The notes below the pieces were generated by a model that ran no database searches, was not told the origin of the DNA, and was given only the letters and a program-made list of their open reading frames with translations. A stretch of 64,000 nucleotides of DNA from a virus (Duplodnaviria > Caudoviricetes). Where the stretch lies: the IMG/VR virus record IMGVR_UViG_3300028175_000001. The stretch is one strand, 5' to 3'. Position 1 is the stretch's first letter. The number at the start of each line of letters is the position of its first letter. A program made the translations under genes and the position numbers. Shown one piece after another: positions 1 to 64,000 of the stretch.

Positions 1-1551
1 CGAATGTTGAATTTTCGTTATTAAATATAATCCCGCATAAAAAGAATGTTGTTCGTCTGGATAATAATTTGAAGGATATTTTAATTCTATTATTTCACCT
101 ATAACTCTATTGTGATCACCGGGCACTGTTATTTGCGTTATTATATTACTCAGTTGCCTTGTTTGAGCATAACTTTGTAACAACCACCTCTCAACTTGTT
201 TATCCACTGAAATAGCGCCAATATCATTATTCGTCATAATATTCTGTAATAGTTTTGTGATCATTTTTTCGTTATGTTGAAAATTCGTTGATGCATACTT
301 ATAAAAAGTTTCAGATGTATCCATCCCATAATGCTCATCATTTGTTAATGGATATTTTTCTCCCGTTCTTCCGACATGCCTAAAATCATCGAACTGTTTC
401 CGATAATCATACTCATAATAACTTACTTGATGATTTGCTTTATATAACTTATTAGTTAATCTTTTATCAAAACCGCTTGACGGAATAAATGGTGTAGCAG
501 ACGATTGATTTATAGAACCAATTCGGTGAGTCGTTGGATCATAAGTCAACAATCTTCCAGAATACATTCCTTCAATTAAATTATTTAAAACATTAAAAGT
601 AGATTGTATTTTATATTTTACTACTGTAAGTTCTTTTTGAAGAGGAGTAATTGATAAGGCCTCTACTGGTCTTATTACGTAAGATGACATTGGTACATCA
701 ACTGATGTCGCTTGTGCTGGTTTTGAAACTCTTACAGCATTTTCTGTTCCAATGCCATCTCTACGCAATGTTTTTTGATCATCATAATCTAGACCAGTTT
801 CGTCTAATAATGAATCATCAACTTCAGCCGATGACTGGGTAATTAAAGGATGCAATAAATCAGATAATGATTTAAAATAAAATCCAAATTTATTCTCATA
901 AAATACAAATTTTCCAAAATTTGCACTTTTTTTCCCCTGTTGATTCATTTCGACGTTTGAAGCAACCGATTTTTTAGTAACCATATCTATTGCTTGAAAA
1001 GGTCTTATTGTAGGAAATACAAAATGCATTCCATAAAAAGTTCCATCGGTATCTCCTTTCCGATCAAAAGTTAAATCTTTTTTATGACTAATAAAAGAAT
1101 CTGAACTTATATAATTATCATATACATCTTCAATAATAGTAGAAGCCAAAACAGATTTATAGGATTTTGACACTCTATTTCTCAAATTAGCAATAAACTC
1201 GTCTGAACAAAAATCCAATACATAAAATCTTGTAGGACCGTCTTCTATAGTAGCAGATCTTTTAACAATTGTATATTCAGCATCCCAATCTGGTCCATCC
1301 AATAATTTATTTTTTAACAATATACGTATTTTTTCTTGTCCAATAATAGGAATTCTTTCGTCTAATCCAGCCACATCAAATATTTTTACATCACCGGTTA
1401 TAACATTACTTTCAAATAAAGATTCATTTATTGTAAATCCAGCAATCGCTGAATTATTTTCAGAATCGATTGTGTATGATGCCCCCTTATAATTTATGAA
1501 AGTTATTTTCCAGACCGAATCAGTACTAAAATGAGAATCTACATGTGACAT
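1..1551 (-). CDS. T4-like baseplate hub protein (gp27/late-control-D-like), 3'-truncated by the window edge; missing from the ORF track
   Basis: Manual translation of the segments checked: ATG at 1551 (MSHVDSHFSTDSVWKIT...ITGDVKIFDVAGLDERIPIIGQEKI), 840-661 and 60-1 (FYAGLYLITKIQHS, like the hub C-terminal GxYLITxIxH motif) are open in one frame. Lies directly downstream of gp53. Confidence 0.75.
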   Translation of the reverse strand, partial: MSHVDSHFSTDSVWKITFINYKGASYTIDSENNSAIAGFTINESLFESNVITGDVKIFDVAGLDERIPIIGQEKIRILLKNKLLDGPDWDAEYTIVKRSATIEDGPTRFYVLDFCSDEFIANLRNRVSKSYKSVLASTIIEDVYDNYISSDSFISHKKDLTFDRKGDTDGTFYGMHFVFPTIRPFQAIDMVTKKSVASNVEMNQQGKKSANFGKFVFYENKFGFYFKSLSDLLHPLITQSSAEVDDSLLDETGLDYDDQKTLRRDGIGTENAVRVSKPAQATSVDVPMSSYVIRPVEALSITPLQKELTVVKYKIQSTFNVLNNLIEGMYSGRLLTYDPTTHRIGSINQSSATPFIPSSGFDKRLTNKLYKANHQVSYYEYDYRKQFDDFRHVGRTGEKYPLTNDEHYGMDTSETFYKYASTNFQHNEKMITKLLQNIMTNNDIGAISVDKQVERWLLQSYAQTRQLSNIITQITVPGDHNRVIGEIIELKYPSNYYPDEQHSFYAGLYLITKIQHS

Positions 1552-1563
1552 ATTATATCTTAC

Positions 1564-2142
1564 CTAATTAAAATAAAGGGTTCTTAACTCACTCATAATT
1601 TGCGCAGAATAAGTATTTTCTATTAAAATAATTTCTTTTTTTTCATTATTTTTCATTAATTCATAATCATAATTATATATTATTTTTCTTTCTGAATCAT
1701 CAAGATCATTATATGTTTCTTTATTAATGATTGCAACTTTTTCCAGAATTTTGCCAGTATCCACAGTCGCTTTAGATTCTGTTCTTAATATTTTTTCATA
1801 ATGATGTATACCCGTTCTTGCAGAATCAAGTGAACCATATTTTTCTTCGATAAACAGCGTTAATTCATTTCCAAATAAGGGCCAATCATATAAAGGATCT
1901 AGAATATGATTTGCTAAAAATATTAAATACGTATAATCAGAAGATCCATAATATCGATGAGCTATAATATCAGGCCTTTCGAATTCCTTTATTCTATAAG
2001 GATAATATGAAGAAATATTTTTTAAAATTTTATTATTTATATCTACTCTGGACAACAAATTTGTTGCAAGCGTGGCCCTAATCGGAGTAACTTTATCTAT
2101 ATTATAATAAAATGTTTTATAATTTCTAAAAAATTCTGACAT
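1564..2142 (-). CDS. gp53: Baseplate wedge subunit gp53
   Basis: ERPDIIAHRYYGSSDYTYLIFLANHILDPLYDWPL and IHHYE motifs; synteny. Confidence 0.9.
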   Translation of the reverse strand: MSEFFRNYKTFYYNIDKVTPIRATLATNLLSRVDINNKILKNISSYYPYRIKEFERPDIIAHRYYGSSDYTYLIFLANHILDPLYDWPLFGNELTLFIEEKYGSLDSARTGIHHYEKILRTESKATVDTGKILEKVAIINKETYNDLDDSERKIIYNYDYELMKNNEKKEIILIENTYSAQIMSELRTLYFN

Positions 2143-3239
2143 TAATAGTCCTCCGCATGTGATCTATCTAGAGTAAAGTTTTCTTTGAATTGAAGCTGTA
2201 AATTTATTGATGTCGGTAAACCATTTTCTTCAAAAAATTTAGGTGCATATTTCGCTTTAAGTGATGTTAAAAAAGAATTTCCTATACGATGTAAATATGT
2301 ATTTTTTTCTAAATTACTATAAAATTGAATCCTATATGTATTAGGAAAAGAAAAGAAAGCAGAATTCATTTTGTTTGAAATTTTTAACGTTGTTTTCTTT
2401 TTAGACACTCCCGGATGATGGTCCAATCCTATTGGATCATATGACACTATTTCTTGTTCGGGCTCGACAACATTGGACCCATCTAAACTTAACTGATTTA
2501 ATCCAGGTAACATACCGACTTTTAAATTGGTTATAATTTTCATAAGGGCTTCGGATTCGCTCGCAGATTTAGGATTAAAGTCAAAAGTGAAAGAATGTTG
2601 ACGTAATTTTTTTACTCCTGTAAATATAAGAGATGTATATGGATTTCTCGACTCTCTCATAGACATGGAGGCCACTTGTTCTCCTTTTGCGTGTGAAGGA
2701 GCTAATGCACCAAGAGCAGATGTAATATTAAATTTAATATTATTTGCAAAATCTCCTCTAACACCTTTACTATTATATGGTGAAGCTTGTTGCATAACAT
2801 CTTTACCCATTCTTCCATAAAACTCCATTGATTTTTGTATAAAACCGCTACCAGATCCACTTGAAAAAGTCTCAAAATTTTCTTTTAAGTCTTTTGTTAT
2901 TTGATGAGCATTTTGAGACAATATATCTCCAAAAATACCTAAATCCACATCGGAATAATCTGCGGAATAGTGTGTTTTTAATGAACCAACTGGCAAATGT
3001 AAAACAAAACTTTTACCTCGTATATAATAATCACTTGCCTCATTACCGGAAGTAATTTGTTCAAAATTCATCTGAGCATTAAATGCATCTTTATTTTTAA
3101 TGGGTGGTTTAAATATCAATTCTGATATTACCATAAAATGTTGCAATCCTTTAGTTGTAGCAATACCTTTAGGATATTCGAATCTATTTTCGCCCAATAA
3201 ACTAGTTAAATTGCCGCTGGGATTTTTTGTTATAGCCAT
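2142..3239 (-). CDS. gp48: Baseplate tail-tube cap, gp48-like (copy 1)
   Basis: LHLPxxxLxTxYSADY, RNPYxxLIFxGV, RQHSFTFDFxPKSxxE, FxxPxxYRIQF, PTSINLQLQFKE motifs. Confidence 0.75.
   Translation of the reverse strand: MAITKNPSGNLTSLLGENRFEYPKGIATTKGLQHFMVISELIFKPPIKNKDAFNAQMNFEQITSGNEASDYYIRGKSFVLHLPVGSLKTHYSADYSDVDLGIFGDILSQNAHQITKDLKENFETFSSGSGSGFIQKSMEFYGRMGKDVMQQASPYNSKGVRGDFANNIKFNITSALGALAPSHAKGEQVASMSMRESRNPYTSLIFTGVKKLRQHSFTFDFNPKSASESEALMKIITNLKVGMLPGLNQLSLDGSNVVEPEQEIVSYDPIGLDHHPGVSKKKTTLKISNKMNSAFFSFPNTYRIQFYSNLEKNTYLHRIGNSFLTSLKAKYAPKFFEENGLPTSINLQLQFKENFTLDRSHAEDY
2939..2969. repeat. 31-bp exact direct repeat of 59695-59725
   Basis: CTAAATCCACATCGGAATAATCTGCGGAATA at both sites; both read YSADYSDVDL. 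Confidence 0.9.
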
Positions 3240-3253
3240 TTATCTTTCGCTCT

Positions 3254-4144
3254 TTAATAAGTTTTCCAAGTCAATTTATACATATCACCATAATCCTCAA
3301 TACATCTTTCTCTAGTATAAATTTCAGTTTCTTTAATTGTCACATTTAATGTAGCTGTTAGTGGCGCATTTGTTTCTTTAAAAAAAATAGGATTTTGTGT
3401 TCCTGCAGAATATTCAACTGTAAAATCTTGTATAACCGCGTTCTTAATTGTTACTAGTTTATTCTTATTTTCTTTACTATAATCGTTAGTAGTAGGAAAA
3501 AACGTAATATTAACTTTATCTGGCATTGTTAAAATTCCTGTACTTTGAGAAGACACTTCATCGTCTCGTCTTGTTGTTACTTTTTCAGGTAACATTGCGT
3601 GTTTAAAAGTTTCAATAATTTGTTTTATGGTATTACTTTCATTAGAATTTTTAGGCATTAGCACAAACGAAAAAGAAAAATCTCTAAATCCCACACTATT
3701 AAATACGCTTGTAACATATGGATTTTGTATCGTATTTAACCCCTTTGCTACTCCCGCTTTTAAACCAGGAGTTCCGCTTAACACTACATCTGAAGCTATT
3801 CTGGCAAAAGAGCTTGGGTTAAATGAAGATATTCCTGTTTTTGCAATATTCGATAATCTATCTATGTTTATATTTCCAGCCGCCGCTCCTACTGCAATTG
3901 CACCAGCAACATCAAATTCGGCATTATCATAGGTTACATTAATAGCATCATTTATTTCCGGAAAAGGTAGCACTACACAAGAAGCTATTTTTGAAGCTCC
4001 GTGTTCAATAGTGGCAAATTCAAACATGCAAAATTTCTTTGATTCTGGATCTTTCACAGAAGATCCGAGATTTCTTGGAAATCTGTGAACAGGAATACCT
4101 GTTTTCGCATTAATTAATTGGTTTAACTTAGTGTCTGTGGTCAT
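3254..4144 (-). CDS. Baseplate tail-tube cap/initiator, gp48/gp54-like (copy 2)
   Basis: NPYVTSVFNSVGFRDFSFSFVLMPKNSNES and LNVTIKETEI motifs; paralogous to 2142-3239. Confidence 0.75.
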   Translation of the reverse strand: MTTDTKLNQLINAKTGIPVHRFPRNLGSSVKDPESKKFCMFEFATIEHGASKIASCVVLPFPEINDAINVTYDNAEFDVAGAIAVGAAAGNINIDRLSNIAKTGISSFNPSSFARIASDVVLSGTPGLKAGVAKGLNTIQNPYVTSVFNSVGFRDFSFSFVLMPKNSNESNTIKQIIETFKHAMLPEKVTTRRDDEVSSQSTGILTMPDKVNITFFPTTNDYSKENKNKLVTIKNAVIQDFTVEYSAGTQNPIFFKETNAPLTATLNVTIKETEIYTRERCIEDYGDMYKLTWKTY

Positions 4145-4165
4145 TATTCTCCTTATTATACATAA

Positions 4166-4172
4166 TATTTAG
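4166..4172 (-). promoter_or_regulatory. T4-type late promoter variant CTAAATA, followed by an AAGGAG ribosome-binding site
   Basis: The minus strand reads GCTAAATATTATGTATAATAAGGAGAATAATG into the 4144 start. Confidence 0.5.
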
Positions 4173-4173
4173 C

Positions 4174-4605
4174 ATGAGTTACAAAGGGAAATATAAAATA
4201 AAGAATCTAAAAAAGTATAGGGGAGATCCTACTAAAATAACTTATCGTTCTTTATGGGAAAAAAAATTCATGAATTATTGTGAAGAAAATCCTATGATTA
4301 TTGAATGGTCGAGTGAAGAAATAGTTGTTCGCTATAGGTCTCCTATTGACAAAAAAATACATAGATATTTCCCTGATTTTTGGATTAAGGTAAAAAGAAA
4401 AACTGGTTTAACAGAAAACATTATTATAGAAGTCAAGCCCAAAAAACAAACATCTCCTCCCAAGAAACCCAAAAGAGTTACTAAGAGATATTTATCCGAA
4501 GTATACACCTTTGGTGTTAATGAGGCAAAATGGAATGCGGCTATAGAGTTCTGTAAGATCAGAAAATGGCGATTTGAAATCATTACGGAAGATCATCTTT
4601 TTTAA
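4174..4605 (+). CDS. gp4: Head completion nuclease gp4
   Basis: YKGKY...KYRGDPTKITYRSLWEKKFMNYC...WSSEE...HRYFPDF...IEVKP...NEAKWNAA. Confidence 0.95.
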   Translation: MSYKGKYKIKNLKKYRGDPTKITYRSLWEKKFMNYCEENPMIIEWSSEEIVVRYRSPIDKKIHRYFPDFWIKVKRKTGLTENIIIEVKPKKQTSPPKKPKRVTKRYLSEVYTFGVNEAKWNAAIEFCKIRKWRFEIITEDHLF

Positions 4606-4612
4606 CTAAATA
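4606..4612 (+). promoter_or_regulatory. T4-type late promoter variant CTAAATA upstream of gp2
   Basis: ACTAAATA in the 12-bp gp4-gp2 gap. Confidence 0.45.
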
Positions 4613-4617
4613 TAACT

Positions 4618-5202
4618 ATGGCTCAACAAAATCAAACATTTTTAGATAGATTAAAAAACGCATTGAGAAGGAATGAAGGACAACCAAAAACACGTAACGC
4701 ATCACAATGGTTTCGTAGAAAAGTTGGTGCCCTAAGATCAGAATTGCGAAGTAGATTTAGTGAAGTTGATACAGCAGACGAATTTTATAAAACTGCTAAA
4801 AAATCAGGCACGGGAACAATATTGCCTGGAGCAATGGCGTCCTATTTTTATGATCCAAAGACTAAAGAAAAAATGAAATACTATGATAGATTTCCTTTAG
4901 TCATGTGCGTAAAAATGTATGGTAATGGATTTCTTGGTTTAAATTTTCATTATTTACCCCCATTACTTAGAGCAAAACTGATGGATGCTATTGATCAAAC
5001 TAAAAGCGTAAATTATGAAGCCCTTTCAAAAATTAAAGTGCTTAAACCAACAGTAAAAAGATATTTATATAAACATATTACATCTAGAGTAGTAATTATA
5101 GACGAAGACGAAAAAGAAATTGCATTATTTTTACCAACAGAAAGATTTAAAAAAGAAAACAAACTTGTTGTTTGGGGAGACAGTAGGAGAATGATTAAAT
5201 GA
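4618..5202 (+). CDS. gp2: DNA end protector protein gp2
   Basis: YFYDPKTKEKMKYYDRFPLV...GFLGLNFHYLPPLLRAKL...VKRYL...FLPTERF...VWGDS. Confidence 0.95.
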   Translation: MAQQNQTFLDRLKNALRRNEGQPKTRNASQWFRRKVGALRSELRSRFSEVDTADEFYKTAKKSGTGTILPGAMASYFYDPKTKEKMKYYDRFPLVMCVKMYGNGFLGLNFHYLPPLLRAKLMDAIDQTKSVNYEALSKIKVLKPTVKRYLYKHITSRVVIIDEDEKEIALFLPTERFKKENKLVVWGDSRRMIK

Positions 5203-5756
5203 CTTTAAGCATAGACAAATTTAGAAATACCCTAAATGTCAAGGGCGGTCCTGCGCCAATAAATAGATATGAAGTTTATATTCCGAGAGGTGAAATGAGC
5301 GATTTAACATTTCGTTGCGAACAGGCAGAACTTCCTGGTAAATCCATACTCACAGTTGAAGATAAATTATATGGACCTGTAAGAAAAATTGGGTATGGTC
5401 AAATGTTTATTGATACTACAATGACATTTATTTGTACTGCAGAAGGATGGGAAGAAAAATCATTTTTTGATGATTGGCAAAATCAAATAGTTGATCCTGA
5501 TACGCATGACGCTTCATACTATGAAGATTATACGTCTGATATTTGGCTAAGAACATTTACAGAAGAAAATAAACCATCGTATGGAATAAAATTTGAAGAA
5601 GCATATCCTTTAAATGTGGGAGCGGTAAATATAGGATGGGCGCAAAATAACGAATACGCAAGACTTAGTGTCACGTTCGCATATCGAAAATGGAGCCAAT
5701 TACCAAAACTAGTTCCCTTAGTTCCCTTAGACGTAAATAAAAATAGTTTAACTTAA
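5199..5756 (+). CDS. Tail tube initiator / tube-like protein (gp54/gp19-like)
   Basis: NRYEVYIP, CEQAELPGK, FFDDWQNQI, FEEAYPLNV, LSVTFAYRKW motifs. Confidence 0.8.
   Translation: MTLSIDKFRNTLNVKGGPAPINRYEVYIPRGEMSDLTFRCEQAELPGKSILTVEDKLYGPVRKIGYGQMFIDTTMTFICTAEGWEEKSFFDDWQNQIVDPDTHDASYYEDYTSDIWLRTFTEENKPSYGIKFEEAYPLNVGAVNIGWAQNNEYARLSVTFAYRKWSQLPKLVPLVPLDVNKNSLT
5704..5745. repeat. Copy of 15876-15908 carrying an internal 9-bp duplication
   Basis: CAAAACT(AGTTCCCTT)x2AGACGTAAATAAAAATA versus CAAAACTAGTTCCCTTAGACGTAAATAAAAATA. Confidence 0.9.
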
Positions 5757-5769
5757 GACTGGAGATATA

Positions 5770-6516
5770 ATGAGTTTACCCGTAATTGATGCACCAACGT
5801 TTGAAATGAACCTGTTATCAATAAAAGACACAATAACATATAGACCATTTTTAGTCAAAGAAGAAAAACTTTTATTAATGGCTATGGAAGCAGGAGACCA
5901 GCAAGAAATAATAAAAACTTCAAAACAAATAATTAATAATTGCATTTTATCTGAAAATGTTAATGCTGATAAATTACCATTATTTGATTTACAAATGGCA
6001 TTGTTGAAAATAAGATCAAAATCTGTTGGCGAAGAAATTGAAATAGTGATGAAGCATTTAGATGGAAAAAATAGTAACGAAGAGGAATGTAATGGTTCTA
6101 GTAAAATAAAAATAAATCTTTCTAATTTAAAACTTACTGTACATGATGATCATTCTAAATACGTTAAATTAACAGACACAATTTCAATTGAAATGAAATA
6201 TCCCACCATGTCTGTTTATAATCGTATGTCAGCAATGGATGATGTAGAAAATGCTTCAACTATAAATGAATTATTTAATATTATCATTGATTGTATTGAT
6301 AACATATATTCTGGTGATGAAATTTTTAGTGCAAGCGATCACACAACAGAAGAAATGAACGATTTTATTAATAGCTTAACAAGTGATCAATTTGACAAAC
6401 TTAAAACATTTTTCAATACAATGCCCGTTCTAGTATATGATATTCAATTCACTTGTCCTAAATGCAACTGTTTAGAAAAACAAACTTTAAACGGAGTTGC
6501 CGATTTTTTTTTATAA
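5770..6516 (+). CDS. gp26: Baseplate hub assembly protein gp26
   Basis: MSLPVIDAPTFE...YRPFLVKEEKLLLMA...KIRSKSVGE...MKYPT...FFNTMP...CPKC...GVADFF. Confidence 0.9.
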   Translation: MSLPVIDAPTFEMNLLSIKDTITYRPFLVKEEKLLLMAMEAGDQQEIIKTSKQIINNCILSENVNADKLPLFDLQMALLKIRSKSVGEEIEIVMKHLDGKNSNEEECNGSSKIKINLSNLKLTVHDDHSKYVKLTDTISIEMKYPTMSVYNRMSAMDDVENASTINELFNIIIDCIDNIYSGDEIFSASDHTTEEMNDFINSLTSDQFDKLKTFFNTMPVLVYDIQFTCPKCNCLEKQTLNGVADFFL

Positions 6517-6698
6517 TATGCAGTCATAATAATTTAACAAACTATTATCAATTAACATTTCAGTTAATGCAACATCATAAATACAGCTTAACCGAAATAG
6601 AAAATTTAATACCATTTGAAAGAGACATTTACGTAGAAATGTTAATATTTCATATGGAAGAAGAAAATAAAAAAAATGAAAACCAACAACAAAGGTAA
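6462..6698 (+). CDS. gp51: Baseplate hub assembly catalyst gp51; start uncertain, possibly reached by -1 frameshift from gp26
   Basis: HNNLTNYYQLTFQLMQHHKYSLTEIENLIPFERDIYV is the gp51 signature; no in-frame ATG adjoins the conserved part. Confidence 0.85.
   Translation: MQLFRKTNFKRSCRFFFIICSHNNLTNYYQLTFQLMQHHKYSLTEIENLIPFERDIYVEMLIFHMEEENKKNENQQQR
6504..6513 (+). promoter_or_regulatory. Putative -1 ribosomal frameshift site (T TTT TTT / T TTT TTA)
   Basis: GAT TTT TTT TTA TAA ends gp26; the -1 frame continues into gp51; GGAG at 6493-6496 lies 10 nt upstream of the T TTT TTA heptamer. Confidence 0.55.
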
Positions 6699-6700
6699 TA

Positions 6701-8803
6701 ATGTCTCGTAAACCCCACAATTATGTACATTTTAAAGCACTTGTTAATGAGCTTAAAGAACAGAACGAACATAACTTCGCTAGTTTTCAAACTCATTTAG
6801 AAATACATACTGATGTATTACAGAGTATGAAAGGGATCATACTCAAAGGGGTACAACAAAAAAATGCAATTTTGAAAGAAAAAAATGAAATAACAATTAA
6901 TAATAAAGAGACAAAAATTGATAACCCTAAACCTTCCCTATCAGAGAAGAACAGTGAAGGTATGTCTAACTTGGCAAATGTTTTATCTACTAAACCTTCC
7001 CTATCAGAGAAGAACAGTGAAGGTATGTCTAACTTGGCAAATGTTTTATCTACTACACTTCTGAATACAGCAGTACGGCTAAAAGAACAACTAAATGTAT
7101 TAAATAAGCTGTTTGGATTTTTACAAAGCAAAGACAAAGATGATTTAAGAAGAGATAAAGAGGATCGACTCGAAGTCATTGGCAAAAAAAATAGCATATT
7201 TAAGAATGATAAAACAAAACCCTCCGGAAAAGGATTCATGAGAATGTTGGGAAATTTTTTATCTACTGCACTTATAGGAATACCTGGAGGATTAAGAAAG
7301 TTTTTACCAGCAACACTGGGTCTAGCATTAATTCCCAAATTAGCAAAAGGCATCGCTTTAATGGTCGCAGGCCCCGCATTAATTAAAGCATTAGAAGCAG
7401 GATTTGATCAAAAAACTTTTAGTGGTGGTGTTACATCATTTATAGATACATATTTTGCTCCTGGTGGAAAAGGCTATACATCTTTAGCAATGGCCGCGTC
7501 AGGGGGGGCTGGAAAAGCGGCTATAGTTGGATTTGGATTATTAGGACCAAGAGGAGCGGTGATTGCTGGAGTACTCGGAGGAGCATTATCTGGACTAAAT
7601 CATATTTTTGCAGAAGATAAATCAAAAATGAATTCCAAAAACGTAATGACTAAAGTAAAAGAACACTTGATGGAGAATATAGGACTATATGCTGGTGGTG
7701 GTATGGCATTGATGGGTGCGAGATGGGGAGCAAAAGGAGGTCCTGCGGGAATGATAGCTGGAGCAATTCTTGGAGCAGGTATCGGGATAATAGGAGCAGG
7801 CACTATCAAAGAAATGATGAAAGTAGAAGAAGCAGGAGAAAAAGATGTTGGTAAAGCATTCAAACAAGGCTTAAAAAATTATCTCATGAGTAACGAATTC
7901 GATGGTTCGGCTCTGCCATGGGCGGGGGGATTTTTTGGTGCGGCGGCATTTTCTGGTTTTGGTCCTGCAGGAATGATTGCTGGTATGATATTGGGAGCTG
8001 GTGCTGGAATAATAGGAGGACCCGTTTTAGCAGAAGCATTGAAAGCTCAAAAAGGAGAAGGAGGAAGTCTTGCGGGTCACATGAAAACTCAATTATGGAA
8101 ATATTTGCAAAACAGTACATATCTAAAACACGCTTTATTGGGGGCTGGACTTTTTGGAGGAACCGCAATGCTCGGACTTGGACCAGTAGGATTAGTTGCA
8201 GGTATTGTAATAGGAGGTGCTATAGGAATTATTGCAACATGGGTAGGAAAAGCACTAGAAGATATTATAGGTACAACTGGAGCTAATTCTGTAATGGGCA
8301 AACTCTTTGGGAAAGAAACATCCGGACTGTCCAACAAATATAAGAAGATGCGGGATGCACAGGATGCAGATGAAGAGAATGCATCGACTCATACACTAGG
8401 ACTTTTGAGGGCTGACCCTAAAAGTGGTGTGGGACAGAATGCAAAAAAACTTCTAAAAGCATATGCTATTGCCGCCAAAGAACTGGGTGTTGGAATGGGC
8501 AAATACGATGCATCTGCCGCCGTTCTGGCTTCGAAAAGAGTAAGTACTGGTTTTGTCGGAAAGGTTTCGGGTTCAGACACAGATACTACAAATAAAGAAG
8601 AAGCACAATTTTTACGATTAAATTTTCAGAGGAAAAAAATACTTGAACTGGAAAGAGAAAGAAACGAATCCTTAAAAGTTGGACAGCCTGCTGGGACAAC
8701 GAATATCTACAACGATTCAAGTATGAAACTGAATACAAATGTAACGGCAGACCGTTCATTTACAGGATTCCCTCCGGGCCTATTAGATACCGGGATACAG
8801 TGA
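6701..8803 (+). CDS. gp29-like hub / tape-measure-like protein
   Basis: Follows gp26-gp51; coiled-coil N-terminus; four Gly/Ala-rich hydrophobic repeats (GPxGxIAGxILGAG). Confidence 0.6.
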   Translation: MSRKPHNYVHFKALVNELKEQNEHNFASFQTHLEIHTDVLQSMKGIILKGVQQKNAILKEKNEITINNKETKIDNPKPSLSEKNSEGMSNLANVLSTKPSLSEKNSEGMSNLANVLSTTLLNTAVRLKEQLNVLNKLFGFLQSKDKDDLRRDKEDRLEVIGKKNSIFKNDKTKPSGKGFMRMLGNFLSTALIGIPGGLRKFLPATLGLALIPKLAKGIALMVAGPALIKALEAGFDQKTFSGGVTSFIDTYFAPGGKGYTSLAMAASGGAGKAAIVGFGLLGPRGAVIAGVLGGALSGLNHIFAEDKSKMNSKNVMTKVKEHLMENIGLYAGGGMALMGARWGAKGGPAGMIAGAILGAGIGIIGAGTIKEMMKVEEAGEKDVGKAFKQGLKNYLMSNEFDGSALPWAGGFFGAAAFSGFGPAGMIAGMILGAGAGIIGGPVLAEALKAQKGEGGSLAGHMKTQLWKYLQNSTYLKHALLGAGLFGGTAMLGLGPVGLVAGIVIGGAIGIIATWVGKALEDIIGTTGANSVMGKLFGKETSGLSNKYKKMRDAQDADEENASTHTLGLLRADPKSGVGQNAKKLLKAYAIAAKELGVGMGKYDASAAVLASKRVSTGFVGKVSGSDTDTTNKEEAQFLRLNFQRKKILELERERNESLKVGQPAGTTNIYNDSSMKLNTNVTADRSFTGFPPGLLDTGIQ
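6927..7055 (+). repeat. Perfect in-frame 63-bp tandem duplication (KPSLSEKNSEGMSNLANVLST x2)
   Basis: 6927-6989 is identical to 6990-7052. Confidence 0.95.
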
Positions 8804-8847
8804 TTTTGAGTTTGTTCAATAATGTCAATCAAAGAACAAACTCAAAA
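8804..8847. terminator. Inverted repeat / probable bidirectional terminator between convergent gp29-like and gp32 genes
   Basis: TTTTGAGTTTGTTC (8804-8817), 16-nt loop, GAACAAACTCAAAA (8834-8847); perfect 14-bp arms. Confidence 0.7.
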
Positions 8848-8853
8848 CTATAA

Positions 8854-9741
8854 TTAATTATCTTCTGCTAATTTAGCAAAATAAGACATATCCTCTTCCT
8901 CTTCAGATGATGATTCATTGTTCGTTGGAGGAGTAAAAGGTTCTTCCGCAGTTTTTGGTTTAGATACAGGAGTACGTACCTCAGGAAGATTAGTTTCTAC
9001 TATAAGAACATTATCCAATCTCGCTTTCAAATCTTCAAAAGATTTAAATTGATCATCTGCAGTAAACTCTGTAAGAGCATACTCTGATTGCCAAATTTTT
9101 TCAAGTTCAGTTTCATCTTCTACGAGTTGTGTGCTTTTATCAAATTCGCTCTTATCGTAATTCCGATAACCTTCAACTTGTCGAATCTTTAATTTAAAAT
9201 TCGCCCCTTCCCAGAGATCAAAGGGATTTACAGGAGATTCATCTTCAAATTCTGGATTCATCACATCATTAATCTTATCAAAAATCTTTTTCCCAAATTT
9301 ATACAAAAAGACTTTTCCCTCGTTCTGAGGATTCTTTGAATCAGCAACAACATAAATGTTACTAATATAAGTTAATCGGCGCTTTTGCTTACGAGCAATA
9401 TCTTTGTTCGCCTCTATTCCAGAATTCCAAAGTTGAGAATTATACTCTGAAACAGGATCTTTCTTACCAAGAGTTGTCAAAGAGTTTTCAATGTACCATT
9501 GTCCTGTAGGTCCTTGAAAACCATGATTGAAGACTCTTGCCCATGGAACATCCTCTCCATCTACTGGGGGAAGAAATCGAATAACAGCAAATCCGTTTCC
9601 AGACTTGTCGATTTCAGGTTTCCAGAATCGATCATCGACATAACTCTTTGATTCAGAAGGAGTGTCGATCTTCTCGATTTCTTTGTGAAGATTTTGCATG
9701 AAGGATGCACGGGATTTTTTTAGTGCGGATAGTGTAGCCAT
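8854..9741 (-). CDS. gp32: Single-stranded DNA binding protein gp32
   Basis: DDRFWKPEIDKSGNGFAVIRFLP...WYIENSLTT...GKKIFDKI...PFDLWEGANFKLKI; acidic tail DMSYFAKLAED. Confidence 0.97.
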   Translation of the reverse strand: MATLSALKKSRASFMQNLHKEIEKIDTPSESKSYVDDRFWKPEIDKSGNGFAVIRFLPPVDGEDVPWARVFNHGFQGPTGQWYIENSLTTLGKKDPVSEYNSQLWNSGIEANKDIARKQKRRLTYISNIYVVADSKNPQNEGKVFLYKFGKKIFDKINDVMNPEFEDESPVNPFDLWEGANFKLKIRQVEGYRNYDKSEFDKSTQLVEDETELEKIWQSEYALTEFTADDQFKSFEDLKARLDNVLIVETNLPEVRTPVSKPKTAEEPFTPPTNNESSSEEEEDMSYFAKLAEDN

Positions 9742-9776
9742 ATTTACCTTTCGTATATCGGAATATTCGTTGTATA

Positions 9777-10367
9777 TTAAATTTTGTCTCGTAAAATCTT
9801 ACGAAACTTCGTCTTATCCACCTCCAAAAATGGAGTGTATTTCAAAACTCTATCTCTAAACTGAGGCCAGACAAAAGTTTCTTTTATCTTTTGATCCCAG
9901 TCAGGAACAAAGTTAAGTATCATATTAAGTATAGAAAAAGTTTCCATACAAATATATTTAGCAAGTGCTTGTTTCAGTAATAAAGGATGTTGACCTTTTT
10001 TAATTTTGAACCAATTTTCAAAATTTTCTTTGATCAACAATTTATCAATATCATTACTAAAAATATAACTCATGCTTTGTATTCTTTTTTGCCATTCTTT
10101 ATATTTAAATTCTGCTTGCGAATCAAGCGCATCGCCTATCCACAAATTTTCATTATCAATAAAGTTTGCAACAAAGAATTTTGATATCTCATCATCTTTA
10201 TAACTTTTTGACAATTTCACAAAAAAGATTTGATCATTGCGCTTTTTAAAAGCATTAAATGAGATTTTTCTTTTTTTATGTTTAAAATAATCATACTTTT
10301 TGGCGTGAAAATGAGTTTTGATTGAAACATATTCTTTATAGCAATCAAACGGATCCATTTTTATCAT
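9777..10367 (-). CDS. gp59: Helicase loader gp59
   Basis: FDCYKEYVSIKTHF...YDYF...FxKRNDQxFF...FFVANF; synteny with gp32 and gp33. Confidence 0.9.
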   Translation of the reverse strand: MIKMDPFDCYKEYVSIKTHFHAKKYDYFKHKKRKISFNAFKKRNDQIFFVKLSKSYKDDEISKFFVANFIDNENLWIGDALDSQAEFKYKEWQKRIQSMSYIFSNDIDKLLIKENFENWFKIKKGQHPLLLKQALAKYICMETFSILNMILNFVPDWDQKIKETFVWPQFRDRVLKYTPFLEVDKTKFRKILRDKI

Positions 10368-10588
10368 AGCCCCAATATCGTAGTAGTTTTTGGGAGATAA
10401 TGCAATGCAGTTACTTCTTCTCTTAATTTAGCTTTCAACGGCCCCTGAACAAGTTTTCCAATTGTCTGAGGTTCCATCTGAGTTTCTTCACAATAATGAC
10501 ATATTGCATCCCAATACGTCATTTTTTTACTACTAACAATATTTTCTATAATAATCGTAAAATCTAAAACTTTTAGTGTTTTAATCAT
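10364..10588 (-). CDS. gp33: Late transcription co-activator gp33
   Basis: IENIV...MTYWDAICHYCEE...LKAKLREEVxxLHYL. Confidence 0.9.
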   Translation of the reverse strand: MIKTLKVLDFTIIIENIVSSKKMTYWDAICHYCEETQMEPQTIGKLVQGPLKAKLREEVTALHYLPKTTTILGL

Positions 10589-13500
10589 TGTTCTCTATCG
10601 TATGTATTGTTTGTTCAATCGCTCCATAAACTTCTTCTGGTGAAATGTTTTTAGAGCATTCAAACATTCTATCAGTATTTTTATGATCCGGACACCATGA
10701 CCAATCACTAGGATCAAATTTATGTCGATTATAGCAACTATTGCAGACATCATTATTATGGAGTCTAACACATTTTGAATAAAATTCTGATTTAGGATTA
10801 CTAAATCCCGATATTAATATTACATGTTTATTTAAAGCCCATGCTAACCACGATAATCCAGACCCTAATCCAATAAAAAATTCAGCACCATCTAAAGTTG
10901 CTATTGTTTGATCTAAAGATCGATCATGTCTACCTATTGCATTTTTAGGTACTACATTAAAATATTCTCCTTGACCAAAAGAAGGATGTTTATCTATACA
11001 TACTACATTATAACCCTTTTCGGATAAAAAGTCAACCACTTTATCCCATCCACCCAAATAATTCCAATATTTCGCCTGAGCAGTTGATTGAGTACCAATA
11101 CATACATAAGGTTTTTCCAATTCTGTTTCTGTTTCTTTAACTTTTATTTTGCACCTGGTTTCTTTAAAATCTTTAATCCCAAGTATACCTGCACACAAAT
11201 TTTGCAAAGAAACGTCTTTCATGTCCACGGGAGACTGTGGACTGAGTTCAAAAAACCCTATTCTATAAGAAGATACAAAATCATTAAACCCAGATTCAGG
11301 AACTATAAAAGAAGTTTCAGGATATGATTCTACCAAATAATCATTCCAAAATGTACTACAATACATTTTACATTTATGCTTTTTACGAAATTCTTCAACG
11401 ACCGGCATCCACGCTAAAGTATCTCCCAATGCTACTGTATCAAACCACACAAAAACATTCTTATTTGTAAAATCTTGTTCATACTCAAAGTCTATATTTC
11501 CTGTTTCGATATTTATAGCTTCAACTCGCCAATTTACATAATAATCAAGACCACAAGCAACCCATCCCCCAGTAGAAATATCATTCGAATAATGAATTGC
11601 ATGAGTATCATTATCAATAAAATTAATTTTATACTCCGCAGGAATAGACCCCTTAACAGACAAATAGGGATTTTTTTGCATATTTAATTCAAAAATATTT
11701 TTCCCTGATATAGGCGTATTCTGATATGCGAACATTAATCGTTCTTTCATATCAAAGGGTTTAGAATATTTCAACTCTTTTGCTTCATAATAATATTTTT
11801 CCAATTCATCAAAAATCTTTTCCCAATCTCGTTCTCTAGCAAATTCTCTTGCAAGTTTTGAATGTTCATCATAATTATCTAAAACAGTTTTAACTTTTTC
11901 AGCAATGATATCAACATTTCTTGTACATATCGTTAAACCCTTTACGTATATGTCATCTTGTAGTGTTCCCACCACAGGTAAACCACAAGCCATTGCTTCA
12001 AGCACGGCCAAACAGGGTTGACCCGTTTCTAAAGAGGCCGGATGAATCAATACATGATGTTCATTTAATAAATCCCGTAATTCGTTTTTTTCTACATTAC
12101 CAACAAGAGTTATATCAATATGTCCTTTACATTCTTCTACAATATCATAAAATTTCTTATTATAATCTAAATGTATTGAATCTGGACCAACAATTGTTAT
12201 AGGAAGTCCTAATTTTTTTGCCGCTTGAATTGCTAAATGAAAACCCTTTCTATCATCGCCCCCGCCCACGCAAATTAATCGTATATTTTTTCTGTTTTCA
12301 TTAGGAAAGAAAAAATTTGTATCTACCCCATGATGAAGTCTTCTTAATTTTTCTGGATATAAAAAATAATCTATCATATCTTCAGTTGGTATTAAACTGA
12401 ACAAAGAATTTTTTATAGTTTCATTATTTGTCATATAATAATGAGAGTTTTTTCCATGTATCTTAACAAAAGCATCATGCATCGTAAAAATATAAGGTAT
12501 GCATCTATCTTTCAGCAAATCGTAAAACCCACCAGTATGATTATGAAACACATCATATTTTTCTAAATCATTTTGTGTTACATCATCTAACCATTTTAAA
12601 CTTACTTCATGCCCTCTACTTCGAGCAATTCTCATATATTGATAAATCACTTCTTCTAATCCCCCATATCCTTTGGGGGGAATGTCAAGACCACATCCAA
12701 CATGTATTTGCATTATTTTTAAATGATCTTCATGGACTTTTTCTTTTTCTTTTTCTAATGTATCACGCACCTGTATATTTTGTGTAGACAAAATAATTTC
12801 AGGAATTTCTATTATTCGATGACTATTAGAAATAAGATGGATTCGATTGTCTTGAGAATACCAAAAAACATTTCTATTATCTGCCGTAATAACGTCTTTT
12901 ATGTTTTCAATATTGTTAGACGGTATACGATTGTTTTCATGTAAATGCGTATTATCTGAAAAAAAACTTAATTCATGATTCGATACAGGTAATTTAGATA
13001 TAATATTTGATATTGTTATTGGAGTATCATTTAAATTTATTTTAACAAAAAAATAAGAAATGTTTTTCAGGTACTTATCAAAAACTATGTCATGATCGAA
13101 AAACAGATGTCTTACTTTTGATGTTTGTTCTTGATTATAATCAAAATTCAAAAAACTTACATGTTTTCTTTCTGTTTCATAATTTAATTTACTTAAATAA
13201 GTAGATTCTGCTAAATCATAGATATCATCAAAATACTTAATATTTCTAGGATATTCTAAAATGAAATTCTTTCTTTCTTCCTTTTCGTTTATAACTAATT
13301 GTGCTTCGCCACGAGGATTCCAATTTCTAAAATTTTCAGATTCTCCGTGTTCTCTTGCAAGATACGTTGTTCTGGGTATAGTCAACCATTTTCCATATCT
13401 CTCTAAATTCAATAACCATTGACCATCATTTGATAAACAAATATCACTGTCTTTGTGTTCAGGAAAACGTAATGCTGGTAGATTTTTAAATATTCTTAAA

Positions 13501-14000
13501 TATCCAAAAATATTTGATCGCTGAGGCCATAACTTTTCAAATCCTTCTAAAAAAGAGTTATTGTCTCTTGACATATACACGTTGTCTTTAAAATTATCAA
13601 AAATATTATTTGAATTTTTAGGCAAAACATCATGATATTTGTTTGCATTAAAATGGAGCAATACAGCTTCTGGAAACAAGTTAAAATAATGAATTATTTT
13701 TTCAAAAGTTCTCGGTAAAATTATATCATCAGCATCTAAATGACATACAATGTCGCCAACAGCGGGGATTTGGGGATTCCACCATATTTCTTTCTTGTGT
13801 TTGGGCTCGACGATTCTTATTCTACTATCTGTTCTTTTTAATTTTTCCATTACCGAACGGGTGTTATCAACAGAAAAATCATCAACAAGAATCCACTCCC
13901 AATGATCATAATTTTGATAAAAAACCGAACCCGCTAATTCATCTAAATAAAATTCAGCATTATAACAGGAAGTCACAAGTGATAATTTAAAATTCTTCAT
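10581..14000 (-). CDS. Multidomain glycosyltransferase: GT2 + GT4 + autotransporter (Aah/TibC-type) O-heptosyltransferase domain
   Basis: N-terminal GT2 (VTSCYN...LVDDFSVD...HLDADD); central GT4 (GYGGLEE...HHGVD...LAVLEAMACGLPVV); C-terminal ALGDTLAW...QSTAQAKYWN...FIGLGSGLSWLAWA...LISGFS...CNSC...WCP...FEC. Confidence 0.85.
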   Translation of the reverse strand: MKNFKLSLVTSCYNAEFYLDELAGSVFYQNYDHWEWILVDDFSVDNTRSVMEKLKRTDSRIRIVEPKHKKEIWWNPQIPAVGDIVCHLDADDIILPRTFEKIIHYFNLFPEAVLLHFNANKYHDVLPKNSNNIFDNFKDNVYMSRDNNSFLEGFEKLWPQRSNIFGYLRIFKNLPALRFPEHKDSDICLSNDGQWLLNLERYGKWLTIPRTTYLAREHGESENFRNWNPRGEAQLVINEKEERKNFILEYPRNIKYFDDIYDLAESTYLSKLNYETERKHVSFLNFDYNQEQTSKVRHLFFDHDIVFDKYLKNISYFFVKINLNDTPITISNIISKLPVSNHELSFFSDNTHLHENNRIPSNNIENIKDVITADNRNVFWYSQDNRIHLISNSHRIIEIPEIILSTQNIQVRDTLEKEKEKVHEDHLKIMQIHVGCGLDIPPKGYGGLEEVIYQYMRIARSRGHEVSLKWLDDVTQNDLEKYDVFHNHTGGFYDLLKDRCIPYIFTMHDAFVKIHGKNSHYYMTNNETIKNSLFSLIPTEDMIDYFLYPEKLRRLHHGVDTNFFFPNENRKNIRLICVGGGDDRKGFHLAIQAAKKLGLPITIVGPDSIHLDYNKKFYDIVEECKGHIDITLVGNVEKNELRDLLNEHHVLIHPASLETGQPCLAVLEAMACGLPVVGTLQDDIYVKGLTICTRNVDIIAEKVKTVLDNYDEHSKLAREFARERDWEKIFDELEKYYYEAKELKYSKPFDMKERLMFAYQNTPISGKNIFELNMQKNPYLSVKGSIPAEYKINFIDNDTHAIHYSNDISTGGWVACGLDYYVNWRVEAINIETGNIDFEYEQDFTNKNVFVWFDTVALGDTLAWMPVVEEFRKKHKCKMYCSTFWNDYLVESYPETSFIVPESGFNDFVSSYRIGFFELSPQSPVDMKDVSLQNLCAGILGIKDFKETRCKIKVKETETELEKPYVCIGTQSTAQAKYWNYLGGWDKVVDFLSEKGYNVVCIDKHPSFGQGEYFNVVPKNAIGRHDRSLDQTIATLDGAEFFIGLGSGLSWLAWALNKHVILISGFSNPKSEFYSKCVRLHNNDVCNSCYNRHKFDPSDWSWCPDHKNTDRMFECSKNISPEEVYGAIEQTIHTIENND

Positions 14001-16650
14001 GGGTTGTCTCTATATCTTCATTATGTAATAAAGTAGTCCCATCCTTAAAAGAATTATCTAAATATGACTCTCCAGAACATTGAATTGAGATTGGCGATTT
14101 AACTATACCACATTTCTTATCATTAAAAATATTATTATTTAACCATAAATCATAAGTATCCCATTTTGCAGTTTTCAATTGTTTTTTAAAATAAGTTCTT
14201 CTAGTTTCGTCTGTGGAAAGTAAATAACAATGCGCTTCAGACATTCTATCTGTTACACCGAAAAATTCATAATTTTCATGTTCCCAATCAGGAATTCTTT
14301 TTCCGAAAGACATATAATATAAATTATGCTGATTCATATCATCTAACCGGTCCATAATTGATCTATGAACTTCGTGTACTGGTTTTATAAAAATAGCATC
14401 ACATTCACAAAATAAAACGGCATCAAAGTCTTCATTTAAATGTTCATTTATAGCAGATTTGTGAGCAGAAAAATTACCATAATGAGCAGGTGTTAATTTA
14501 TATTCGCCCGATTTCATTTGCACATCATTTGGTCTAGCACATGTTTTTTTCGGGGGAAAATTTTCATATAAAGGATTCACCATTTGCACATATGACCAAT
14601 CTGAATATTCAGATAATTTTTTAAGATGTGTTATTGATTTTTTTTCTCTTTCTGAATCCACATCAACAAGCATATGAACTATTTTTATTTTTGGACGTCT
14701 TATTGCCCACAAATTACCCAATTCGCCATTAGTTGTTACTTGAGAATCAGCAATAACTTGATATCCCAAACTTTCTAATCTCGTTATAAAATTAGTTGCA
14801 TGAAGTTTCATTTCACCCTCAACACCAAACGGATGTGCTTCCATAGAAAGTTTTCTCAATTTATATTTAAAAAAATCATCATGAATCACTGGTAATATGT
14901 CCCATTCTGCCCCTTCACAATCCAATTTTAACGCATCTATTCTATCAATACTATTATTTTTCATAAATTGTTCAAACGTAACACAATCAACAATTTCTTT
15001 TTTTATTACTCCCTGATTTTCTGTATTCTTTGCGCTATTATTAAAATTATCATAAAAAGAATTACATGAACTGGATCCAATAGTAATAAATTCTCTACTG
15101 TTATTATCAAAAGAAATTGCTAAATTGTGTTTTTCAATATTTCTATATTCTCCCAAATTTTTACATAAAATATCAAATGTTGTTTTAGTGGGTTCAATTG
15201 TGTGAATATGCGAAACTCCTTGATTTAAAGCATACATATCAAAAAAACCATAATGACCACCAATATCAATTACAGTATCCCCTTCTGTCAAATTTAATTT
15301 TTTATAATACTGTAATATCAAAGTTTCATAAAAAGTATACCAGGAAGAAGGATCGTCCGCTATTCCATGAAAATGTTTATTTTTTCCGAGAATTTTAATA
15401 TCAACTTCTGATTTAAGTGGAAATGTTTTTTCATATAAAAGATGATGATTATCTAACAAATTCACATCACTTAAATTAGAATAATAATCTTTAGGAGCAT
15501 CAAATATCTTTACTATAAACCCGTTAACTACATCTTTTCCGCAATGCGGCTGACACCACATTGAGTTTGTTAAAATGTGTGATCTATAGGCTAATAACCC
15601 AGTATCTATTTCATATAAGCACAACAATTTCTCATGAAAACATTCATATAAGCTTAAAAAATGAAAAGTTATTTTGGTATCTTCAATCGAACAACTTACA
15701 AGACGATCACTAATGTTCAGTAGTCTAGACATTTTAATTAAATTAATATTCAAATCATCAGAAAGCCAAGTAACTTTTTCGTCATATTTGTCAATATAAG
15801 TGTCAAGTTTATGTGCTAATACAGGTATATTCCAAGACAAAGCTTCTTTCACAACTAATGGATTCGTTTCTTTATCAAAACTAGTTCCCTTAGACGTAAA
15901 TAAAAATAAATCCATACATGAATAAAATTTTTCTACATCAGACCTTTCCCCCCAAACTATACAATTATCGGGCAAGTTTTTTGTTAAAGGTTCCCAATAT
16001 TCTTTAAAGTTTTCCGCAAGATTCCCTACAAAATGAAATTGTACGTCAGGCAAAAGTTTAGCGTATTCAATAATTTCCACTTGATTTTTTCTTGATGTCC
16101 ATAATCCAACATTTAATACATGTTTCAATGCAGGATCAACACCTAATTCTCTCAATGCAACATCTCTTTCTTTTTCTGATGTTTTTTTATCGACGGGATA
16201 CTCTATAACACATGCAGGAACATCTATTGATCTAAATTTTATTAGTTGATTATCACTACAAAATAAAAATTTATCTGGAAAAAATTTCTTTGACGAAGGA
16301 TCGAAGGAAGAATCATGAGATGTTTCAAAAATCAAATAATTTCTATTTTTCTTATAAATTTTTTCAGCTATTTTATCATCCACGAAAAATTCAGGCATTT
16401 CTTCAAAATGAATAATGTCGGGTTTTATTTTATCTAAATATGTTAAAATATCAGATTTATCATCGGACAAAGTTATTAACTGATCATTTAGAATGTTTAA
16501 TATTTTATCTTTTTGAACTCTATAAGACCCATAATCATTATACTCTATTACATAAATATCATTATCATTGTATAATAATTCGATTTTTTTAAGAAGATAT
16601 TGGGGGGCTCCGCCCGTAGATAAATGAGGAGTAATATATAAAATTTTCAT
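13987..16650 (-). CDS. Multidomain GT4 glycosyltransferase + FkbM-family methyltransferase + C-terminal GT-like domain
   Basis: TPHLSTGGAPQYL...VGLWTSRKNQ...DLFLFTSKG...NPLVVKEAL; VIDIGGHYGFF...IEP...LKLDCEGAEW; C-terminal ECDAIF...EAHCYLL. Confidence 0.85.
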   Translation of the reverse strand: MKILYITPHLSTGGAPQYLLKKIELLYNDNDIYVIEYNDYGSYRVQKDKILNILNDQLITLSDDKSDILTYLDKIKPDIIHFEEMPEFFVDDKIAEKIYKKNRNYLIFETSHDSSFDPSSKKFFPDKFLFCSDNQLIKFRSIDVPACVIEYPVDKKTSEKERDVALRELGVDPALKHVLNVGLWTSRKNQVEIIEYAKLLPDVQFHFVGNLAENFKEYWEPLTKNLPDNCIVWGERSDVEKFYSCMDLFLFTSKGTSFDKETNPLVVKEALSWNIPVLAHKLDTYIDKYDEKVTWLSDDLNINLIKMSRLLNISDRLVSCSIEDTKITFHFLSLYECFHEKLLCLYEIDTGLLAYRSHILTNSMWCQPHCGKDVVNGFIVKIFDAPKDYYSNLSDVNLLDNHHLLYEKTFPLKSEVDIKILGKNKHFHGIADDPSSWYTFYETLILQYYKKLNLTEGDTVIDIGGHYGFFDMYALNQGVSHIHTIEPTKTTFDILCKNLGEYRNIEKHNLAISFDNNSREFITIGSSSCNSFYDNFNNSAKNTENQGVIKKEIVDCVTFEQFMKNNSIDRIDALKLDCEGAEWDILPVIHDDFFKYKLRKLSMEAHPFGVEGEMKLHATNFITRLESLGYQVIADSQVTTNGELGNLWAIRRPKIKIVHMLVDVDSEREKKSITHLKKLSEYSDWSYVQMVNPLYENFPPKKTCARPNDVQMKSGEYKLTPAHYGNFSAHKSAINEHLNEDFDAVLFCECDAIFIKPVHEVHRSIMDRLDDMNQHNLYYMSFGKRIPDWEHENYEFFGVTDRMSEAHCYLLSTDETRRTYFKKQLKTAKWDTYDLWLNNNIFNDKKCGIVKSPISIQCSGESYLDNSFKDGTTLLHNEDIETTHEEF

Positions 16651-16669
16651 AAACGATTTTAATTATTAA

Positions 16670-16688
16670 CTAAATATAAATATAAATA
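16670..16688 (+). promoter_or_regulatory. Overlapping T4 late promoter consensus (CTAAATA, TATAAATA x2)
   Basis: CTAAATATAAATATAAATA upstream of ORF 16741. Confidence 0.65.
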
Positions 16689-16701
16689 ACAACTATTATA
16701 T

Positions 16702-16730
16702 AGTTTACACTATTTTGAACTTTTTGTCAA
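16702..16730 (-). promoter_or_regulatory. Sigma70-type (early) promoter TTGACA-17 nt-TAAACT driving the GT-GT-gp33-gp59-gp32 direction
   Basis: Minus-strand TTGACA at 16730-16725, 17-nt spacer, TAAACT at 16707-16702. Confidence 0.7.
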
Positions 16731-16740
16731 TGGATTAATT

Positions 16741-17706
16741 ATGACACAATACAGACACTTATATTGGGATGCAGTAAACAAAGACCTACGACAATATTCT
16801 GATACCGAACTAGAAATTCTTAGTTATTTTCTAAGAAAAAGATATGCGGCTCTTCTAGATGCAGGTACAGGGTATCCAGGCGAAGTAAAAACTTCAGGAT
16901 CATCTCCTTTTGTTTCCATAGGAACAGCTACTAATGGATATAGAATATCCGGAAGCATGACCGAACCAGATGACACAGGCAATTATCAAGGCGCAGAACC
17001 AGACACGATAATTGGCCAACCGGATCAAACAACTTTCACATCTTCATCCGTAACATTTTATCAAAATATGAACCATTCTACAGCGGCCCCCAGTTCAGCA
17101 ACCATAAACAATTCTGGATTATTATATTGGACCTCTCCGGATTTAAAAATAGGCCCAACCACAGAAACAGATCTTCGAGATACGCTTGCTACTCACTGCC
17201 TTCAACAAATGCAAACAGGTGATGAAGTTGGATCTTATAGAGTTGCAGTATCTAATCCAGGAGGCGGAACCTGGTCTGATAAAGGAGCATTTTTTACTGA
17301 TACAATATACGCTAGTAGTCCTTATGGTGCATATAAACTATGGTTAAAAACAGCAAATACTACTGAACCATCAACTCCAGATAATTATACTAGATGGGAC
17401 GGCACTAATAACGAAATACAATTAGAATCTAGCACTTCTTATGATGCTACAGCTAAATTAATAAATGATGTTTATTTAAACATAATTGCAAGAAGACATC
17501 TCGTATATAATGTTGCAACTTCAATTGTTGGAACAAATAAAGGAACTTTTTACGATAAAAAATATCAAAGCACGACTGATACATTAACTGGACCATCAGG
17601 GACACCCTCGATTTATACCAGAACATGGACACCTTCAGGAGCCATAATTGATTCCAGCGGACCCTATTATTTTACTACAAACGGCGAAAGAACACCAACA
17701 CCATAA
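16741..17706 (+). CDS. Ser/Thr-rich putative virion structural protein
   Basis: About 80 of 321 residues are S or T by manual count; Gly/Pro-rich; late promoter upstream; no enzyme motif. Confidence 0.6.
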   Translation: MTQYRHLYWDAVNKDLRQYSDTELEILSYFLRKRYAALLDAGTGYPGEVKTSGSSPFVSIGTATNGYRISGSMTEPDDTGNYQGAEPDTIIGQPDQTTFTSSSVTFYQNMNHSTAAPSSATINNSGLLYWTSPDLKIGPTTETDLRDTLATHCLQQMQTGDEVGSYRVAVSNPGGGTWSDKGAFFTDTIYASSPYGAYKLWLKTANTTEPSTPDNYTRWDGTNNEIQLESSTSYDATAKLINDVYLNIIARRHLVYNVATSIVGTNKGTFYDKKYQSTTDTLTGPSGTPSIYTRTWTPSGAIIDSSGPYYFTTNGERTPTP

Positions 17707-17717
17707 AAGGAAACATA

Positions 17718-18530
17718 ATGATTACTCTTAACGAAGCATTTCATGCCTCTGATTACGAAACATGGTTAACATATTGGAGTCGATGCAAAGTCAATACAAT
17801 TTTCCATAAATATCCAGATTATACAGCAGAAGATAATCCTGTATTAGTACGATTTAGAGAAATTCCCGATGGCGAAGATGTAGAAATACCTCATCCAGAC
17901 ATTGAAGTAAAACAAATCGAAACTCATCTAGACACATATTGTTTCAAGACACTACTAAAAGCATTACCCGAAAATCACAGAAACAAAACTTTAGAGGGAA
18001 TACAACTACAATCAGCAAATTTTCATGACGCCATGGCTAAAAGAGAAAAAGATTTTGATGAATTTTTAGAATATAAACTAGCCGGTAATCTTAACATAGA
18101 AACTATTGATAACACAAAACCCATTTCATGGGAATCAATAAGAACTGCTTCAACAGAAGAATTGTTTCAAACAAAACTTGAAATATTTGAAACACAACCA
18201 GTTCAAGAAAGCGATAAAAAAGAATATCGTTCTAATATTAGAAAAGCATCATCAATTATTGAAGCAATGCACTGGTACTATTTAATAGTCAATGATATTG
18301 AAATGTCCACGTCAGAAAAATCAGAAGAAAAAATTCCCGAAAATATAGATATACTACTTGCTGATATTTCTTCAGAAACACTATTTAAATATAAATTACA
18401 GCTTTTCGAAAAAGAAGAAATTCAAAATAGCGAAAACAAAAAAGCTAGAAGCAAACTTAGAAAAGCAACTAATTTAATTGAACTATTTTCAGCTTATAAT
18501 GAAGTGATATTATTAGATAAAAAAGAATAA
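17718..18530 (+). CDS. Hypothetical protein with two internal helical repeats
   Basis: EELFQTKLEIFE...RSNIRKASSIIEA repeats as ETLFKYKLQLFE...RSKLRKATNLIEL; AAGGAA RBS. Confidence 0.7.
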   Translation: MITLNEAFHASDYETWLTYWSRCKVNTIFHKYPDYTAEDNPVLVRFREIPDGEDVEIPHPDIEVKQIETHLDTYCFKTLLKALPENHRNKTLEGIQLQSANFHDAMAKREKDFDEFLEYKLAGNLNIETIDNTKPISWESIRTASTEELFQTKLEIFETQPVQESDKKEYRSNIRKASSIIEAMHWYYLIVNDIEMSTSEKSEEKIPENIDILLADISSETLFKYKLQLFEKEEIQNSENKKARSKLRKATNLIELFSAYNEVILLDKKE

Positions 18531-19159
18531 TCAATTTCTTCATTTTTAAAATGTACTATTTTAATATCATCATGAAACCCGTCCAAATAAACATATTCTC
18601 CTGGATACATTGCGTTTATTGAAGCAAGTTCTTTTAAATTTTTTTTATTACACATTCTAGTCACCCATGTTGATGGAAGATATTTCAATTTTAATTTTTT
18701 CTTTACTTGATCTTCTATGAAAAATTGTTCTCCATTAACTGGCCCTGTTGTTATTTTAAGGGTAATATAATATTGCGACCAATAATTAATATTGCCCATA
18801 AATTCATCATAAATGTATTTACAATCTTTCGGATAATACTTTTGAAATCCTCCGCATAATGAATAATTTTCATTCCAAGTATCTTTCCACCAAGATTTGG
18901 CTGTTAAAAATTCCCCTCTTTCTATAGGATAATCGATAGCTTTAGTGTAATCATTAATATAAAAAGTATCAATATCAATTACAAGAACCGGCTCATCAAT
19001 ATCCATATTCATGACTCGTAATTTATTCCATTGTAAATCTACTCCAGGCAATTCATCTCTAATCCATGTAACATTCGATATTTTTGAATTAATATAATCT
19101 TCAACTCTTTGATCATATTTGTCACGTACTCTAACTGCAAATACTTTTGTTTTATTCAT
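18494..19159 (-). CDS. GT-A-fold glycosyltransferase-like protein (GT8-like phage family)
   Basis: VRVRDKYD...LQWNKL...VIDIDT (DxD)...WW...GEQFF; paralog of 21465 and 23255. Confidence 0.65.
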   Translation of the reverse strand: MNKTKVFAVRVRDKYDQRVEDYINSKISNVTWIRDELPGVDLQWNKLRVMNMDIDEPVLVIDIDTFYINDYTKAIDYPIERGEFLTAKSWWKDTWNENYSLCGGFQKYYPKDCKYIYDEFMGNINYWSQYYITLKITTGPVNGEQFFIEDQVKKKLKLKYLPSTWVTRMCNKKNLKELASINAMYPGEYVYLDGFHDDIKIVHFKNEEIDYSFLSNNITSL

Positions 19160-20028
19160 TCAGATTTTTTAATCATATTAAAATAATTATAAACAACACG
19201 TTCTCTTGCAACTTCTCTATATTCCCATTCAATTTCGGGAATCCACAAACCAGCAGATGAAGCAGATTTTTCTAAAAACCAATGATGGTGATATAAAAAA
19301 ATTTTTGGATCTTTATATTGTTTTTTAACTCTTTCAGTTCCAGCATATTCATTATCTCTAAATCCTTCACCGGGAATGTTTACGTTCAATAAAAATTCCC
19401 TATTCCAAATAGTCGGTTGATGACATAACAAAAACCCCCCATCTTTTTTAGCCTTTAAAATTTTTTTATTTTGTATATAATGGTCTGTTTCTTCGTATTC
19501 ATCTAAAACATAAGGAGAAGTAAGTCGGTGTAATCTCAAACCATTCACATCATTGAATCGTACAAAATTTAATAATTTATTAAATAATATTGCATCAATT
19601 TGCTTAAATGGCCACTGGTCTTCTTGCATGTATAAAACATATTTTGTTTGAACCGAGTTTAAAGCAGTTATAAGTCTATCACTCCATCCTTCATCAATCT
19701 GTTTTGGTCCCCCATAAGTAGGCAACCAATCTCGTTCTTCGATTCCCATATATTTTTTACTTTTACCCGTTTTAATCTGAAGGATTCTAGGATCATTAAA
19801 GGGCAATTCTATTTCTTCATTACAAAAATATATAGGCCAATCTAAATCCAAAAATCCAAAATGATCAAACATAGTATACCAACCATCCCAAAAATGACTG
19901 TATTCATCACACGTATGAATTATAACACTAATATTATTGAGAGGGAGCATCGTTCCAAATATTACAAAGTAAAATACGTTCTTTTGTTTCTGGTTTAGTG
20001 AAATCATATTCTCTAAAGAATTTATCAT
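19156..20028 (-). CDS. Glycosyltransferase-like protein (GT-A); probable start near 19950
   Basis: SVIIHTCDEYSHFW...WSDRL..AL..V.TKYVLYMQEDQW...HQPTIWNREFL. Confidence 0.6.
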   Translation of the reverse strand: MINSLENMISLNQKQKNVFYFVIFGTMLPLNNISVIIHTCDEYSHFWDGWYTMFDHFGFLDLDWPIYFCNEEIELPFNDPRILQIKTGKSKKYMGIEERDWLPTYGGPKQIDEGWSDRLITALNSVQTKYVLYMQEDQWPFKQIDAILFNKLLNFVRFNDVNGLRLHRLTSPYVLDEYEETDHYIQNKKILKAKKDGGFLLCHQPTIWNREFLLNVNIPGEGFRDNEYAGTERVKKQYKDPKIFLYHHHWFLEKSASSAGLWIPEIEWEYREVARERVVYNYFNMIKKSE

Positions 20029-21025
20029 TCACATAAATTGTTATATTTTCAAGATCATCTTCAGAAAAAAAATCTGTTCTGTAACCCCAATCAGCACAAG
20101 TAAAAGAAGAATAATGAACATTATTTCTAAAAATAGAACAATTTATTTCTCCTTTTGGGGGCATAGCAAAAAACCTATATCCCCGATTTGGTTCATACCA
20201 AGCAAGACAGATCCAGGGATATTCGGCATCAGTATAAATTTTTTGTTTTTCGAAACCCGTTCTTTGAACAGATGTTTCAAGATCTTTTATCTCAACATTT
20301 TCTTCAAAGGAATCTTCCTGCTTATTCAGGTAAGATATACCCAACACATAACCCAATAACTCTTCACCTATATGAAGACCATGATTAATCATCATCTGTT
20401 TAAGATGCTGATCAGAATACATACTCAATCTACGATATAAAAAATTTACATTACACGACATAATTAATGTCATAATCTGCCAATGTCTAATTTTATCCCC
20501 AACATAGTGTTCACCATCAGGCGCATTTAAATCTTCTGTTTCACGTTTATAAAATACTGCTTGTTTTCCTTGAGTTTCTATAATATCATAATTTTCTATT
20601 AATTCGTCATCAAATGGCAAAAATCCATCATAATCAAATAAATGGATTACTTTTTTATTAAGCAATTTCGCATATGTAACCCCTGCGAGTAATAATCGTA
20701 AAACTGCAAATATTGTATTATTTTTAAAAAATTCTCTACTTGCAATATTAAAAATAGGAGACACGTTACCTTCATCATCAAGTTCATAAGCATAATGAAT
20801 TAAATATCCTTTCAATTCAGGATCATCGACCAACATATTATCTTTATCATAAATTGCATAATCTACTAATTCCTGAGTGTCTTTGTCAAGAGGCAAATGA
20901 CTCGTAATCAAAACATCATACCCAAAAGATTTAAACTGTTTTATAAATTTATGACATACAGACTTTCTTTCTTCATCAGACAAATAAGCATGTATCAAAA
21001 TTATTTCATTTGTTTTGTCTATCAT
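19934..21025 (-). CDS. Hypothetical protein, possibly glycosyltransferase-related
   Basis: 363-aa coupled ORF; LITSHLP...VDYAIYDKDN and FDYDG motifs. Confidence 0.55.
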   Translation of the reverse strand: MIDKTNEIILIHAYLSDEERKSVCHKFIKQFKSFGYDVLITSHLPLDKDTQELVDYAIYDKDNMLVDDPELKGYLIHYAYELDDEGNVSPIFNIASREFFKNNTIFAVLRLLLAGVTYAKLLNKKVIHLFDYDGFLPFDDELIENYDIIETQGKQAVFYKRETEDLNAPDGEHYVGDKIRHWQIMTLIMSCNVNFLYRRLSMYSDQHLKQMMINHGLHIGEELLGYVLGISYLNKQEDSFEENVEIKDLETSVQRTGFEKQKIYTDAEYPWICLAWYEPNRGYRFFAMPPKGEINCSIFRNNVHYSSFTCADWGYRTDFFSEDDLENITIYVNDKFFREYDFTKPETKERILLCNIWNDAPSQ

Positions 21026-21030
21026 ATGTT

Positions 21031-21501
21031 TTAAATGTTATTTTGTTGCATTATCCACCCAACTAAAGAATATTTTATTCCTTTTAAAACAGGCTTTACT
21101 CTATGTTCTAATTTCGAATCAAACCTAAGACAATCTCCCACACTCAATTCTATGGAATCACTGTCTTTAATTTCAAAAGATCCTCCTCGATATTCAGCAT
21201 TTAAAGGTATAACACATGTTTCTATTCTTTTACAAGTTGACCGAGCAGTATCAAAATCGTTATGCCAATGATAATAATTTAACTTAGAATATTCTGAAAA
21301 CTGAAATACCATATTAGAACTATTAAATTTTTTTTCCAATTCAAAATCATTTAACCAAATAAAAACCTTAGATCTTCTTTCATCAGAAAATTCACTATTT
21401 ACAACTCTAGCAAAACGAACCTTTTTTCTACAAGATACGATAAGATCAAAACATTCTTCTTTTGTCAATAAGTTTCTAATAATCTGTATTTTTTTGTCCA
21501 T
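21031..21501 (-). CDS. 2OG-Fe(II) oxygenase (prolyl-hydroxylase-like)
   Basis: YHWHND...GGSF...FDSKLEHRVKPVLKGIKYSLVGW (HxD...H...R/K). Confidence 0.85.
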   Translation of the reverse strand: MDKKIQIIRNLLTKEECFDLIVSCRKKVRFARVVNSEFSDERRSKVFIWLNDFELEKKFNSSNMVFQFSEYSKLNYYHWHNDFDTARSTCKRIETCVIPLNAEYRGGSFEIKDSDSIELSVGDCLRFDSKLEHRVKPVLKGIKYSLVGWIMQQNNI

Positions 21502-22031
21502 TCTTCTGTTTTCATTGCAGGCGCAAAATCATGATTAAATAAACAAATTGAATGTTCCAATTCGTCTCTATTCCAAGGATAAGACCAACACACTTTATCA
21601 TAAATTTTATAATCTATTTCTCTGTAAATATATTCATCGATGCCTTTCCAATATTTTACTCTGCTATAATCTTCATCTTCATAAAATTTATCATAAATAT
21701 GAACATGATTTCCCTTCCACGACATTATTGAAGAGTTTAAAGGGGTATGAAGCGAATCTCTCCACCAGGCAGTAAGAAGAGTAAAATCGTCTTTAATTAA
21801 ATGAGATATGGGACCCTTAATAATTATATCTAAATCGAAATATAAATAATTTACATCATTAACACATTCTTTAAACATTTGCAATTTATCAAAAACAGCA
21901 CCTTCTCCATCTCTTATTATATAAACGTTTTCATATTTCAATTTTCCATGTTCACGAATCATATGAAGAATATTATCAACATACCACTCATCATATTTAT
22001 TTCCCGTACATACGAGAACAACGGTTACCAT
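21465..22031 (-). CDS. GT-A-fold glycosyltransferase-like protein
   Basis: VCTGNKYDEWYV...FDKL...YFDLDII...NSSIMSW...GIDEYI. Confidence 0.7.
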   Translation of the reverse strand: MVTVVLVCTGNKYDEWYVDNILHMIREHGKLKYENVYIIRDGEGAVFDKLQMFKECVNDVNYLYFDLDIIIKGPISHLIKDDFTLLTAWWRDSLHTPLNSSIMSWKGNHVHIYDKFYEDEDYSRVKYWKGIDEYIYREIDYKIYDKVCWSYPWNRDELEHSICLFNHDFAPAMKTEEWTKKYRLLETY

Positions 22032-22933
22032 TTCCCTATCACCATAAATCTGTCATATAACGGTAAGGAGCGTTTTCCTTTATATAAAACATCTTTAATT
22101 TGATTTTTTTCAACCAACTCATTAACATCTTTTACACAATTTATATGATCATCTAACTCAAAATAATTATTTGATTGTATTGCTATAGTAGGTTTTATTG
22201 GATAATCTTTATAGCAGTCTTTCATTAAAGCAATATCAGCCATATGTTCTGAAGAAGTGTTTATTATTAATTGCCGTCTTCTCAATTCTGTACGTTCAAA
22301 AAAATCTCCAAATTGTGCAATTTTAAATTTTTCATCAAAGTGATTTTTATACTGTGCAAATATTTTATGACAATTTTCATCCAAATCATATAAATCAATT
22401 TGAGATATGTTGAAATTTTTCGACAACATTTCAATTAATGGATATCCAAACCACGAACCGATTATATCAATATGAAGATCCCCCGAATATTGTATTTTTT
22501 TTAGTTCTTGAGAAAGCCACAATTTAGATTCATATTGACCTTGAGATACGGAATCATCAAAATTATTAGAATACGACGGCAGATTATTATTAACCCACTG
22601 ATTAACCCAATAATATGGAGTTTCTCGATTATCATTTTCACACATAGAAATTTTTTCTTTATGTTCTCCAATAGTATCTCTAATCGAACCAATTTCTGTA
22701 TTGTGTTCTCCAATAGTATCTCTAATCGAACCAATTTCTGTATTGTGTTTTCCGATTTCTGTATTGTGTTCTCCAATAGTGTCTTTAATCAAACCAATTT
22801 GATCATTATAAGATCCTATTTCAATATTATGAAGACTTATATCGTTTTTATTTTTTCGCCAATTATAAATTTGTTCCATATACACAATATTGTTTATATT
22901 TTTTATTTTTACATTGTATTTCGAATGAATCAA
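22025..22933 (-). CDS. Class I SAM-methyltransferase-like protein with N-terminal heptad repeats; probable start near 22879
   Basis: SKLWL...IDIIGSWFG...IDLYDLD...INTSSEHM...QSNNY...HINCV. Confidence 0.6.
   Translation of the reverse strand: MIHSKYNVKIKNINNIVYMEQIYNWRKNKNDISLHNIEIGSYNDQIGLIKDTIGEHNTEIGKHNTEIGSIRDTIGEHNTEIGSIRDTIGEHKEKISMCENDNRETPYYWVNQWVNNNLPSYSNNFDDSVSQGQYESKLWLSQELKKIQYSGDLHIDIIGSWFGYPLIEMLSKNFNISQIDLYDLDENCHKIFAQYKNHFDEKFKIAQFGDFFERTELRRRQLIINTSSEHMADIALMKDCYKDYPIKPTIAIQSNNYFELDDHINCVKDVNELVEKNQIKDVLYKGKRSLPLYDRFMVIGKW
22662..22800 (-). repeat. 21/42-bp in-frame tandem repeats encoding IGEHNTE/IGSIRDT heptads
   Basis: 42-bp unit TGTTCTCCAATAGTATCTCTAATCGAACCAATTTCTGTATTG at 22662 and 22704, a 21-bp half-unit, then a degenerate copy. 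Confidence 0.9.
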
Positions 22934-23282
22934 AAACTTCTGTTAATTCATTATCATCGACCAGTTTATTAATCGAACAAATAGGATTACAATCACCATT
23001 ATGTTCTTTATCATCACCTTTTAAAATGAAAATTCCTTTATGCATTCGACCCACAGGATATGTTTTTTCACAATTATAATGTAATACACAAGTATGCAAT
23101 TTAACATCATCAAACACAAAATCATTACACCTAACATTTGACATATATCTAAAATTAATATCATAATTTATATTATCAATTTCCATATCCAATCCCCTCA
23201 AAGTCTTGATAAACTTAAAATTGGGACAACATAATACAGATATTTTTTCGTGATTTACAGCCCAATAGAATAAGTTTTCCAT
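22863..23282 (-). CDS. Hypothetical protein, distantly like the C-terminal half of 22025
   Basis: HYNCEKTY...KGD..EHNGDCNPI resembles NTSSEHM...NNY...HINCV. Confidence 0.5.
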   Translation of the reverse strand: MENLFYWAVNHEKISVLCCPNFKFIKTLRGLDMEIDNINYDINFRYMSNVRCNDFVFDDVKLHTCVLHYNCEKTYPVGRMHKGIFILKGDDKEHNGDCNPICSINKLVDDNELTEVFDSFEIQCKNKKYKQYCVYGTNL

Positions 23283-24061
23283 AATTCCTGTACAGGTGAT
23301 TCATGTAATTCATAGTGTTTGATATCTTTCATATTTTTATTATTGAAAAGATGAGATGTATTGAACAATGTCACTTTATTTTTTAATTGATATTGTTCTT
23401 TATTATAGTTTGAAAATAGGTCTTTTTCCCACAAATTCAATTTATTATTTCTATGATGCTGATAAAACAAATATTTGTCTAAACTTTTATATGTCCATTT
23501 TATCTTTTCCCAATTATTTTTAGTATAAGTTAAAAGCCAAGAAGCTGTCCCTTTATCCCATGCAACAAATGATGAGTTTGTATGACAAGACACTCCGCGA
23601 CCATAATTGAATAAACTAATTTTTTCATAATCATTCCAATAGTTCCATATAAATGTAATATTATGATGTTTTCTTGTTATCAATTCGGTTATATCTTCAT
23701 GAACCAATACATCTAAATCTATCCAAATATTTTTATCATATTCGTCATTATCAATAAGAAATAATTTTTCATATGTAAAAACTCTCTTTGTATCATATGG
23801 CCTAAGTTCTTGTATATCCTTTGTTTCGATTCTAGAAGATATTCCTCTAGAATCATCAGTATAGCACACAAAATGAAATGGAACTCGACAATATTTCAAC
23901 AATCCACCATACGTTCTATTAACATAATCAAAATTATATTTTGTACCCCACTTGAGACAATTAATTTTAATCTTATTCATAGATAAACAATGGCTCCATT
24001 TTTTTGAACGACTCATCAGGATCATCATATGGCACGTCTTTGACAAACCAAGATTTATCAA
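23255..24061 (-). CDS. GT-A-fold glycosyltransferase-like protein; probable start near 23980
   Basis: CLKWGTKYNFDYVNR...FVCYTDD...YEKL...WIDLDVLV...NSSFVAW. Confidence 0.75.
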   Translation of the reverse strand: MINLGLSKTCHMMILMSRSKKWSHCLSMNKIKINCLKWGTKYNFDYVNRTYGGLLKYCRVPFHFVCYTDDSRGISSRIETKDIQELRPYDTKRVFTYEKLFLIDNDEYDKNIWIDLDVLVHEDITELITRKHHNITFIWNYWNDYEKISLFNYGRGVSCHTNSSFVAWDKGTASWLLTYTKNNWEKIKWTYKSLDKYLFYQHHRNNKLNLWEKDLFSNYNKEQYQLKNKVTLFNTSHLFNNKNMKDIKHYELHESPVQELWKTYSIGL

Positions 24062-24806
24062 TTTTATTATACATTATAACATCATAAACTAATTGGGCAA
24101 ACTTCATGTTTTGTTCTGATGTCATGTGATTTAATAAAAAAATATCACTGTTGGACGCTTGACCAACTATATGCCCAATGGGAATTTTCACATAATCAAA
24201 ATTACTCGAATCCAAAGAATCAAATATTAACGAATTCAATAATTTGGTAGAGGTTATATTAAAATTTTTATAATAACTTATATAATGATCTAAACTAAAA
24301 CAAGTGAAAACTATAAATCTAATATTTTTAAAGTTGTTAGCTATTAATCGCAAAAAAGAAATATTTTTTACATTTTCATACAAAAACATTGGTCCTAAAG
24401 ATTGTGCAATAATTTTAATTTCATTACCAAGTTTTAAAATACTTTCGAAGTTCTGAGACGTGTTCCCCGCAACTTTTTTCATGAAATGAGCATCTCCCGC
24501 ATAATCATCTTCTGCTATTTGAAAAATACCATAAGCCGAATCATTTTTATTTTTCAAAAACGAAAAGTTTAGTCTTTTTTGATCTGACAAAGCCACAAAT
24601 ACTGTATCATGCGGTTTAATAAGTTCTTCTTCTAATTGAAAAACAAGTTTTGTTAAGGCATCATTGGGACCCGATCCGGCCTTCCCAAAACCCCGCACGT
24701 TTTCCTTTTTCAATACTGACAATCGATGAGGCCAACAACATTTGTCTGTAACATTTTCACAAATACAAGCAAAACTATCTCCAAAAATATGAATTGTCAT
24801 TTCCAC
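23973..24806 (-). CDS. SGNH/GDSL-hydrolase-like protein
   Basis: IFGDSF, W, GxGP and C-terminal NHMT motifs. Confidence 0.6.
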   Translation of the reverse strand: MEMTIHIFGDSFACICENVTDKCCWPHRLSVLKKENVRGFGKAGSGPNDALTKLVFQLEEELIKPHDTVFVALSDQKRLNFSFLKNKNDSAYGIFQIAEDDYAGDAHFMKKVAGNTSQNFESILKLGNEIKIIAQSLGPMFLYENVKNISFLRLIANNFKNIRFIVFTCFSLDHYISYYKNFNITSTKLLNSLIFDSLDSSNFDYVKIPIGHIVGQASNSDIFLLNHMTSEQNMKFAQLVYDVIMYNKIDKSWFVKDVPYDDPDESFKKMEPLFIYE

Positions 24807-25837
24807 TGATCTCCAAATGTATCAAACCCTGTACCGCATTTTTCTGCACACACTATTGATTTTCCCTGTGAACAAGAACTCATATTCCAAGACTGTTCTA
24901 TTTTTCTGAAAAAACTTCCTTCTATTATTTCATTTAATGGTTTATATAAAGCATTAATGTTTTTAATATCATCTAGATAATACCATATCTGGTTCTGTCC
25001 TAATTGTTCATATAATTTATATAATTTTCCAGCAGTCCAACAACAGGGGGTAACCAATCCCTCTGCTGAAATATAAATTTCTCTTGACTTTAAAGATTTA
25101 CATTCTATTCCAGTACTGTCTAAATAATTTTGAAAAGTGCCGTGATAGTTAAGCAGTTTATCATATTCGTTTACACTTTTATTTTGATGTTCTTTTTTGA
25201 TTGGAGGCTTAATTTCATTTCCTTTAATAGTTGTTTTTTTGAATATTTTATCATCTTTATAGCTTTGAACCCATCTACCAGTTTTTTTCTTTATAAAATC
25301 AAGACCGAATAATTTAGCCATACGTTCTGCTTCTTCCACTTGATGCTCATTGTGTTCAAATATCAAAAACACCCAAACACCTTTTCCGCCTGCTTGCGTA
25401 AACACATCCATTGAATTTTCAACTCGGGCCCAATCAACATTTACTCGATATAAATGATTCGTATCATCCAAACCATCTACCGAAAAAGACACTCTACCGT
25501 GATGTCCAAAAATTCCTGCAAGTCTTTTCCACCAATCATCTGATCGTCCTCCAGCATTTGTAGTCATATGAAGATATAAGTCTTTATTATTATATCGCAA
25601 CCATTCATATATGTCAAGGGAGTCTTTTGCCGCCAGGGGGTCTCCATGATTGCCACACATGAGAAAACTAGTCAATTGTTGTGCTAAACTAACATCGATA
25701 ATTTGTTTAAATTGATCAATAGAAATTTCAGCATTCTTTATGTGTGGATTATTGGTTCTATCACACATAGGACACATTGCTTGACATTTTTGTGTAGGCT
25801 CAAAATGTATATGTCTTATATCATTAAGTCTGTACAT
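24797..25837 (-). CDS. Radical SAM enzyme with C-terminal SPASM/Twitch domain (subtype A)
   Basis: CQAMCPMC; CGNHGDP; TNAG; C...GLVTPCC...C.EKC. Confidence 0.9.
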   Translation of the reverse strand: MYRLNDIRHIHFEPTQKCQAMCPMCDRTNNPHIKNAEISIDQFKQIIDVSLAQQLTSFLMCGNHGDPLAAKDSLDIYEWLRYNNKDLYLHMTTNAGGRSDDWWKRLAGIFGHHGRVSFSVDGLDDTNHLYRVNVDWARVENSMDVFTQAGGKGVWVFLIFEHNEHQVEEAERMAKLFGLDFIKKKTGRWVQSYKDDKIFKKTTIKGNEIKPPIKKEHQNKSVNEYDKLLNYHGTFQNYLDSTGIECKSLKSREIYISAEGLVTPCCWTAGKLYKLYEQLGQNQIWYYLDDIKNINALYKPLNEIIEGSFFRKIEQSWNMSSCSQGKSIVCAEKCGTGFDTFGDQWK

Positions 25838-26619
25838 AAATCTTTCGCTTTTTCTAAACAGCTATCAAATCTAGGAGAACTAAAGTGCCCCTGATTATTA
25901 ATCTCTTCATTGATATCTATATTTGTGGTATGTGCTATAGTATCAATATTCATTGCTCTAGATAAATGAGTCCACATTCCTTCTGTAGCAAAAATAAAAT
26001 CAGACATTTGTAATATTTCTACATTTCTAGAATAGTTAAAATCCTCTAAAGGAAAAAATGTTATTTCTGGAAACTTTCTAATCAAAAAGTCTATCTTCAT
26101 TCTTTGTTTTTTAGTTACTATATCTTGATTTTTATCATACACCAGATAACAAACTTTTTTTCTTTTTTCTCTAATATCAAAATCAATAGGCCAATACGAT
26201 CCATCAGTCCATATTTTATTGTACAGCATATTAAAAGTATTATTATAGTAATTACACCCTGTCGGAAGAGATATTTTTTTAAAATCTTTATCGTAAGTAT
26301 TCTCGTAGGTATTTTCAATCATTACATGAGCGTCTTGCCATGATATTTTTTTCTTTAAATGCACAGTTGTAATTTTATTTTTAGGTCTTTTAAACTGAAA
26401 AAAATCAATTATTTGATAAAAATCTTCACATAAAAGTTTCTTTGGCTTTGGATGAACGTCCAGTGATTCACACATATAAACGACACTATCACGTTCAAAA
26501 TAATCCATTACACTTAGAAATGCAGAAACATATACGAACCTATCTCCAAGCCCCCCGTCATTCGGGACAAAATAAAAAGTTAAAGGATCAGACAAAGAGG
26601 ATTTATGGAAAACATTCAT
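25816..26619 (-). CDS. GT-B / GT9-like hypothetical protein
   Basis: GGLGDR near the N-terminus; SDFIFATEGMWTHLSRAMNI resembles the GT9 DSGxxHLAxA motif. Confidence 0.45.
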   Translation of the reverse strand: MNVFHKSSLSDPLTFYFVPNDGGLGDRFVYVSAFLSVMDYFERDSVVYMCESLDVHPKPKKLLCEDFYQIIDFFQFKRPKNKITTVHLKKKISWQDAHVMIENTYENTYDKDFKKISLPTGCNYYNNTFNMLYNKIWTDGSYWPIDFDIREKRKKVCYLVYDKNQDIVTKKQRMKIDFLIRKFPEITFFPLEDFNYSRNVEILQMSDFIFATEGMWTHLSRAMNIDTIAHTTNIDINEEINNQGHFSSPRFDSCLEKAKDLCTDLMI

Positions 26620-26797
26620 ATTTTTTTACATACCATTTAATAACATTTTTATAAAATTGCTGGCTATCATGATCTGCTTTGAATTGTTTTATGAAGGCAC
26701 TTGTTGCATTATGATTTGATAATATTATTGAAGAAATGTTTTGCAATTCTCGTAAAGAATAATCTTGTATGATATTATCGATTATTTTTTCGTTCAT
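26603..26797 (-). CDS. Small hypothetical protein (64 aa)
   Basis: Fills the gap in a coupled operon and overlaps the next start. Confidence 0.55.
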   Translation of the reverse strand: MNEKIIDNIIQDYSLRELQNISSIILSNHNATSAFIKQFKADHDSQQFYKNVIKWYVKKYECFP

Positions 26798-26813
26798 AAT
26801 TTTCTAAAACAAT

Positions 26814-27887
26814 TTATGAGCATTTCCATAAAGGCAATGAGCAATTTAATTTCTTTTTTGGAATTTTGCTATCTGCAGAACTCACACACGCATCCGTAAT
26901 ACAAGGTTTTACATCATTAAATAATTTAAATCCTGTTTCAATATTTCCTAAAGGAACATCTCTGCAAGAATAAGATCGCTTAATGCTCCCATCAGGCTCA
27001 CGAATAATACAACTACGATAGCCAGAAGAACACATCCATTCTTTGAAATTATTAAAATTAAACGCATTGAACCTTTCAGATTGATCAAGATACCATTCAT
27101 TTCCCTCATCATCATTCATCACAATTTCAAATTCTTGACGAATATTTTTGAGTTTTTTTGATTTAACTTCCATATTTGTAATCTGAGGCATTCCATTATG
27201 TAGTATATGTATTTGTTCTTTTGTATATCCATCAACAACAAACGTTGCGGTAGGATCACTCTGGGGTTTAAGCGTTACGTTTATACCTCGTTCATAAAAA
27301 TAAAGCAGATTTTTATATGTTTCATCAAAAGTTTCTGGTATCATAACAGAATTAATTGTGACACGCACACCATTACGTTGACAAAATTCAAGTTTATCAG
27401 CAAAACCCTCAAACTTGTCCAGATCAAGATATTCACGATGAAATGATGCGGTAATAGATGCTCTTGTAAATTTTTTAGCGGATTCGACATATCGTTCAAA
27501 CCATTTCATAGGCCGAGAACAATTTGATGTCATATGTATAGAAGAATAATTAGTATTATGTACATCATCAGAAAGATGCTTAAGTATGTCTAAATATCCT
27601 GGATGAAAAGTGGGTTCACCCCCAGATAAGCTAAAATGAAAACTATTAAACCCTCTCTGTCTCGCCTGTAATTTAATTTCATCGATTGTTTCAAGACACA
27701 ACTTAGTGGGCCTATGATCTTTCGTATTGCTTCTAGCATATGGCCAACAATACGAACATCTATAATTACAAAATCGACCTAACAGCCAGGACACTGTAAA
27801 TAAGTCAGTATCCAACATTTTCCAGGTCCCAACTCGTTCAATTCTATCCCAAGGTATCTTGGTAAAATCATATTCACTTAATTTCAT
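26814..27887 (-). CDS. Radical SAM enzyme (subtype C)
   Basis: WLLGRFCNYRCSYC; SGGEPT; C-terminal WMCSSG...C...C...C. Confidence 0.9.
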   Translation of the reverse strand: MKLSEYDFTKIPWDRIERVGTWKMLDTDLFTVSWLLGRFCNYRCSYCWPYARSNTKDHRPTKLCLETIDEIKLQARQRGFNSFHFSLSGGEPTFHPGYLDILKHLSDDVHNTNYSSIHMTSNCSRPMKWFERYVESAKKFTRASITASFHREYLDLDKFEGFADKLEFCQRNGVRVTINSVMIPETFDETYKNLLYFYERGINVTLKPQSDPTATFVVDGYTKEQIHILHNGMPQITNMEVKSKKLKNIRQEFEIVMNDDEGNEWYLDQSERFNAFNFNNFKEWMCSSGYRSCIIREPDGSIKRSYSCRDVPLGNIETGFKLFNDVKPCITDACVSSADSKIPKKKLNCSLPLWKCS

Positions 27888-29236
27888 TTAACTCTTACTA
27901 ATTCATTATTTTCAATTTGATAATTGTCATAATAATCATTAAAATTCTGACCCCAAATTTCATCTGATTTTTTTCGATATATCAAAAATCTATTAAAATT
28001 ATTATAAGAAAGTTTTGTGTTTTTCACATAATGCACAATATAGTCGAGCCATATTTTTGCTTGTCTCTCATATAATATATTACCCGTCATGTCTTTTTTT
28101 TCTATAAGTTCATAAGTTTTTTTAATATCGTGTTCTGTTTCTTCTGCAAAATCATACATGATCAAAGACGGATTTATATACTTCGGAGTTTGCACAATAG
28201 ACGCATTAAATTGTATTTCAGAATTTGGTTTATCAGTGGGAGGATATAAATCAAGTATTGAATCAAAAATATCATACAGATCTAGCATTTGATATATTGA
28301 AGTGGTTATTGATGCGCTTAAATAAGTATGTTTATTTTCTTTTTTAAAATTATATATATTTTGTTTCAGTTTTTCCCAATCACCACCATTTCTAAAATAA
28401 GGATACATTTTTCTTCCAGCATCAATAGATATGATTATAGACGAAGATTTAAAAGGAGCTAAAAGTTCTGATAATTTTAAAACGTCTAAATTAGGAGAAT
28501 TAAAATTTGAATGAAAACTAATATTCATATTTTTAGCATTAGGATGTTCGGCTAATCCTTTAAGCGTAGGAAAAAACTGTTTTTGATATAACAATTCTCC
28601 TCCAGAAAAATCAATATACTCCAAATAGGGAAAATTTTCATTCAAATCATCAATGATTTTCAAAGCATCTTCTGTCGAAAGGCTCATTTCATTTTTATCA
28701 TTCGGACCATGTCGATGTTCTGTTCCCAATAATTGTCTTAAATCATATTGATGCACTTCTTTATCAGGTTTATAATTTAATAGTTTAGTAATCCACCCAG
28801 AAGAATAAACCTTAGAACAATGCAAACATGCAAAATTACATGCTGTGCTAAATCTTAATTCTAAATGCCTTAATCCCTTAAAATCAGTTTTATGATTATT
28901 TTTATCATAACATTTTAATAATGGAGTGTTACAACTTTCGCGGTTCAGCTCAGTTGTACCCCCGTGGCTTTTATGGAACCAACCATCTATCGGCAAATAA
29001 TCTTTTCTCATAGAAATTAAATTATCTCGTTCCATATCTTCACATGTATCACAGCCTGACGGCCACTTGTCTTGATATAGAAGTTCTCTGAGATTTCTAA
29101 AATTTTGATGATTAAATATTTCAGAAGGCAAAACAGTTTCATGTGTATAGACCAATTGATCTGATTGTCTAGGACATGTTGTAATCACGCCATTCTTATA
29201 ATTTATTCCACCCAAAGCATAATAGCATTTTAACAT
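27884..29236 (-). CDS. Radical SAM enzyme with N-terminal Twitch-like domain (subtype B)
   Basis: N-terminal C..A....TC...GCDTC; CNFACLHC; SGGE. Confidence 0.9.
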   Translation of the reverse strand: MLKCYYALGGINYKNGVITTCPRQSDQLVYTHETVLPSEIFNHQNFRNLRELLYQDKWPSGCDTCEDMERDNLISMRKDYLPIDGWFHKSHGGTTELNRESCNTPLLKCYDKNNHKTDFKGLRHLELRFSTACNFACLHCSKVYSSGWITKLLNYKPDKEVHQYDLRQLLGTEHRHGPNDKNEMSLSTEDALKIIDDLNENFPYLEYIDFSGGELLYQKQFFPTLKGLAEHPNAKNMNISFHSNFNSPNLDVLKLSELLAPFKSSSIIISIDAGRKMYPYFRNGGDWEKLKQNIYNFKKENKHTYLSASITTSIYQMLDLYDIFDSILDLYPPTDKPNSEIQFNASIVQTPKYINPSLIMYDFAEETEHDIKKTYELIEKKDMTGNILYERQAKIWLDYIVHYVKNTKLSYNNFNRFLIYRKKSDEIWGQNFNDYYDNYQIENNELVRVK

Positions 29237-30174
29237 TAAAATTCTTCATCTATAAATACATCTTGATTAGATTGCTTGCACGTAGTCCAACATTTTTCCA
29301 TCGGATTTTTGTTCCAAGAGTTTATTACATAATCATATAATTCTCCCGTCATTACTTCATCAGGAGTATTATATTTTAAATTAATTTCAAGAGGCCCTCC
29401 CAATTCTTGATACTTTTTCATAAATCTAGTTTCTATTTCGTTACCACCATAGACCTGTAAATATTCAGAATTAAAAAAACAACATGGCAATAATGCTCCA
29501 GTATGACTTAAAAAAATTCTTTTTTGATTTCCATATTTACACACTATTTTATGTTCCATCTTTCTAGTTTTAGTCTTTGATTCTTTATTATCATTTCTAT
29601 GGGAATATATCAATCTGAAATTTTCAAATCCTTCTTCTTTTGCTATTCGTTTTGCATCATCTATCAAATGCTCATTATGTTCAAATGCTATAAATTGCCA
29701 AGTCGCATGTCCTCCTGCTTTTATAAATTCTTTCCAATTTTCTTGGATTTTTTTATAATTAGAACCTATTCTATATTTTTCTAATGATTTTTGATCAACC
29801 CCGTCGATACCAAAAAATATAGATATTCTTCTTTCTCCTAAATTTTTCCAAAATTTCTTAGTTTTGGTTGAACCATTAGTTGATATGTTTATATTTACAT
29901 CATCTAAATAATCTAAAATTTCTAATAATTCAGGATGCAATGTTGGTTCATCTATTGATCCACAAAAATTTATCAACTTGCAATTAGGAAAAGTTTTCTT
30001 TGTAATCCATTTTTTAATTTGTTTGAGTGATATTACATCTTTATTTAAAACACTGTTTACTTTGTTTCTTTTAATTTGACGAAAACATCCAGGACAATCA
30101 ATATTACAATATGATGTCAATTCTATATCAATCCACTCAATCGTGTCTCTAGACCACATAAACTCTCTTTCCAA
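29236..30174 (-). CDS. Radical SAM / SPASM enzyme (subtype A)
   Basis: CNIDCPGC; FCGSIDEP; TNGS; WQFIAFEHN; LPCC. Confidence 0.9.
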   Translation of the reverse strand: MEREFMWSRDTIEWIDIELTSYCNIDCPGCFRQIKRNKVNSVLNKDVISLKQIKKWITKKTFPNCKLINFCGSIDEPTLHPELLEILDYLDDVNINISTNGSTKTKKFWKNLGERRISIFFGIDGVDQKSLEKYRIGSNYKKIQENWKEFIKAGGHATWQFIAFEHNEHLIDDAKRIAKEEGFENFRLIYSHRNDNKESKTKTRKMEHKIVCKYGNQKRIFLSHTGALLPCCFFNSEYLQVYGGNEIETRFMKKYQELGGPLEINLKYNTPDEVMTGELYDYVINSWNKNPMEKCWTTCKQSNQDVFIDEEF

Positions 30175-31397
30175 TTAGTATTTCTTGCTTTATCTAGATC
30201 ATTAAGATAATTTATCAATATATCGCCATTATCTGACCAACCATCTTTTTCAAACATATAATTTATATAAAAAGGCAAAACTTCTTTTGCTTTTTCGGTA
30301 AACATATATGAATCAATATTTTTTTTGATTTCATTTTTTAGTTCAATGGGCAAATTTTGTGCCGACAGGTGATACGGTTCTGTGACATGGTTTTCAAATA
30401 AAAATCTTATGTTTGGAAAATTTTCACGCAAAAAATCATATGTATCAATAAGATAAAACATACTCACATTACTACACGTCCATTGAAATGATACATCAAA
30501 ATTCGAAGGAAATTCTTTTAGATTATTACACCATTCATCCCACTTCAAACCATATCTAAAATACTCTCCAGCCCGTTCAACACAATCAACCGAAAGCCTA
30601 AGTCTCACTTTTTTAAAATTCTCCATATTTTCAAATTTTAAAGAACCATTACTCACATATGATATTTCCACATTCTTAGCATATGAACTTCCATTCAACC
30701 GCTTAATAAATTCATTATGTCGTTTATTCCAAAAACTTTCGCCGCCTAGAAAATTATATCTTTTTATTTGACTTATATCTAAATTATCCCAAAACGCACT
30801 ATCTTGCGATATCCAAGCATTAGTATCATACCCAGTTCTATGAATATAATTATATTTTTCTATTAGTGTTCTATCTTCGAGCCATCTCGAACTAACGGCA
30901 GGATTACAATGAATGCATTTAAAATTACAAATTGTACCTGTACGAACATCTATATGAAAAGGATGAACGTTTACATCACCATCATCCATTGTATGTGAGA
31001 TTAAATGTTCATATTTATCAAACCACATGTGATTTTCATCCATGCGTTTACTCACGCCGTTCAATTCTTCAACGTGCTTACATCTATTACAGTTTTCAGG
31101 CCATTCATTATTTAAAAATGATTTGCGTATTTCTTTAAAATATAAACCATTCCATTGATCTTCTATACTACTGTTATCTAATTTGTTAACCCATTTCAGA
31201 TATTCTTCGCCGAACTCCTTATTCAATGAATTAAAACTCCCCTCAGGAGGATTTTCAGATAGAGTGGGAATCCAATCAATATCTCGTTTACGAAACATTT
31301 GTTTCCATTGTTTTTCGATATCACTATAACCACACACTCTAGGTCTACCTGAAAGATTAGTTCCGAAATTAATCCAGGGTAAAATACAGGGCGTCAT
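30123..31397 (-). CDS. Radical SAM enzyme with N-terminal Twitch domain (subtype B)
   Basis: CILPW...CG...CNRC; CNFKCIHC; LGGE; SNGS. Confidence 0.9.
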   Translation of the reverse strand: MTPCILPWINFGTNLSGRPRVCGYSDIEKQWKQMFRKRDIDWIPTLSENPPEGSFNSLNKEFGEEYLKWVNKLDNSSIEDQWNGLYFKEIRKSFLNNEWPENCNRCKHVEELNGVSKRMDENHMWFDKYEHLISHTMDDGDVNVHPFHIDVRTGTICNFKCIHCNPAVSSRWLEDRTLIEKYNYIHRTGYDTNAWISQDSAFWDNLDISQIKRYNFLGGESFWNKRHNEFIKRLNGSSYAKNVEISYVSNGSLKFENMENFKKVRLRLSVDCVERAGEYFRYGLKWDEWCNNLKEFPSNFDVSFQWTCSNVSMFYLIDTYDFLRENFPNIRFLFENHVTEPYHLSAQNLPIELKNEIKKNIDSYMFTEKAKEVLPFYINYMFEKDGWSDNGDILINYLNDLDKARNTNWKESLCGLETRLSGLI

Positions 31398-32230
31398 AAT
31401 GACCTCAATAACGGTCTAATCCCTACAGGCTTATCATCATCCAATGCCAAATGAATTGTTTTTGTGGGTTTTAAATTAAAATCTTCACAAATTTTAAAAT
31501 AGTTTTTTTCATATTTTCTCCAGAAATATTCTGGACCAAATTCCTCCATAAAACGAATTCCTAGATACATTAAAGGATGTTGATTCATATTAAAATTATT
31601 CATCAGTGTAATAGATCCTTCGGGTTCTTCACGAGCAAATCTTACACCAATTCTATTACCCCCAATACCAGCTTTACTCAAACTGACCGCAAATGTTTTA
31701 ATCGCAGGATGATCGAAATTAAATTCAATATCACGAATACACCCAATCCAAGCAGAATCAACATGCACCGATATGTTTAATTCATGACATTTATCTAAAA
31801 TTTCATACATATTTGGATGCATATCACCATAATAAGGAAACGGCATAGCAATTAACAATTCTTTATTTGAATTTAATGTATCTATTGTAGCATATTTTAT
31901 ATTATTATTCAACCTCCAATGGTATTTGTAATCTTTTTCAAAAGTTTGTATGTCTCCACATCTTTGATATAAATCATCAATAAAATGAGTACATCCTTGT
32001 ATTACATGTTTCACAGGAAAAGCATTAATACCGCTAAACGTACTAAATTTATGATGTTTTAACCAATCAACAAGGGTATCTATAAAATAATCATCTAAAC
32101 TCCCTTGTTGTGTTGGGCTATCTCTAAAAACACCAGCATAAAATTCGTTTATACTTTCATCAAACATTGGTTGCTGACGTTCATATTGCAACCATTCTCT
32201 TTTATATTCTCTATTTGGATTATCTCTCAT
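31394..32230 (-). CDS. Fold-type-I PLP-dependent-like enzyme (aminotransferase/decarboxylase-like)
   Basis: VHVDSAW and SLSK (Schiff-base Lys) and RIG motifs; paralog of 54812. Confidence 0.6.
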   Translation of the reverse strand: MRDNPNREYKREWLQYERQQPMFDESINEFYAGVFRDSPTQQGSLDDYFIDTLVDWLKHHKFSTFSGINAFPVKHVIQGCTHFIDDLYQRCGDIQTFEKDYKYHWRLNNNIKYATIDTLNSNKELLIAMPFPYYGDMHPNMYEILDKCHELNISVHVDSAWIGCIRDIEFNFDHPAIKTFAVSLSKAGIGGNRIGVRFAREEPEGSITLMNNFNMNQHPLMYLGIRFMEEFGPEYFWRKYEKNYFKICEDFNLKPTKTIHLALDDDKPVGIRPLLRSL

Positions 32231-33262
32231 TTAAAAAAATAAATCTATATATTCTTCCATTTTTTCAGGAGGATTGTTAGTTAAAATTTTTTGTTTTATG
32301 ATTTTAAAATTCTTTTCAGAATACGAATTTGAAGATAAAAATTTACTCAATGATCCTTTAAGAAATTCATCAAACTCTCTATTGTGTTTTAAAATAAAAG
32401 ATTTAATATGATTAGGTAAATATGAAATATTTAACCAAGCAGGCTCATTTAAAAAATCCCATGACCAATTACGCATTTCTACTTTTGACCAATTGTATGT
32501 TTCTTGATAAAAAGGAGCATTCAAGGTATGCATAACAAAATGAGGTATTATAAAAACTTTAGGCCTTTTATCTAAATGCCAATTATACCACTTATTCCAA
32601 TTTTTTTCAAACTTGCTCCATTTGGTACCATATCTAACAAATTCTGCTATTTCTCCTATTCCATCAATGCTTATGTTGAGGTCTACGTGTTTAAAATCTA
32701 AAAGAAGATTTAAAAGTTCAGTATTGGGGAAAATAGAATTATTTGTAACCAACATCAAATTTATATTTTTTCTTGGGACATTTTTTAATAATTCAAAATT
32801 TCTTTTTTCTAAAAAGGGCTCGCCCCCAAGTAATTTTAAATGAATCAAATCATTAAAATTAGTAAACTCTGGTAAATTATTTTTTAAAATTGGACCAAAT
32901 TGATTCGAAAATCTAGGACCACAATCAATACATTTAAAATTACACTTATTGGATAATGAAACTTCTAACGTTTTAAATACTGGATTTTTGATATATTTTT
33001 TATCAAATTGAGCATTAAATTGATCTCTATATGATCTCCAAGATTTTCCTCCATGAGCTTCGTCTATATCACACTTTTCACACTCGGGCAGTTTTTCTCC
33101 ACTTAACATCCTTTTTCGTATTTTTTGATTTTCTTCACTGTCAAAGGCGTCTTTAATATCATTATATTTTTTGTCAAATGGCTTATCAAACATACAACAT
33201 GTTCTATATTGACCATCGGGATTATGAACCATATGCACGAATGGGGCCATGCAAAATGTCAT
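32231..33262 (-). CDS. Radical SAM enzyme with N-terminal Twitch domain (subtype B)
   Basis: FCMAPF...TCC...CEKC; CNFKCIDC; LGGEP. Confidence 0.9.
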   Translation of the reverse strand: MTFCMAPFVHMVHNPDGQYRTCCMFDKPFDKKYNDIKDAFDSEENQKIRKRMLSGEKLPECEKCDIDEAHGGKSWRSYRDQFNAQFDKKYIKNPVFKTLEVSLSNKCNFKCIDCGPRFSNQFGPILKNNLPEFTNFNDLIHLKLLGGEPFLEKRNFELLKNVPRKNINLMLVTNNSIFPNTELLNLLLDFKHVDLNISIDGIGEIAEFVRYGTKWSKFEKNWNKWYNWHLDKRPKVFIIPHFVMHTLNAPFYQETYNWSKVEMRNWSWDFLNEPAWLNISYLPNHIKSFILKHNREFDEFLKGSLSKFLSSNSYSEKNFKIIKQKILTNNPPEKMEEYIDLFF

Positions 33263-34224
33263 TTTATAACCTTTCTTTTAGCAAAATCCCCACATGACAA
33301 ATAACATCTAGCCAAATGTAAAGGATGACTTTTATTCCAGGAATCAATTAAAATTTTATCATACCATTCTGATTGGATTATATCATAAAATTTCGATGTC
33401 CTTAAGTCATTTTTCAATCCAATAGTAGTTAATATATCAGTTTTTCCTGAAACCTGCTCATCATGTAAATGACAACACGGCCACACTCTTCCTTCTGAAG
33501 TTATGAACAATTCATTTTCTATTTGATGTCTACATACAATATTCGCCGCATCATATACTCCCTGCCTTGCTCGGTTTTCTACTGTCTCATATACGTCACT
33601 ATCAATCTTTAATGATTCGCTCGATTTAAATTTTGCGGAATTGGCAGTATTTCTCCAACTAACTCTTATTTTTAATTCTACACCTAACTCTTCTGCTTTC
33701 TTTTTTGCTAATGGAATTTCATCTGCATTATAATCAAAATGAATATACTGCCATATTGCTTTACCACCAGCATCATAATACGTGTGAAAATTTTCCCAAA
33801 CTTTATCTATTGAAACATTTTCCCTATAATCATTTTTGGTAACACCATCTATTGACCAATGCACAAATAATTTTTTATTACTCAATTTCGATAATGTTGC
33901 TAACTCGGTCCAAAATTTTTTAGATCTAGTTCCCCCATTTGTCGATATTTCAATACTTTTAACTTTTTTTTCTAAAATAAGATATGAACAAATATCAATA
34001 CAATCAGGATTTATGATAGGATCACCTAACACACCGCATAATTTTATTCTTGCATTTTTTAAATTTACACCATCAAACCAATCACATAACTCAGCTATCG
34101 TTATATTACCCTTATGATAATATGCACCTCTATTATCCAGCATCGTTCTTTGACACCCAGAACAAAGAGCATTACATAGAGAACTAATCTCCAATTCTAA
34201 TCTAAACGGTTTCTGTAGGTCCAT
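33259..34224 (-). CDS. Radical SAM / SPASM enzyme (subtype A)
   Basis: CNALCSGC; CGVLGDP; TNGG; VWPCC. Confidence 0.9.
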   Translation of the reverse strand: MDLQKPFRLELEISSLCNALCSGCQRTMLDNRGAYYHKGNITIAELCDWFDGVNLKNARIKLCGVLGDPIINPDCIDICSYLILEKKVKSIEISTNGGTRSKKFWTELATLSKLSNKKLFVHWSIDGVTKNDYRENVSIDKVWENFHTYYDAGGKAIWQYIHFDYNADEIPLAKKKAEELGVELKIRVSWRNTANSAKFKSSESLKIDSDVYETVENRARQGVYDAANIVCRHQIENELFITSEGRVWPCCHLHDEQVSGKTDILTTIGLKNDLRTSKFYDIIQSEWYDKILIDSWNKSHPLHLARCYLSCGDFAKRKVIK

Positions 34225-35362
34225 CTAATTCCATAAAAATTCTTTTAGTTGTTATGTCAGTAATCCAATCACTCGTTTTTTGAGAAACATTTTCATAAGT
34301 TAATTCATCTATTGTGTGTTTATTAAATAAATCATCAATAGATGTTTTAGATTTTGTTACACACATCCCACAGCCACAAAAAGTTTTCGGGCAAGTAATC
34401 ATTGGAACTTTCTTTTGGTATAAACTATCAGCAAGATCATCTATAATTTTATCAAATTGAGAAATTTTACCAAGAGGAGCTACTTCTCCCAGTAAATTAA
34501 CTCCACACGTTTGATGAGTATAAACAACATCAGCCTCCGAATTTAAAAAAAGAAAATACCAATTAACCATGCACTTCCAGCCTAAAAAATTAGTGGACGG
34601 AAGAAAAAAAGAATCTGCATCGTTTGCTTTGAAACTCCTTCCACCACAACAGGGTCTTCCAAGTCCCCGTTGGGTGTTTCCTGTTTCAGTGACGCTTTGG
34701 CCTTTATATTTCCAATAATCACGAAACCATTTCATTTGATTTCTATCGTACTTATGAGTATACCCCAATTCAATAGATTTTTTATCATCAGGATGATCGT
34801 CTCCTATAATTCTTGGTACAAAATCTACACTATTTTTTTCTAATGTTTCACACACATCTACACATTCCCAAAAATAATCTTTATGAAACATCACATTAAC
34901 TTTATACGTCTGTCTTAATTGTATTGCATTTGATACGACTTGTTCTTTTTGCTGTTTTGTTGCTTCACAATGATAAGACAACGACCCCCCGGTAGTCAAT
35001 GATAAAATTTTATCTAGAACAGTATTACTAAACCACCCATTAGTGGTTAATCCTCTACTAAAATCGGGATATTCATTTTTTACATATTTTAAAAATTTAA
35101 AAAAATCAGAATGCACTGTGGGCTCGCCTCCAGTAAAACTCAATTTTTTAAGAGCGGGCTTCTTTCTAAACCGGTCATACAATAATGCATATTCTGCAAC
35201 ATTATCAACAGTTTTGCATAATTTATCATAATCTAAAAGCGGAGACCATTTATTATTTCGATGCGGGGGGCAATATGTACACGCATAAGAACATCTTCTA
35301 CCTAAATCCCAAATAATTTGATACCGATTTGATTTATCCTCTATAGTTTCTATACTATTCAT
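34202..35362 (-). CDS. Radical SAM enzyme (subtype C)
   Basis: WDLGRRCSYACTYC; TGGEPT; TNG; Cys-rich C-terminus CPKTFCGCGMC. Confidence 0.9.
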   Translation of the reverse strand: MNSIETIEDKSNRYQIIWDLGRRCSYACTYCPPHRNNKWSPLLDYDKLCKTVDNVAEYALLYDRFRKKPALKKLSFTGGEPTVHSDFFKFLKYVKNEYPDFSRGLTTNGWFSNTVLDKILSLTTGGSLSYHCEATKQQKEQVVSNAIQLRQTYKVNVMFHKDYFWECVDVCETLEKNSVDFVPRIIGDDHPDDKKSIELGYTHKYDRNQMKWFRDYWKYKGQSVTETGNTQRGLGRPCCGGRSFKANDADSFFLPSTNFLGWKCMVNWYFLFLNSEADVVYTHQTCGVNLLGEVAPLGKISQFDKIIDDLADSLYQKKVPMITCPKTFCGCGMCVTKSKTSIDDLFNKHTIDELTYENVSQKTSDWITDITTKRIFMELDGPTETV

Positions 35363-36788
35363 ACCACTGCAACCATTCTAAATCAGGAAAAATTTTTATA
35401 AAATTTAAGTTTCTTTTGCTGGCAATCGTAAAACACCATTCAGCAGTTTCGGGCAATCTCTCAGACCAATCTTCAGAATTCATAAAAGACACAAGTCCTT
35501 CAAGTCTTTTTATACCATACGGCAATTCTCTCCATTGTTTAAAGTCAATATTTTCATCTTTAACTCCATTACATTTTTTCCAATTTTCTTCAAGCCACGG
35601 ATAAAATTCTTCAAATTTATCAGATATTTCTTGTTTAAACCATTTAGGTAATACTTTACAATTTAATTGGGGGGGCCAATACGCAAGATGTAAATCAATC
35701 ATACCCGCTCCAGCAGGAAATTTATTAAGCAATTTCCAATCTTCGTTCAATTTCCAAATTATAAATTCCGGAAGATAAAAAATATTAAGAGCAGTAATTG
35801 TAGTTGCTGTAGTCAGTCTAAGATTACCATGAGGATAATTGTCTAATACACGCATTTGAGATGTAATATCATTCCAACGAGAAGGATAACGAATAAAATG
35901 ATTTTTATCCTCGTATGAATCAACGCTAAAATGAAAAATTACATTCTTAAACTCTTTCCACAAATCAAACAAACACGATTCCCATTCCAGACCATTCGAA
36001 TTATATCTAAGTTCAATATCTTTTGCATACCCCATATCAACAATTTTTTCAAGCACCATATAATGCTCTTTCATGATTAATGCTTCACCACCCGCCCAAT
36101 ATAACTGTTTAAGTGTTGGAACTTGAGTATAGAATTCTGTCCAAAAAGTTGGATTCGATTTATGCCAAGCATATGATCCCCCAGACCAAGCCAGCTTACC
36201 GGATTCTTTTTCCCATAATTGCGAAGTTTTTAATCTAGGATTTTTTATATTTGGATATATTTCTTTATATTCCTTTACCCATTTAGAAGAATCATGAGGA
36301 CTACACATAACACAGGCAAGTTGACATTTGCTACCAAGCCGAAGATCAATATATCGCACTTTAGGAGGAACAGTTCCTTCTTCTGTGGTTTCACCAATAA
36401 TTTCTTCAAGCCCGATTTCATTAACCCATTTCGCAGTTTCCCATTGTCGTTTCGACCTATGACCAGCATCTTCTTCTTTAAAACATTTTAAGCAAGAGGA
36501 TGGACGTTCTCCTCTAAGCATCATTTTTCGCACGGTCTTCATGTATTCATTGTTCCATGCATCTAACAAGCTCGTTGTTGCTAAATTAGCAGGCTTCCCA
36601 TCATCTCTTTTAAGAACACCCGCTTCCGAAACTGTTTTATTTGTTGAATCTTTATCCTGAACCGAAGAAGCATTTGCAGTACAGCATACACGCATATGAC
36701 CGTTTGGTCTAGTGGAAATATGCATCCAGGGCAATGCACAAAAAGTTTTTGATGGCAAATTTTTAGGATCGTTATCAATCACAAACAT
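35355..36788 (-). CDS. Radical SAM enzyme with N-terminal Twitch domain (subtype B)
   Basis: FCALPWMH...CC...CLKC; CQLACVMC; AGGE; SNG. Confidence 0.92.
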   Translation of the reverse strand: MFVIDNDPKNLPSKTFCALPWMHISTRPNGHMRVCCTANASSVQDKDSTNKTVSEAGVLKRDDGKPANLATTSLLDAWNNEYMKTVRKMMLRGERPSSCLKCFKEEDAGHRSKRQWETAKWVNEIGLEEIIGETTEEGTVPPKVRYIDLRLGSKCQLACVMCSPHDSSKWVKEYKEIYPNIKNPRLKTSQLWEKESGKLAWSGGSYAWHKSNPTFWTEFYTQVPTLKQLYWAGGEALIMKEHYMVLEKIVDMGYAKDIELRYNSNGLEWESCLFDLWKEFKNVIFHFSVDSYEDKNHFIRYPSRWNDITSQMRVLDNYPHGNLRLTTATTITALNIFYLPEFIIWKLNEDWKLLNKFPAGAGMIDLHLAYWPPQLNCKVLPKWFKQEISDKFEEFYPWLEENWKKCNGVKDENIDFKQWRELPYGIKRLEGLVSFMNSEDWSERLPETAEWCFTIASKRNLNFIKIFPDLEWLQWYE

Positions 36789-36802
36789 GTTATAATTAAA
36801 TA

Positions 36803-37420
36803 TTAAATATAGTTAACCGATATATTTTTATTAAAAGAAGGAATCATATCATGAGTAATATGATGTTGACGGCGATTTAATGTTTCATCTTTAATTCCGA
36901 CACCCATAAGCACTATTGGCTCATCATCGGTTTTTAGAATACTTTTGATTTTTTCACCATCAAAACAAGCACAACAGCCCGTTTGATACCCCAATAAAGA
37001 TGCAGTCAAATTAACCATACCAGCGGCAACACCTATAGACTGATGCAAATCTTTATCTAATGTGGCTTGATTTGCTTCTGTATCTTTCCCATGCATTTTA
37101 TTATAAGTTTCTTGATTGGCATCGGTTCTTAAGTCATTTTTTGTAAATGCTAAAAGCAAATTTGCTAATACTTGAGGATTAGTTCTTCCCGAACCCTCGC
37201 CATAATCATTTTCAAAAAAAGTAACATCATGTATATCTTCAATTATTTCTCTATTTTGAATCACATGAACATTATAAAAACATATGTTTTGTTTAGAAGG
37301 ACATTCCGTTGCGGCAATTACTATTGTTTTTAAATCAGCCTCTGGAATAGTTTTCTCAAGATTCCAATTTCTTTGACATCTTTGCGATTTTTTAATCGAA
37401 ACTTCTATTTGGTTATTCAT
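36803..37420 (-). CDS. Nitroreductase-fold flavoprotein
   Basis: SQRCQRNW...CPSKQN...NPQV.A.LL...IGVAAG.V...A..LGY.TGCC.C. Confidence 0.8.
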   Translation of the reverse strand: MNNQIEVSIKKSQRCQRNWNLEKTIPEADLKTIVIAATECPSKQNICFYNVHVIQNREIIEDIHDVTFFENDYGEGSGRTNPQVLANLLLAFTKNDLRTDANQETYNKMHGKDTEANQATLDKDLHQSIGVAAGMVNLTASLLGYQTGCCACFDGEKIKSILKTDDEPIVLMGVGIKDETLNRRQHHITHDMIPSFNKNISVNYI

Positions 37421-38126
37421 ACTTTAAAATCTCCTGAAAAAGTAAATTCGTGGATGCCGGAATTTTTTTTCCGGTAAGATTATTTACACCTTCAACTATT
37501 TTTTTAGTATAATCGGGGTTCCACTCTTTACTATATATGTATTCTTTAAAATTTTCTATATTTATTGTTTTTTTAACTTCGGGGTGCAACGTTGCAATAT
37601 CAAGAAACCCTTGCTGAAATATTATTTCATGGGGATTCAAATCTAACATATTTATATTATTAATGTCAAACACATTAAGTATAGAAATATTAGTTTTCCA
37701 TGACACTTTATGAGATTTCCATTTTTCCAAATTATCATAATAAACTTTCCAATCAAATCCGACCCATGCCACAAATTCAGCAACATCTTTTACGCCATTA
37801 CAGGCAACAGAAATATCCCATTCTGGCTTTAAATAATTTGGATATTTGCAACCATTAGTATGAATTAATACCTTTGTATGGGGTTTTATATTAGAAAGAA
37901 ACTCTTCTGTTCGCTTGTCTTGAAAAGGATCTCCTCCTGACAATTCTAAATATTCCAACGAATCAAAATCTATTTCATAATCCTTCAACATCTCTCTATA
38001 ACCCAAAAACCTATTACTATATTCGGGTCCACAAATACGACATTTTAAATTACAAATATTACTAAGGCGGACTTTTAAAAATCGCTTATCAATTGGCGTA
38101 TTTTTCCAGCTATATTCCTCAATCAT
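37413..38126 (-). CDS. Radical SAM enzyme (minimal core, subtype-B-like without Twitch)
   Basis: CNLKCRIC; SGGDP; TNG. Confidence 0.85.
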   Translation of the reverse strand: MIEEYSWKNTPIDKRFLKVRLSNICNLKCRICGPEYSNRFLGYREMLKDYEIDFDSLEYLELSGGDPFQDKRTEEFLSNIKPHTKVLIHTNGCKYPNYLKPEWDISVACNGVKDVAEFVAWVGFDWKVYYDNLEKWKSHKVSWKTNISILNVFDINNINMLDLNPHEIIFQQGFLDIATLHPEVKKTINIENFKEYIYSKEWNPDYTKKIVEGVNNLTGKKIPASTNLLFQEILKYE

Positions 38127-38919
38127 AAATAAATTCCTGTGGAGGGTTATCTAAAAAACCAAAAGCCCACATTCTTTCTTCACACCACCAACATTTACCA
38201 CAATGAAACGTATAATTTCCTGATTCATAATCAGACCCCTCACAGCTTCTAGTGATCGGGAAAAGACTATATGTCAAATTATACTTATCATATAATTTTT
38301 TTATATCTTTTTTATTAATTTTAAAAAATGGATTTATATAATGAGCAAACCCACTCCATGATTCCAATGGCCTATCAGCAGATTCGTCTCTAACGTGTTC
38401 TTTATTTCTAGAAATTGTTTTGTCGTTTTTTGGGGGATTGCTTGTTATACCACTATATAATATATCAATATCTCCAGAACCAAAATTATCCATATCTCTC
38501 TCTTTAAATTCTTTTATTTCTCTCTGATATGGATCATTTATATCGGGATAATATACAATATGATCATTCATTTTAAAATCCAATGCTTCTTCAATAAAAT
38601 CTATAACATATCCAGCATATATCGGATTCCAACCCCTACCTCTCCTCACGGATAATGGTTGAAATTTTATATCAAGATTTTCATCTTTTATTTTTTTACA
38701 TAACATATATGCAAGAATTGAGCTGTCTGCACCCCCGGACATCCATTGTCCTATAGTTTTTGTAGTTTTTATGTCAAATTTTTCTTTGACATGATCTATT
38801 AAATGATTATTATTCTCTATCTCGTCAACATCATCAAAATATCCTATTTCAGTTAATTTTTTCATAACCGAAGAAGTATAACGCTTAACCGTTTTAGGTA
38901 TTGATAGTTCAATGTTCAT
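38119..38919 (-). CDS. QueC-like PP-loop ATP pyrophosphatase
   Basis: SGGADS PP-loop; TRSCE...HCGKCWWC.ER Zn motif. Confidence 0.75.
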   Translation of the reverse strand: MNIELSIPKTVKRYTSSVMKKLTEIGYFDDVDEIENNNHLIDHVKEKFDIKTTKTIGQWMSGGADSSILAYMLCKKIKDENLDIKFQPLSVRRGRGWNPIYAGYVIDFIEEALDFKMNDHIVYYPDINDPYQREIKEFKERDMDNFGSGDIDILYSGITSNPPKNDKTISRNKEHVRDESADRPLESWSGFAHYINPFFKINKKDIKKLYDKYNLTYSLFPITRSCEGSDYESGNYTFHCGKCWWCEERMWAFGFLDNPPQEFIYD

Positions 38920-39958
38920 TTATTATGTTCCAAATTTCAGGATTTACATCTTTGAAGTTTATTCCTTGATGCTTATCACATGTTAATAAAAAATCTTTTA
39001 TTTTTTTATATTCTAAATCAACTGCAACATTGCTATAAATTATATTATTAAAATCATTATTTTCAGTTAATTCTGTTATTCCCCAGTTTTTTCTATGCTC
39101 TAACGAGACTTGTTCAAGTCGTAAAAAATTTGGATTAAATAAAGGATTCATTCTACTTCGACCTCCATGATATTCATCTCCCCCCGCAAAATCATAAACT
39201 TCATTCATTTTATTCACGTTTAGAACTGATATTGTAGAATATATATGCACACAATTCCAATAAGAAATGTGTTTCTTAATATTTGCTTCAACATCATTCC
39301 AATTTGTACCAAATCGAATACATTCTGCTAGTGGACCAACAGCATCGATACTCACATCAACATGTACATCTGAAAATTTATCTAATTCCGTTAAAATCTT
39401 TTTATCAGGAAAAATACTTCCATTAGTATTAAATAAAATTTTTAACTTTTTTGGCAATTTACGTAAAAACCCCAATAGTCGTTTTGAAAAAAATGGCTCT
39501 CCACCCACAATTCTAACTTCTTTTAATTCGCTTAAATCACTATAATTTAAAAATTTTTCTTGAGCAGGTCCAAATGTTTTTCTATTTTTATCTTTATAGT
39601 AATGGTCTTTATCAAATCTAGACCAATCTTCATCCACAAAATCCCATTTAGAAGACAGTGCTGGTCTACAAATTCTACACATAAAATTACAAGTAAAATC
39701 AAGGGATATTTGCATTCCGTTTTTTATAGCGGTTTGTCTCATAGATTCATGTCCCTTTTTTTCATTAACTTCACATATCGAACATTCTGGAATCCATCCT
39801 TTTTTAAGTCGTTCTCTCGCATCAACCCATTCACTTTCGACATCACCAGTATAAATATTTGATTTCCATCCATGTGAAGCATCAAAAAGACAGCATGGTG
39901 TTACTCTACCATCCGGCGAACATATATCGATGTGTCCATCTAATCTATTACATTTCAT
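38909..39958 (-). CDS. Radical SAM enzyme with N-terminal Twitch domain (subtype B)
   Basis: C...GRVTPCC...CSIC; CNFMCRIC; GGEP; TNGS. Confidence 0.9.
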   Translation of the reverse strand: MKCNRLDGHIDICSPDGRVTPCCLFDASHGWKSNIYTGDVESEWVDARERLKKGWIPECSICEVNEKKGHESMRQTAIKNGMQISLDFTCNFMCRICRPALSSKWDFVDEDWSRFDKDHYYKDKNRKTFGPAQEKFLNYSDLSELKEVRIVGGEPFFSKRLLGFLRKLPKKLKILFNTNGSIFPDKKILTELDKFSDVHVDVSIDAVGPLAECIRFGTNWNDVEANIKKHISYWNCVHIYSTISVLNVNKMNEVYDFAGGDEYHGGRSRMNPLFNPNFLRLEQVSLEHRKNWGITELTENNDFNNIIYSNVAVDLEYKKIKDFLLTCDKHQGINFKDVNPEIWNIINEH

Positions 39959-40701
39959 AAAAAATTTGATTTGAATTGTGATGGGTTTGGAACTATTTTA
40001 TTAATAAAAAAATTCATTATTTGATCGGCTAATATTACATGATTTTCAAAAGATAAATGATTATTTCTTGTATCGTTTTCAAAAAAAATTACATCATTAT
40101 TTTCGACTTTTCTTTTTTCACAATAAGAAATTAAATTTAAGCACCTAGAAACTATATGCACATTATTCGGAACTTCTAATGTATAATTATAATTTCGAAA
40201 AGGATAACCATTACCCGACGACGGCCATATTAGAATTTTTTTATATTTTTTATGTTTTGTAAAAATAAAACTTACAAACAACACCTCTAAAATTCTATGC
40301 AATCCCGTTGAATAAAAAGACTCATAATCTTTAAAAATTTTATTTGATTGATCTGCTATTTCATCATCTATCATTTCAGGTAAATCAAAACTTTTTTTAT
40401 TCATCACACTATAAATCATACTAGCATCTGACATCTTTTCTTCAGATAAATATTCTAACCATAATCGATTCATATCAGGTAAACAGATCAACAAAAAATC
40501 GCTGAATTTTGTAAATCCCATAAATTTTTCTAAACACCATTGGGCACCAACACCATGTAACGAGGTGTTCTTTACTTCAAAATTATATTTTTTTTCTAAA
40601 AGTTCCATCCACGAATCTGAAACATCAACTTTTGATTTCGGGCACGAAAAACTATCACCTAAAATATCAATTGAATTCCCAATTGTCTTCATCGATTTCA
40701 T
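39955..40701 (-). CDS. SGNH/GDSL-hydrolase-like protein
   Basis: ILGDSF...W...G.G; NNHLSFENH. Confidence 0.6.
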   Translation of the reverse strand: MKSMKTIGNSIDILGDSFSCPKSKVDVSDSWMELLEKKYNFEVKNTSLHGVGAQWCLEKFMGFTKFSDFLLICLPDMNRLWLEYLSEEKMSDASMIYSVMNKKSFDLPEMIDDEIADQSNKIFKDYESFYSTGLHRILEVLFVSFIFTKHKKYKKILIWPSSGNGYPFRNYNYTLEVPNNVHIVSRCLNLISYCEKRKVENNDVIFFENDTRNNHLSFENHVILADQIMNFFINKIVPNPSQFKSNFL

Positions 40702-41611
40702 TTCTTTTACATTTGATATTACAAATTTCCATTAATTTTAAATTTTTCCAAAGTTTTGAAAAAACTTCACTCTTAATAATTTCATCAAAATCACTATATT
40801 TTAAATTATTTTCTAATAAATGATTAATCGTGTTTCCAAAAAAATTATAAAATTTTTGAATATAATAGGATGAACCCATCCAACAACAAGGCCAAACTGT
40901 TCCATTTACATCAATAAAAAATGATTTTTCCAATTCTTCATTGAAGTAAGTTGCTTTACATTTTATAAAATCATGTGATATATTTTTTTTCTTTACTTCC
41001 ACGACTTCATGATTCTCTCTTTCAGAATATTTTTCATTAAAAGCATAAAACTTTTCAATTTTTGATATTTTTTTTGCTTGAGATAATTGATGCTTATTAT
41101 GTTCAAATATTATAAATTGCCAAATAGCTTTGCCCCCATGACGTATGAATGTTTTATAATTATCTTCTAATTTTGACCAATTTACATTTTTTCTATAAAT
41201 ATGATTCGTATCTGATAACCCATCAATACCAAATACAACAACTGTATTATATTTCGCTAAGGTTTTCCAAAATTTTTTTGTTTTTGTACCACCATTTGTC
41301 GCAATCCAAATTTCTACATTTGGATATTTAAAATTAACATATTCACATATTAACAACAAATCAGGATTTAAAGTCGGTTCATCAATGTTTCCACAAAAAT
41401 GTATTTTTTGTAAATTCTTAAAGTCATGGTTAATCCATTTTTTAAAATCGGTTAAACTTATAAATTTATCATTCAATCGTCTAGAGTAGGGGTTTGTTAA
41501 GTCAACAGAATATTCATGTCTTTCACAAGAAGGGCATTTTGCATTGCAAAAAGAAGTAAGTTCTATTTGCAATCTAGTTATATCATTTAATGAAATTGGC
41601 CACTTAGACAT
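40667..41611 (-). CDS. Radical SAM / SPASM enzyme (subtype A)
   Basis: CNAKCPSC; FCGNIDEP; TNGG; WQFIIFEHN; VWPCC. Confidence 0.9.
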   Translation of the reverse strand: MSKWPISLNDITRLQIELTSFCNAKCPSCERHEYSVDLTNPYSRRLNDKFISLTDFKKWINHDFKNLQKIHFCGNIDEPTLNPDLLLICEYVNFKYPNVEIWIATNGGTKTKKFWKTLAKYNTVVVFGIDGLSDTNHIYRKNVNWSKLEDNYKTFIRHGGKAIWQFIIFEHNKHQLSQAKKISKIEKFYAFNEKYSERENHEVVEVKKKNISHDFIKCKATYFNEELEKSFFIDVNGTVWPCCWMGSSYYIQKFYNFFGNTINHLLENNLKYSDFDEIIKSEVFSKLWKNLKLMEICNIKCKRNEIDEDNWEFN

Positions 41612-42674
41612 ATTCTTTTAATTTTCTATAAACAAACAATGCTTCTTCAGGTGCTTTTTGAAATGTTTCAAGATACTGTGTGTAAATTATAAATTGTCTG
41701 CAATAGTCAACATTATAATCACTAGTGTTTAATATATTTTGAATAAAGTCATCAGTTGGCAATTCTTTTTTAATTTCATCAGGTAAATATTCTGGACTTA
41801 AATACTTAGGAGAAAAACAATTTGTTTTCCTCATTTTAATATCCAATGATGTTAAATATTTTTCTGTATCATCAACATTAAATATATTATAATTAGTCAT
41901 AACAAAATTTGAACACACTCCACTTGTTAAATCCCCATAAGTATATTGTTTATGGTCTTTCAATAAATGCTTCCACCTCAAAGCATTTTTTTCCCAAATA
42001 TCCATTTTCAAACCCAATCTAACCCACTCGCCAACAGGACCAATTCCATCAATACTCACCATGATCATAACTCTTTTCAATTTCTTAATAAAATTCGACC
42101 ATGAATTATGTACAAATTTTGTACAATTTGTATTCATCGAAAAAAACAATACATCATAATTTACATGTTGATCCAACATTTTAAAAAATTCAGGCGAAAA
42201 TTCTCTTTGAATTGTAGGTTCACCGCCTGTAAAAGACAAGTGTTTTAATTTACTAAAATCTACATTATCATAATTAGGTTTTATTTTATCGATCTTACCT
42301 TCACGATTTTCCCAAACAGTGCTTGATTCTGGTTTACATGTAACACAAGCAAAATTGCACTTATTACTAAAAGAAAGTTCCAAACCCTCAAGAAAAAAAT
42401 CTTCACGATATGAATGTTCTTGATTGATAACTTGTCTTTGCGAAAGTTCTCCTACCGAATCATAATAATAGCAAGATCCACATTCTTCAATATAATCTCT
42501 ATTCAACATGCGTTCACGTAGAAGATTCATTTCTTCTCCCATAAAAGCATCTATGACATTTGTATATCGTTTTCTAATAGGGGAATGATAGCAACATGTC
42601 CGATAAGTTCCATCAGGACCACCGGTCATTCTGCTAAATGGCGCCATGCAAAATGTGGTCATAAGAATCGACAT
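41604..42674 (-). CDS. Radical SAM enzyme with N-terminal Twitch domain (subtype B)
   Basis: FCMAPFSRMT...TCC...CGSC; CNFACVTC; TGGEP. Confidence 0.9.
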   Translation of the reverse strand: MSILMTTFCMAPFSRMTGGPDGTYRTCCYHSPIRKRYTNVIDAFMGEEMNLLRERMLNRDYIEECGSCYYYDSVGELSQRQVINQEHSYREDFFLEGLELSFSNKCNFACVTCKPESSTVWENREGKIDKIKPNYDNVDFSKLKHLSFTGGEPTIQREFSPEFFKMLDQHVNYDVLFFSMNTNCTKFVHNSWSNFIKKLKRVMIMVSIDGIGPVGEWVRLGLKMDIWEKNALRWKHLLKDHKQYTYGDLTSGVCSNFVMTNYNIFNVDDTEKYLTSLDIKMRKTNCFSPKYLSPEYLPDEIKKELPTDDFIQNILNTSDYNVDYCRQFIIYTQYLETFQKAPEEALFVYRKLKEYV

Positions 42675-43407
42675 TAAGTGCTATGAAAAATTGATACACG
42701 TCATCTTTAAATGCGAAAGCATCGTGCCATTTCAAAGTGTTTATTAAATACAACCTACCAGGTTCAATATTTATCTCTGATCTGTATATCTCATGTTCTT
42801 GTTTAGTTTCATTCCACATACAAAAACCATCAGTTGTATCTTCTGTTTTAAATCGTAAATATACACCATCTGGATTAGTTGTTCCCCATAACCTCAACCA
42901 GCGAACAGGGTGCCATGTGTCATAATGGGGTTTAAAATTCGCTCTCGTATCCCATTTTAAAATACAGCTTCTGATCATATATTTTTTTATATCATTCAAT
43001 GGATCAAGTGAAGGCATATTAAGTACAGGGGTAGGTTCTGTAAAATCAACCTCTAAGTCTAATTTATCAACATTAACATTATTTTGTATGTCTTTATAGA
43101 AGTTAGTGAATTCTTCTGAGGTATCATTATATCCTAAATTTACAAAATTCCATCTATCGAGCGGCCAACACGCAGGTTCAGGAACATTATCTAATCTACC
43201 ATTTTTATTAACTAACGGCAACCCAAATCTTGGCAAATCTGTAAATTTATCACCCCATTGTTTAAAAAACGAATCATATTGATGTATGTCATTTAAAAAA
43301 GATTCAACATCTATGCGCATATTTAAGGGAACTAAATTTTGACTATGCAATTCATTATATTTTTTTTCAGAAATAAAGGTCATAATATGCCTTTTTAGCA
43401 GATGCAC
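42634..43407 (-). CDS. Cupin / 2OG-Fe(II) oxygenase-like protein (Asp/Asn hydroxylase-like)
   Basis: FKPHYD...GRLYLINTLKWHDA. Confidence 0.55.
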   Translation of the reverse strand: MHLLKRHIMTFISEKKYNELHSQNLVPLNMRIDVESFLNDIHQYDSFFKQWGDKFTDLPRFGLPLVNKNGRLDNVPEPACWPLDRWNFVNLGYNDTSEEFTNFYKDIQNNVNVDKLDLEVDFTEPTPVLNMPSLDPLNDIKKYMIRSCILKWDTRANFKPHYDTWHPVRWLRLWGTTNPDGVYLRFKTEDTTDGFCMWNETKQEHEIYRSEINIEPGRLYLINTLKWHDAFAFKDDVYQFFIALNVDSYDHILHGAI

Positions 43408-43849
43408 TAAATGGATCTAAACTCAAATTACATAAATGTTTAGATAATTCAAAACCCCTAAAAACACTTTCCCAAAAAGTATCATAAGGAAGCGGTGTAT
43501 CGAAATTACTTATTTCCCAGCAAGATTTTTGAAATGAAATAGGAAAACAGGGCACTTCGTCAGAGTCTTCTTTCAATTCCGAATTTTTAACCTTATAAAA
43601 ATAATCAATCCGCTTGCTTAACCACTCTGAAAATAATTCATTTGTCGGTAGAGTGGCAGACAATAACATACCCCTTTTATCATTTAACAGTGTCAATTTT
43701 CTATATACACCATAATCAGAGGCTATCTGCAAAATAACTTTTTGATAATTGTGAGGTATAAACCCATCATGATCTATACAAAAATCTATTGTATTGTTCC
43801 AAATTTTGTCAGGATATTTTTTACTTCGTATTTCAAATTGAAATTTCAT
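43367..43849 (-). CDS. Hypothetical protein (N-terminal WNN motif family)
   Basis: Coupled ORF; FEI...KIWNN. Confidence 0.65.
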   Translation of the reverse strand: MKFQFEIRSKKYPDKIWNNTIDFCIDHDGFIPHNYQKVILQIASDYGVYRKLTLLNDKRGMLLSATLPTNELFSEWLSKRIDYFYKVKNSELKEDSDEVPCFPISFQKSCWEISNFDTPLPYDTFWESVFRGFELSKHLCNLSLDPFSASAKKAYYDLYF

Positions 43850-44474
43850 TGCTCATCACCAATTTAACTTTCCAATCAACGGGAAATGGTTCGTTATAAA
43901 ACTCAGTAACGAAATTATTGGCCCAACACGCTAAATCGGGACTCCAATGATCCATTACATCAACTGAGTTAGTTGCCCAAGTATTAAAGAAATCGTGTTT
44001 AATATAAGTTTCCATTGTACGGCCATTCCAAAAATTATCATTAGTTATTTGACCACCAGTCATTATGTCAACAAACTCTCCAGTATCATATATCGGATGA
44101 AGAAAAGACGAAACATCCGTTCCAAAAACATTATGAACATGTATATGAGGAAAATTCCACTTACCACACATAAATTTTTTATGTTCTTCTTGTATCCATT
44201 GCAATAACCATCTATAGGCTTCATCCTCCGTATTGAAACACAACACATGATTCACATAAATCCCATCTGACCATATCAAAAATACAGGTAATGGCCAAAT
44301 ACCCTCGCCCTCTTTAAATTTATTTTGTGTATTTACAATTTCTCTACAGCAAGGATTTCTTGTACAGCCATCACGATATTTGTCAATAACAATATGCCTC
44401 TCGGCAGAATATAATTCTTTTGAATTAGACCAAACACGTTTTTCAACATTTAATCTTAAATTATATGCATACAT
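43833..44474 (-). CDS. Hypothetical protein (N-terminal WSN motif family)
   Basis: Coupled ORF; LRL...RVWSN. Confidence 0.65.
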   Translation of the reverse strand: MYAYNLRLNVEKRVWSNSKELYSAERHIVIDKYRDGCTRNPCCREIVNTQNKFKEGEGIWPLPVFLIWSDGIYVNHVLCFNTEDEAYRWLLQWIQEEHKKFMCGKWNFPHIHVHNVFGTDVSSFLHPIYDTGEFVDIMTGGQITNDNFWNGRTMETYIKHDFFNTWATNSVDVMDHWSPDLACWANNFVTEFYNEPFPVDWKVKLVMSNEISI

Positions 44475-45598
44475 TTATTATAAATGGTTAAAGATTCTTC
44501 AGGAATTTCATCTAAAATCATCAAATATTTCGTATATTCTATAAATTCCTTTATTCTGGTACTATTGTATATATTCGAATTAAATATTTTTTCTACAAAT
44601 TCTCTATGAGTATCATTATAAAAAGGCATTTGCAATATATCATCTTTTACATTATCAGGTAAATACGCAACATTTAATTTTTCGGGAGAATAACAATTTC
44701 TTAAATCAAGAATAATATCATTTTCATCTGCCCATTTCATTGAATCATAAATGTTAAGAATATTGTAAGTTTGTACAACAAACATTATTCTTAAGCCTGT
44801 AAGATGAGGAGGCCTTAACTTATAATCAGGGTTTCCATTTCTTTCAAATTTGCTCTGATCAAACCAGGTCTTCCATTTTTTCAAATTAACACCAAACCTT
44901 TTCATAGTTAAACCTTTTCGGCAAAATTCTCCAACCTCGCCTATTCCATCTAAACTCAAATATATTAAAACATTATCACATCTATCAATAAAATTAAAAA
45001 ATTCTGATTTGGGAAATACAGAATTATTAGTAGCCATAGTGAAGAATTTTGTTTTCCTGTCTTTAAAAAAATCGCCGGAATACTCTTTCATAATCATCGG
45101 TTCACCCCCCGATATAGTAATAAGATCTAAATCATCAAGACCGTCAAGAAGATATATTTTTTGGGGTTTATCATCTATTATTTGTAAAGGCTCTTTTTCC
45201 CACATACTGCTGGCGCTTGAATTGCAAATAGTACATCTAAAATTGCATTTATTCGATGGATAAATTTCAATTTCTGTTAGTTTAGAAACAGGTGACGTAT
45301 CATGACAAGAATTAATACTCTGGCGGAGACTCATTAAACCTAAAGACTCTAGATGATAACAATATCGACATCCATCTAAAAATTTCCCGGTCAACATTTT
45401 TTGGCGAAGAGATTTCATTTCTTCGCCATCAAAGGCCGCTAATAAATTATCATATTTGTCTTTGGGAATAAAAATTTGTTTTTCGGAACACGTTCCATCA
45501 CCAGTTGTTTCATTATAATGAGTACATGTATTGAGATTACCATTCCACCATTGAGTCATTCTTACGAATGGACTCATACAAAAAGTATTTGAATCCAT
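44456..45598 (-). CDS. Radical SAM enzyme with N-terminal Twitch domain (subtype B)
   Basis: FCMSPFVRMT...TC...CRYC; CNFRCTIC; SGGEP. Confidence 0.9.
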   Translation of the reverse strand: MDSNTFCMSPFVRMTQWWNGNLNTCTHYNETTGDGTCSEKQIFIPKDKYDNLLAAFDGEEMKSLRQKMLTGKFLDGCRYCYHLESLGLMSLRQSINSCHDTSPVSKLTEIEIYPSNKCNFRCTICNSSASSMWEKEPLQIIDDKPQKIYLLDGLDDLDLITISGGEPMIMKEYSGDFFKDRKTKFFTMATNNSVFPKSEFFNFIDRCDNVLIYLSLDGIGEVGEFCRKGLTMKRFGVNLKKWKTWFDQSKFERNGNPDYKLRPPHLTGLRIMFVVQTYNILNIYDSMKWADENDIILDLRNCYSPEKLNVAYLPDNVKDDILQMPFYNDTHREFVEKIFNSNIYNSTRIKEFIEYTKYLMILDEIPEESLTIYNKCMHII

Positions 45599-46341
45599 TA
45601 TTCTAAGGACGTGTCATTTTCCATTATGAAAGTATTTTCGATTGCCCAATCAGAAACATTATTAACATCACTCAAATAGTCATATACATAAGAACTTATC
45701 AAAGACCAATTCTTTTTATTATCAACATTAAAACAATGATGTATTTCACTCTCACCGAACGATTCTTTATCTTGACAATTACAAACCATCTTTCTTGGAT
45801 TAGAAATATTATCATAACTACTATCCAATTCAGCTAGATCGGCATATGTTATGTCATTTTTACTAGGAGCATCTTCCCCAAAAAGAGAAGTGTTATAGAA
45901 GTCATCTAATGGCGGGGAATAAAAATTAACTGGTCCATATTCTGCCCAAAACACTGAATATAGTCTTTTTAAAAGAATATCAGCATTAAAAACTTCCCTA
46001 CTTCTCATTGAAACATCAGTAGACCAAGATAAATTATATTGATGAAACATTGTAAAATACAATTCTTTCGTTTGATCATTCATATTTAACAAATCAAACG
46101 AAACGCCCTCATAAAACATTAAACAATTTATTTTAGTATTATCAGCAAAACAAAATAACCCAAGAGTCCCATTAAGATTAAATCCCTCTTCGTCAAGTTG
46201 CGTTGTTAAAAAGGGGGGGTATACATCATAATCAACTGACGGCTGATTATTAGATTCAAGCAACGTTAAATATTCATCCGCATTATTCCATGTCCGAGAA
46301 TCATCAGGTAAGTGAGTCAATTCAAATAAAATGCATTTCAT
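45598..46341 (-). CDS. Acidic hypothetical protein (N-terminal WNN motif family)
   Basis: Coupled ORF; FEL...RTWNN. Confidence 0.65.
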   Translation of the reverse strand: MKCILFELTHLPDDSRTWNNADEYLTLLESNNQPSVDYDVYPPFLTTQLDEEGFNLNGTLGLFCFADNTKINCLMFYEGVSFDLLNMNDQTKELYFTMFHQYNLSWSTDVSMRSREVFNADILLKRLYSVFWAEYGPVNFYSPPLDDFYNTSLFGEDAPSKNDITYADLAELDSSYDNISNPRKMVCNCQDKESFGESEIHHCFNVDNKKNWSLISSYVYDYLSDVNNVSDWAIENTFIMENDTSLE

Positions 46342-46342
46342 A

Positions 46343-47443
46343 TTATCCTTTCTGTGTTAAAAAGCTTGAACATTCTTTTGGAACTTTTACAAATGTATTT
46401 AGGTATTTAGTATATTGTAAAAATTTCGCATGAATTAATTCAGATTCATCATTTTTTTCTAAAACATCCAAAACGAATTTTTTATGATTTTGATCATAAA
46501 ATTCTGATTCGATTATTTCTTTCTTATATTTATTAGGCAAATATGCAGGACACAAATAGTCTGGTTCAAACGCAGTTGTTAACATCACACGATCTCTCAT
46601 ATTAAATGCATTTACATATCTAAGAGTATCGGTTAAATTAAAAACATTATAGTTGCTTAATACAAAATTTATCCAAGGACCATCATGTCTTGAAGTTTTA
46701 TCATAAGTTCTGTTTGAAAAAAACTCTAACCATTTTAAAAAATTTTTACGCCATACTCTTTCTTTCCATCCCAACCGACAAAATTCTCCAACCTCACCAA
46801 CACCATCCAACGAAATACCTATGCAAACATGTTTTAATCCTGATAAAAATTCCATCCATCGTTCATTTGGATACGATGAACAATTGGTAATCATTTGAAA
46901 CCACGTATCATTATTGGTTTTACTCTCTATCAAATCCCAAAATTCATCTGTATAATACGGTTCTAAAGTTGGCTCGCCCCCCATTATCGTTAGTTGTATT
47001 AAATTATCAACACCATCCAACTCTATTGGTAATTTGTGTAAAATTTGACTATCAATAAATCTAAATTCTTTATTTCTAGACTCCCAACCCGAAGATGCAG
47101 ATTCGTTACATGTTACGCATATAAAATTACATTTATTTGAAGCCGCAAAATCAAGCTCCCTCAACAAAGTAGATGGTGGGGGATCTGGATATCTTTCATT
47201 TATATCTTGTCGGCAAGAATATTGATTTGAATCATCATAAAAATAACACCATTCACACTCTGTTCTTCGTTTTCCTTCTAACATTTCTTGACGAATAACT
47301 TCCATTTCGTCACTTAAAAATGCATTTTGTATAGTTTTATAATTATTTTTTAATGGAGGATGATAAACACATGTTCTTAAATCACCATTTGGTGATCTTG
47401 TCATTCTTGTAAACGGTGATGCACAAAAATATTTGGTATTCAT
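46343..47443 (-). CDS. Radical SAM enzyme with N-terminal Twitch domain (subtype B)
   Basis: FCASPFTRMT...TC...CEWC; CNFICVTC; MGGEP. Confidence 0.9.
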   Translation of the reverse strand: MNTKYFCASPFTRMTRSPNGDLRTCVYHPPLKNNYKTIQNAFLSDEMEVIRQEMLEGKRRTECEWCYFYDDSNQYSCRQDINERYPDPPPSTLLRELDFAASNKCNFICVTCNESASSGWESRNKEFRFIDSQILHKLPIELDGVDNLIQLTIMGGEPTLEPYYTDEFWDLIESKTNNDTWFQMITNCSSYPNERWMEFLSGLKHVCIGISLDGVGEVGEFCRLGWKERVWRKNFLKWLEFFSNRTYDKTSRHDGPWINFVLSNYNVFNLTDTLRYVNAFNMRDRVMLTTAFEPDYLCPAYLPNKYKKEIIESEFYDQNHKKFVLDVLEKNDESELIHAKFLQYTKYLNTFVKVPKECSSFLTQKG

Positions 47444-47967
47444 TCAAAAACCAAATCTAATTTTATTTTCCATTTTTCAGTCATTATTTTACAATTTACA
47501 ATATCAATATCCCAAATTATTTGGTTTTCTCCATAAATCGATATAACCTCCCTATAGGTCATCCAACCTTTATTACTTTTTTTCATAATATTAGATATTC
47601 TCGAATCAGCATTTGTAGTAATTACAATATTTTTAGTGTTATCAATTTCTTGACAATGATCAATAGATAAGCCAGCCATCACATTTGAAAAAAATCGTTC
47701 TTCAATCGTTGGACCCCAACATCTTGGGCTATATTTTGTTGTTATTGCTCTTGTTAAAATTCTATAAGTATTTGGTACAAATTCACTAATATCATCTATT
47801 CCCGATAACATGGCTAATTTATCATTTTTAAAAAATAAAAAACATTTAAGCATTTTTTCAATATTTAAATATTTAATATCATAATTTAATTTTCGTTTTT
47901 TCCAATCTAATATAAATTTTTGCAATAATTTTAAATCTGTATATCTAAAATCTCTAACAATTATCAT
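47440..47967 (-). CDS. Hypothetical protein, possibly GNAT-fold acyltransferase
   Basis: Size and strand pattern (LAMLSGI...YRILTR); follows an adenylate-forming enzyme. Confidence 0.4.
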   Translation of the reverse strand: MIIVRDFRYTDLKLLQKFILDWKKRKLNYDIKYLNIEKMLKCFLFFKNDKLAMLSGIDDISEFVPNTYRILTRAITTKYSPRCWGPTIEERFFSNVMAGLSIDHCQEIDNTKNIVITTNADSRISNIMKKSNKGWMTYREVISIYGENQIIWDIDIVNCKIMTEKWKIKLDLVFE

Positions 47968-48901
47968 AAGTTTCAGTTCTGACCAGCTTATTCATCTCAT
48001 TCACTTTTATTTTTTCAACTCTTCTCACATTAACAGAAGAATCCTTATACCATTCTTGAACCTTTTCTTTAACTATTAAAGCCTCTTCGTCTCCATCATA
48101 AAACATCCAAACTTTGTCATTTTTTATGGTTAACATACATCGATTAACAGAGGTATTGTCTAAAACATGTTTTTCAATTGTTTCGGGATGAATACGTGAA
48201 CAGTTTAAAGCTAATATATTTTTCGTTCTACCAATAAATTTTAATTCATCATCAACGATATCACCCGATGCCCAATAAGAATCTTGTATTTTCCATTTTA
48301 TAAACAATTCATTATCATTCACATAATAGTCTATTAAAGATGAAAGATTTTGTCCTATTTGCTGTTCATCTTCTGAATCAGAAATAGCAGGCGGTACTTC
48401 TGTTGAACCATACAAATGATGAAATTTTTTAGCTCCCTTAGAAAGCACATCTTCTTTAAAACCAACAGGAACAATATCTGCACCGCATGAAACCGTCATA
48501 TCTGTAAAATTAAAATTTTTCCATTTATCAGTTCTTTTCAATACTCTATAAACTGCGGGTAAAATAAAAGCATGGGTTGCATTTTGAATTTCGTCCAAAT
48601 AATCATTTGGGCGAAATGCTATTACTTTCAAATTACAATTTGTCATCAAAGCAGGCAAAACTGAAAGAACTGGATACCCTATCGAGGTGGCAGGTAATGA
48701 CATATTAACAATATAATCATTATTCGTATAATTATTATATCTACAATTTTCTTCAGCAACCATTTTCATAAGCTCATAGGAATGAACTATTTTTTTAGGT
48801 TTTCCAGTAGACCCTGAAGTAAAATAAACAAAATCCTCTTTTCTTTGAAATCTTCTTATAATGTCTTCAGTTTCTTCTTTATAATTTACACAATCAATCA
48901 T
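47954..48901 (-). CDS. Adenylate-forming (AMP-binding) acyl-CoA-ligase-like enzyme, N-terminally short
   Basis: FTSGSTGKPK, YGSTE, SGD and GR core motifs. Confidence 0.85.
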   Translation of the reverse strand: MIDCVNYKEETEDIIRRFQRKEDFVYFTSGSTGKPKKIVHSYELMKMVAEENCRYNNYTNNDYIVNMSLPATSIGYPVLSVLPALMTNCNLKVIAFRPNDYLDEIQNATHAFILPAVYRVLKRTDKWKNFNFTDMTVSCGADIVPVGFKEDVLSKGAKKFHHLYGSTEVPPAISDSEDEQQIGQNLSSLIDYYVNDNELFIKWKIQDSYWASGDIVDDELKFIGRTKNILALNCSRIHPETIEKHVLDNTSVNRCMLTIKNDKVWMFYDGDEEALIVKEKVQEWYKDSSVNVRRVEKIKVNEMNKLVRTETYDNC

Positions 48902-48911
48902 AATAATCTAC

Positions 48912-50168
48912 TTAATGGTTTAATTGTTTTTTAGGTGCATAATTTTTCATTTGATTTAAATATATCCCCAATTGACACCAAATACCATCTGGAAACACCC
49001 ACTGATAAGAACCAGTATATTTTTGATAATTATCCCAAATGAAATTACTACCGGAAATACTATTTGCCCCTTTCTGAGAATCAAGCCAAAATCGAGTATC
49101 ATTTCTACTGCTTAATACATAATGAGCTAACTGAAATCTAAGACCATCATTCCATATTCTTCTCATTATACGATTATATGATTTCTTGCTATAACCCCTT
49201 TTTATCGTATTCACTAATTGTGTAATACCACTTTGAGTCATAAACAAAGCCGTCGCCTCAAGTGGATCAACAAAACCAGAAGATGTTCCAATAGCAACCA
49301 CATTATCAGACCAAGGATTCTGTAAAATCATCGGATCCCACTGAATAAACCGTTCTTCTTTTTGTGAAGACAGGGGAGTTCTATCGAGGGCCTCATAAAT
49401 TTCTCGAAATTCTTTAAGTGCTTCTTCTTTATTCACATAACGAGATGCAAATATATAACCCATACCCACACGATTTTGTAAACTAACTTCAAATGTCCAA
49501 CCATACTTCCTGGCAATTGATTTAGTCACATCTGAATCATTGGGCGAATTTTCCATAGGACACACCCATGCAGAATCAACAAAATGAAAATCTGAAATAT
49601 TCATTTTAGTAAAATCTCGTATAAATTTTCTACCAAAACCCGTTGCATCAATATAAAGATCAAACCCCTTAGGTAACTCTGAAAGTTCTTCCTCGATTAA
49701 AACAGTTTTTTTGCAATGATTTTTTACTATATCAGCAGAAGCCTCCGCACAGACATGATAAGCATAATCAGATCTTGAATCTGGATTATCAAATTCTCTA
49801 TAAAAATTTTCCTCAATTATTTTCCCAGCAACATCAAAGTTGGTAGGATCAGCCATCATTTGATCAAATTTATTATTATCATTAAACCAAAATCTTGTGA
49901 CAAATGGTTTATCAAATTCTGGCGCATTCCACCCCTCTTTATAATTTCCATATTTTAAAACGGCATCAGAATTTTTTACCCAATCCTTTTCTTCGATACC
50001 CAATTCCTCCCACCACCATTTAAGTTGAGGCAAGGTTGATTCCCCAACACCCATTGATGGAATATCAGGAGCATCATAAATTGTAATTTCCCAATCTGGT
50101 AAATGTTTTTCAAAATAACCCGCGGCCCACCATCCTGCAGTACTGCCGCCTACTATGCAAAGTTTCAT
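48912..50168 (-). CDS. Flavin-dependent tryptophan-halogenase-family protein
   Basis: VGGSTAGW, GVGESTLP, LKYG (catalytic Lys position), GWTFEVSL, GFVDPLEATAL. Confidence 0.88.
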   Translation of the reverse strand: MKLCIVGGSTAGWWAAGYFEKHLPDWEITIYDAPDIPSMGVGESTLPQLKWWWEELGIEEKDWVKNSDAVLKYGNYKEGWNAPEFDKPFVTRFWFNDNNKFDQMMADPTNFDVAGKIIEENFYREFDNPDSRSDYAYHVCAEASADIVKNHCKKTVLIEEELSELPKGFDLYIDATGFGRKFIRDFTKMNISDFHFVDSAWVCPMENSPNDSDVTKSIARKYGWTFEVSLQNRVGMGYIFASRYVNKEEALKEFREIYEALDRTPLSSQKEERFIQWDPMILQNPWSDNVVAIGTSSGFVDPLEATALFMTQSGITQLVNTIKRGYSKKSYNRIMRRIWNDGLRFQLAHYVLSSRNDTRFWLDSQKGANSISGSNFIWDNYQKYTGSYQWVFPDGIWCQLGIYLNQMKNYAPKKQLNH

Positions 50169-50473
50169 GTTTCTACCTCTATAGGATCGCTTACTTTATA
50201 ATAATATACAATTTTAGTTAATTGGTGGATAACATCTTTTCGTAAAAGTTCAGAATCAAAATATAATTTTTTCGTAGGATATCGTTGTGTTAAAACAACC
50301 AAATTAGGCAGGATAAACGTCATAGAAAACAGATGTTCACCAAATTCATCTGCTATTTTTTGATTATATTTTCTAAACGGATGAAATTCTATAAAACTAT
50401 ACAAATAACGTTTAATTTCTTGCTTAGATTTGAAATCACATTTTGTTTTAATAACTGAATTTATCAATATCAT
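50165..50473 (-). CDS. Small hypothetical protein
   Basis: Coupled 102-aa ORF. Confidence 0.6.
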   Translation of the reverse strand: MILINSVIKTKCDFKSKQEIKRYLYSFIEFHPFRKYNQKIADEFGEHLFSMTFILPNLVVLTQRYPTKKLYFDSELLRKDVIHQLTKIVYYYKVSDPIEVET

Positions 50474-51557
50474 TTATCAACTCCAAAAAATTATCCATAA
50501 TATCAGTATTTTCTATTTCTATAGAACCATTAAAATCTATATGCCAAATAAATCGAAAAAAATCGCCATATTTGGCATATATTTCCATTGTTCTATTAAA
50601 ATTATGCTGTGCTTTTAAGTCCACATCAAAATCAGACAAAATCCCAATATCATCGCACAAATCACTTACCATATTAAAACATGATTTATATCGTTTTTTT
50701 AATGATGGACCATCATATATATTAAAATAATTAATAAATCCTTGCTGTTCTAAAAACTTGTAAATACCAGAATTACTCAAAACAATAAAGGGCTTTTTCC
50801 AAATCAAATTTTTAACTATTTTTTCCGTAAAAGATAATCCAAACGTAAGAGTTGATTCTTGATAATAATCTACATAACTCTGAAAATATTCAACGGGGGG
50901 GAATATGCATTCTGGAAAAAACGTATTGTGATATTTTTTCCCTATAACCCGTCTAGCATTCTTTGTTATATCTTCAGACAAACGTATGCGGTCTATTTTA
51001 AAACCCCTAACCACAACATCATCTTCGGGCTTTAATGAGACCTCATCATTTATAATCACACGATTTTTATTCAAATATATCGTTTTAATATCTATATTAT
51101 TTCTCATATGGTCATTCGTATAACTCATATGATCTTCATTATACGGATATAAAGAATATACAATATTTTTCAACTGCATTACGTCCCCGACAGATAAAAC
51201 TCTAAGAGCCGCAGGCCGTCTATTTAAATGACATACATGATATTTTTTTTCGAAATTATCATCTAAAGAAAAATCTCTCGACAAATGTTGTACATGCTGA
51301 CAAATGACTTTCCAAGGAAATCCATAATAATTTTTATTGTGATCTATAGAAGTAACATCAGAATCTATTATATAAATATTGTCTTGTAAAGGCAATAATT
51401 GCTTAGGCGAAGAACTTGGACCAGAATCCGACTCAATTACAAATAGTCTATCCGAATCTTTTAATTTTTTTAAATAACTATCATATGAACTATGTAATCT
51501 CTGTATACCAGGAGATATTTCATTATCTTTATCTAACGTAGTAACAATATAATCCAT
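50448..51557 (-). CDS. GT-B-like hypothetical protein (TEK..K...KPF family)
   Basis: QES...FTEKIVKNLIWKKPFIV...GF; paralog of 59222 and 60463. Confidence 0.55.
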   Translation of the reverse strand: MDYIVTTLDKDNEISPGIQRLHSSYDSYLKKLKDSDRLFVIESDSGPSSSPKQLLPLQDNIYIIDSDVTSIDHNKNYYGFPWKVICQHVQHLSRDFSLDDNFEKKYHVCHLNRRPAALRVLSVGDVMQLKNIVYSLYPYNEDHMSYTNDHMRNNIDIKTIYLNKNRVIINDEVSLKPEDDVVVRGFKIDRIRLSEDITKNARRVIGKKYHNTFFPECIFPPVEYFQSYVDYYQESTLTFGLSFTEKIVKNLIWKKPFIVLSNSGIYKFLEQQGFINYFNIYDGPSLKKRYKSCFNMVSDLCDDIGILSDFDVDLKAQHNFNRTMEIYAKYGDFFRFIWHIDFNGSIEIENTDIMDNFLELINDIDKFSY

Positions 51558-51568
51558 TATTATAAATT

Positions 51569-52252
51569 CTAAGAATGGGTTATAACCTCAATATTTTTCA
51601 TTTTTTTCAAGGTTGGAAATTTAAAATTTTCATAATGATGTTGTCTCCTATCTTTAGATAAATCTGCACAGCCCACTCCCATTAATAATACAGGAACTTC
51701 TCCCAAAATATCAGCTATAGCACTAGAGTCCATACACTTACAACATCCTGTAGCATATCCTAATTGAGTAGCTACGATATTTACATATCCTGCGGCTATA
51801 CCAATTGCAATAGAACGGTCTTCTGCCCATTCATCATCATATTGAACATTAGGTACATATGTATCCTGCCGTTTCAATAACGGATTTTCATTTTCAGTAA
51901 ACACTAACAATAATTGACCAAGCACTTGTGGATTAGTATAATATTTACCCTCTTCTGTTGTTTTTTCGTCAAATGAATTTTCTTTTCTTAATTCAGAATC
52001 ATAATCTGAATAAATTGGACCAAATCCAACAGTTTTTTTATGAATTTCTTCTATCATGTCCCGGTCTTCTATGACATGTAACCGATAATAATTCAAATTT
52101 TGTTTAGAAGGACAATTTGTCGCTGACTCTATTAATAGCTGTTTGTCTTCTTCGGGTATAGATTTACTTAAATCCCAATTTCGCTGACATTTTTGCGATT
52201 CGTGTATTGTTTCTCGTATCATTTTGCGATACGAACCATGAGTTATTGCCAT
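51569..52252 (-). CDS. Nitroreductase-fold flavoprotein
   Basis: SQKCQRNW...CPSKQN...NPQV...IGIAAGYV...LGYATGCCKC; paralog of 36803. Confidence 0.8.
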   Translation of the reverse strand: MAITHGSYRKMIRETIHESQKCQRNWDLSKSIPEEDKQLLIESATNCPSKQNLNYYRLHVIEDRDMIEEIHKKTVGFGPIYSDYDSELRKENSFDEKTTEEGKYYTNPQVLGQLLLVFTENENPLLKRQDTYVPNVQYDDEWAEDRSIAIGIAAGYVNIVATQLGYATGCCKCMDSSAIADILGEVPVLLMGVGCADLSKDRRQHHYENFKFPTLKKMKNIEVITHS

Positions 52253-52273
52253 TATTATGCTCCAAAATTTAAA

Positions 52274-52281
52274 TATTTATG
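52274..52281 (-). promoter_or_regulatory. Possible internal T4-type late promoter CATAAATA
   Basis: Minus strand reads CATAAATATTTAAATTTTGGAGCATAATAATG into the 52252 start, in one of the few intergenic gaps. Confidence 0.4.
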
Positions 52282-53043
52282 TTATATTAATCTATAATAA
52301 TTATTAATATTATAGTAATCTTTTTGTCTCCAAACCTTACCTGCACTTTTTAATAATCCATCTGTCAAAATTTCTTCGTTATAATTAGAATATGAGCATC
52401 CTCTAAAATCAAAAGAAATACGTGTATTGATAGAAGAATTATGAGGTATAGATCCATGTAAAATTTTACATCCATAAAATTTTACAAATTGACCGTATTT
52501 TATATTTACAGGATATAAAATATTATCAGAATGTAATATATACAGGGTATTATGATCATCTACATCCATTAACGGCATCCAAAAATTCTCTTCAAATTCA
52601 GGATGAAGTGCTATTTCATTATCAGTATGAAGACTATAATCAATACCGTTTTTATTTATCAAATCATTATCACAATATTTCACTGTACTTTTAGAGGGTA
52701 CTATTTTAATTGAAGGCAACCGTTGCATTACAATAACGTTTTTGTTTAACATAGTAAACTCGCCAGGAGAAACATTTAACGCAAGTTTTAATATATTTTC
52801 ACAAAAAGATTTCCATAATAAATTAAAATCAGCATCATTACGAAAATAAGAATATATTGTATGTATTAAATCACCATACGTGCTTTTTGGTTGTACATCA
52901 CTAACCCAATTCCATGCATCTTCTGAAACATATTTCAAATGCAAGTTTTCAAGAGAACACTTCAGCAAATTTTCTAATAATTGCTTCCAATTATAAACAC
53001 TTGTGTCATATTCATAGATTACACCAAACTTTTCTTCCATCAT
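52282..53043 (-). CDS. PhyH/StrG-like 2OG-Fe(II) dioxygenase
   Basis: LHTD...NFWMPL...HGS..N....TRISFDFR. Confidence 0.7.
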   Translation of the reverse strand: MMEEKFGVIYEYDTSVYNWKQLLENLLKCSLENLHLKYVSEDAWNWVSDVQPKSTYGDLIHTIYSYFRNDADFNLLWKSFCENILKLALNVSPGEFTMLNKNVIVMQRLPSIKIVPSKSTVKYCDNDLINKNGIDYSLHTDNEIALHPEFEENFWMPLMDVDDHNTLYILHSDNILYPVNIKYGQFVKFYGCKILHGSIPHNSSINTRISFDFRGCSYSNYNEEILTDGLLKSAGKVWRQKDYYNINNYYRLI

Positions 53044-54407
53044 TAAAAAATCTCCATCCCCTCAAACGGCATATTATTATTTTTTTTATCCATCATAGGT
53101 TCTCCTTTAATATTCAATGACGTATTGAGTAACATTGGACAACCAGACTCTTGTTTCCATTCTTGCAATAATTGTTTATGCTCATCAGTTTCAACAATTT
53201 GGACTCTAGAAGTACCATCTAAATGAACTATACCAGGATACATTTTTCTAGTATGATTCAATGCAGTGAATGTTGTGTTCATATAAGGCGAATAAATATT
53301 ATTTTTAAAATATGATGTCAAGTCTTCTTTTAAGATCATGGGGGCAAAGGGTCTAAAATTATCCCGGCCTTTTATTTTATTCACTCTATCTTTTATATTT
53401 ATAATAGAAGGATCGGCTAAAATTGATCTATTACCCAAAGCTCTGGGTCCAAATTCAGCCTTACCAGAAATCACTCCCGCAATACCATTGGTCTTGAGTT
53501 CTTTGATCAAATTTTCTACAGGATATTTTCCAACAACGTCATATCCCAAATACGGAGAAGGGTCTATTTTTGTTTTAGTTCTTGCAAGAACACATCCTAT
53601 GGCTGAACCACCGTCTCCTGGATTGCATGGTATATGAACATTACTAAATTTTTTATACAACAATCGATTGGCAGAAACATTTAAAGCACATCCTCCAACA
53701 ACTATTAAATTATCATCTTCAATTTCCGAAATAATATCATCAAACACTTCTTCATATACTTGCTGTGTAGCGGAAGCTATTTCAAATTTATCCATAGTCA
53801 AATCTATTCCACGATGAAAATTAGTACCGTTGTCCCACAAATTTCGTATAATAGAATAATTTTCAAAAGTCGAATTACGATTTACTCCAGCCGCACCCAT
53901 CAAAATATATTCTTCTTCGTTTGGTTTCCATCCAGCCGATTGTGTCATTGCTGAATAAAATAATCCTATTGATTTAGGATAGTTCCACTGTTTTATTATT
54001 TTAAATTCACCATAAATAACTTTCCACTGGGTCATTGTGGCCCATTCACCTATAGCATCTATTACTAATACTGTACAATTTTCAAATGACGATGTATAAT
54101 ACCCATAACACGCATGAGAATAATGATGTTCTGTGGGTATAGTATCATATTTAAATTCAAAAGGGGTTATCAGTTTTTGCCCCGCTAACTCTCTCCTTCT
54201 ATTTTTTATTCGTATATCTTCATAAAAATATACTTTATTTGGAACACCCCAGTGTTCTTCCGCGAATTTGATAAGATTATCTGGTATTATAGAATCATTT
54301 TTCTTACGTGACCAACGTTCTGCATCAGATGCAAATACGAGTTTAGTATCTTCAAACACGGCCAAAGCCCCATCATGTGAACCAAAAGTGGTTCCCCAGC
54401 TAATCAT
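53043..54407 (-). CDS. Carbamoyltransferase (NodU/CmcH/TobZ family)
   Basis: HDGALA, ERWSRKKND, HHYSHA, DAIGE, EFGPRALGNRSILADP, RPFAP, LNTSLNIKGEP. Confidence 0.93.
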   Translation of the reverse strand: MISWGTTFGSHDGALAVFEDTKLVFASDAERWSRKKNDSIIPDNLIKFAEEHWGVPNKVYFYEDIRIKNRRRELAGQKLITPFEFKYDTIPTEHHYSHACYGYYTSSFENCTVLVIDAIGEWATMTQWKVIYGEFKIIKQWNYPKSIGLFYSAMTQSAGWKPNEEEYILMGAAGVNRNSTFENYSIIRNLWDNGTNFHRGIDLTMDKFEIASATQQVYEEVFDDIISEIEDDNLIVVGGCALNVSANRLLYKKFSNVHIPCNPGDGGSAIGCVLARTKTKIDPSPYLGYDVVGKYPVENLIKELKTNGIAGVISGKAEFGPRALGNRSILADPSIINIKDRVNKIKGRDNFRPFAPMILKEDLTSYFKNNIYSPYMNTTFTALNHTRKMYPGIVHLDGTSRVQIVETDEHKQLLQEWKQESGCPMLLNTSLNIKGEPMMDKKNNNMPFEGMEIF

Positions 54408-54888
54408 TATATAACCCCGATAACTGTAAAGTTAATTTATCATATTTACTAAAATTTATTGCAAAATGTTCTATTGTGCTGTCCCAACAAGTTGCTTCTC
54501 CTATACTCCATCTGGAAATAGTTTTGTTAGAGCATTCTACTAATTGACCAAAATACCATTTGCTCAAAAAAACATTAATTCTCACTTTAATTTTATTTGT
54601 TGGAATATCATTTAATGGCCAAAATTTATCATAATGTGATGCATTCACTGAACCCGGTTTTTGTAAAATCAAAGTAGCATATTTAATGTCAACATTTAAC
54701 TGATGATTTAATTGATTCAAATTAGATATATCATCTAAATCAATAAATTGCTGTAATATATTACAGTTCAAATCTGCATATCCTAATGCATTTGTTGACG
54801 TGCATGAGGTATCAACTAACCGAAAGTTGTCTTGAAATTTCTCCTGAAAGACATAATCGATTGACACCTGATCTATTATATGCATCAT
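54400..54888 (-). CDS. 2OG-Fe(II) oxygenase / cupin-like protein
   Basis: HYD...EHFAIN...KLTLQ. Confidence 0.65.
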   Translation of the reverse strand: MMHIIDQVSIDYVFQEKFQDNFRLVDTSCTSTNALGYADLNCNILQQFIDLDDISNLNQLNHQLNVDIKYATLILQKPGSVNASHYDKFWPLNDIPTNKIKVRINVFLSKWYFGQLVECSNKTISRWSIGEATCWDSTIEHFAINFSKYDKLTLQLSGLYND

Positions 54889-55687
54889 ATTGTTTATTTC
54901 CTATTCCCATAAGTATATTATCAGTATATTCAAGCTGTAACTGATCACATATTTTTTTATAAATTGCGCCATAGTTTAGCCAATTGAAATCAAAAGGATA
55001 TTTTAATATTAATTCATTCGCAACACCTATACTCAACAAATTTAGCATTTGTATTCCTTTTGAATTTAAAATATCAATACCATCATCCGAATTTTCTCTC
55101 TGTAACCGGATCCCCACTCTCAAATGTTCTGCCCCATAAAAGGATTTTGAAATACTAAATGCTAAAGTATCTATGCACGAATAATTATCAAAATCTATAT
55201 TTATATTTTTAGACACGGTAGCATGACAAAAATCCAATAAAACAGGAATATTATATTTTTCGCATACATCTAACCAATAAAAAAATTCTGTGTGGATTTT
55301 ACCATATCCCGTAAAAGGTACACTCATAATAAATGCATTATTTTTGGTCGTCTTTAAAGTCTCATCAACACGGCCAAAATTATAATTATTTTTCAAAGCG
55401 GCTCGATGATACATGAATTCACCATCGAACAATCTAAACGTTTTATTTTTATGCTTTATATAAAAATGATCAAAAATATGAACACTTCCATTAGTAATTT
55501 GGACATTATTAAACGAGGTTATATTTAAAAAATTGTTTAACTTAGAAGAAGAAATCCATTCCACAAAATTTTGTTTAAACGTGTTTATCAAATCCAAATC
55601 ATATAAAAAGTTCATAGAATCTATCGACATTATGAACTTTTTAACTTCCGGATCTTTAATAGCTGTTAAATTTTTAAAATCATGCAT
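54812..55687 (-). CDS. Fold-type-I PLP-dependent-like enzyme
   Basis: VLLDFCH, SISKSF, RVGIR; paralog of 31394. Confidence 0.6.
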   Translation of the reverse strand: MHDFKNLTAIKDPEVKKFIMSIDSMNFLYDLDLINTFKQNFVEWISSSKLNNFLNITSFNNVQITNGSVHIFDHFYIKHKNKTFRLFDGEFMYHRAALKNNYNFGRVDETLKTTKNNAFIMSVPFTGYGKIHTEFFYWLDVCEKYNIPVLLDFCHATVSKNINIDFDNYSCIDTLAFSISKSFYGAEHLRVGIRLQRENSDDGIDILNSKGIQMLNLLSIGVANELILKYPFDFNWLNYGAIYKKICDQLQLEYTDNILMGIGNKQYDAYNRSGVNRLCLSGEISRQLSVS

Positions 55688-55702
55688 ATTCTAACAATCC
55701 AT

Positions 55703-56425
55703 TCATTCTTCCCATAATTTAAAATGAGTATATTCATTGCTCGCATAAACACTTTTATGCGGCATATCATCTTTGTTATAAGTACTGTTACTCAAATAAT
55801 AAAAAAAACGTATTGCACACCGACTAATTTTATTTGGACTATTTACGGTTCTAACAGAATGCCAATCTTTTATTTTACCCGTAACATTTTCTTTAACAAT
55901 AAGTCTATTAAACAATGGAGCTACATCATATAATAATTTTGAATTAGTATTATTGTCTATATTATCAGACCAACATTCATGGTGCCCACCCCATTCCTCA
56001 GACCAATCAGGAGTTAAAAATAATATTGAGGACAAAGTCCGATGTAATCTTAATCGATCATTCCAATTAAAATCATAATGACATTTTAAACTATCTCCAG
56101 GCCGTATTATAGAAAACCCCGCACCAACTATATGAGGATCAGGCAACAATCCAACTATTCCCGTCATCTGTTCCAAGTCATATATCATTTCACCCGAATG
56201 CATCAAATCATATGTGATATTATGAGCAATAGGTGTATATATCAAATCACGATATTCTTCCATCCTAGATCCGGATCTAGTAAACACAGTCCAACCACCC
56301 CTTGGAGCTGAAACACATTCTTCATATAGTTTTATACACGTAGCTTCGTCTAAAAAATTATCAAACACTGCATGGGGTATACCAGATTTTTTATTACATT
56401 CCCACTCATTTTTTTTATTCAACAT
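55703..56425 (-). CDS. 2OG-Fe(II) oxygenase
   Basis: LKCHYDFNW...LFLTPDW...WGG...PLFNRL...WHSV...R. Confidence 0.88.
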   Translation of the reverse strand: MLNKKNEWECNKKSGIPHAVFDNFLDEATCIKLYEECVSAPRGGWTVFTRSGSRMEEYRDLIYTPIAHNITYDLMHSGEMIYDLEQMTGIVGLLPDPHIVGAGFSIIRPGDSLKCHYDFNWNDRLRLHRTLSSILFLTPDWSEEWGGHHECWSDNIDNNTNSKLLYDVAPLFNRLIVKENVTGKIKDWHSVRTVNSPNKISRCAIRFFYYLSNSTYNKDDMPHKSVYASNEYTHFKLWEE

Positions 56426-56449
56426 ATTTTAAACCACCAAAAAATAAAT

Positions 56450-58258
56450 TTAACAAAAAAATTTTTCCGATCTCCTACCCCACCATATACACTCTCTAGC
56501 CCACTTTTCTAAATCTCCATCATATTCAATATAAGGATCTTTCATTTTATGATACTGTTCGTTTATTAATGAAGAATCAAGATTATATTGTTTTTTTATA
56601 AAAACACATATTTCATCATAAAATCTACGTTTTTCTTTAACTAAATGAATAATAGTAGCTTCCTCATACTCCCAATATATATTTGAAACGTCTAATACTT
56701 TTCTACCCCAAGGTATTTTTTGTTCAAATACTTTTTTTAACAGCCTCTTTGTTATATAATATTCTTTATAAAGAAATGTTGTATCATTATTGATAAACCA
56801 CATAAAAAGATCATCATAAAATTGCCTCAATGTTATTTTATATTCCTTTTTTAATTTCAGTGCAAGTATTCTTAACCACCCCAAAAAATGAAAAGAAATC
56901 ATATACCATTTCCAAAGAGTTGCTTCAATATAGTCGTCAAACGACATAACAGTTGAACCAACAACAACATTATTCACATCTTTCATAAGCTCTTCTGAAG
57001 GATGATCATGATGAAAAAAAGCTGGAGTTGTTTGCCTAATTTTAATGCCGTATTTATTTAAATATTCTTTATCACCAAAGGGAGTATTAGGTAAGGCCAC
57101 CATCACATATATACCAATATAATTATGATAATCAACATCATCGATCAATTTATACAGCCCCTCCTTAAAACTAGTTAATGTTTCTTCGGGTAACCCTAAA
57201 ATTGTTTCTATGTAAGCAGGCATTCCTATTGTTTTGAGTTTTGATATGACTTGAACTAAATTAGTATTTTCATTTGTTCTTCCTATAGCCTTTAACGTTT
57301 TGTGATTTGTAGACTGTAACGCAATCGTCACACTCTTATTTAGACCAGCTTTCCACAAATCTTCAGCCATGTCAAAAAGATAGGGCTTTTTATGTTTTGC
57401 CCAAGTAATATTTAATGCGGTTGGAAATCCAATCGTTTTAAAGTTTTTTATCAATAAATCAGAAATAATCTTATGTTCTCTATACATGCCAAAATTATTA
57501 GCAATCAAATGCAAATATTCAATATTGTGTTCAGAAATCCAATTGATTTCTTTCAGCATCTTATCATAATCTTGTTTGATAATTTTTGTCCAATGTCTAT
57601 CGCCAACCTCACAAAAAGAACACGTATAAGGACAACCTCTCTCTATTTCTATAAGACTTTCCCATTCATAATTATGATCTTTAACAGAAATAAGATCGTC
57701 AAAAAGACCATTAAGGTATGGGCTAGGTAGTTTAGATATGTTTTTTATTCGTTCTTCTAAAGGAGTTTGAAATTGATGTGTCGTAATACCTTTAACTGAT
57801 CTTATATTAAATCCATGAATAATTGTTTTCAATATATTTTTAAAAACAATTTCGCCCTCATTATGCACAATAACATCAATAAACGGTCTTTCATCTAAAA
57901 ATTCTCTGCACCTTCCGTGTTTAGGAGTACCTAGACCACCATACACTATCAAACAGTTGGGATTTATTTTTTTAATTTCAGCACATACTCTATCGCTTAC
58001 ATAAGTGTTCCAAACAAAATAGGAAACACCCACAACATCACATTGGGCCAATTTTTGAGCAGTTGATAAAACATCGAAAGACCCGTCAAGCACATAATGC
58101 CAATCAGCAACATTAAAAGAAAAATTATTTAATATTTCATCGTCTGATCTACAATAACTCCACACACATCCTGTAGAATACGGTAATTTAATTTGATTGG
58201 TAAAAATGTGGGACAGCTCTAAAAAGCCTATCCTCTTCTTAAATCCAGCGTTACACAA
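56450..58258 (-). CDS. Cobalamin-binding radical SAM enzyme (class-B-methyltransferase-like)
   Basis: B12-binding N-terminal domain (GVSYFVWN...IVYGG...EGE); RGCPYTCSFC; ETILGLPEET. Confidence 0.9.
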   Translation of the reverse strand: MCNAGFKKRIGFLELSHIFTNQIKLPYSTGCVWSYCRSDDEILNNFSFNVADWHYVLDGSFDVLSTAQKLAQCDVVGVSYFVWNTYVSDRVCAEIKKINPNCLIVYGGLGTPKHGRCREFLDERPFIDVIVHNEGEIVFKNILKTIIHGFNIRSVKGITTHQFQTPLEERIKNISKLPSPYLNGLFDDLISVKDHNYEWESLIEIERGCPYTCSFCEVGDRHWTKIIKQDYDKMLKEINWISEHNIEYLHLIANNFGMYREHKIISDLLIKNFKTIGFPTALNITWAKHKKPYLFDMAEDLWKAGLNKSVTIALQSTNHKTLKAIGRTNENTNLVQVISKLKTIGMPAYIETILGLPEETLTSFKEGLYKLIDDVDYHNYIGIYVMVALPNTPFGDKEYLNKYGIKIRQTTPAFFHHDHPSEELMKDVNNVVVGSTVMSFDDYIEATLWKWYMISFHFLGWLRILALKLKKEYKITLRQFYDDLFMWFINNDTTFLYKEYYITKRLLKKVFEQKIPWGRKVLDVSNIYWEYEEATIIHLVKEKRRFYDEICVFIKKQYNLDSSLINEQYHKMKDPYIEYDGDLEKWARECIWWGRRSEKFFC

Positions 58259-59241
58259 TGAAATCCCCCTCCCAAAGTTCTAGAATGCCTCAAATACAAT
58301 GGAATACTATCAATTCCATATTGACTCAATAGTTTTATCAAAGCTATTTGATTTCCATCAACAATAACTAAATCATTATTAACACTTAACAAATTAAGAC
58401 CTATAGAATCACTTGATATTCCATAATCTATAATATCAGTTGAAACAATATCACTAAAAAATATTTTTTCCCAATCTTTGAAAAATTTAGGATAATTGTC
58501 TTGATCACATCTTAATCCATTTAATAATACAAGCCCCTCTCTTAATGGAATTACCGTACTATCAAAATGTGCGCCTGAATATGCATCACGTTCAATATGA
58601 ATTTTATAATCAGGAAACATTCGTTGCAACCATTCTGCTCCTTTTTCGTTTCCACTATTGCTTATTTGAAAAATCAAATCATTATCAATCCTTACTACAT
58701 TTGGTGCATCGAAAAGTATTTCTTTATTCATTAATGTTGATTGTGATAAATCAGAAAAATCAAAACTTACGTCTTCAACAATTTGTTTTGGAGCGGAAAA
58801 CCAATTTGTACCATCATCAAATGCTTCATGCAAAATTTTATTATAAGACCAAGTTTCAAACATCCTGCTTCTCATTACGCTAGGTACTTCAACAATATTA
58901 TTACCCAAAACTAAAAAAATGTCTCTAGGACAATAATTATACCAACCAGTAGTTTTCCATTTTGGAGTCTGAATTAGATGACGATGTTGTATTTTTTCTG
59001 GCCTATGAACTATCACACCACAGTCTTCCAACACTTCAGATAAAATATCAAGATCTTCACTTGTCTCTTCAAGAACCTCTTGATCATATGGACCAACATA
59101 TTTTTTTATTTCTTCAATTGTTAAATTTGCATACATGAAATTTTTCATCGAAGAATCTACTGGAGGAATATGTGCAAAATCTGCACGTCCTACAATTATC
59201 TCATGAAGAGGATCATAATCATTAGTCGAGTGTATTAACAT
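58228..59241 (-). CDS. Amidinotransferase (glycine / inosamine-phosphate amidinotransferase family)
   Basis: NDYDPLHEIIVG, CPRD, DAPN, HFDST, LGGGFHCVTLDLRR. Confidence 0.92.
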   Translation of the reverse strand: MLIHSTNDYDPLHEIIVGRADFAHIPPVDSSMKNFMYANLTIEEIKKYVGPYDQEVLEETSEDLDILSEVLEDCGVIVHRPEKIQHRHLIQTPKWKTTGWYNYCPRDIFLVLGNNIVEVPSVMRSRMFETWSYNKILHEAFDDGTNWFSAPKQIVEDVSFDFSDLSQSTLMNKEILFDAPNVVRIDNDLIFQISNSGNEKGAEWLQRMFPDYKIHIERDAYSGAHFDSTVIPLREGLVLLNGLRCDQDNYPKFFKDWEKIFFSDIVSTDIIDYGISSDSIGLNLLSVNNDLVIVDGNQIALIKLLSQYGIDSIPLYLRHSRTLGGGFHCVTLDLRRG

Positions 59242-60454
59242 AATTCTCTATTTCATCTTGAAAGACTTGATACTTATCATCATCGCAACCTCTAAATAAT
59301 TTATAAGAAATATCACTACATATTTGATAATTATGATTTAATTTATATTTAAGCGTACTTATAATACTCATTAGACCATTTAAATCCATTTGTAATATTT
59401 TTTCACACTCGATCATATACGCTTTTAATCTTTTTCCATATTGCCCAATACCATCAAACGAATAATCAAACAATTCATCATAAAGCACAAATCCGTGATC
59501 CGTTAAAAATTTATAATAATTCTTAGAAGCAAAGGTTAAAAATGGTTTTTTATAAAAAAAATTTTTGACTGTTTTTTCTGTAATATGTGTAGCACAATCT
59601 GTTTGAGTTTCACAAACAAAATTCACCGCAGATTTCAAATATTCATCAGGAACAATATTATACAAATACCAAGGACAAGTCTGATATTCTTTTTCTAAAT
59701 CCACATCGGAATAATCTGCGGAATATTCTGTGTTTAAAGATCTATTCAACATAACACGGGCGGGATTTTTTAATTTTTTTAAATCTGGACTAAAATATAT
59801 TTTTTTGGATGAGTTGAAATTATTAAAACCAAATAAGTAATTTAGTGAAGTTTCATCACCCGATATTTTATCAGTATTGTGCGTATGTGAACAATAATCA
59901 TAATAAGAAATATTAAAACAATCATCAAGCAAATCATATTTAATAACTTTTCGGCGAGCCACTTGATCGATCATATCAATATAACCTAAATTCGAATATA
60001 TAAAAGTATCATATTTACTCAATTCTGACATTATATAATCTCTACAAAATCTTCTTCCCCCAGATAAAAATATAGCATTGTGTTCTATACGAGGCTGAAC
60101 ATTATCTTTCAAAATATAAGTACCAATTTCTCCAGGAAAAAAATATTCATAAACAAAAAACCAAGGAAATGAAACAATTTTTAAATTTAAACTTGATTTT
60201 ACTGATTGTTTTACTTTTTCATAATTTTGCTTAAGATGAATATCCGCGCCGACAAATGTAATATTAAACGTGTCGTCAAATTCATTGAGTAAATGATAAA
60301 AAAGCGCCCTAGTATTTCGCTTATGATATCCCCCCACGTTCAAATACGGGAACAAAGAATATGGTTCTGCATAATTATAAAGAATTACTGTTTTTTCAGC
60401 TCTTATTTCATTTAATATTTTTTTTGAAATATGCTCGCAGTGCAAAAATTTCAT
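59222..60454 (-). CDS. GT-B-like hypothetical protein (TEK..K...KPF family)
   Basis: VCET...ITEKTVKNFFYKKPFL...GFVLYDELFDYSFD. Confidence 0.55.
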   Translation of the reverse strand: MKFLHCEHISKKILNEIRAEKTVILYNYAEPYSLFPYLNVGGYHKRNTRALFYHLLNEFDDTFNITFVGADIHLKQNYEKVKQSVKSSLNLKIVSFPWFFVYEYFFPGEIGTYILKDNVQPRIEHNAIFLSGGRRFCRDYIMSELSKYDTFIYSNLGYIDMIDQVARRKVIKYDLLDDCFNISYYDYCSHTHNTDKISGDETSLNYLFGFNNFNSSKKIYFSPDLKKLKNPARVMLNRSLNTEYSADYSDVDLEKEYQTCPWYLYNIVPDEYLKSAVNFVCETQTDCATHITEKTVKNFFYKKPFLTFASKNYYKFLTDHGFVLYDELFDYSFDGIGQYGKRLKAYMIECEKILQMDLNGLMSIISTLKYKLNHNYQICSDISYKLFRGCDDDKYQVFQDEIENYVNTLD

Positions 60455-60462
60455 CTAATCCC

Positions 60463-61665
60463 CTAAACAAACGCTTTTTGTTCATTTATCATAAATTTCA
60501 AATAGTTAAAATCATCTAATTCAGAAGCAATATACCATATTTGCTTCTGATTCGCCACATGAAAACAATTATACTGTATTTTTTCTCTAAATGTTTCTAT
60601 TTTAGCAGTTAAGTGGTGAGTAGACATAGCTAAAATTGGTTTTATCTGTTTCATAATAGAATCAAATCTTTGATCAAATGATTTATCATCGAATGAATAA
60701 TCAAACAATTCTTCATATAGATAAAACCCCGCTTTTTTCAAAAACTGATGCGAATTTCTTGCGCTTAATAATATAAAAGGTTTATTTAATGAAATAGGTT
60801 TAAAAGTTTTTTCTGTTAATGCAATGCTTTCATCAACATATGATTCTGTCACAAGGTCTATACAGCTCTGAATATATTCTAAAGGAACACATCTTTGAAA
60901 AGCATCATGCTTTGAAGCAAAAGTTTTTGATATATCTTTCTTTGATCGAAAATTTAGTGGAACTTCACTTTTTTTCATAAAAAGTAAGGGATCATATATT
61001 TCATTTAATTCTGTTAATTCATTTAATAATTCATTATCTTCATCATTATCAAAAACATCTTCCATTTGTTGAGGATCTTCAAATGGATAATACGAATACA
61101 TAAAATTTTCTATGCCACGCAGTGCTTTGATTGTTTTTATTCTCTGATGTTTTTTTGTACTGTTTAATGAAATAACATTATATTTTGGTTCATACTCTAT
61201 TTTTTTATCATCAACAGTTAAACTAAAATTGTTAATATTAACGCATCCTATCTTCGCATTTGAATGGGGTAATTCAGTTTGCGAAGCACTGGAGGATTCA
61301 ATCTCATAATCATTAAAAAAACCATACATATAAGGATTAATTAATGGAATAATATCTGTTTTTATTTCATTACAAGAAATTATTTTTTTTAATCGGTTTA
61401 AATTAGACCATATGTTAAAATCTGAAGTGACATAATATACATTTTTATCTTTAAAATCCAGAGTTAAAATATTATATAAGGTATAATCATCAAACTCATC
61501 TAATGGAGCAAGTCTATCAGCTTCTGAATCAATGAAAATCACATTTTCGTCATCTGTTTGCAACACTTCATCTATAATTGTCTGATCAGCCGAAACACAT
61601 TTCAATGTTTCTATAACATTTTGTATCGGTACTGTATCAATACACTGGTCAACATGTATTCTCAT
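60463..61665 (-). CDS. GT-B-like hypothetical protein (TEK..K...KPF family)
   Basis: LVTES...LTEKTFKPISLNKPFI...GFYLYEELFDYSFD. Confidence 0.55.
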   Translation of the reverse strand: MRIHVDQCIDTVPIQNVIETLKCVSADQTIIDEVLQTDDENVIFIDSEADRLAPLDEFDDYTLYNILTLDFKDKNVYYVTSDFNIWSNLNRLKKIISCNEIKTDIIPLINPYMYGFFNDYEIESSSASQTELPHSNAKIGCVNINNFSLTVDDKKIEYEPKYNVISLNSTKKHQRIKTIKALRGIENFMYSYYPFEDPQQMEDVFDNDEDNELLNELTELNEIYDPLLFMKKSEVPLNFRSKKDISKTFASKHDAFQRCVPLEYIQSCIDLVTESYVDESIALTEKTFKPISLNKPFILLSARNSHQFLKKAGFYLYEELFDYSFDDKSFDQRFDSIMKQIKPILAMSTHHLTAKIETFREKIQYNCFHVANQKQIWYIASELDDFNYLKFMINEQKAFV

Positions 61666-62840
61666 AATAAAAGTTTTTTTCCATAATGAATTATTTTTAG
61701 TGGGACAAGATGTTTATTGGTTTTAAATTCTCTCCAGGGATCCACAACTATACTATCTTTATTAAAATTAAAATCATAATGACATCCTCTATGGGCAAGT
61801 AAATATGTGCATGGAACATCATTCATATTTTCATCAAAACCCAGTTCAAAATTCGACAATTCATTTACATAATATCCCACTAATAACGCATATGAACCAT
61901 CAGTATAACTTATTTTTGGCTTAAACGACTTTCCCAATATAACAATCGGTAATTTGAAACTCACTAATTTTTCAGCCAATCTCTTTGCTTGAACCTCTCT
62001 AGAAGTCATAATTGCATCAAATAAATCATACCCTAAGTCTAATTTATTTACAAGAAATCTTAAAGCAATATTATCTCTGGGATGACAGGGACCACCATCT
62101 CCCATACCAGGCTTCATATATAATTTACTTATAATCCTCTGTGATGAATTTGACAACGCATTAGCAACTACATCACAATCTACATTACCGTTTAGTTCTG
62201 CTACATCTTGTATCATATTAACTAAACTAACTTTAGCAGATATAAACGTATTATAAAATATTTTAATACATTCTGCTTCATCTAGGGTAACCAATTCAAA
62301 TCTAGTTTTTTTCTTCTGTAAAATTTTTATATAAAACATTTTAAGATCATAAACAATACTTTGAAGTACATTATTCGATCCCATTATAATCATTTCAGGA
62401 TTCAGCATATCCCAAGTTGTTGTACCCATAGCAATCAAATATGGATTGTATATAAAATTCACTCCTTTTTTGATTATTGGCAAAAAGTCTTTTCTACAGG
62501 TTCCAGGTAAAACTGTACTAATTAATACAATAGTCTGACCCTCTCTAATATATTCGTTTATTTGAAGTAAAGCATTGATTACGAATTCATACTGAAAATC
62601 TTTGGGATCTAAATGCGAGGAAGGCTTGGTTCCATCATAATCTTCATGATGAGGAGTTTCAACCGCTAAAAATATAAAGTTGTTATATTGTATTGCATCT
62701 TTTATATTTTTATGAATAATAATTTTATTGCTTTTTTTCTCACGCAAATCAAAACCATGCACACAAATATCATCTTGGGCCATTGCTTCTGCACATTCTA
62801 ATCCTAATTTACCCAATCCTATAAAACCAACATCAGTCAT
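61662..62840 (-). CDS. UDP-glucose/GDP-mannose dehydrogenase family protein; start revised from 62948 to 62840
   Basis: VGFIGLGKLG, STVLPGT, YNP, AECIKIFYNTFISAK, GGPCHPRD (catalytic Cys). Confidence 0.9.
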   Translation of the reverse strand: MTDVGFIGLGKLGLECAEAMAQDDICVHGFDLREKKSNKIIIHKNIKDAIQYNNFIFLAVETPHHEDYDGTKPSSHLDPKDFQYEFVINALLQINEYIREGQTIVLISTVLPGTCRKDFLPIIKKGVNFIYNPYLIAMGTTTWDMLNPEMIIMGSNNVLQSIVYDLKMFYIKILQKKKTRFELVTLDEAECIKIFYNTFISAKVSLVNMIQDVAELNGNVDCDVVANALSNSSQRIISKLYMKPGMGDGGPCHPRDNIALRFLVNKLDLGYDLFDAIMTSREVQAKRLAEKLVSFKLPIVILGKSFKPKISYTDGSYALLVGYYVNELSNFELGFDENMNDVPCTYLLAHRGCHYDFNFNKDSIVVDPWREFKTNKHLVPLKIIHYGKKLLL

Positions 62841-63055
62841 AGATAAATTTTTCAAGTTTTTCTCCTTCGGTTTTATATAGATTTTTATGAAAGGTTTCAG
62901 TGAGAGTGGTATCGTAGAAAAAATTTGATAATTTATTAAGCAGAACATCTACTTTTATTTACAACTGGTTATTCTATCATATCAAACCACGCACGATAAA
63001 ATAATGGATTACTCAGCTCATCGCCATAACTATCTCCAAAAATATAAACGATCAT
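62833..63055 (-). pseudogene. Internally deleted SGNH-like gene remnant
   Basis: MIVYIFGDSYGDELSNPLFYRAWFDMIE*PVVNKSRC, then in another frame DVLLNKLSNFFYD...LEKFIYD*; matches the N- and C-termini of neighbouring SGNH paralogs. Confidence 0.7.
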
Positions 63056-63056
63056 A

Positions 63057-63833
63057 TCATTCGTATATAAAATGGTCTCTGCCTAAAGAAGGATCATTCC
63101 AAGTTGTTAAAATATGTTTATTCCAGATATCATCCAATACAACAGAGTCTGTAGTGAAAAAATTCAAAAGTATATTAGTTAAAATTCTATGATTACAAAA
63201 AGACAAATGATTAGCCCTGTAATTATGTTTATTGTCGTAATCTTTAAAATTAACAGATTCTTCTATGCTCACATGATATAGTGGTTTGATATGAATATTA
63301 AAATATTCATCATTTAATTTGCTCAATTCATAAATTTCTTTAACATTAACATAATCATGAACCCCTGTCCTATTAAATCCAAAACATAAAAAAACCATGA
63401 TCTTAATTTTTTTTAACTGCGATAATACCTTTAAAAAATAAATGTTTTTTATATTTGCTCTAAAAATTTCTTCTTTTAAAATTTTATGAGTAAATAAAAT
63501 TTCATATTCTAAAGATTTTAAAACAGTATCTTTATCTCCTCTTAATACATCCAAACAAATGGGTTGATTATATAAATCTATCGGTAGTCTATATTGACAA
63601 GATAAAAAAAATATTACTTTATCGGTTATTTTTTTAGTTTCAAAACATTCATAAAAATCTTCAAATATCGTATATGGCCCCAACCCACCTTCTGCAAAAG
63701 TATGAACTTTTTCTCCTGTTTCGTTCTCCAAAATATCATACCACAAATCTCCTGTTTTCCCATTGAAATAATGGGGATCTTTTGGAGACCCATCTATTGT
63801 CGCAAAACTATCACCGAAAATAAAATAAGTCAT
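63057..63833 (-). CDS. SGNH/GDSL-hydrolase-like protein
   Basis: IFGDSF...W...GGLGP; RANHLSFCNH. Confidence 0.65.
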   Translation of the reverse strand: MTYFIFGDSFATIDGSPKDPHYFNGKTGDLWYDILENETGEKVHTFAEGGLGPYTIFEDFYECFETKKITDKVIFFLSCQYRLPIDLYNQPICLDVLRGDKDTVLKSLEYEILFTHKILKEEIFRANIKNIYFLKVLSQLKKIKIMVFLCFGFNRTGVHDYVNVKEIYELSKLNDEYFNIHIKPLYHVSIEESVNFKDYDNKHNYRANHLSFCNHRILTNILLNFFTTDSVVLDDIWNKHILTTWNDPSLGRDHFIYE

Positions 63834-64000
63834 TCGTAAATATAATCCACCTTTTTAGTTAATTCATGATATTCATCTAAAAAATTAGACTTAAATTCTA
63901 CCTTTGACCTTAAACCTTTTTCAAAAAAATCGATCATTGCTTTAGCTATTTTATTATGATTCACCTCACTAAAATGATTTAATCTGATATCGTTCATATA
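63830..64000 (-). CDS. 3' end of a further SGNH-like gene, cut by the window edge
   Basis: Manual translation ...DIRLNHFSEVNHNKIAKAMIDFF...VDYIYE*; its TGA overlaps the ATG of 63833. Confidence 0.65.
   Translation of the reverse strand, partial: YMNDIRLNHFSEVNHNKIAKAMIDFFEKGLRSKVEFKSNFLDEYHELTKKVDYIYE

Follow-up and report, generated by a model that had tools for sequence, protein, structure and literature searches.

The analysed window is a 64,000-nt stretch (IMGVR_UViG_3300028175_000001) from an uncultured, abundant marine T4-like phage. It contains an accessory region of roughly 53 kb (10581-63833), hereafter the island, which adjoins gp59 and gp32 and lies upstream of them. The island genes are on one strand, except for one coding for a 321-aa Ser/Thr-rich protein on the other strand, and only three intergenic gaps were found. 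All 15 radical SAM paralogs proposed by the first-pass annotation were found as intact ORFs at the positions it gave, on the minus strand, with one CX3CX2C motif in each. Pfam PF04055 matched all 15, six of them under the gathering cut-off. A profile built from the 15 cores and run on the 64-kb window recovered exactly these genes and one B12-binding-type gene, and no further radical SAM genes. All 15 retain the predicted CX3CX2C site for the SAM-cleaving [4Fe-4S] cluster. A large radical SAM set is a lineage trait of the related phages, whose contigs showed 13-15 radical SAM matches each. The 16th gene, outside the 15-gene set, matched a KedN5-type C-methyltransferase model with 206.7 bits, below the cut-off of 700:

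56450..58258, minus strand: B12-binding-type radical SAM, 602 aa; PF04055 50.8 bits, B12-binding 24.2 bits

Three subtypes had been proposed among the 15 paralogs, and the core-domain tree bore this out: A formed one side of a branch (support 92), B and bacterial NF033640 proteins were on one side of another (support 82), and a single C clade was compatible with the data (AU p 0.80). Subtype B, earlier described as an N-terminal Twitch domain followed by the core, can be assigned by profile to the NCBIfam N-terminal-twitch radical SAM family NF033640 (cut-off 170 bits), with one full-length copy just under the cut-off:

27884..29236, minus strand: B1, N-terminal-twitch radical SAM, 450 aa; NF033640 208.6 bits
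30123..31397, minus strand: B2, N-terminal-twitch radical SAM, 424 aa; 263.8 bits
32231..33262, minus strand: B3, N-terminal-twitch radical SAM, 343 aa; 211.6 bits
35355..36788, minus strand: B4, N-terminal-twitch radical SAM, best family match, 477 aa; 389.5 bits
37413..38126, minus strand: Bx, B-type core without twitch domain, 237 aa; 67.6 bits
38909..39958, minus strand: B5, N-terminal-twitch radical SAM, 349 aa; 160.6 bits, just below cut-off
41604..42674, minus strand: B6, N-terminal-twitch radical SAM, 356 aa; 184.2 bits
44456..45598, minus strand: B7, N-terminal-twitch radical SAM, 380 aa; 173.8 bits
46343..47443, minus strand: B8, N-terminal-twitch radical SAM, 366 aa; 177.3 bits

Seven of the eight full-length copies passed the cut-off (173.8-389.5 bits), and the eighth, B5, retains all four twitch Cys. 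The domain preceding the core has four invariant Cys (Cx17C...CxxC). In B4, for which about 3000 metagenomic homologues were found, the invariant residues are Cys 17, 35, 99, and 102, Cys 155, 159, and 162, and GGE 233-235, while in B8 the CX3CX2C motif is at residue 105 and the twitch Cys are at 7, 25, 63, and 66. In B3, a Pfam SPASM match was observed at residues 4-65, ahead of the core. Bx, previously taken for a core-only B, matched NF033640 over profile positions 97-357 only and was placed with B in the core-domain tree; no orthologue was detected in the 13 related loci. Our literature search found no characterised member of NF033640.

Subtype A is a virus-dominated sister family of B, and the two shared one joint branch in the core-domain tree (support 92). 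The four A copies show 25-38% pairwise identity, with 38% between A2 and A4:

24797..25837, minus strand: A1, radical SAM with C-terminal twitch-like domain, 346 aa; PF04055 36.9 bits
29236..30174, minus strand: A2, radical SAM with C-terminal twitch-like domain, 312 aa; PF04055 42.5 bits
33259..34224, minus strand: A3, radical SAM with C-terminal twitch-like domain, 321 aa; PF04055 23.6 bits, SPASM 21.9 bits
40667..41611, minus strand: A4, radical SAM with C-terminal twitch-like domain, 314 aa; PF04055 45.2 bits, SPASM 28.6 bits

A C-terminal SPASM domain had been attributed to this subtype. A C-terminal Cys domain is present, but it is better described as twitch-like by its sequence, because it contains 5 invariant Cys and the 7-Cys SPASM pattern is missing; Pfam SPASM matched A marginally, in A3 and A4 only. 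In hhalign comparisons, the A C-terminal domain matched the B N-terminal domain (93.9% probability, E 1.6e-7) and the A core matched the B core (99.2%, E 1e-19). As judged from these alignments, a homologous twitch domain follows the core in A and precedes it in B, a permuted order. The extra domain of A and B may bind a single auxiliary [4Fe-4S] cluster, like its counterparts in BtrN, SkfB, and MoaA.

Subtype C is a deeper and looser group than A and B:

26814..27887, minus strand: C1, radical SAM with C-terminal Cys module, 357 aa; PF04055 56.9 bits
34202..35362, minus strand: C2, radical SAM with C-terminal Cys module, 386 aa; PF04055 36.9 bits

C1 and C2 have the motif and the C-terminal Cys module in common, with an identity of only 27% (42 bits). 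Their best NCBIfam matches were all far under the cut-offs: viperin (44.5 bits) and MoaA (41.4 bits) for C1, and prokaryotic viperin (35.7 bits) and N_Twi (34.3 bits) for C2. The nearest Atlas clusters of C1 were 89-100% viral.

The paralogy of these copies is ancient, because the copies have their own orthologue groups in related phages. In the trees, a group with short tips and a long stem was found for each window copy, apart from Bx. Separate groups were recovered for A1 (99, starred), A3 (100, starred), and B1 (95-100, starred). Orthologues of C2 and A2 were present in 9 and 7 of the 13 relatives, respectively, and those of B8 in the related loci L006, L008, and L014. The A and B trees are incongruent: although A2 is the sister of A4 (support 81), the respective partners, B2 and B6, are widely separated in the B tree, where B6 is nested with B7, B8, and B3 (95-96, starred) and forms one clade with B7 and B8 (96-100, starred). 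It would fit these data that each copy is specialised on a different step or substrate.

The radical SAM genes are accompanied by several other genes:

10581..16650, minus strand: two giant glycosyltransferase proteins at the island end; GT2+GT1/4+GT9, 1139 aa, and GT1/4+FkbM methyltransferase, 887 aa
23973..24806, minus strand: SGNH-like protein after A1, 277 aa; GDSF motif
25816..26619, minus strand: 267-aa protein between C1 and A1; no Pfam or NCBIfam match
26603..26797, minus strand: 64-aa ORF next to C1, in one of the three island gaps
31394..32230, minus strand: possible PLP fold-I enzyme, B2 cassette partner, 278 aa; weak matches
36803..37420, minus strand: nitroreductase-family protein NTR1, 205 aa; PF00881 38.5 bits
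38119..38919, minus strand: PP-loop/QueC-like protein, candidate amidotransferase partner, 266 aa; Pfam QueC 26.4 bits
39955..40701, minus strand: SGNH-like protein after A4, 248 aa; GDSF motif and alignment

An SGNH gene had been reported to follow A twice. The positions hold, and the SGNH identity comes from the GDSF motif and weak profile matches only: a PDB GDSL protein at E 0.047, and bacterial GDSL neighbours by hhalign at 84% probability over 65 residues, with no Pfam match. The copy after A1 is 28% identical to one at 63057-63833. The QueC match of the PP-loop protein covers its C-terminal part only, and the protein also weakly resembles the PP-loop domain of asparagine synthetase (E 0.025). 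The possible PLP enzyme weakly matched a transaminase in NCBIfam (25.3 bits) and, in the PDB, a decarboxylase (E 0.029), has a paralogue at 54812-55687, and adjoins B2 in 2/2 relatives; B5 likewise adjoins the PP-loop gene in 2/2. NTR1 is 42% identical to its paralogue at 51569-52252 and is absent from the equivalent position in relatives. The 64-aa ORF has orthologues beside C1 in L002 and L016 and near C1 in L009, and distant copies of the 267-aa protein (31-40% identity) occupy the same place in relatives.

The island also codes for sugar-related proteins, including a UDP-glucose/GDP-mannose dehydrogenase family member, an O-carbamoyltransferase, and the GT2, GT1/4, and GT9 glycosyltransferases, together with the FkbM methyltransferase, the B12-type radical SAM protein, and 2OG oxygenases. 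Radical SAM enzymes are O2-sensitive, and the presence of O2-dependent oxygenases in a phage from oxic surface water is an observation that runs counter to the proposed radical chemistry. About 15 island genes fall in no recognisable family, which also counts against a sugar-related role. Among bacteria, NF033640 was present in 4 of 301 Bacteroidota genomes, always as 2-4 clustered copies. The neighbours there are GT2, GT-C, and GT11-like transferases, polysaccharide deacetylase, GDSL proteins, methyltransferases, carbamoyltransferase, and B12-type radical SAM genes, and another locus contains Wzm/Wzt-type ABC exporter genes, a DegT aminotransferase, and a PglD-like acetyltransferase. These loci also contain oxygenases of the PhyH and WelO5 types, which usually tailor natural products and do not favour a glycan product.

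Taken together, the 15 genes most likely form a battery of single-step radical tailoring enzymes in an island that builds and edits an unusual sugar or glycan, to which we assign a probability of about 0.6. We favour this reading because the surrounding phage genes and the neighbours of the Bacteroidota homologues handle sugars; it is the gene neighbourhood alone that gives the substrate class, since the function of the A, B, and C families is a predicted one. The nearest solved structures of the confident AF2 models (pLDDT 94 for A4 and 90 for B4) were SPASM/twitch enzymes, among them BlsE and BtrN, which act on sugars. Each enzyme would abstract an H atom from a position of a sugar, nucleotide-sugar, or glycan, resulting in oxidation, epimerisation, dehydration, decarboxylation, or C-C bond formation. 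The change might then be fixed by a partner enzyme, for example from keto to amine, as with BtrN and an aminotransferase in butirosin biosynthesis, and glycosyltransferases may build up the product at the surface of the host (its envelope) or on the virion.

It is unlikely that the array instead tailors a diffusible small molecule, such as an aminoglycoside- or cyclitol-like pseudo-sugar, a secondary metabolite whose sugar-like carbons would still be the targets. The families mirror those of aminoglycoside pathways (a twitch enzyme of BtrN-like fold, a B12-type radical SAM, and a TobZ-type carbamoyltransferase), and the PhyH-type oxygenases of the bacterial loci point the same way. The island also holds tryptophan-halogenase-like, AMP-binding, and two nitroreductase genes, which would be no less at home in a small-molecule or peptide pathway than in a glycan pathway. 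However, at least four glycosyltransferase domains are found in the two giant proteins and a Wzm/Wzt-type exporter in one bacterial locus, and no cyclitol synthase or scaffold-forming enzyme was recognised in the island.

We consider it quite unlikely that the enzymes modify a peptide or protein, as RiPP-like maturases or side-chain editors of a phage structural protein. Peptide maturation is the best-known role of SPASM/twitch enzymes, and the Ser/Thr-rich 321-aa protein could be a target. Among the closest folds, peptide-modifying enzymes (SkfB, CteB, SuiB, and anSME) are as many as sugar-modifying ones, an observation counter to a sugar substrate. Against this, Pfam found a PqqD/RRE-like domain in 0/15 of the enzymes, and the bacterial homologues are located in sugar-handling loci. 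With its three gaps and no short Cys-, Ser-, or Thr-rich ORF, the island offered no precursor-peptide candidate, and the 64-aa ORF has no core of this kind.

The first-pass annotation had read B-C-A or B-A as a functional unit, segmentally duplicated or forming heteromeric enzymes, which we consider improbable, with our results speaking mainly against the duplication. The gene order in the window was as described, with B-C-A occurring twice, except that the second run is broken between C1 and A1 by the 64-aa and 267-aa ORFs, the latter hardly one of the "two small genes" reported. At least two BCA runs arose in shuffles of the 15 labels with P = 0.026, and every A preceded by B or BC with P = 0.17, the pattern having been picked after viewing the data. 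Gene overlaps, such as the 8 nt between A4 and B6 immediately upstream, suggest translational coupling, but every gene of the island overlaps or touches its neighbour, and coupling therefore does not single out these pairs. Some B-A linkage is real, as B6-A4 and B2-A2 are each adjacent in 2/2 relatives. However, B4-C2-A3 was contiguous in 0/7 related loci holding all three genes, and B1-C1-A1 in 0/4. In relatives, the PP-loop gene or extra B genes separate B4 from C2, and A3 often directly abuts A2, three such relatives being without B2. Thus, of the proposed ancient segmental duplication, the ancient paralogy stands; duplication of a B-C-A unit does not, given this non-contiguity and the incongruent A and B trees. 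The apparent repeat reflects how a long collinear backbone (B4..C2..A3..A2..B1..C1..A1) is laid out in this genome, and the units gained or lost between related phages are small cassettes of one radical SAM gene and a neighbour, such as the PP-loop enzyme, the PLP-like enzyme, or the SGNH-like protein.

Hypermodification of phage DNA bases by radical SAM enzymes acting on nucleotides or DNA is extremely unlikely: T4-like phages modify their DNA, the island adjoins gp59 and gp32 and has the QueC-like and carbamoyltransferase genes, and the best, weak matches of C1 and C2 are the nucleotide-acting viperin and MoaA, but no DpdA/TGT, hydroxymethylase, or DNA kinase family was found among the island proteins, the glycosyltransferase families are of the polysaccharide type, and the bacterial loci are without DNA-modification genes.

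Returning to sugar or glycan tailoring, one of the closest known parallels is BtrN, the butirosin 2-deoxy-scyllo-inosamine dehydrogenase and founding twitch enzyme, with a sugar-like substrate and a subsequent aminotransferase step. Like the phage enzymes, it has a small radical SAM core and one auxiliary four-Cys domain, its spacing (Cx18C...CxxC) is close to the Cx17C...CxxC of phage B, and the A4 model aligned with 4m7t at TM 0.59 (normalised by target). However, identity is about 14-16%, there is no family-level sequence match, and the domain is N-terminal in phage B. BlsE, the radical SAM enzyme for blasticidin S, with cytosylglucuronic acid as its substrate, gave the A4 model its best match in the PDB (7vob, E 4.5e-10, TM about 0.5), where SuiB, SkfB, anSME, and BtrN were also among the best, and reached Z 11.0 for the B4 core; the island UDP-sugar dehydrogenase could supply a uronic acid. 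With only 12-14% identity, this match is a lead only, because it is not clearly ahead of the peptide-modifying enzymes. The SPASM/twitch peptide maturases SkfB, CteB, SuiB, and anSME are among the nearest solved folds of both models and have the auxiliary-cluster logic in common with them, but differ in their RRE domain, precursor peptide, and 7-Cys SPASM motif, all missing from the phage system, and in its sugar-handling neighbourhood. Compared with NF033640, the phage B copies match end to end (up to 389.5 bits), have the four-Cys domain before the core, and are clustered in several copies like the Bacteroidota members; in the phage, however, the family has grown to 8-9 copies, interspersed with members of two other families, and Bx has lost the twitch domain. 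In marine T4-like phages, a 183-kb environmental genome with 12 radical SAM genes and otherwise similar, glycosyltransferase-rich hypervariable islands of pelagimyophages with differing radical SAM "cassettes" have been reported (Nishimura 2017, PMC5332604; Zaragoza-Solas 2020, PMC7029224). In both papers, the radical SAM genes are counted or mentioned in passing, without family assignment, domain analysis, or function. The pelagimyophage islands lie between VrlC and gp14, whereas the island described here is upstream of gp59/gp32.

The first-pass annotation had listed 15 open reading frames (ORFs) as radical SAM genes of three subtypes, A, B and C. All of them were recovered at their positions, each with a single CX3CX2C motif, which in this superfamily serves the SAM-binding [4Fe-4S] cluster of a partial TIM-barrel core. 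PF04055 was matched by 15/15, six of the matches lying under the gathering score. From this motif and the core match, the 15 products are predicted members of the radical SAM superfamily (PF04055). A profile built from the 15 cores and searched in the window recovered the same 15 ORFs and one extra gene:

56450-58258, minus strand, B12-binding radical SAM gene

The B copies correspond to NF033640 (NCBIfam N_Twi_rSAM), whose curated cut-off is 170 bits over the whole protein. Seven B copies passed this cut-off, with scores of 173.8-389.5 bits, and the A and C copies scored 34-51 bits in the core region only.

Scores of the B copies against NF033640
Position 27884, B1, 208.6 bits
Position 30123, B2, 263.8 bits
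Position 32231, B3, 211.6 bits
Position 35355, B4, 389.5 bits
Position 41604, B6, 184.2 bits
Position 44456, B7, 173.8 bits
Position 46343, B8, 177.3 bits
Position 38909, B5, 160.6 bits, under the cut-off
Position 37413, Bx, 67.6 bits, under the cut-off, a core without the N-terminal domain

In an alignment of 34 phage and bacterial B members, C17, C35, C99 and C102 (B4 numbering) were invariant, as were C155, C159, C162 and the GGE motif. The Pfam SPASM match precedes the core, at residues 4-65 in B3 and 17-102 in B4. All B copies except Bx carry a four-Cys twitch-like domain N-terminal to the core, as in NF033640. Searches of the literature on NF033640, "N-terminal twitch" and the family name brought up no paper on this family, and one combining twitch with nucleotide sugar and polysaccharide returned only papers on twitching motility.

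The four A copies (A1 at 24797, A2 at 29236, A3 at 33259 and A4 at 40667) share 25-38% identity with one another and have no curated family. An alignment of 39 A sequences showed invariant core Cys, CGN where B has GGE, and five invariant C-terminal Cys (C218, C242, C243, C297, and C301). A C-terminal SPASM domain had been proposed for these copies. This assignment was not borne out, since SPASM (PF13186) is defined by seven Cys and two auxiliary clusters (CX9-15GX4C ... CX2CX5CX3C ... C), against five invariant Cys here. The Pfam SPASM scan (cut-off 21.5) was marginal in A3 (21.9) and A4 (28.6) and gave no match in A1 or A2.

Subtype C is the loosest. C1 (26814) and C2 (34202) are 27% identical (42 bits) and have in common WxLGRxCxYxCxYC, GGEPT, and a C-terminal W-C...C...C-x4-C module. 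Viperin and MoaA were rejected as identities for both: C1 scored 44.5 against viperin_w_prok (cut-off 180) and 41.4 against MoaA (cut-off 284), and C2 scored 35.7 and 31.2, respectively. A sequence search of the PDB with C1 gave no match. The ESM Atlas clusters that contain the A and C families are almost exclusively viral. In related phage loci (L008:18066-18980 and the ORFs starting at L010:17667 and L012:18084), a fourth form of radical SAM protein, about 303 aa long, was observed to group with C1 (support 82). Its core is preceded by a Cys-rich extension of about 100 residues, and the C-terminal Cys module is missing. It may be a second case of an auxiliary domain shifted to the N-terminus.

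The division into three subtypes was upheld by a core-domain tree rooted on the B12 enzyme. In this tree, a branch with support 92 set A apart, B and bacterial NF033640 proteins stood on their own branch (support 82), and a single C clade was not rejected (AU p 0.80). A and B were joined in one branch (support 92). In profile-profile comparison with hhalign, the A C-terminal domain aligned with the B N-terminal domain with 93.9% probability (E 1.6e-7, 62 columns), the aligned columns comprising a G-x-V-x-PCC hairpin, a helix, and the last Cys. The A and B cores aligned with 99.2% probability (E 1e-19), and the A C-terminal domain did not align with the B core (0.3%). Therefore, A and B are sister families with the same auxiliary domain at opposite ends. 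The Cys pattern of these domains is compatible with a twitch domain, a truncated SPASM whose conserved Cys on a beta-hairpin and helix hold a single auxiliary [4Fe-4S] cluster, and cluster binding is predicted. The pair would be a natural case of one auxiliary-cluster domain serving a radical SAM core from its N-terminal or its C-terminal side, which makes it useful for understanding what such domains do.

Confident structure models of B4 and A4 were obtained, with pLDDT values of 90 and 94. Their closest solved structures were SPASM/twitch enzymes (SkfB, CteB, anSME, SuiB, BlsE, MoaA, and BtrN). Both models superposed on radical SAM cores with modest Z values of 10-12, and A4 matched solved structures with E values down to 4.5e-10 and a similarly modest TM of about 0.5-0.6. 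In AlphaFold DB, B4 aligned end to end with uncharacterised proteins (TM at least 0.7), including one with the name "twitch domain-containing radical SAM protein". As modelled, the B4 and A4 folds do not separate peptide from sugar substrates. A complex prediction for B6 with A4 (score 0.01, mark 0.32) was neutral on binding. Residues 24-310 of AlphaFold DB entry A0A5E4K0B9 (592 aa, "Glycosyl transferase family 8") match the A4 fold; this protein would be an A-like radical SAM enzyme fused to a glycosyltransferase, if the remainder is the transferase.

The genes had also been described as a recurring B-C-A module, and gene order was compared in related loci. Their sources were IMG/VR and phage contigs that had been wrongly binned with metagenome-assembled genomes (MAGs). 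A scan of the genome collection returned mostly such contigs, labelled as Chloroflexota and Acidimicrobiaceae MAGs, and owing to this mis-binning the MAG-labelled loci were not used as cellular evidence. Three of them (PAAV01000010.1, PAAV01000055.1, and PBYV01000081.1), filed under one MAG of each group, hold the island (the accessory region 10581-63833) at 55-87% protein identity with a G+C content of 28-31%, and one is 161 kb long; they resemble phage contigs placed in bacterial MAGs by mis-binning. In the trees, every window copy fell in a separate orthologue group, with short tips and long stems. The paralogues are therefore older than the lineage of this phage. At least five more B groups, missing from the window, are present in the pan-genome. 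Relatives retain the order B4..C2..A3..A2..B1..C1..A1 as a collinear backbone, in which the insertions vary. The proposed module was not supported by the comparison, as neither of its two instances was contiguous in any related locus with all three genes.

Contiguity in 13 non-redundant related loci (denominator, loci with all named genes)
B4-C2-A3, 0/7
B1-C1-A1, 0/4
B4-C2, 1/9
C2-A3, 2/7
A2-B1, 4/6
B2-A2, 2/2
B6-A4, 2/2

Shuffling the 15 subtype labels gave P = 0.026 for at least two BCA runs and P = 0.17 for a looser pattern, the pattern having been chosen post hoc. Co-duplication of B-A pairs was rejected because the A and B trees are incongruent: A2 and A4 are sisters, yet B2 and B6, with which they pair, are widely separated. 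The units conserved across the 13 loci are small cassettes:

B5 and a PP-loop gene
A PLP-like gene, B2, and A2
B6, A4, and an SGNH-like gene
C1 and a 64-aa ORF
B8, B7, and three genes of no recognised family

Bx and the adjacent nitroreductase gene occur in the window only and are absent from the 13 loci. These results fit a remark in the literature (PMC7029224) that radical SAM cassettes distinguish related pelagimyophage islands. A neat repeated gene pattern of one genome may thus dissolve on comparison with relatives. In two metatranscriptome runs from different studies, contigs join 30769 to 33150 with 24 other nucleotides between (depths 41 and 185). The junction would correspond to a variant without B3, the PLP-like gene, and part of B2, and it agrees with relatives having A3 directly against A2; it hints at cassette-level polymorphism in natural populations.

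The phage genotype with this array is common. In the assembly collection, 245 blocks index the exact B4 protein, and about 3000 relatives of B4 occur in metagenomes. Near-identical copies of an 8-kb piece of the array were found in at least 14 DNA runs of marine origin, which belong to at least 10 studies. When the cultured phage collection was searched for near-identical DNA, no match to the island appeared, and tblastn of B4 against cultured phages gave three distant matches only (23-24% identity). Metatranscriptome contigs from four RNA libraries span almost the entire array with an identity of at least 99%. This coverage was not counted as proof of transcription, since the contigs are assemblies and DNA may have been carried over.

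The window stems from an uncultured T4-like myovirus of the sea and has a G+C content of about 30%, with baseplate genes at 1-8800 and gp32 and gp59 at 8854-10367. From 63833 to 10581, all sizeable genes except two lie on the minus strand, with three intergenic gaps. Scans for the T4 late-promoter motif and for sigma-70 promoters and terminators found no enrichment, the late motif occurring 13 times in the whole window against 17.8 expected. Within the minus-strand island, a plus-strand gene (16741-17706) codes for a Ser/Thr/Gly/Pro-rich protein of 321 aa and adjoins the giant glycosyltransferase genes. Two overlapping copies of the late-promoter motif, TATAAATA, lie upstream of it at 16675-16688. 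Its product could be a late structural protein, hence a possible glycosylation target.

The radical SAM genes share the island with the following genes:

In the island, UDP-glucose/GDP-mannose dehydrogenase family protein
In the island, O-carbamoyltransferase
In the island, two 2OG oxygenases
In the island, halogenase-like flavoprotein
In the island, AMP-binding enzyme
36803-37420 and 51569-52252, two nitroreductases, 42% identical to each other
In the island, PP-loop protein with weak likeness to asparagine synthetase
31394-32230 and 54812-55687, paralogous pair with weak PLP-like likeness
In 10581-16650, minus strand, giant GT2+GT1/4+GT9 protein of 1139 aa, with a weak TibC N-terminal-domain match
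In 10581-16650, minus strand, giant GT1/4+FkbM methyltransferase protein of 887 aa, closing the island with the other giant
50448-51557, 59222-60454, and 60463-61665, three copies of a virus-only family of about 400 aa, with several more in the related locus L013

Paralogue sets thus extend to island genes outside the radical SAM family, namely the 400-aa family, the PLP-like pair, and the nitroreductases. In the Atlas, the 400-aa family gave unnamed virus-only clusters and a GT10 match below threshold. The genes after A4 and A1 were searched for the SGNH/GDSL blocks I (GDS), II (G), III (GxND), and V (DxxH), and they show block I (GDSF), the Gly of block II, and "NH" near the C-terminus. They had no Pfam match; their profile hit a GDSL protein in the PDB weakly (E 0.047) and aligned with bacterial GDSL neighbours with 84% probability over 65 residues.

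In Bacteroidota, NF033640 was found in 4 of 301 genomes, clustered in 2-4 copies where present. These loci contain GT2, GT-C, and GT11-like transferases, polysaccharide deacetylase, GDSL proteins, methyltransferases, carbamoyltransferase, B12-type radical SAM genes, and PhyH and WelO5 oxygenases. One locus has Wzm/Wzt-type ABC exporter genes, a DegT aminotransferase, and a PglD-like acetyltransferase. In another observation, an 842-aa secreted protein (L030:13076-15604) adjoins an NF033640 pair; although encoded by a bacterium, it is built like a fibre or tailspike, having a Peptidase_S74 endosialidase-chaperone domain and a sorting tail for type IX secretion.

Glycosyltransferases, carbamoyltransferase, methyltransferase, SGNH/GDSL proteins, and B12-type radical SAM enzymes are common to the phage island and the bacterial loci. 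Mainly because these partner families recur in phage and bacteria, we favour sugar or glycan tailoring as the role of the array, with a probability of about 0.6. A rival explanation is that the product is a diffusible metabolite resembling a sugar. Another is modification of a peptide or protein, and SPASM/twitch folds as modelled are neutral on it. The 15 enzymes do not show the marks of RiPP maturases, as no RRE/PqqD-like Pfam domain was reported in the 15 proteins and no precursor peptide was seen in the island, which has three gaps; its only small ORF, of 64 aa, lacks a core that is repetitive or rich in Cys, Ser or Thr. A distant or unrecognised precursor may exist. DNA modification is the last rival.

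If the array does edit sugars, abundant ocean viruses would hold a large and portable radical carbohydrate chemistry, and host surfaces or virions could change, hence who infects whom. A more speculative and rather doubtful extension of glycan tailoring is that this is the longest radical SAM tailoring pathway yet in a virus, with about 15 twitch-type enzymes of families A and B (domain-permuted sisters) and C each carrying out its own kind of C-H functionalisation on a single glycan scaffold. Swapping of cassettes between strains would then vary the product, a radical route to surface-glycan diversity shaping phage-host recognition in the ocean.

Marine T4-like phages with many radical SAM genes have been mentioned without analysis in two papers (PMC5332604, PMC7029224). 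New here are the largest radical SAM set so far seen in a T4-like genome, its three-family composition, the direct profile evidence of a permuted domain, and the negative test of the B-C-A module.
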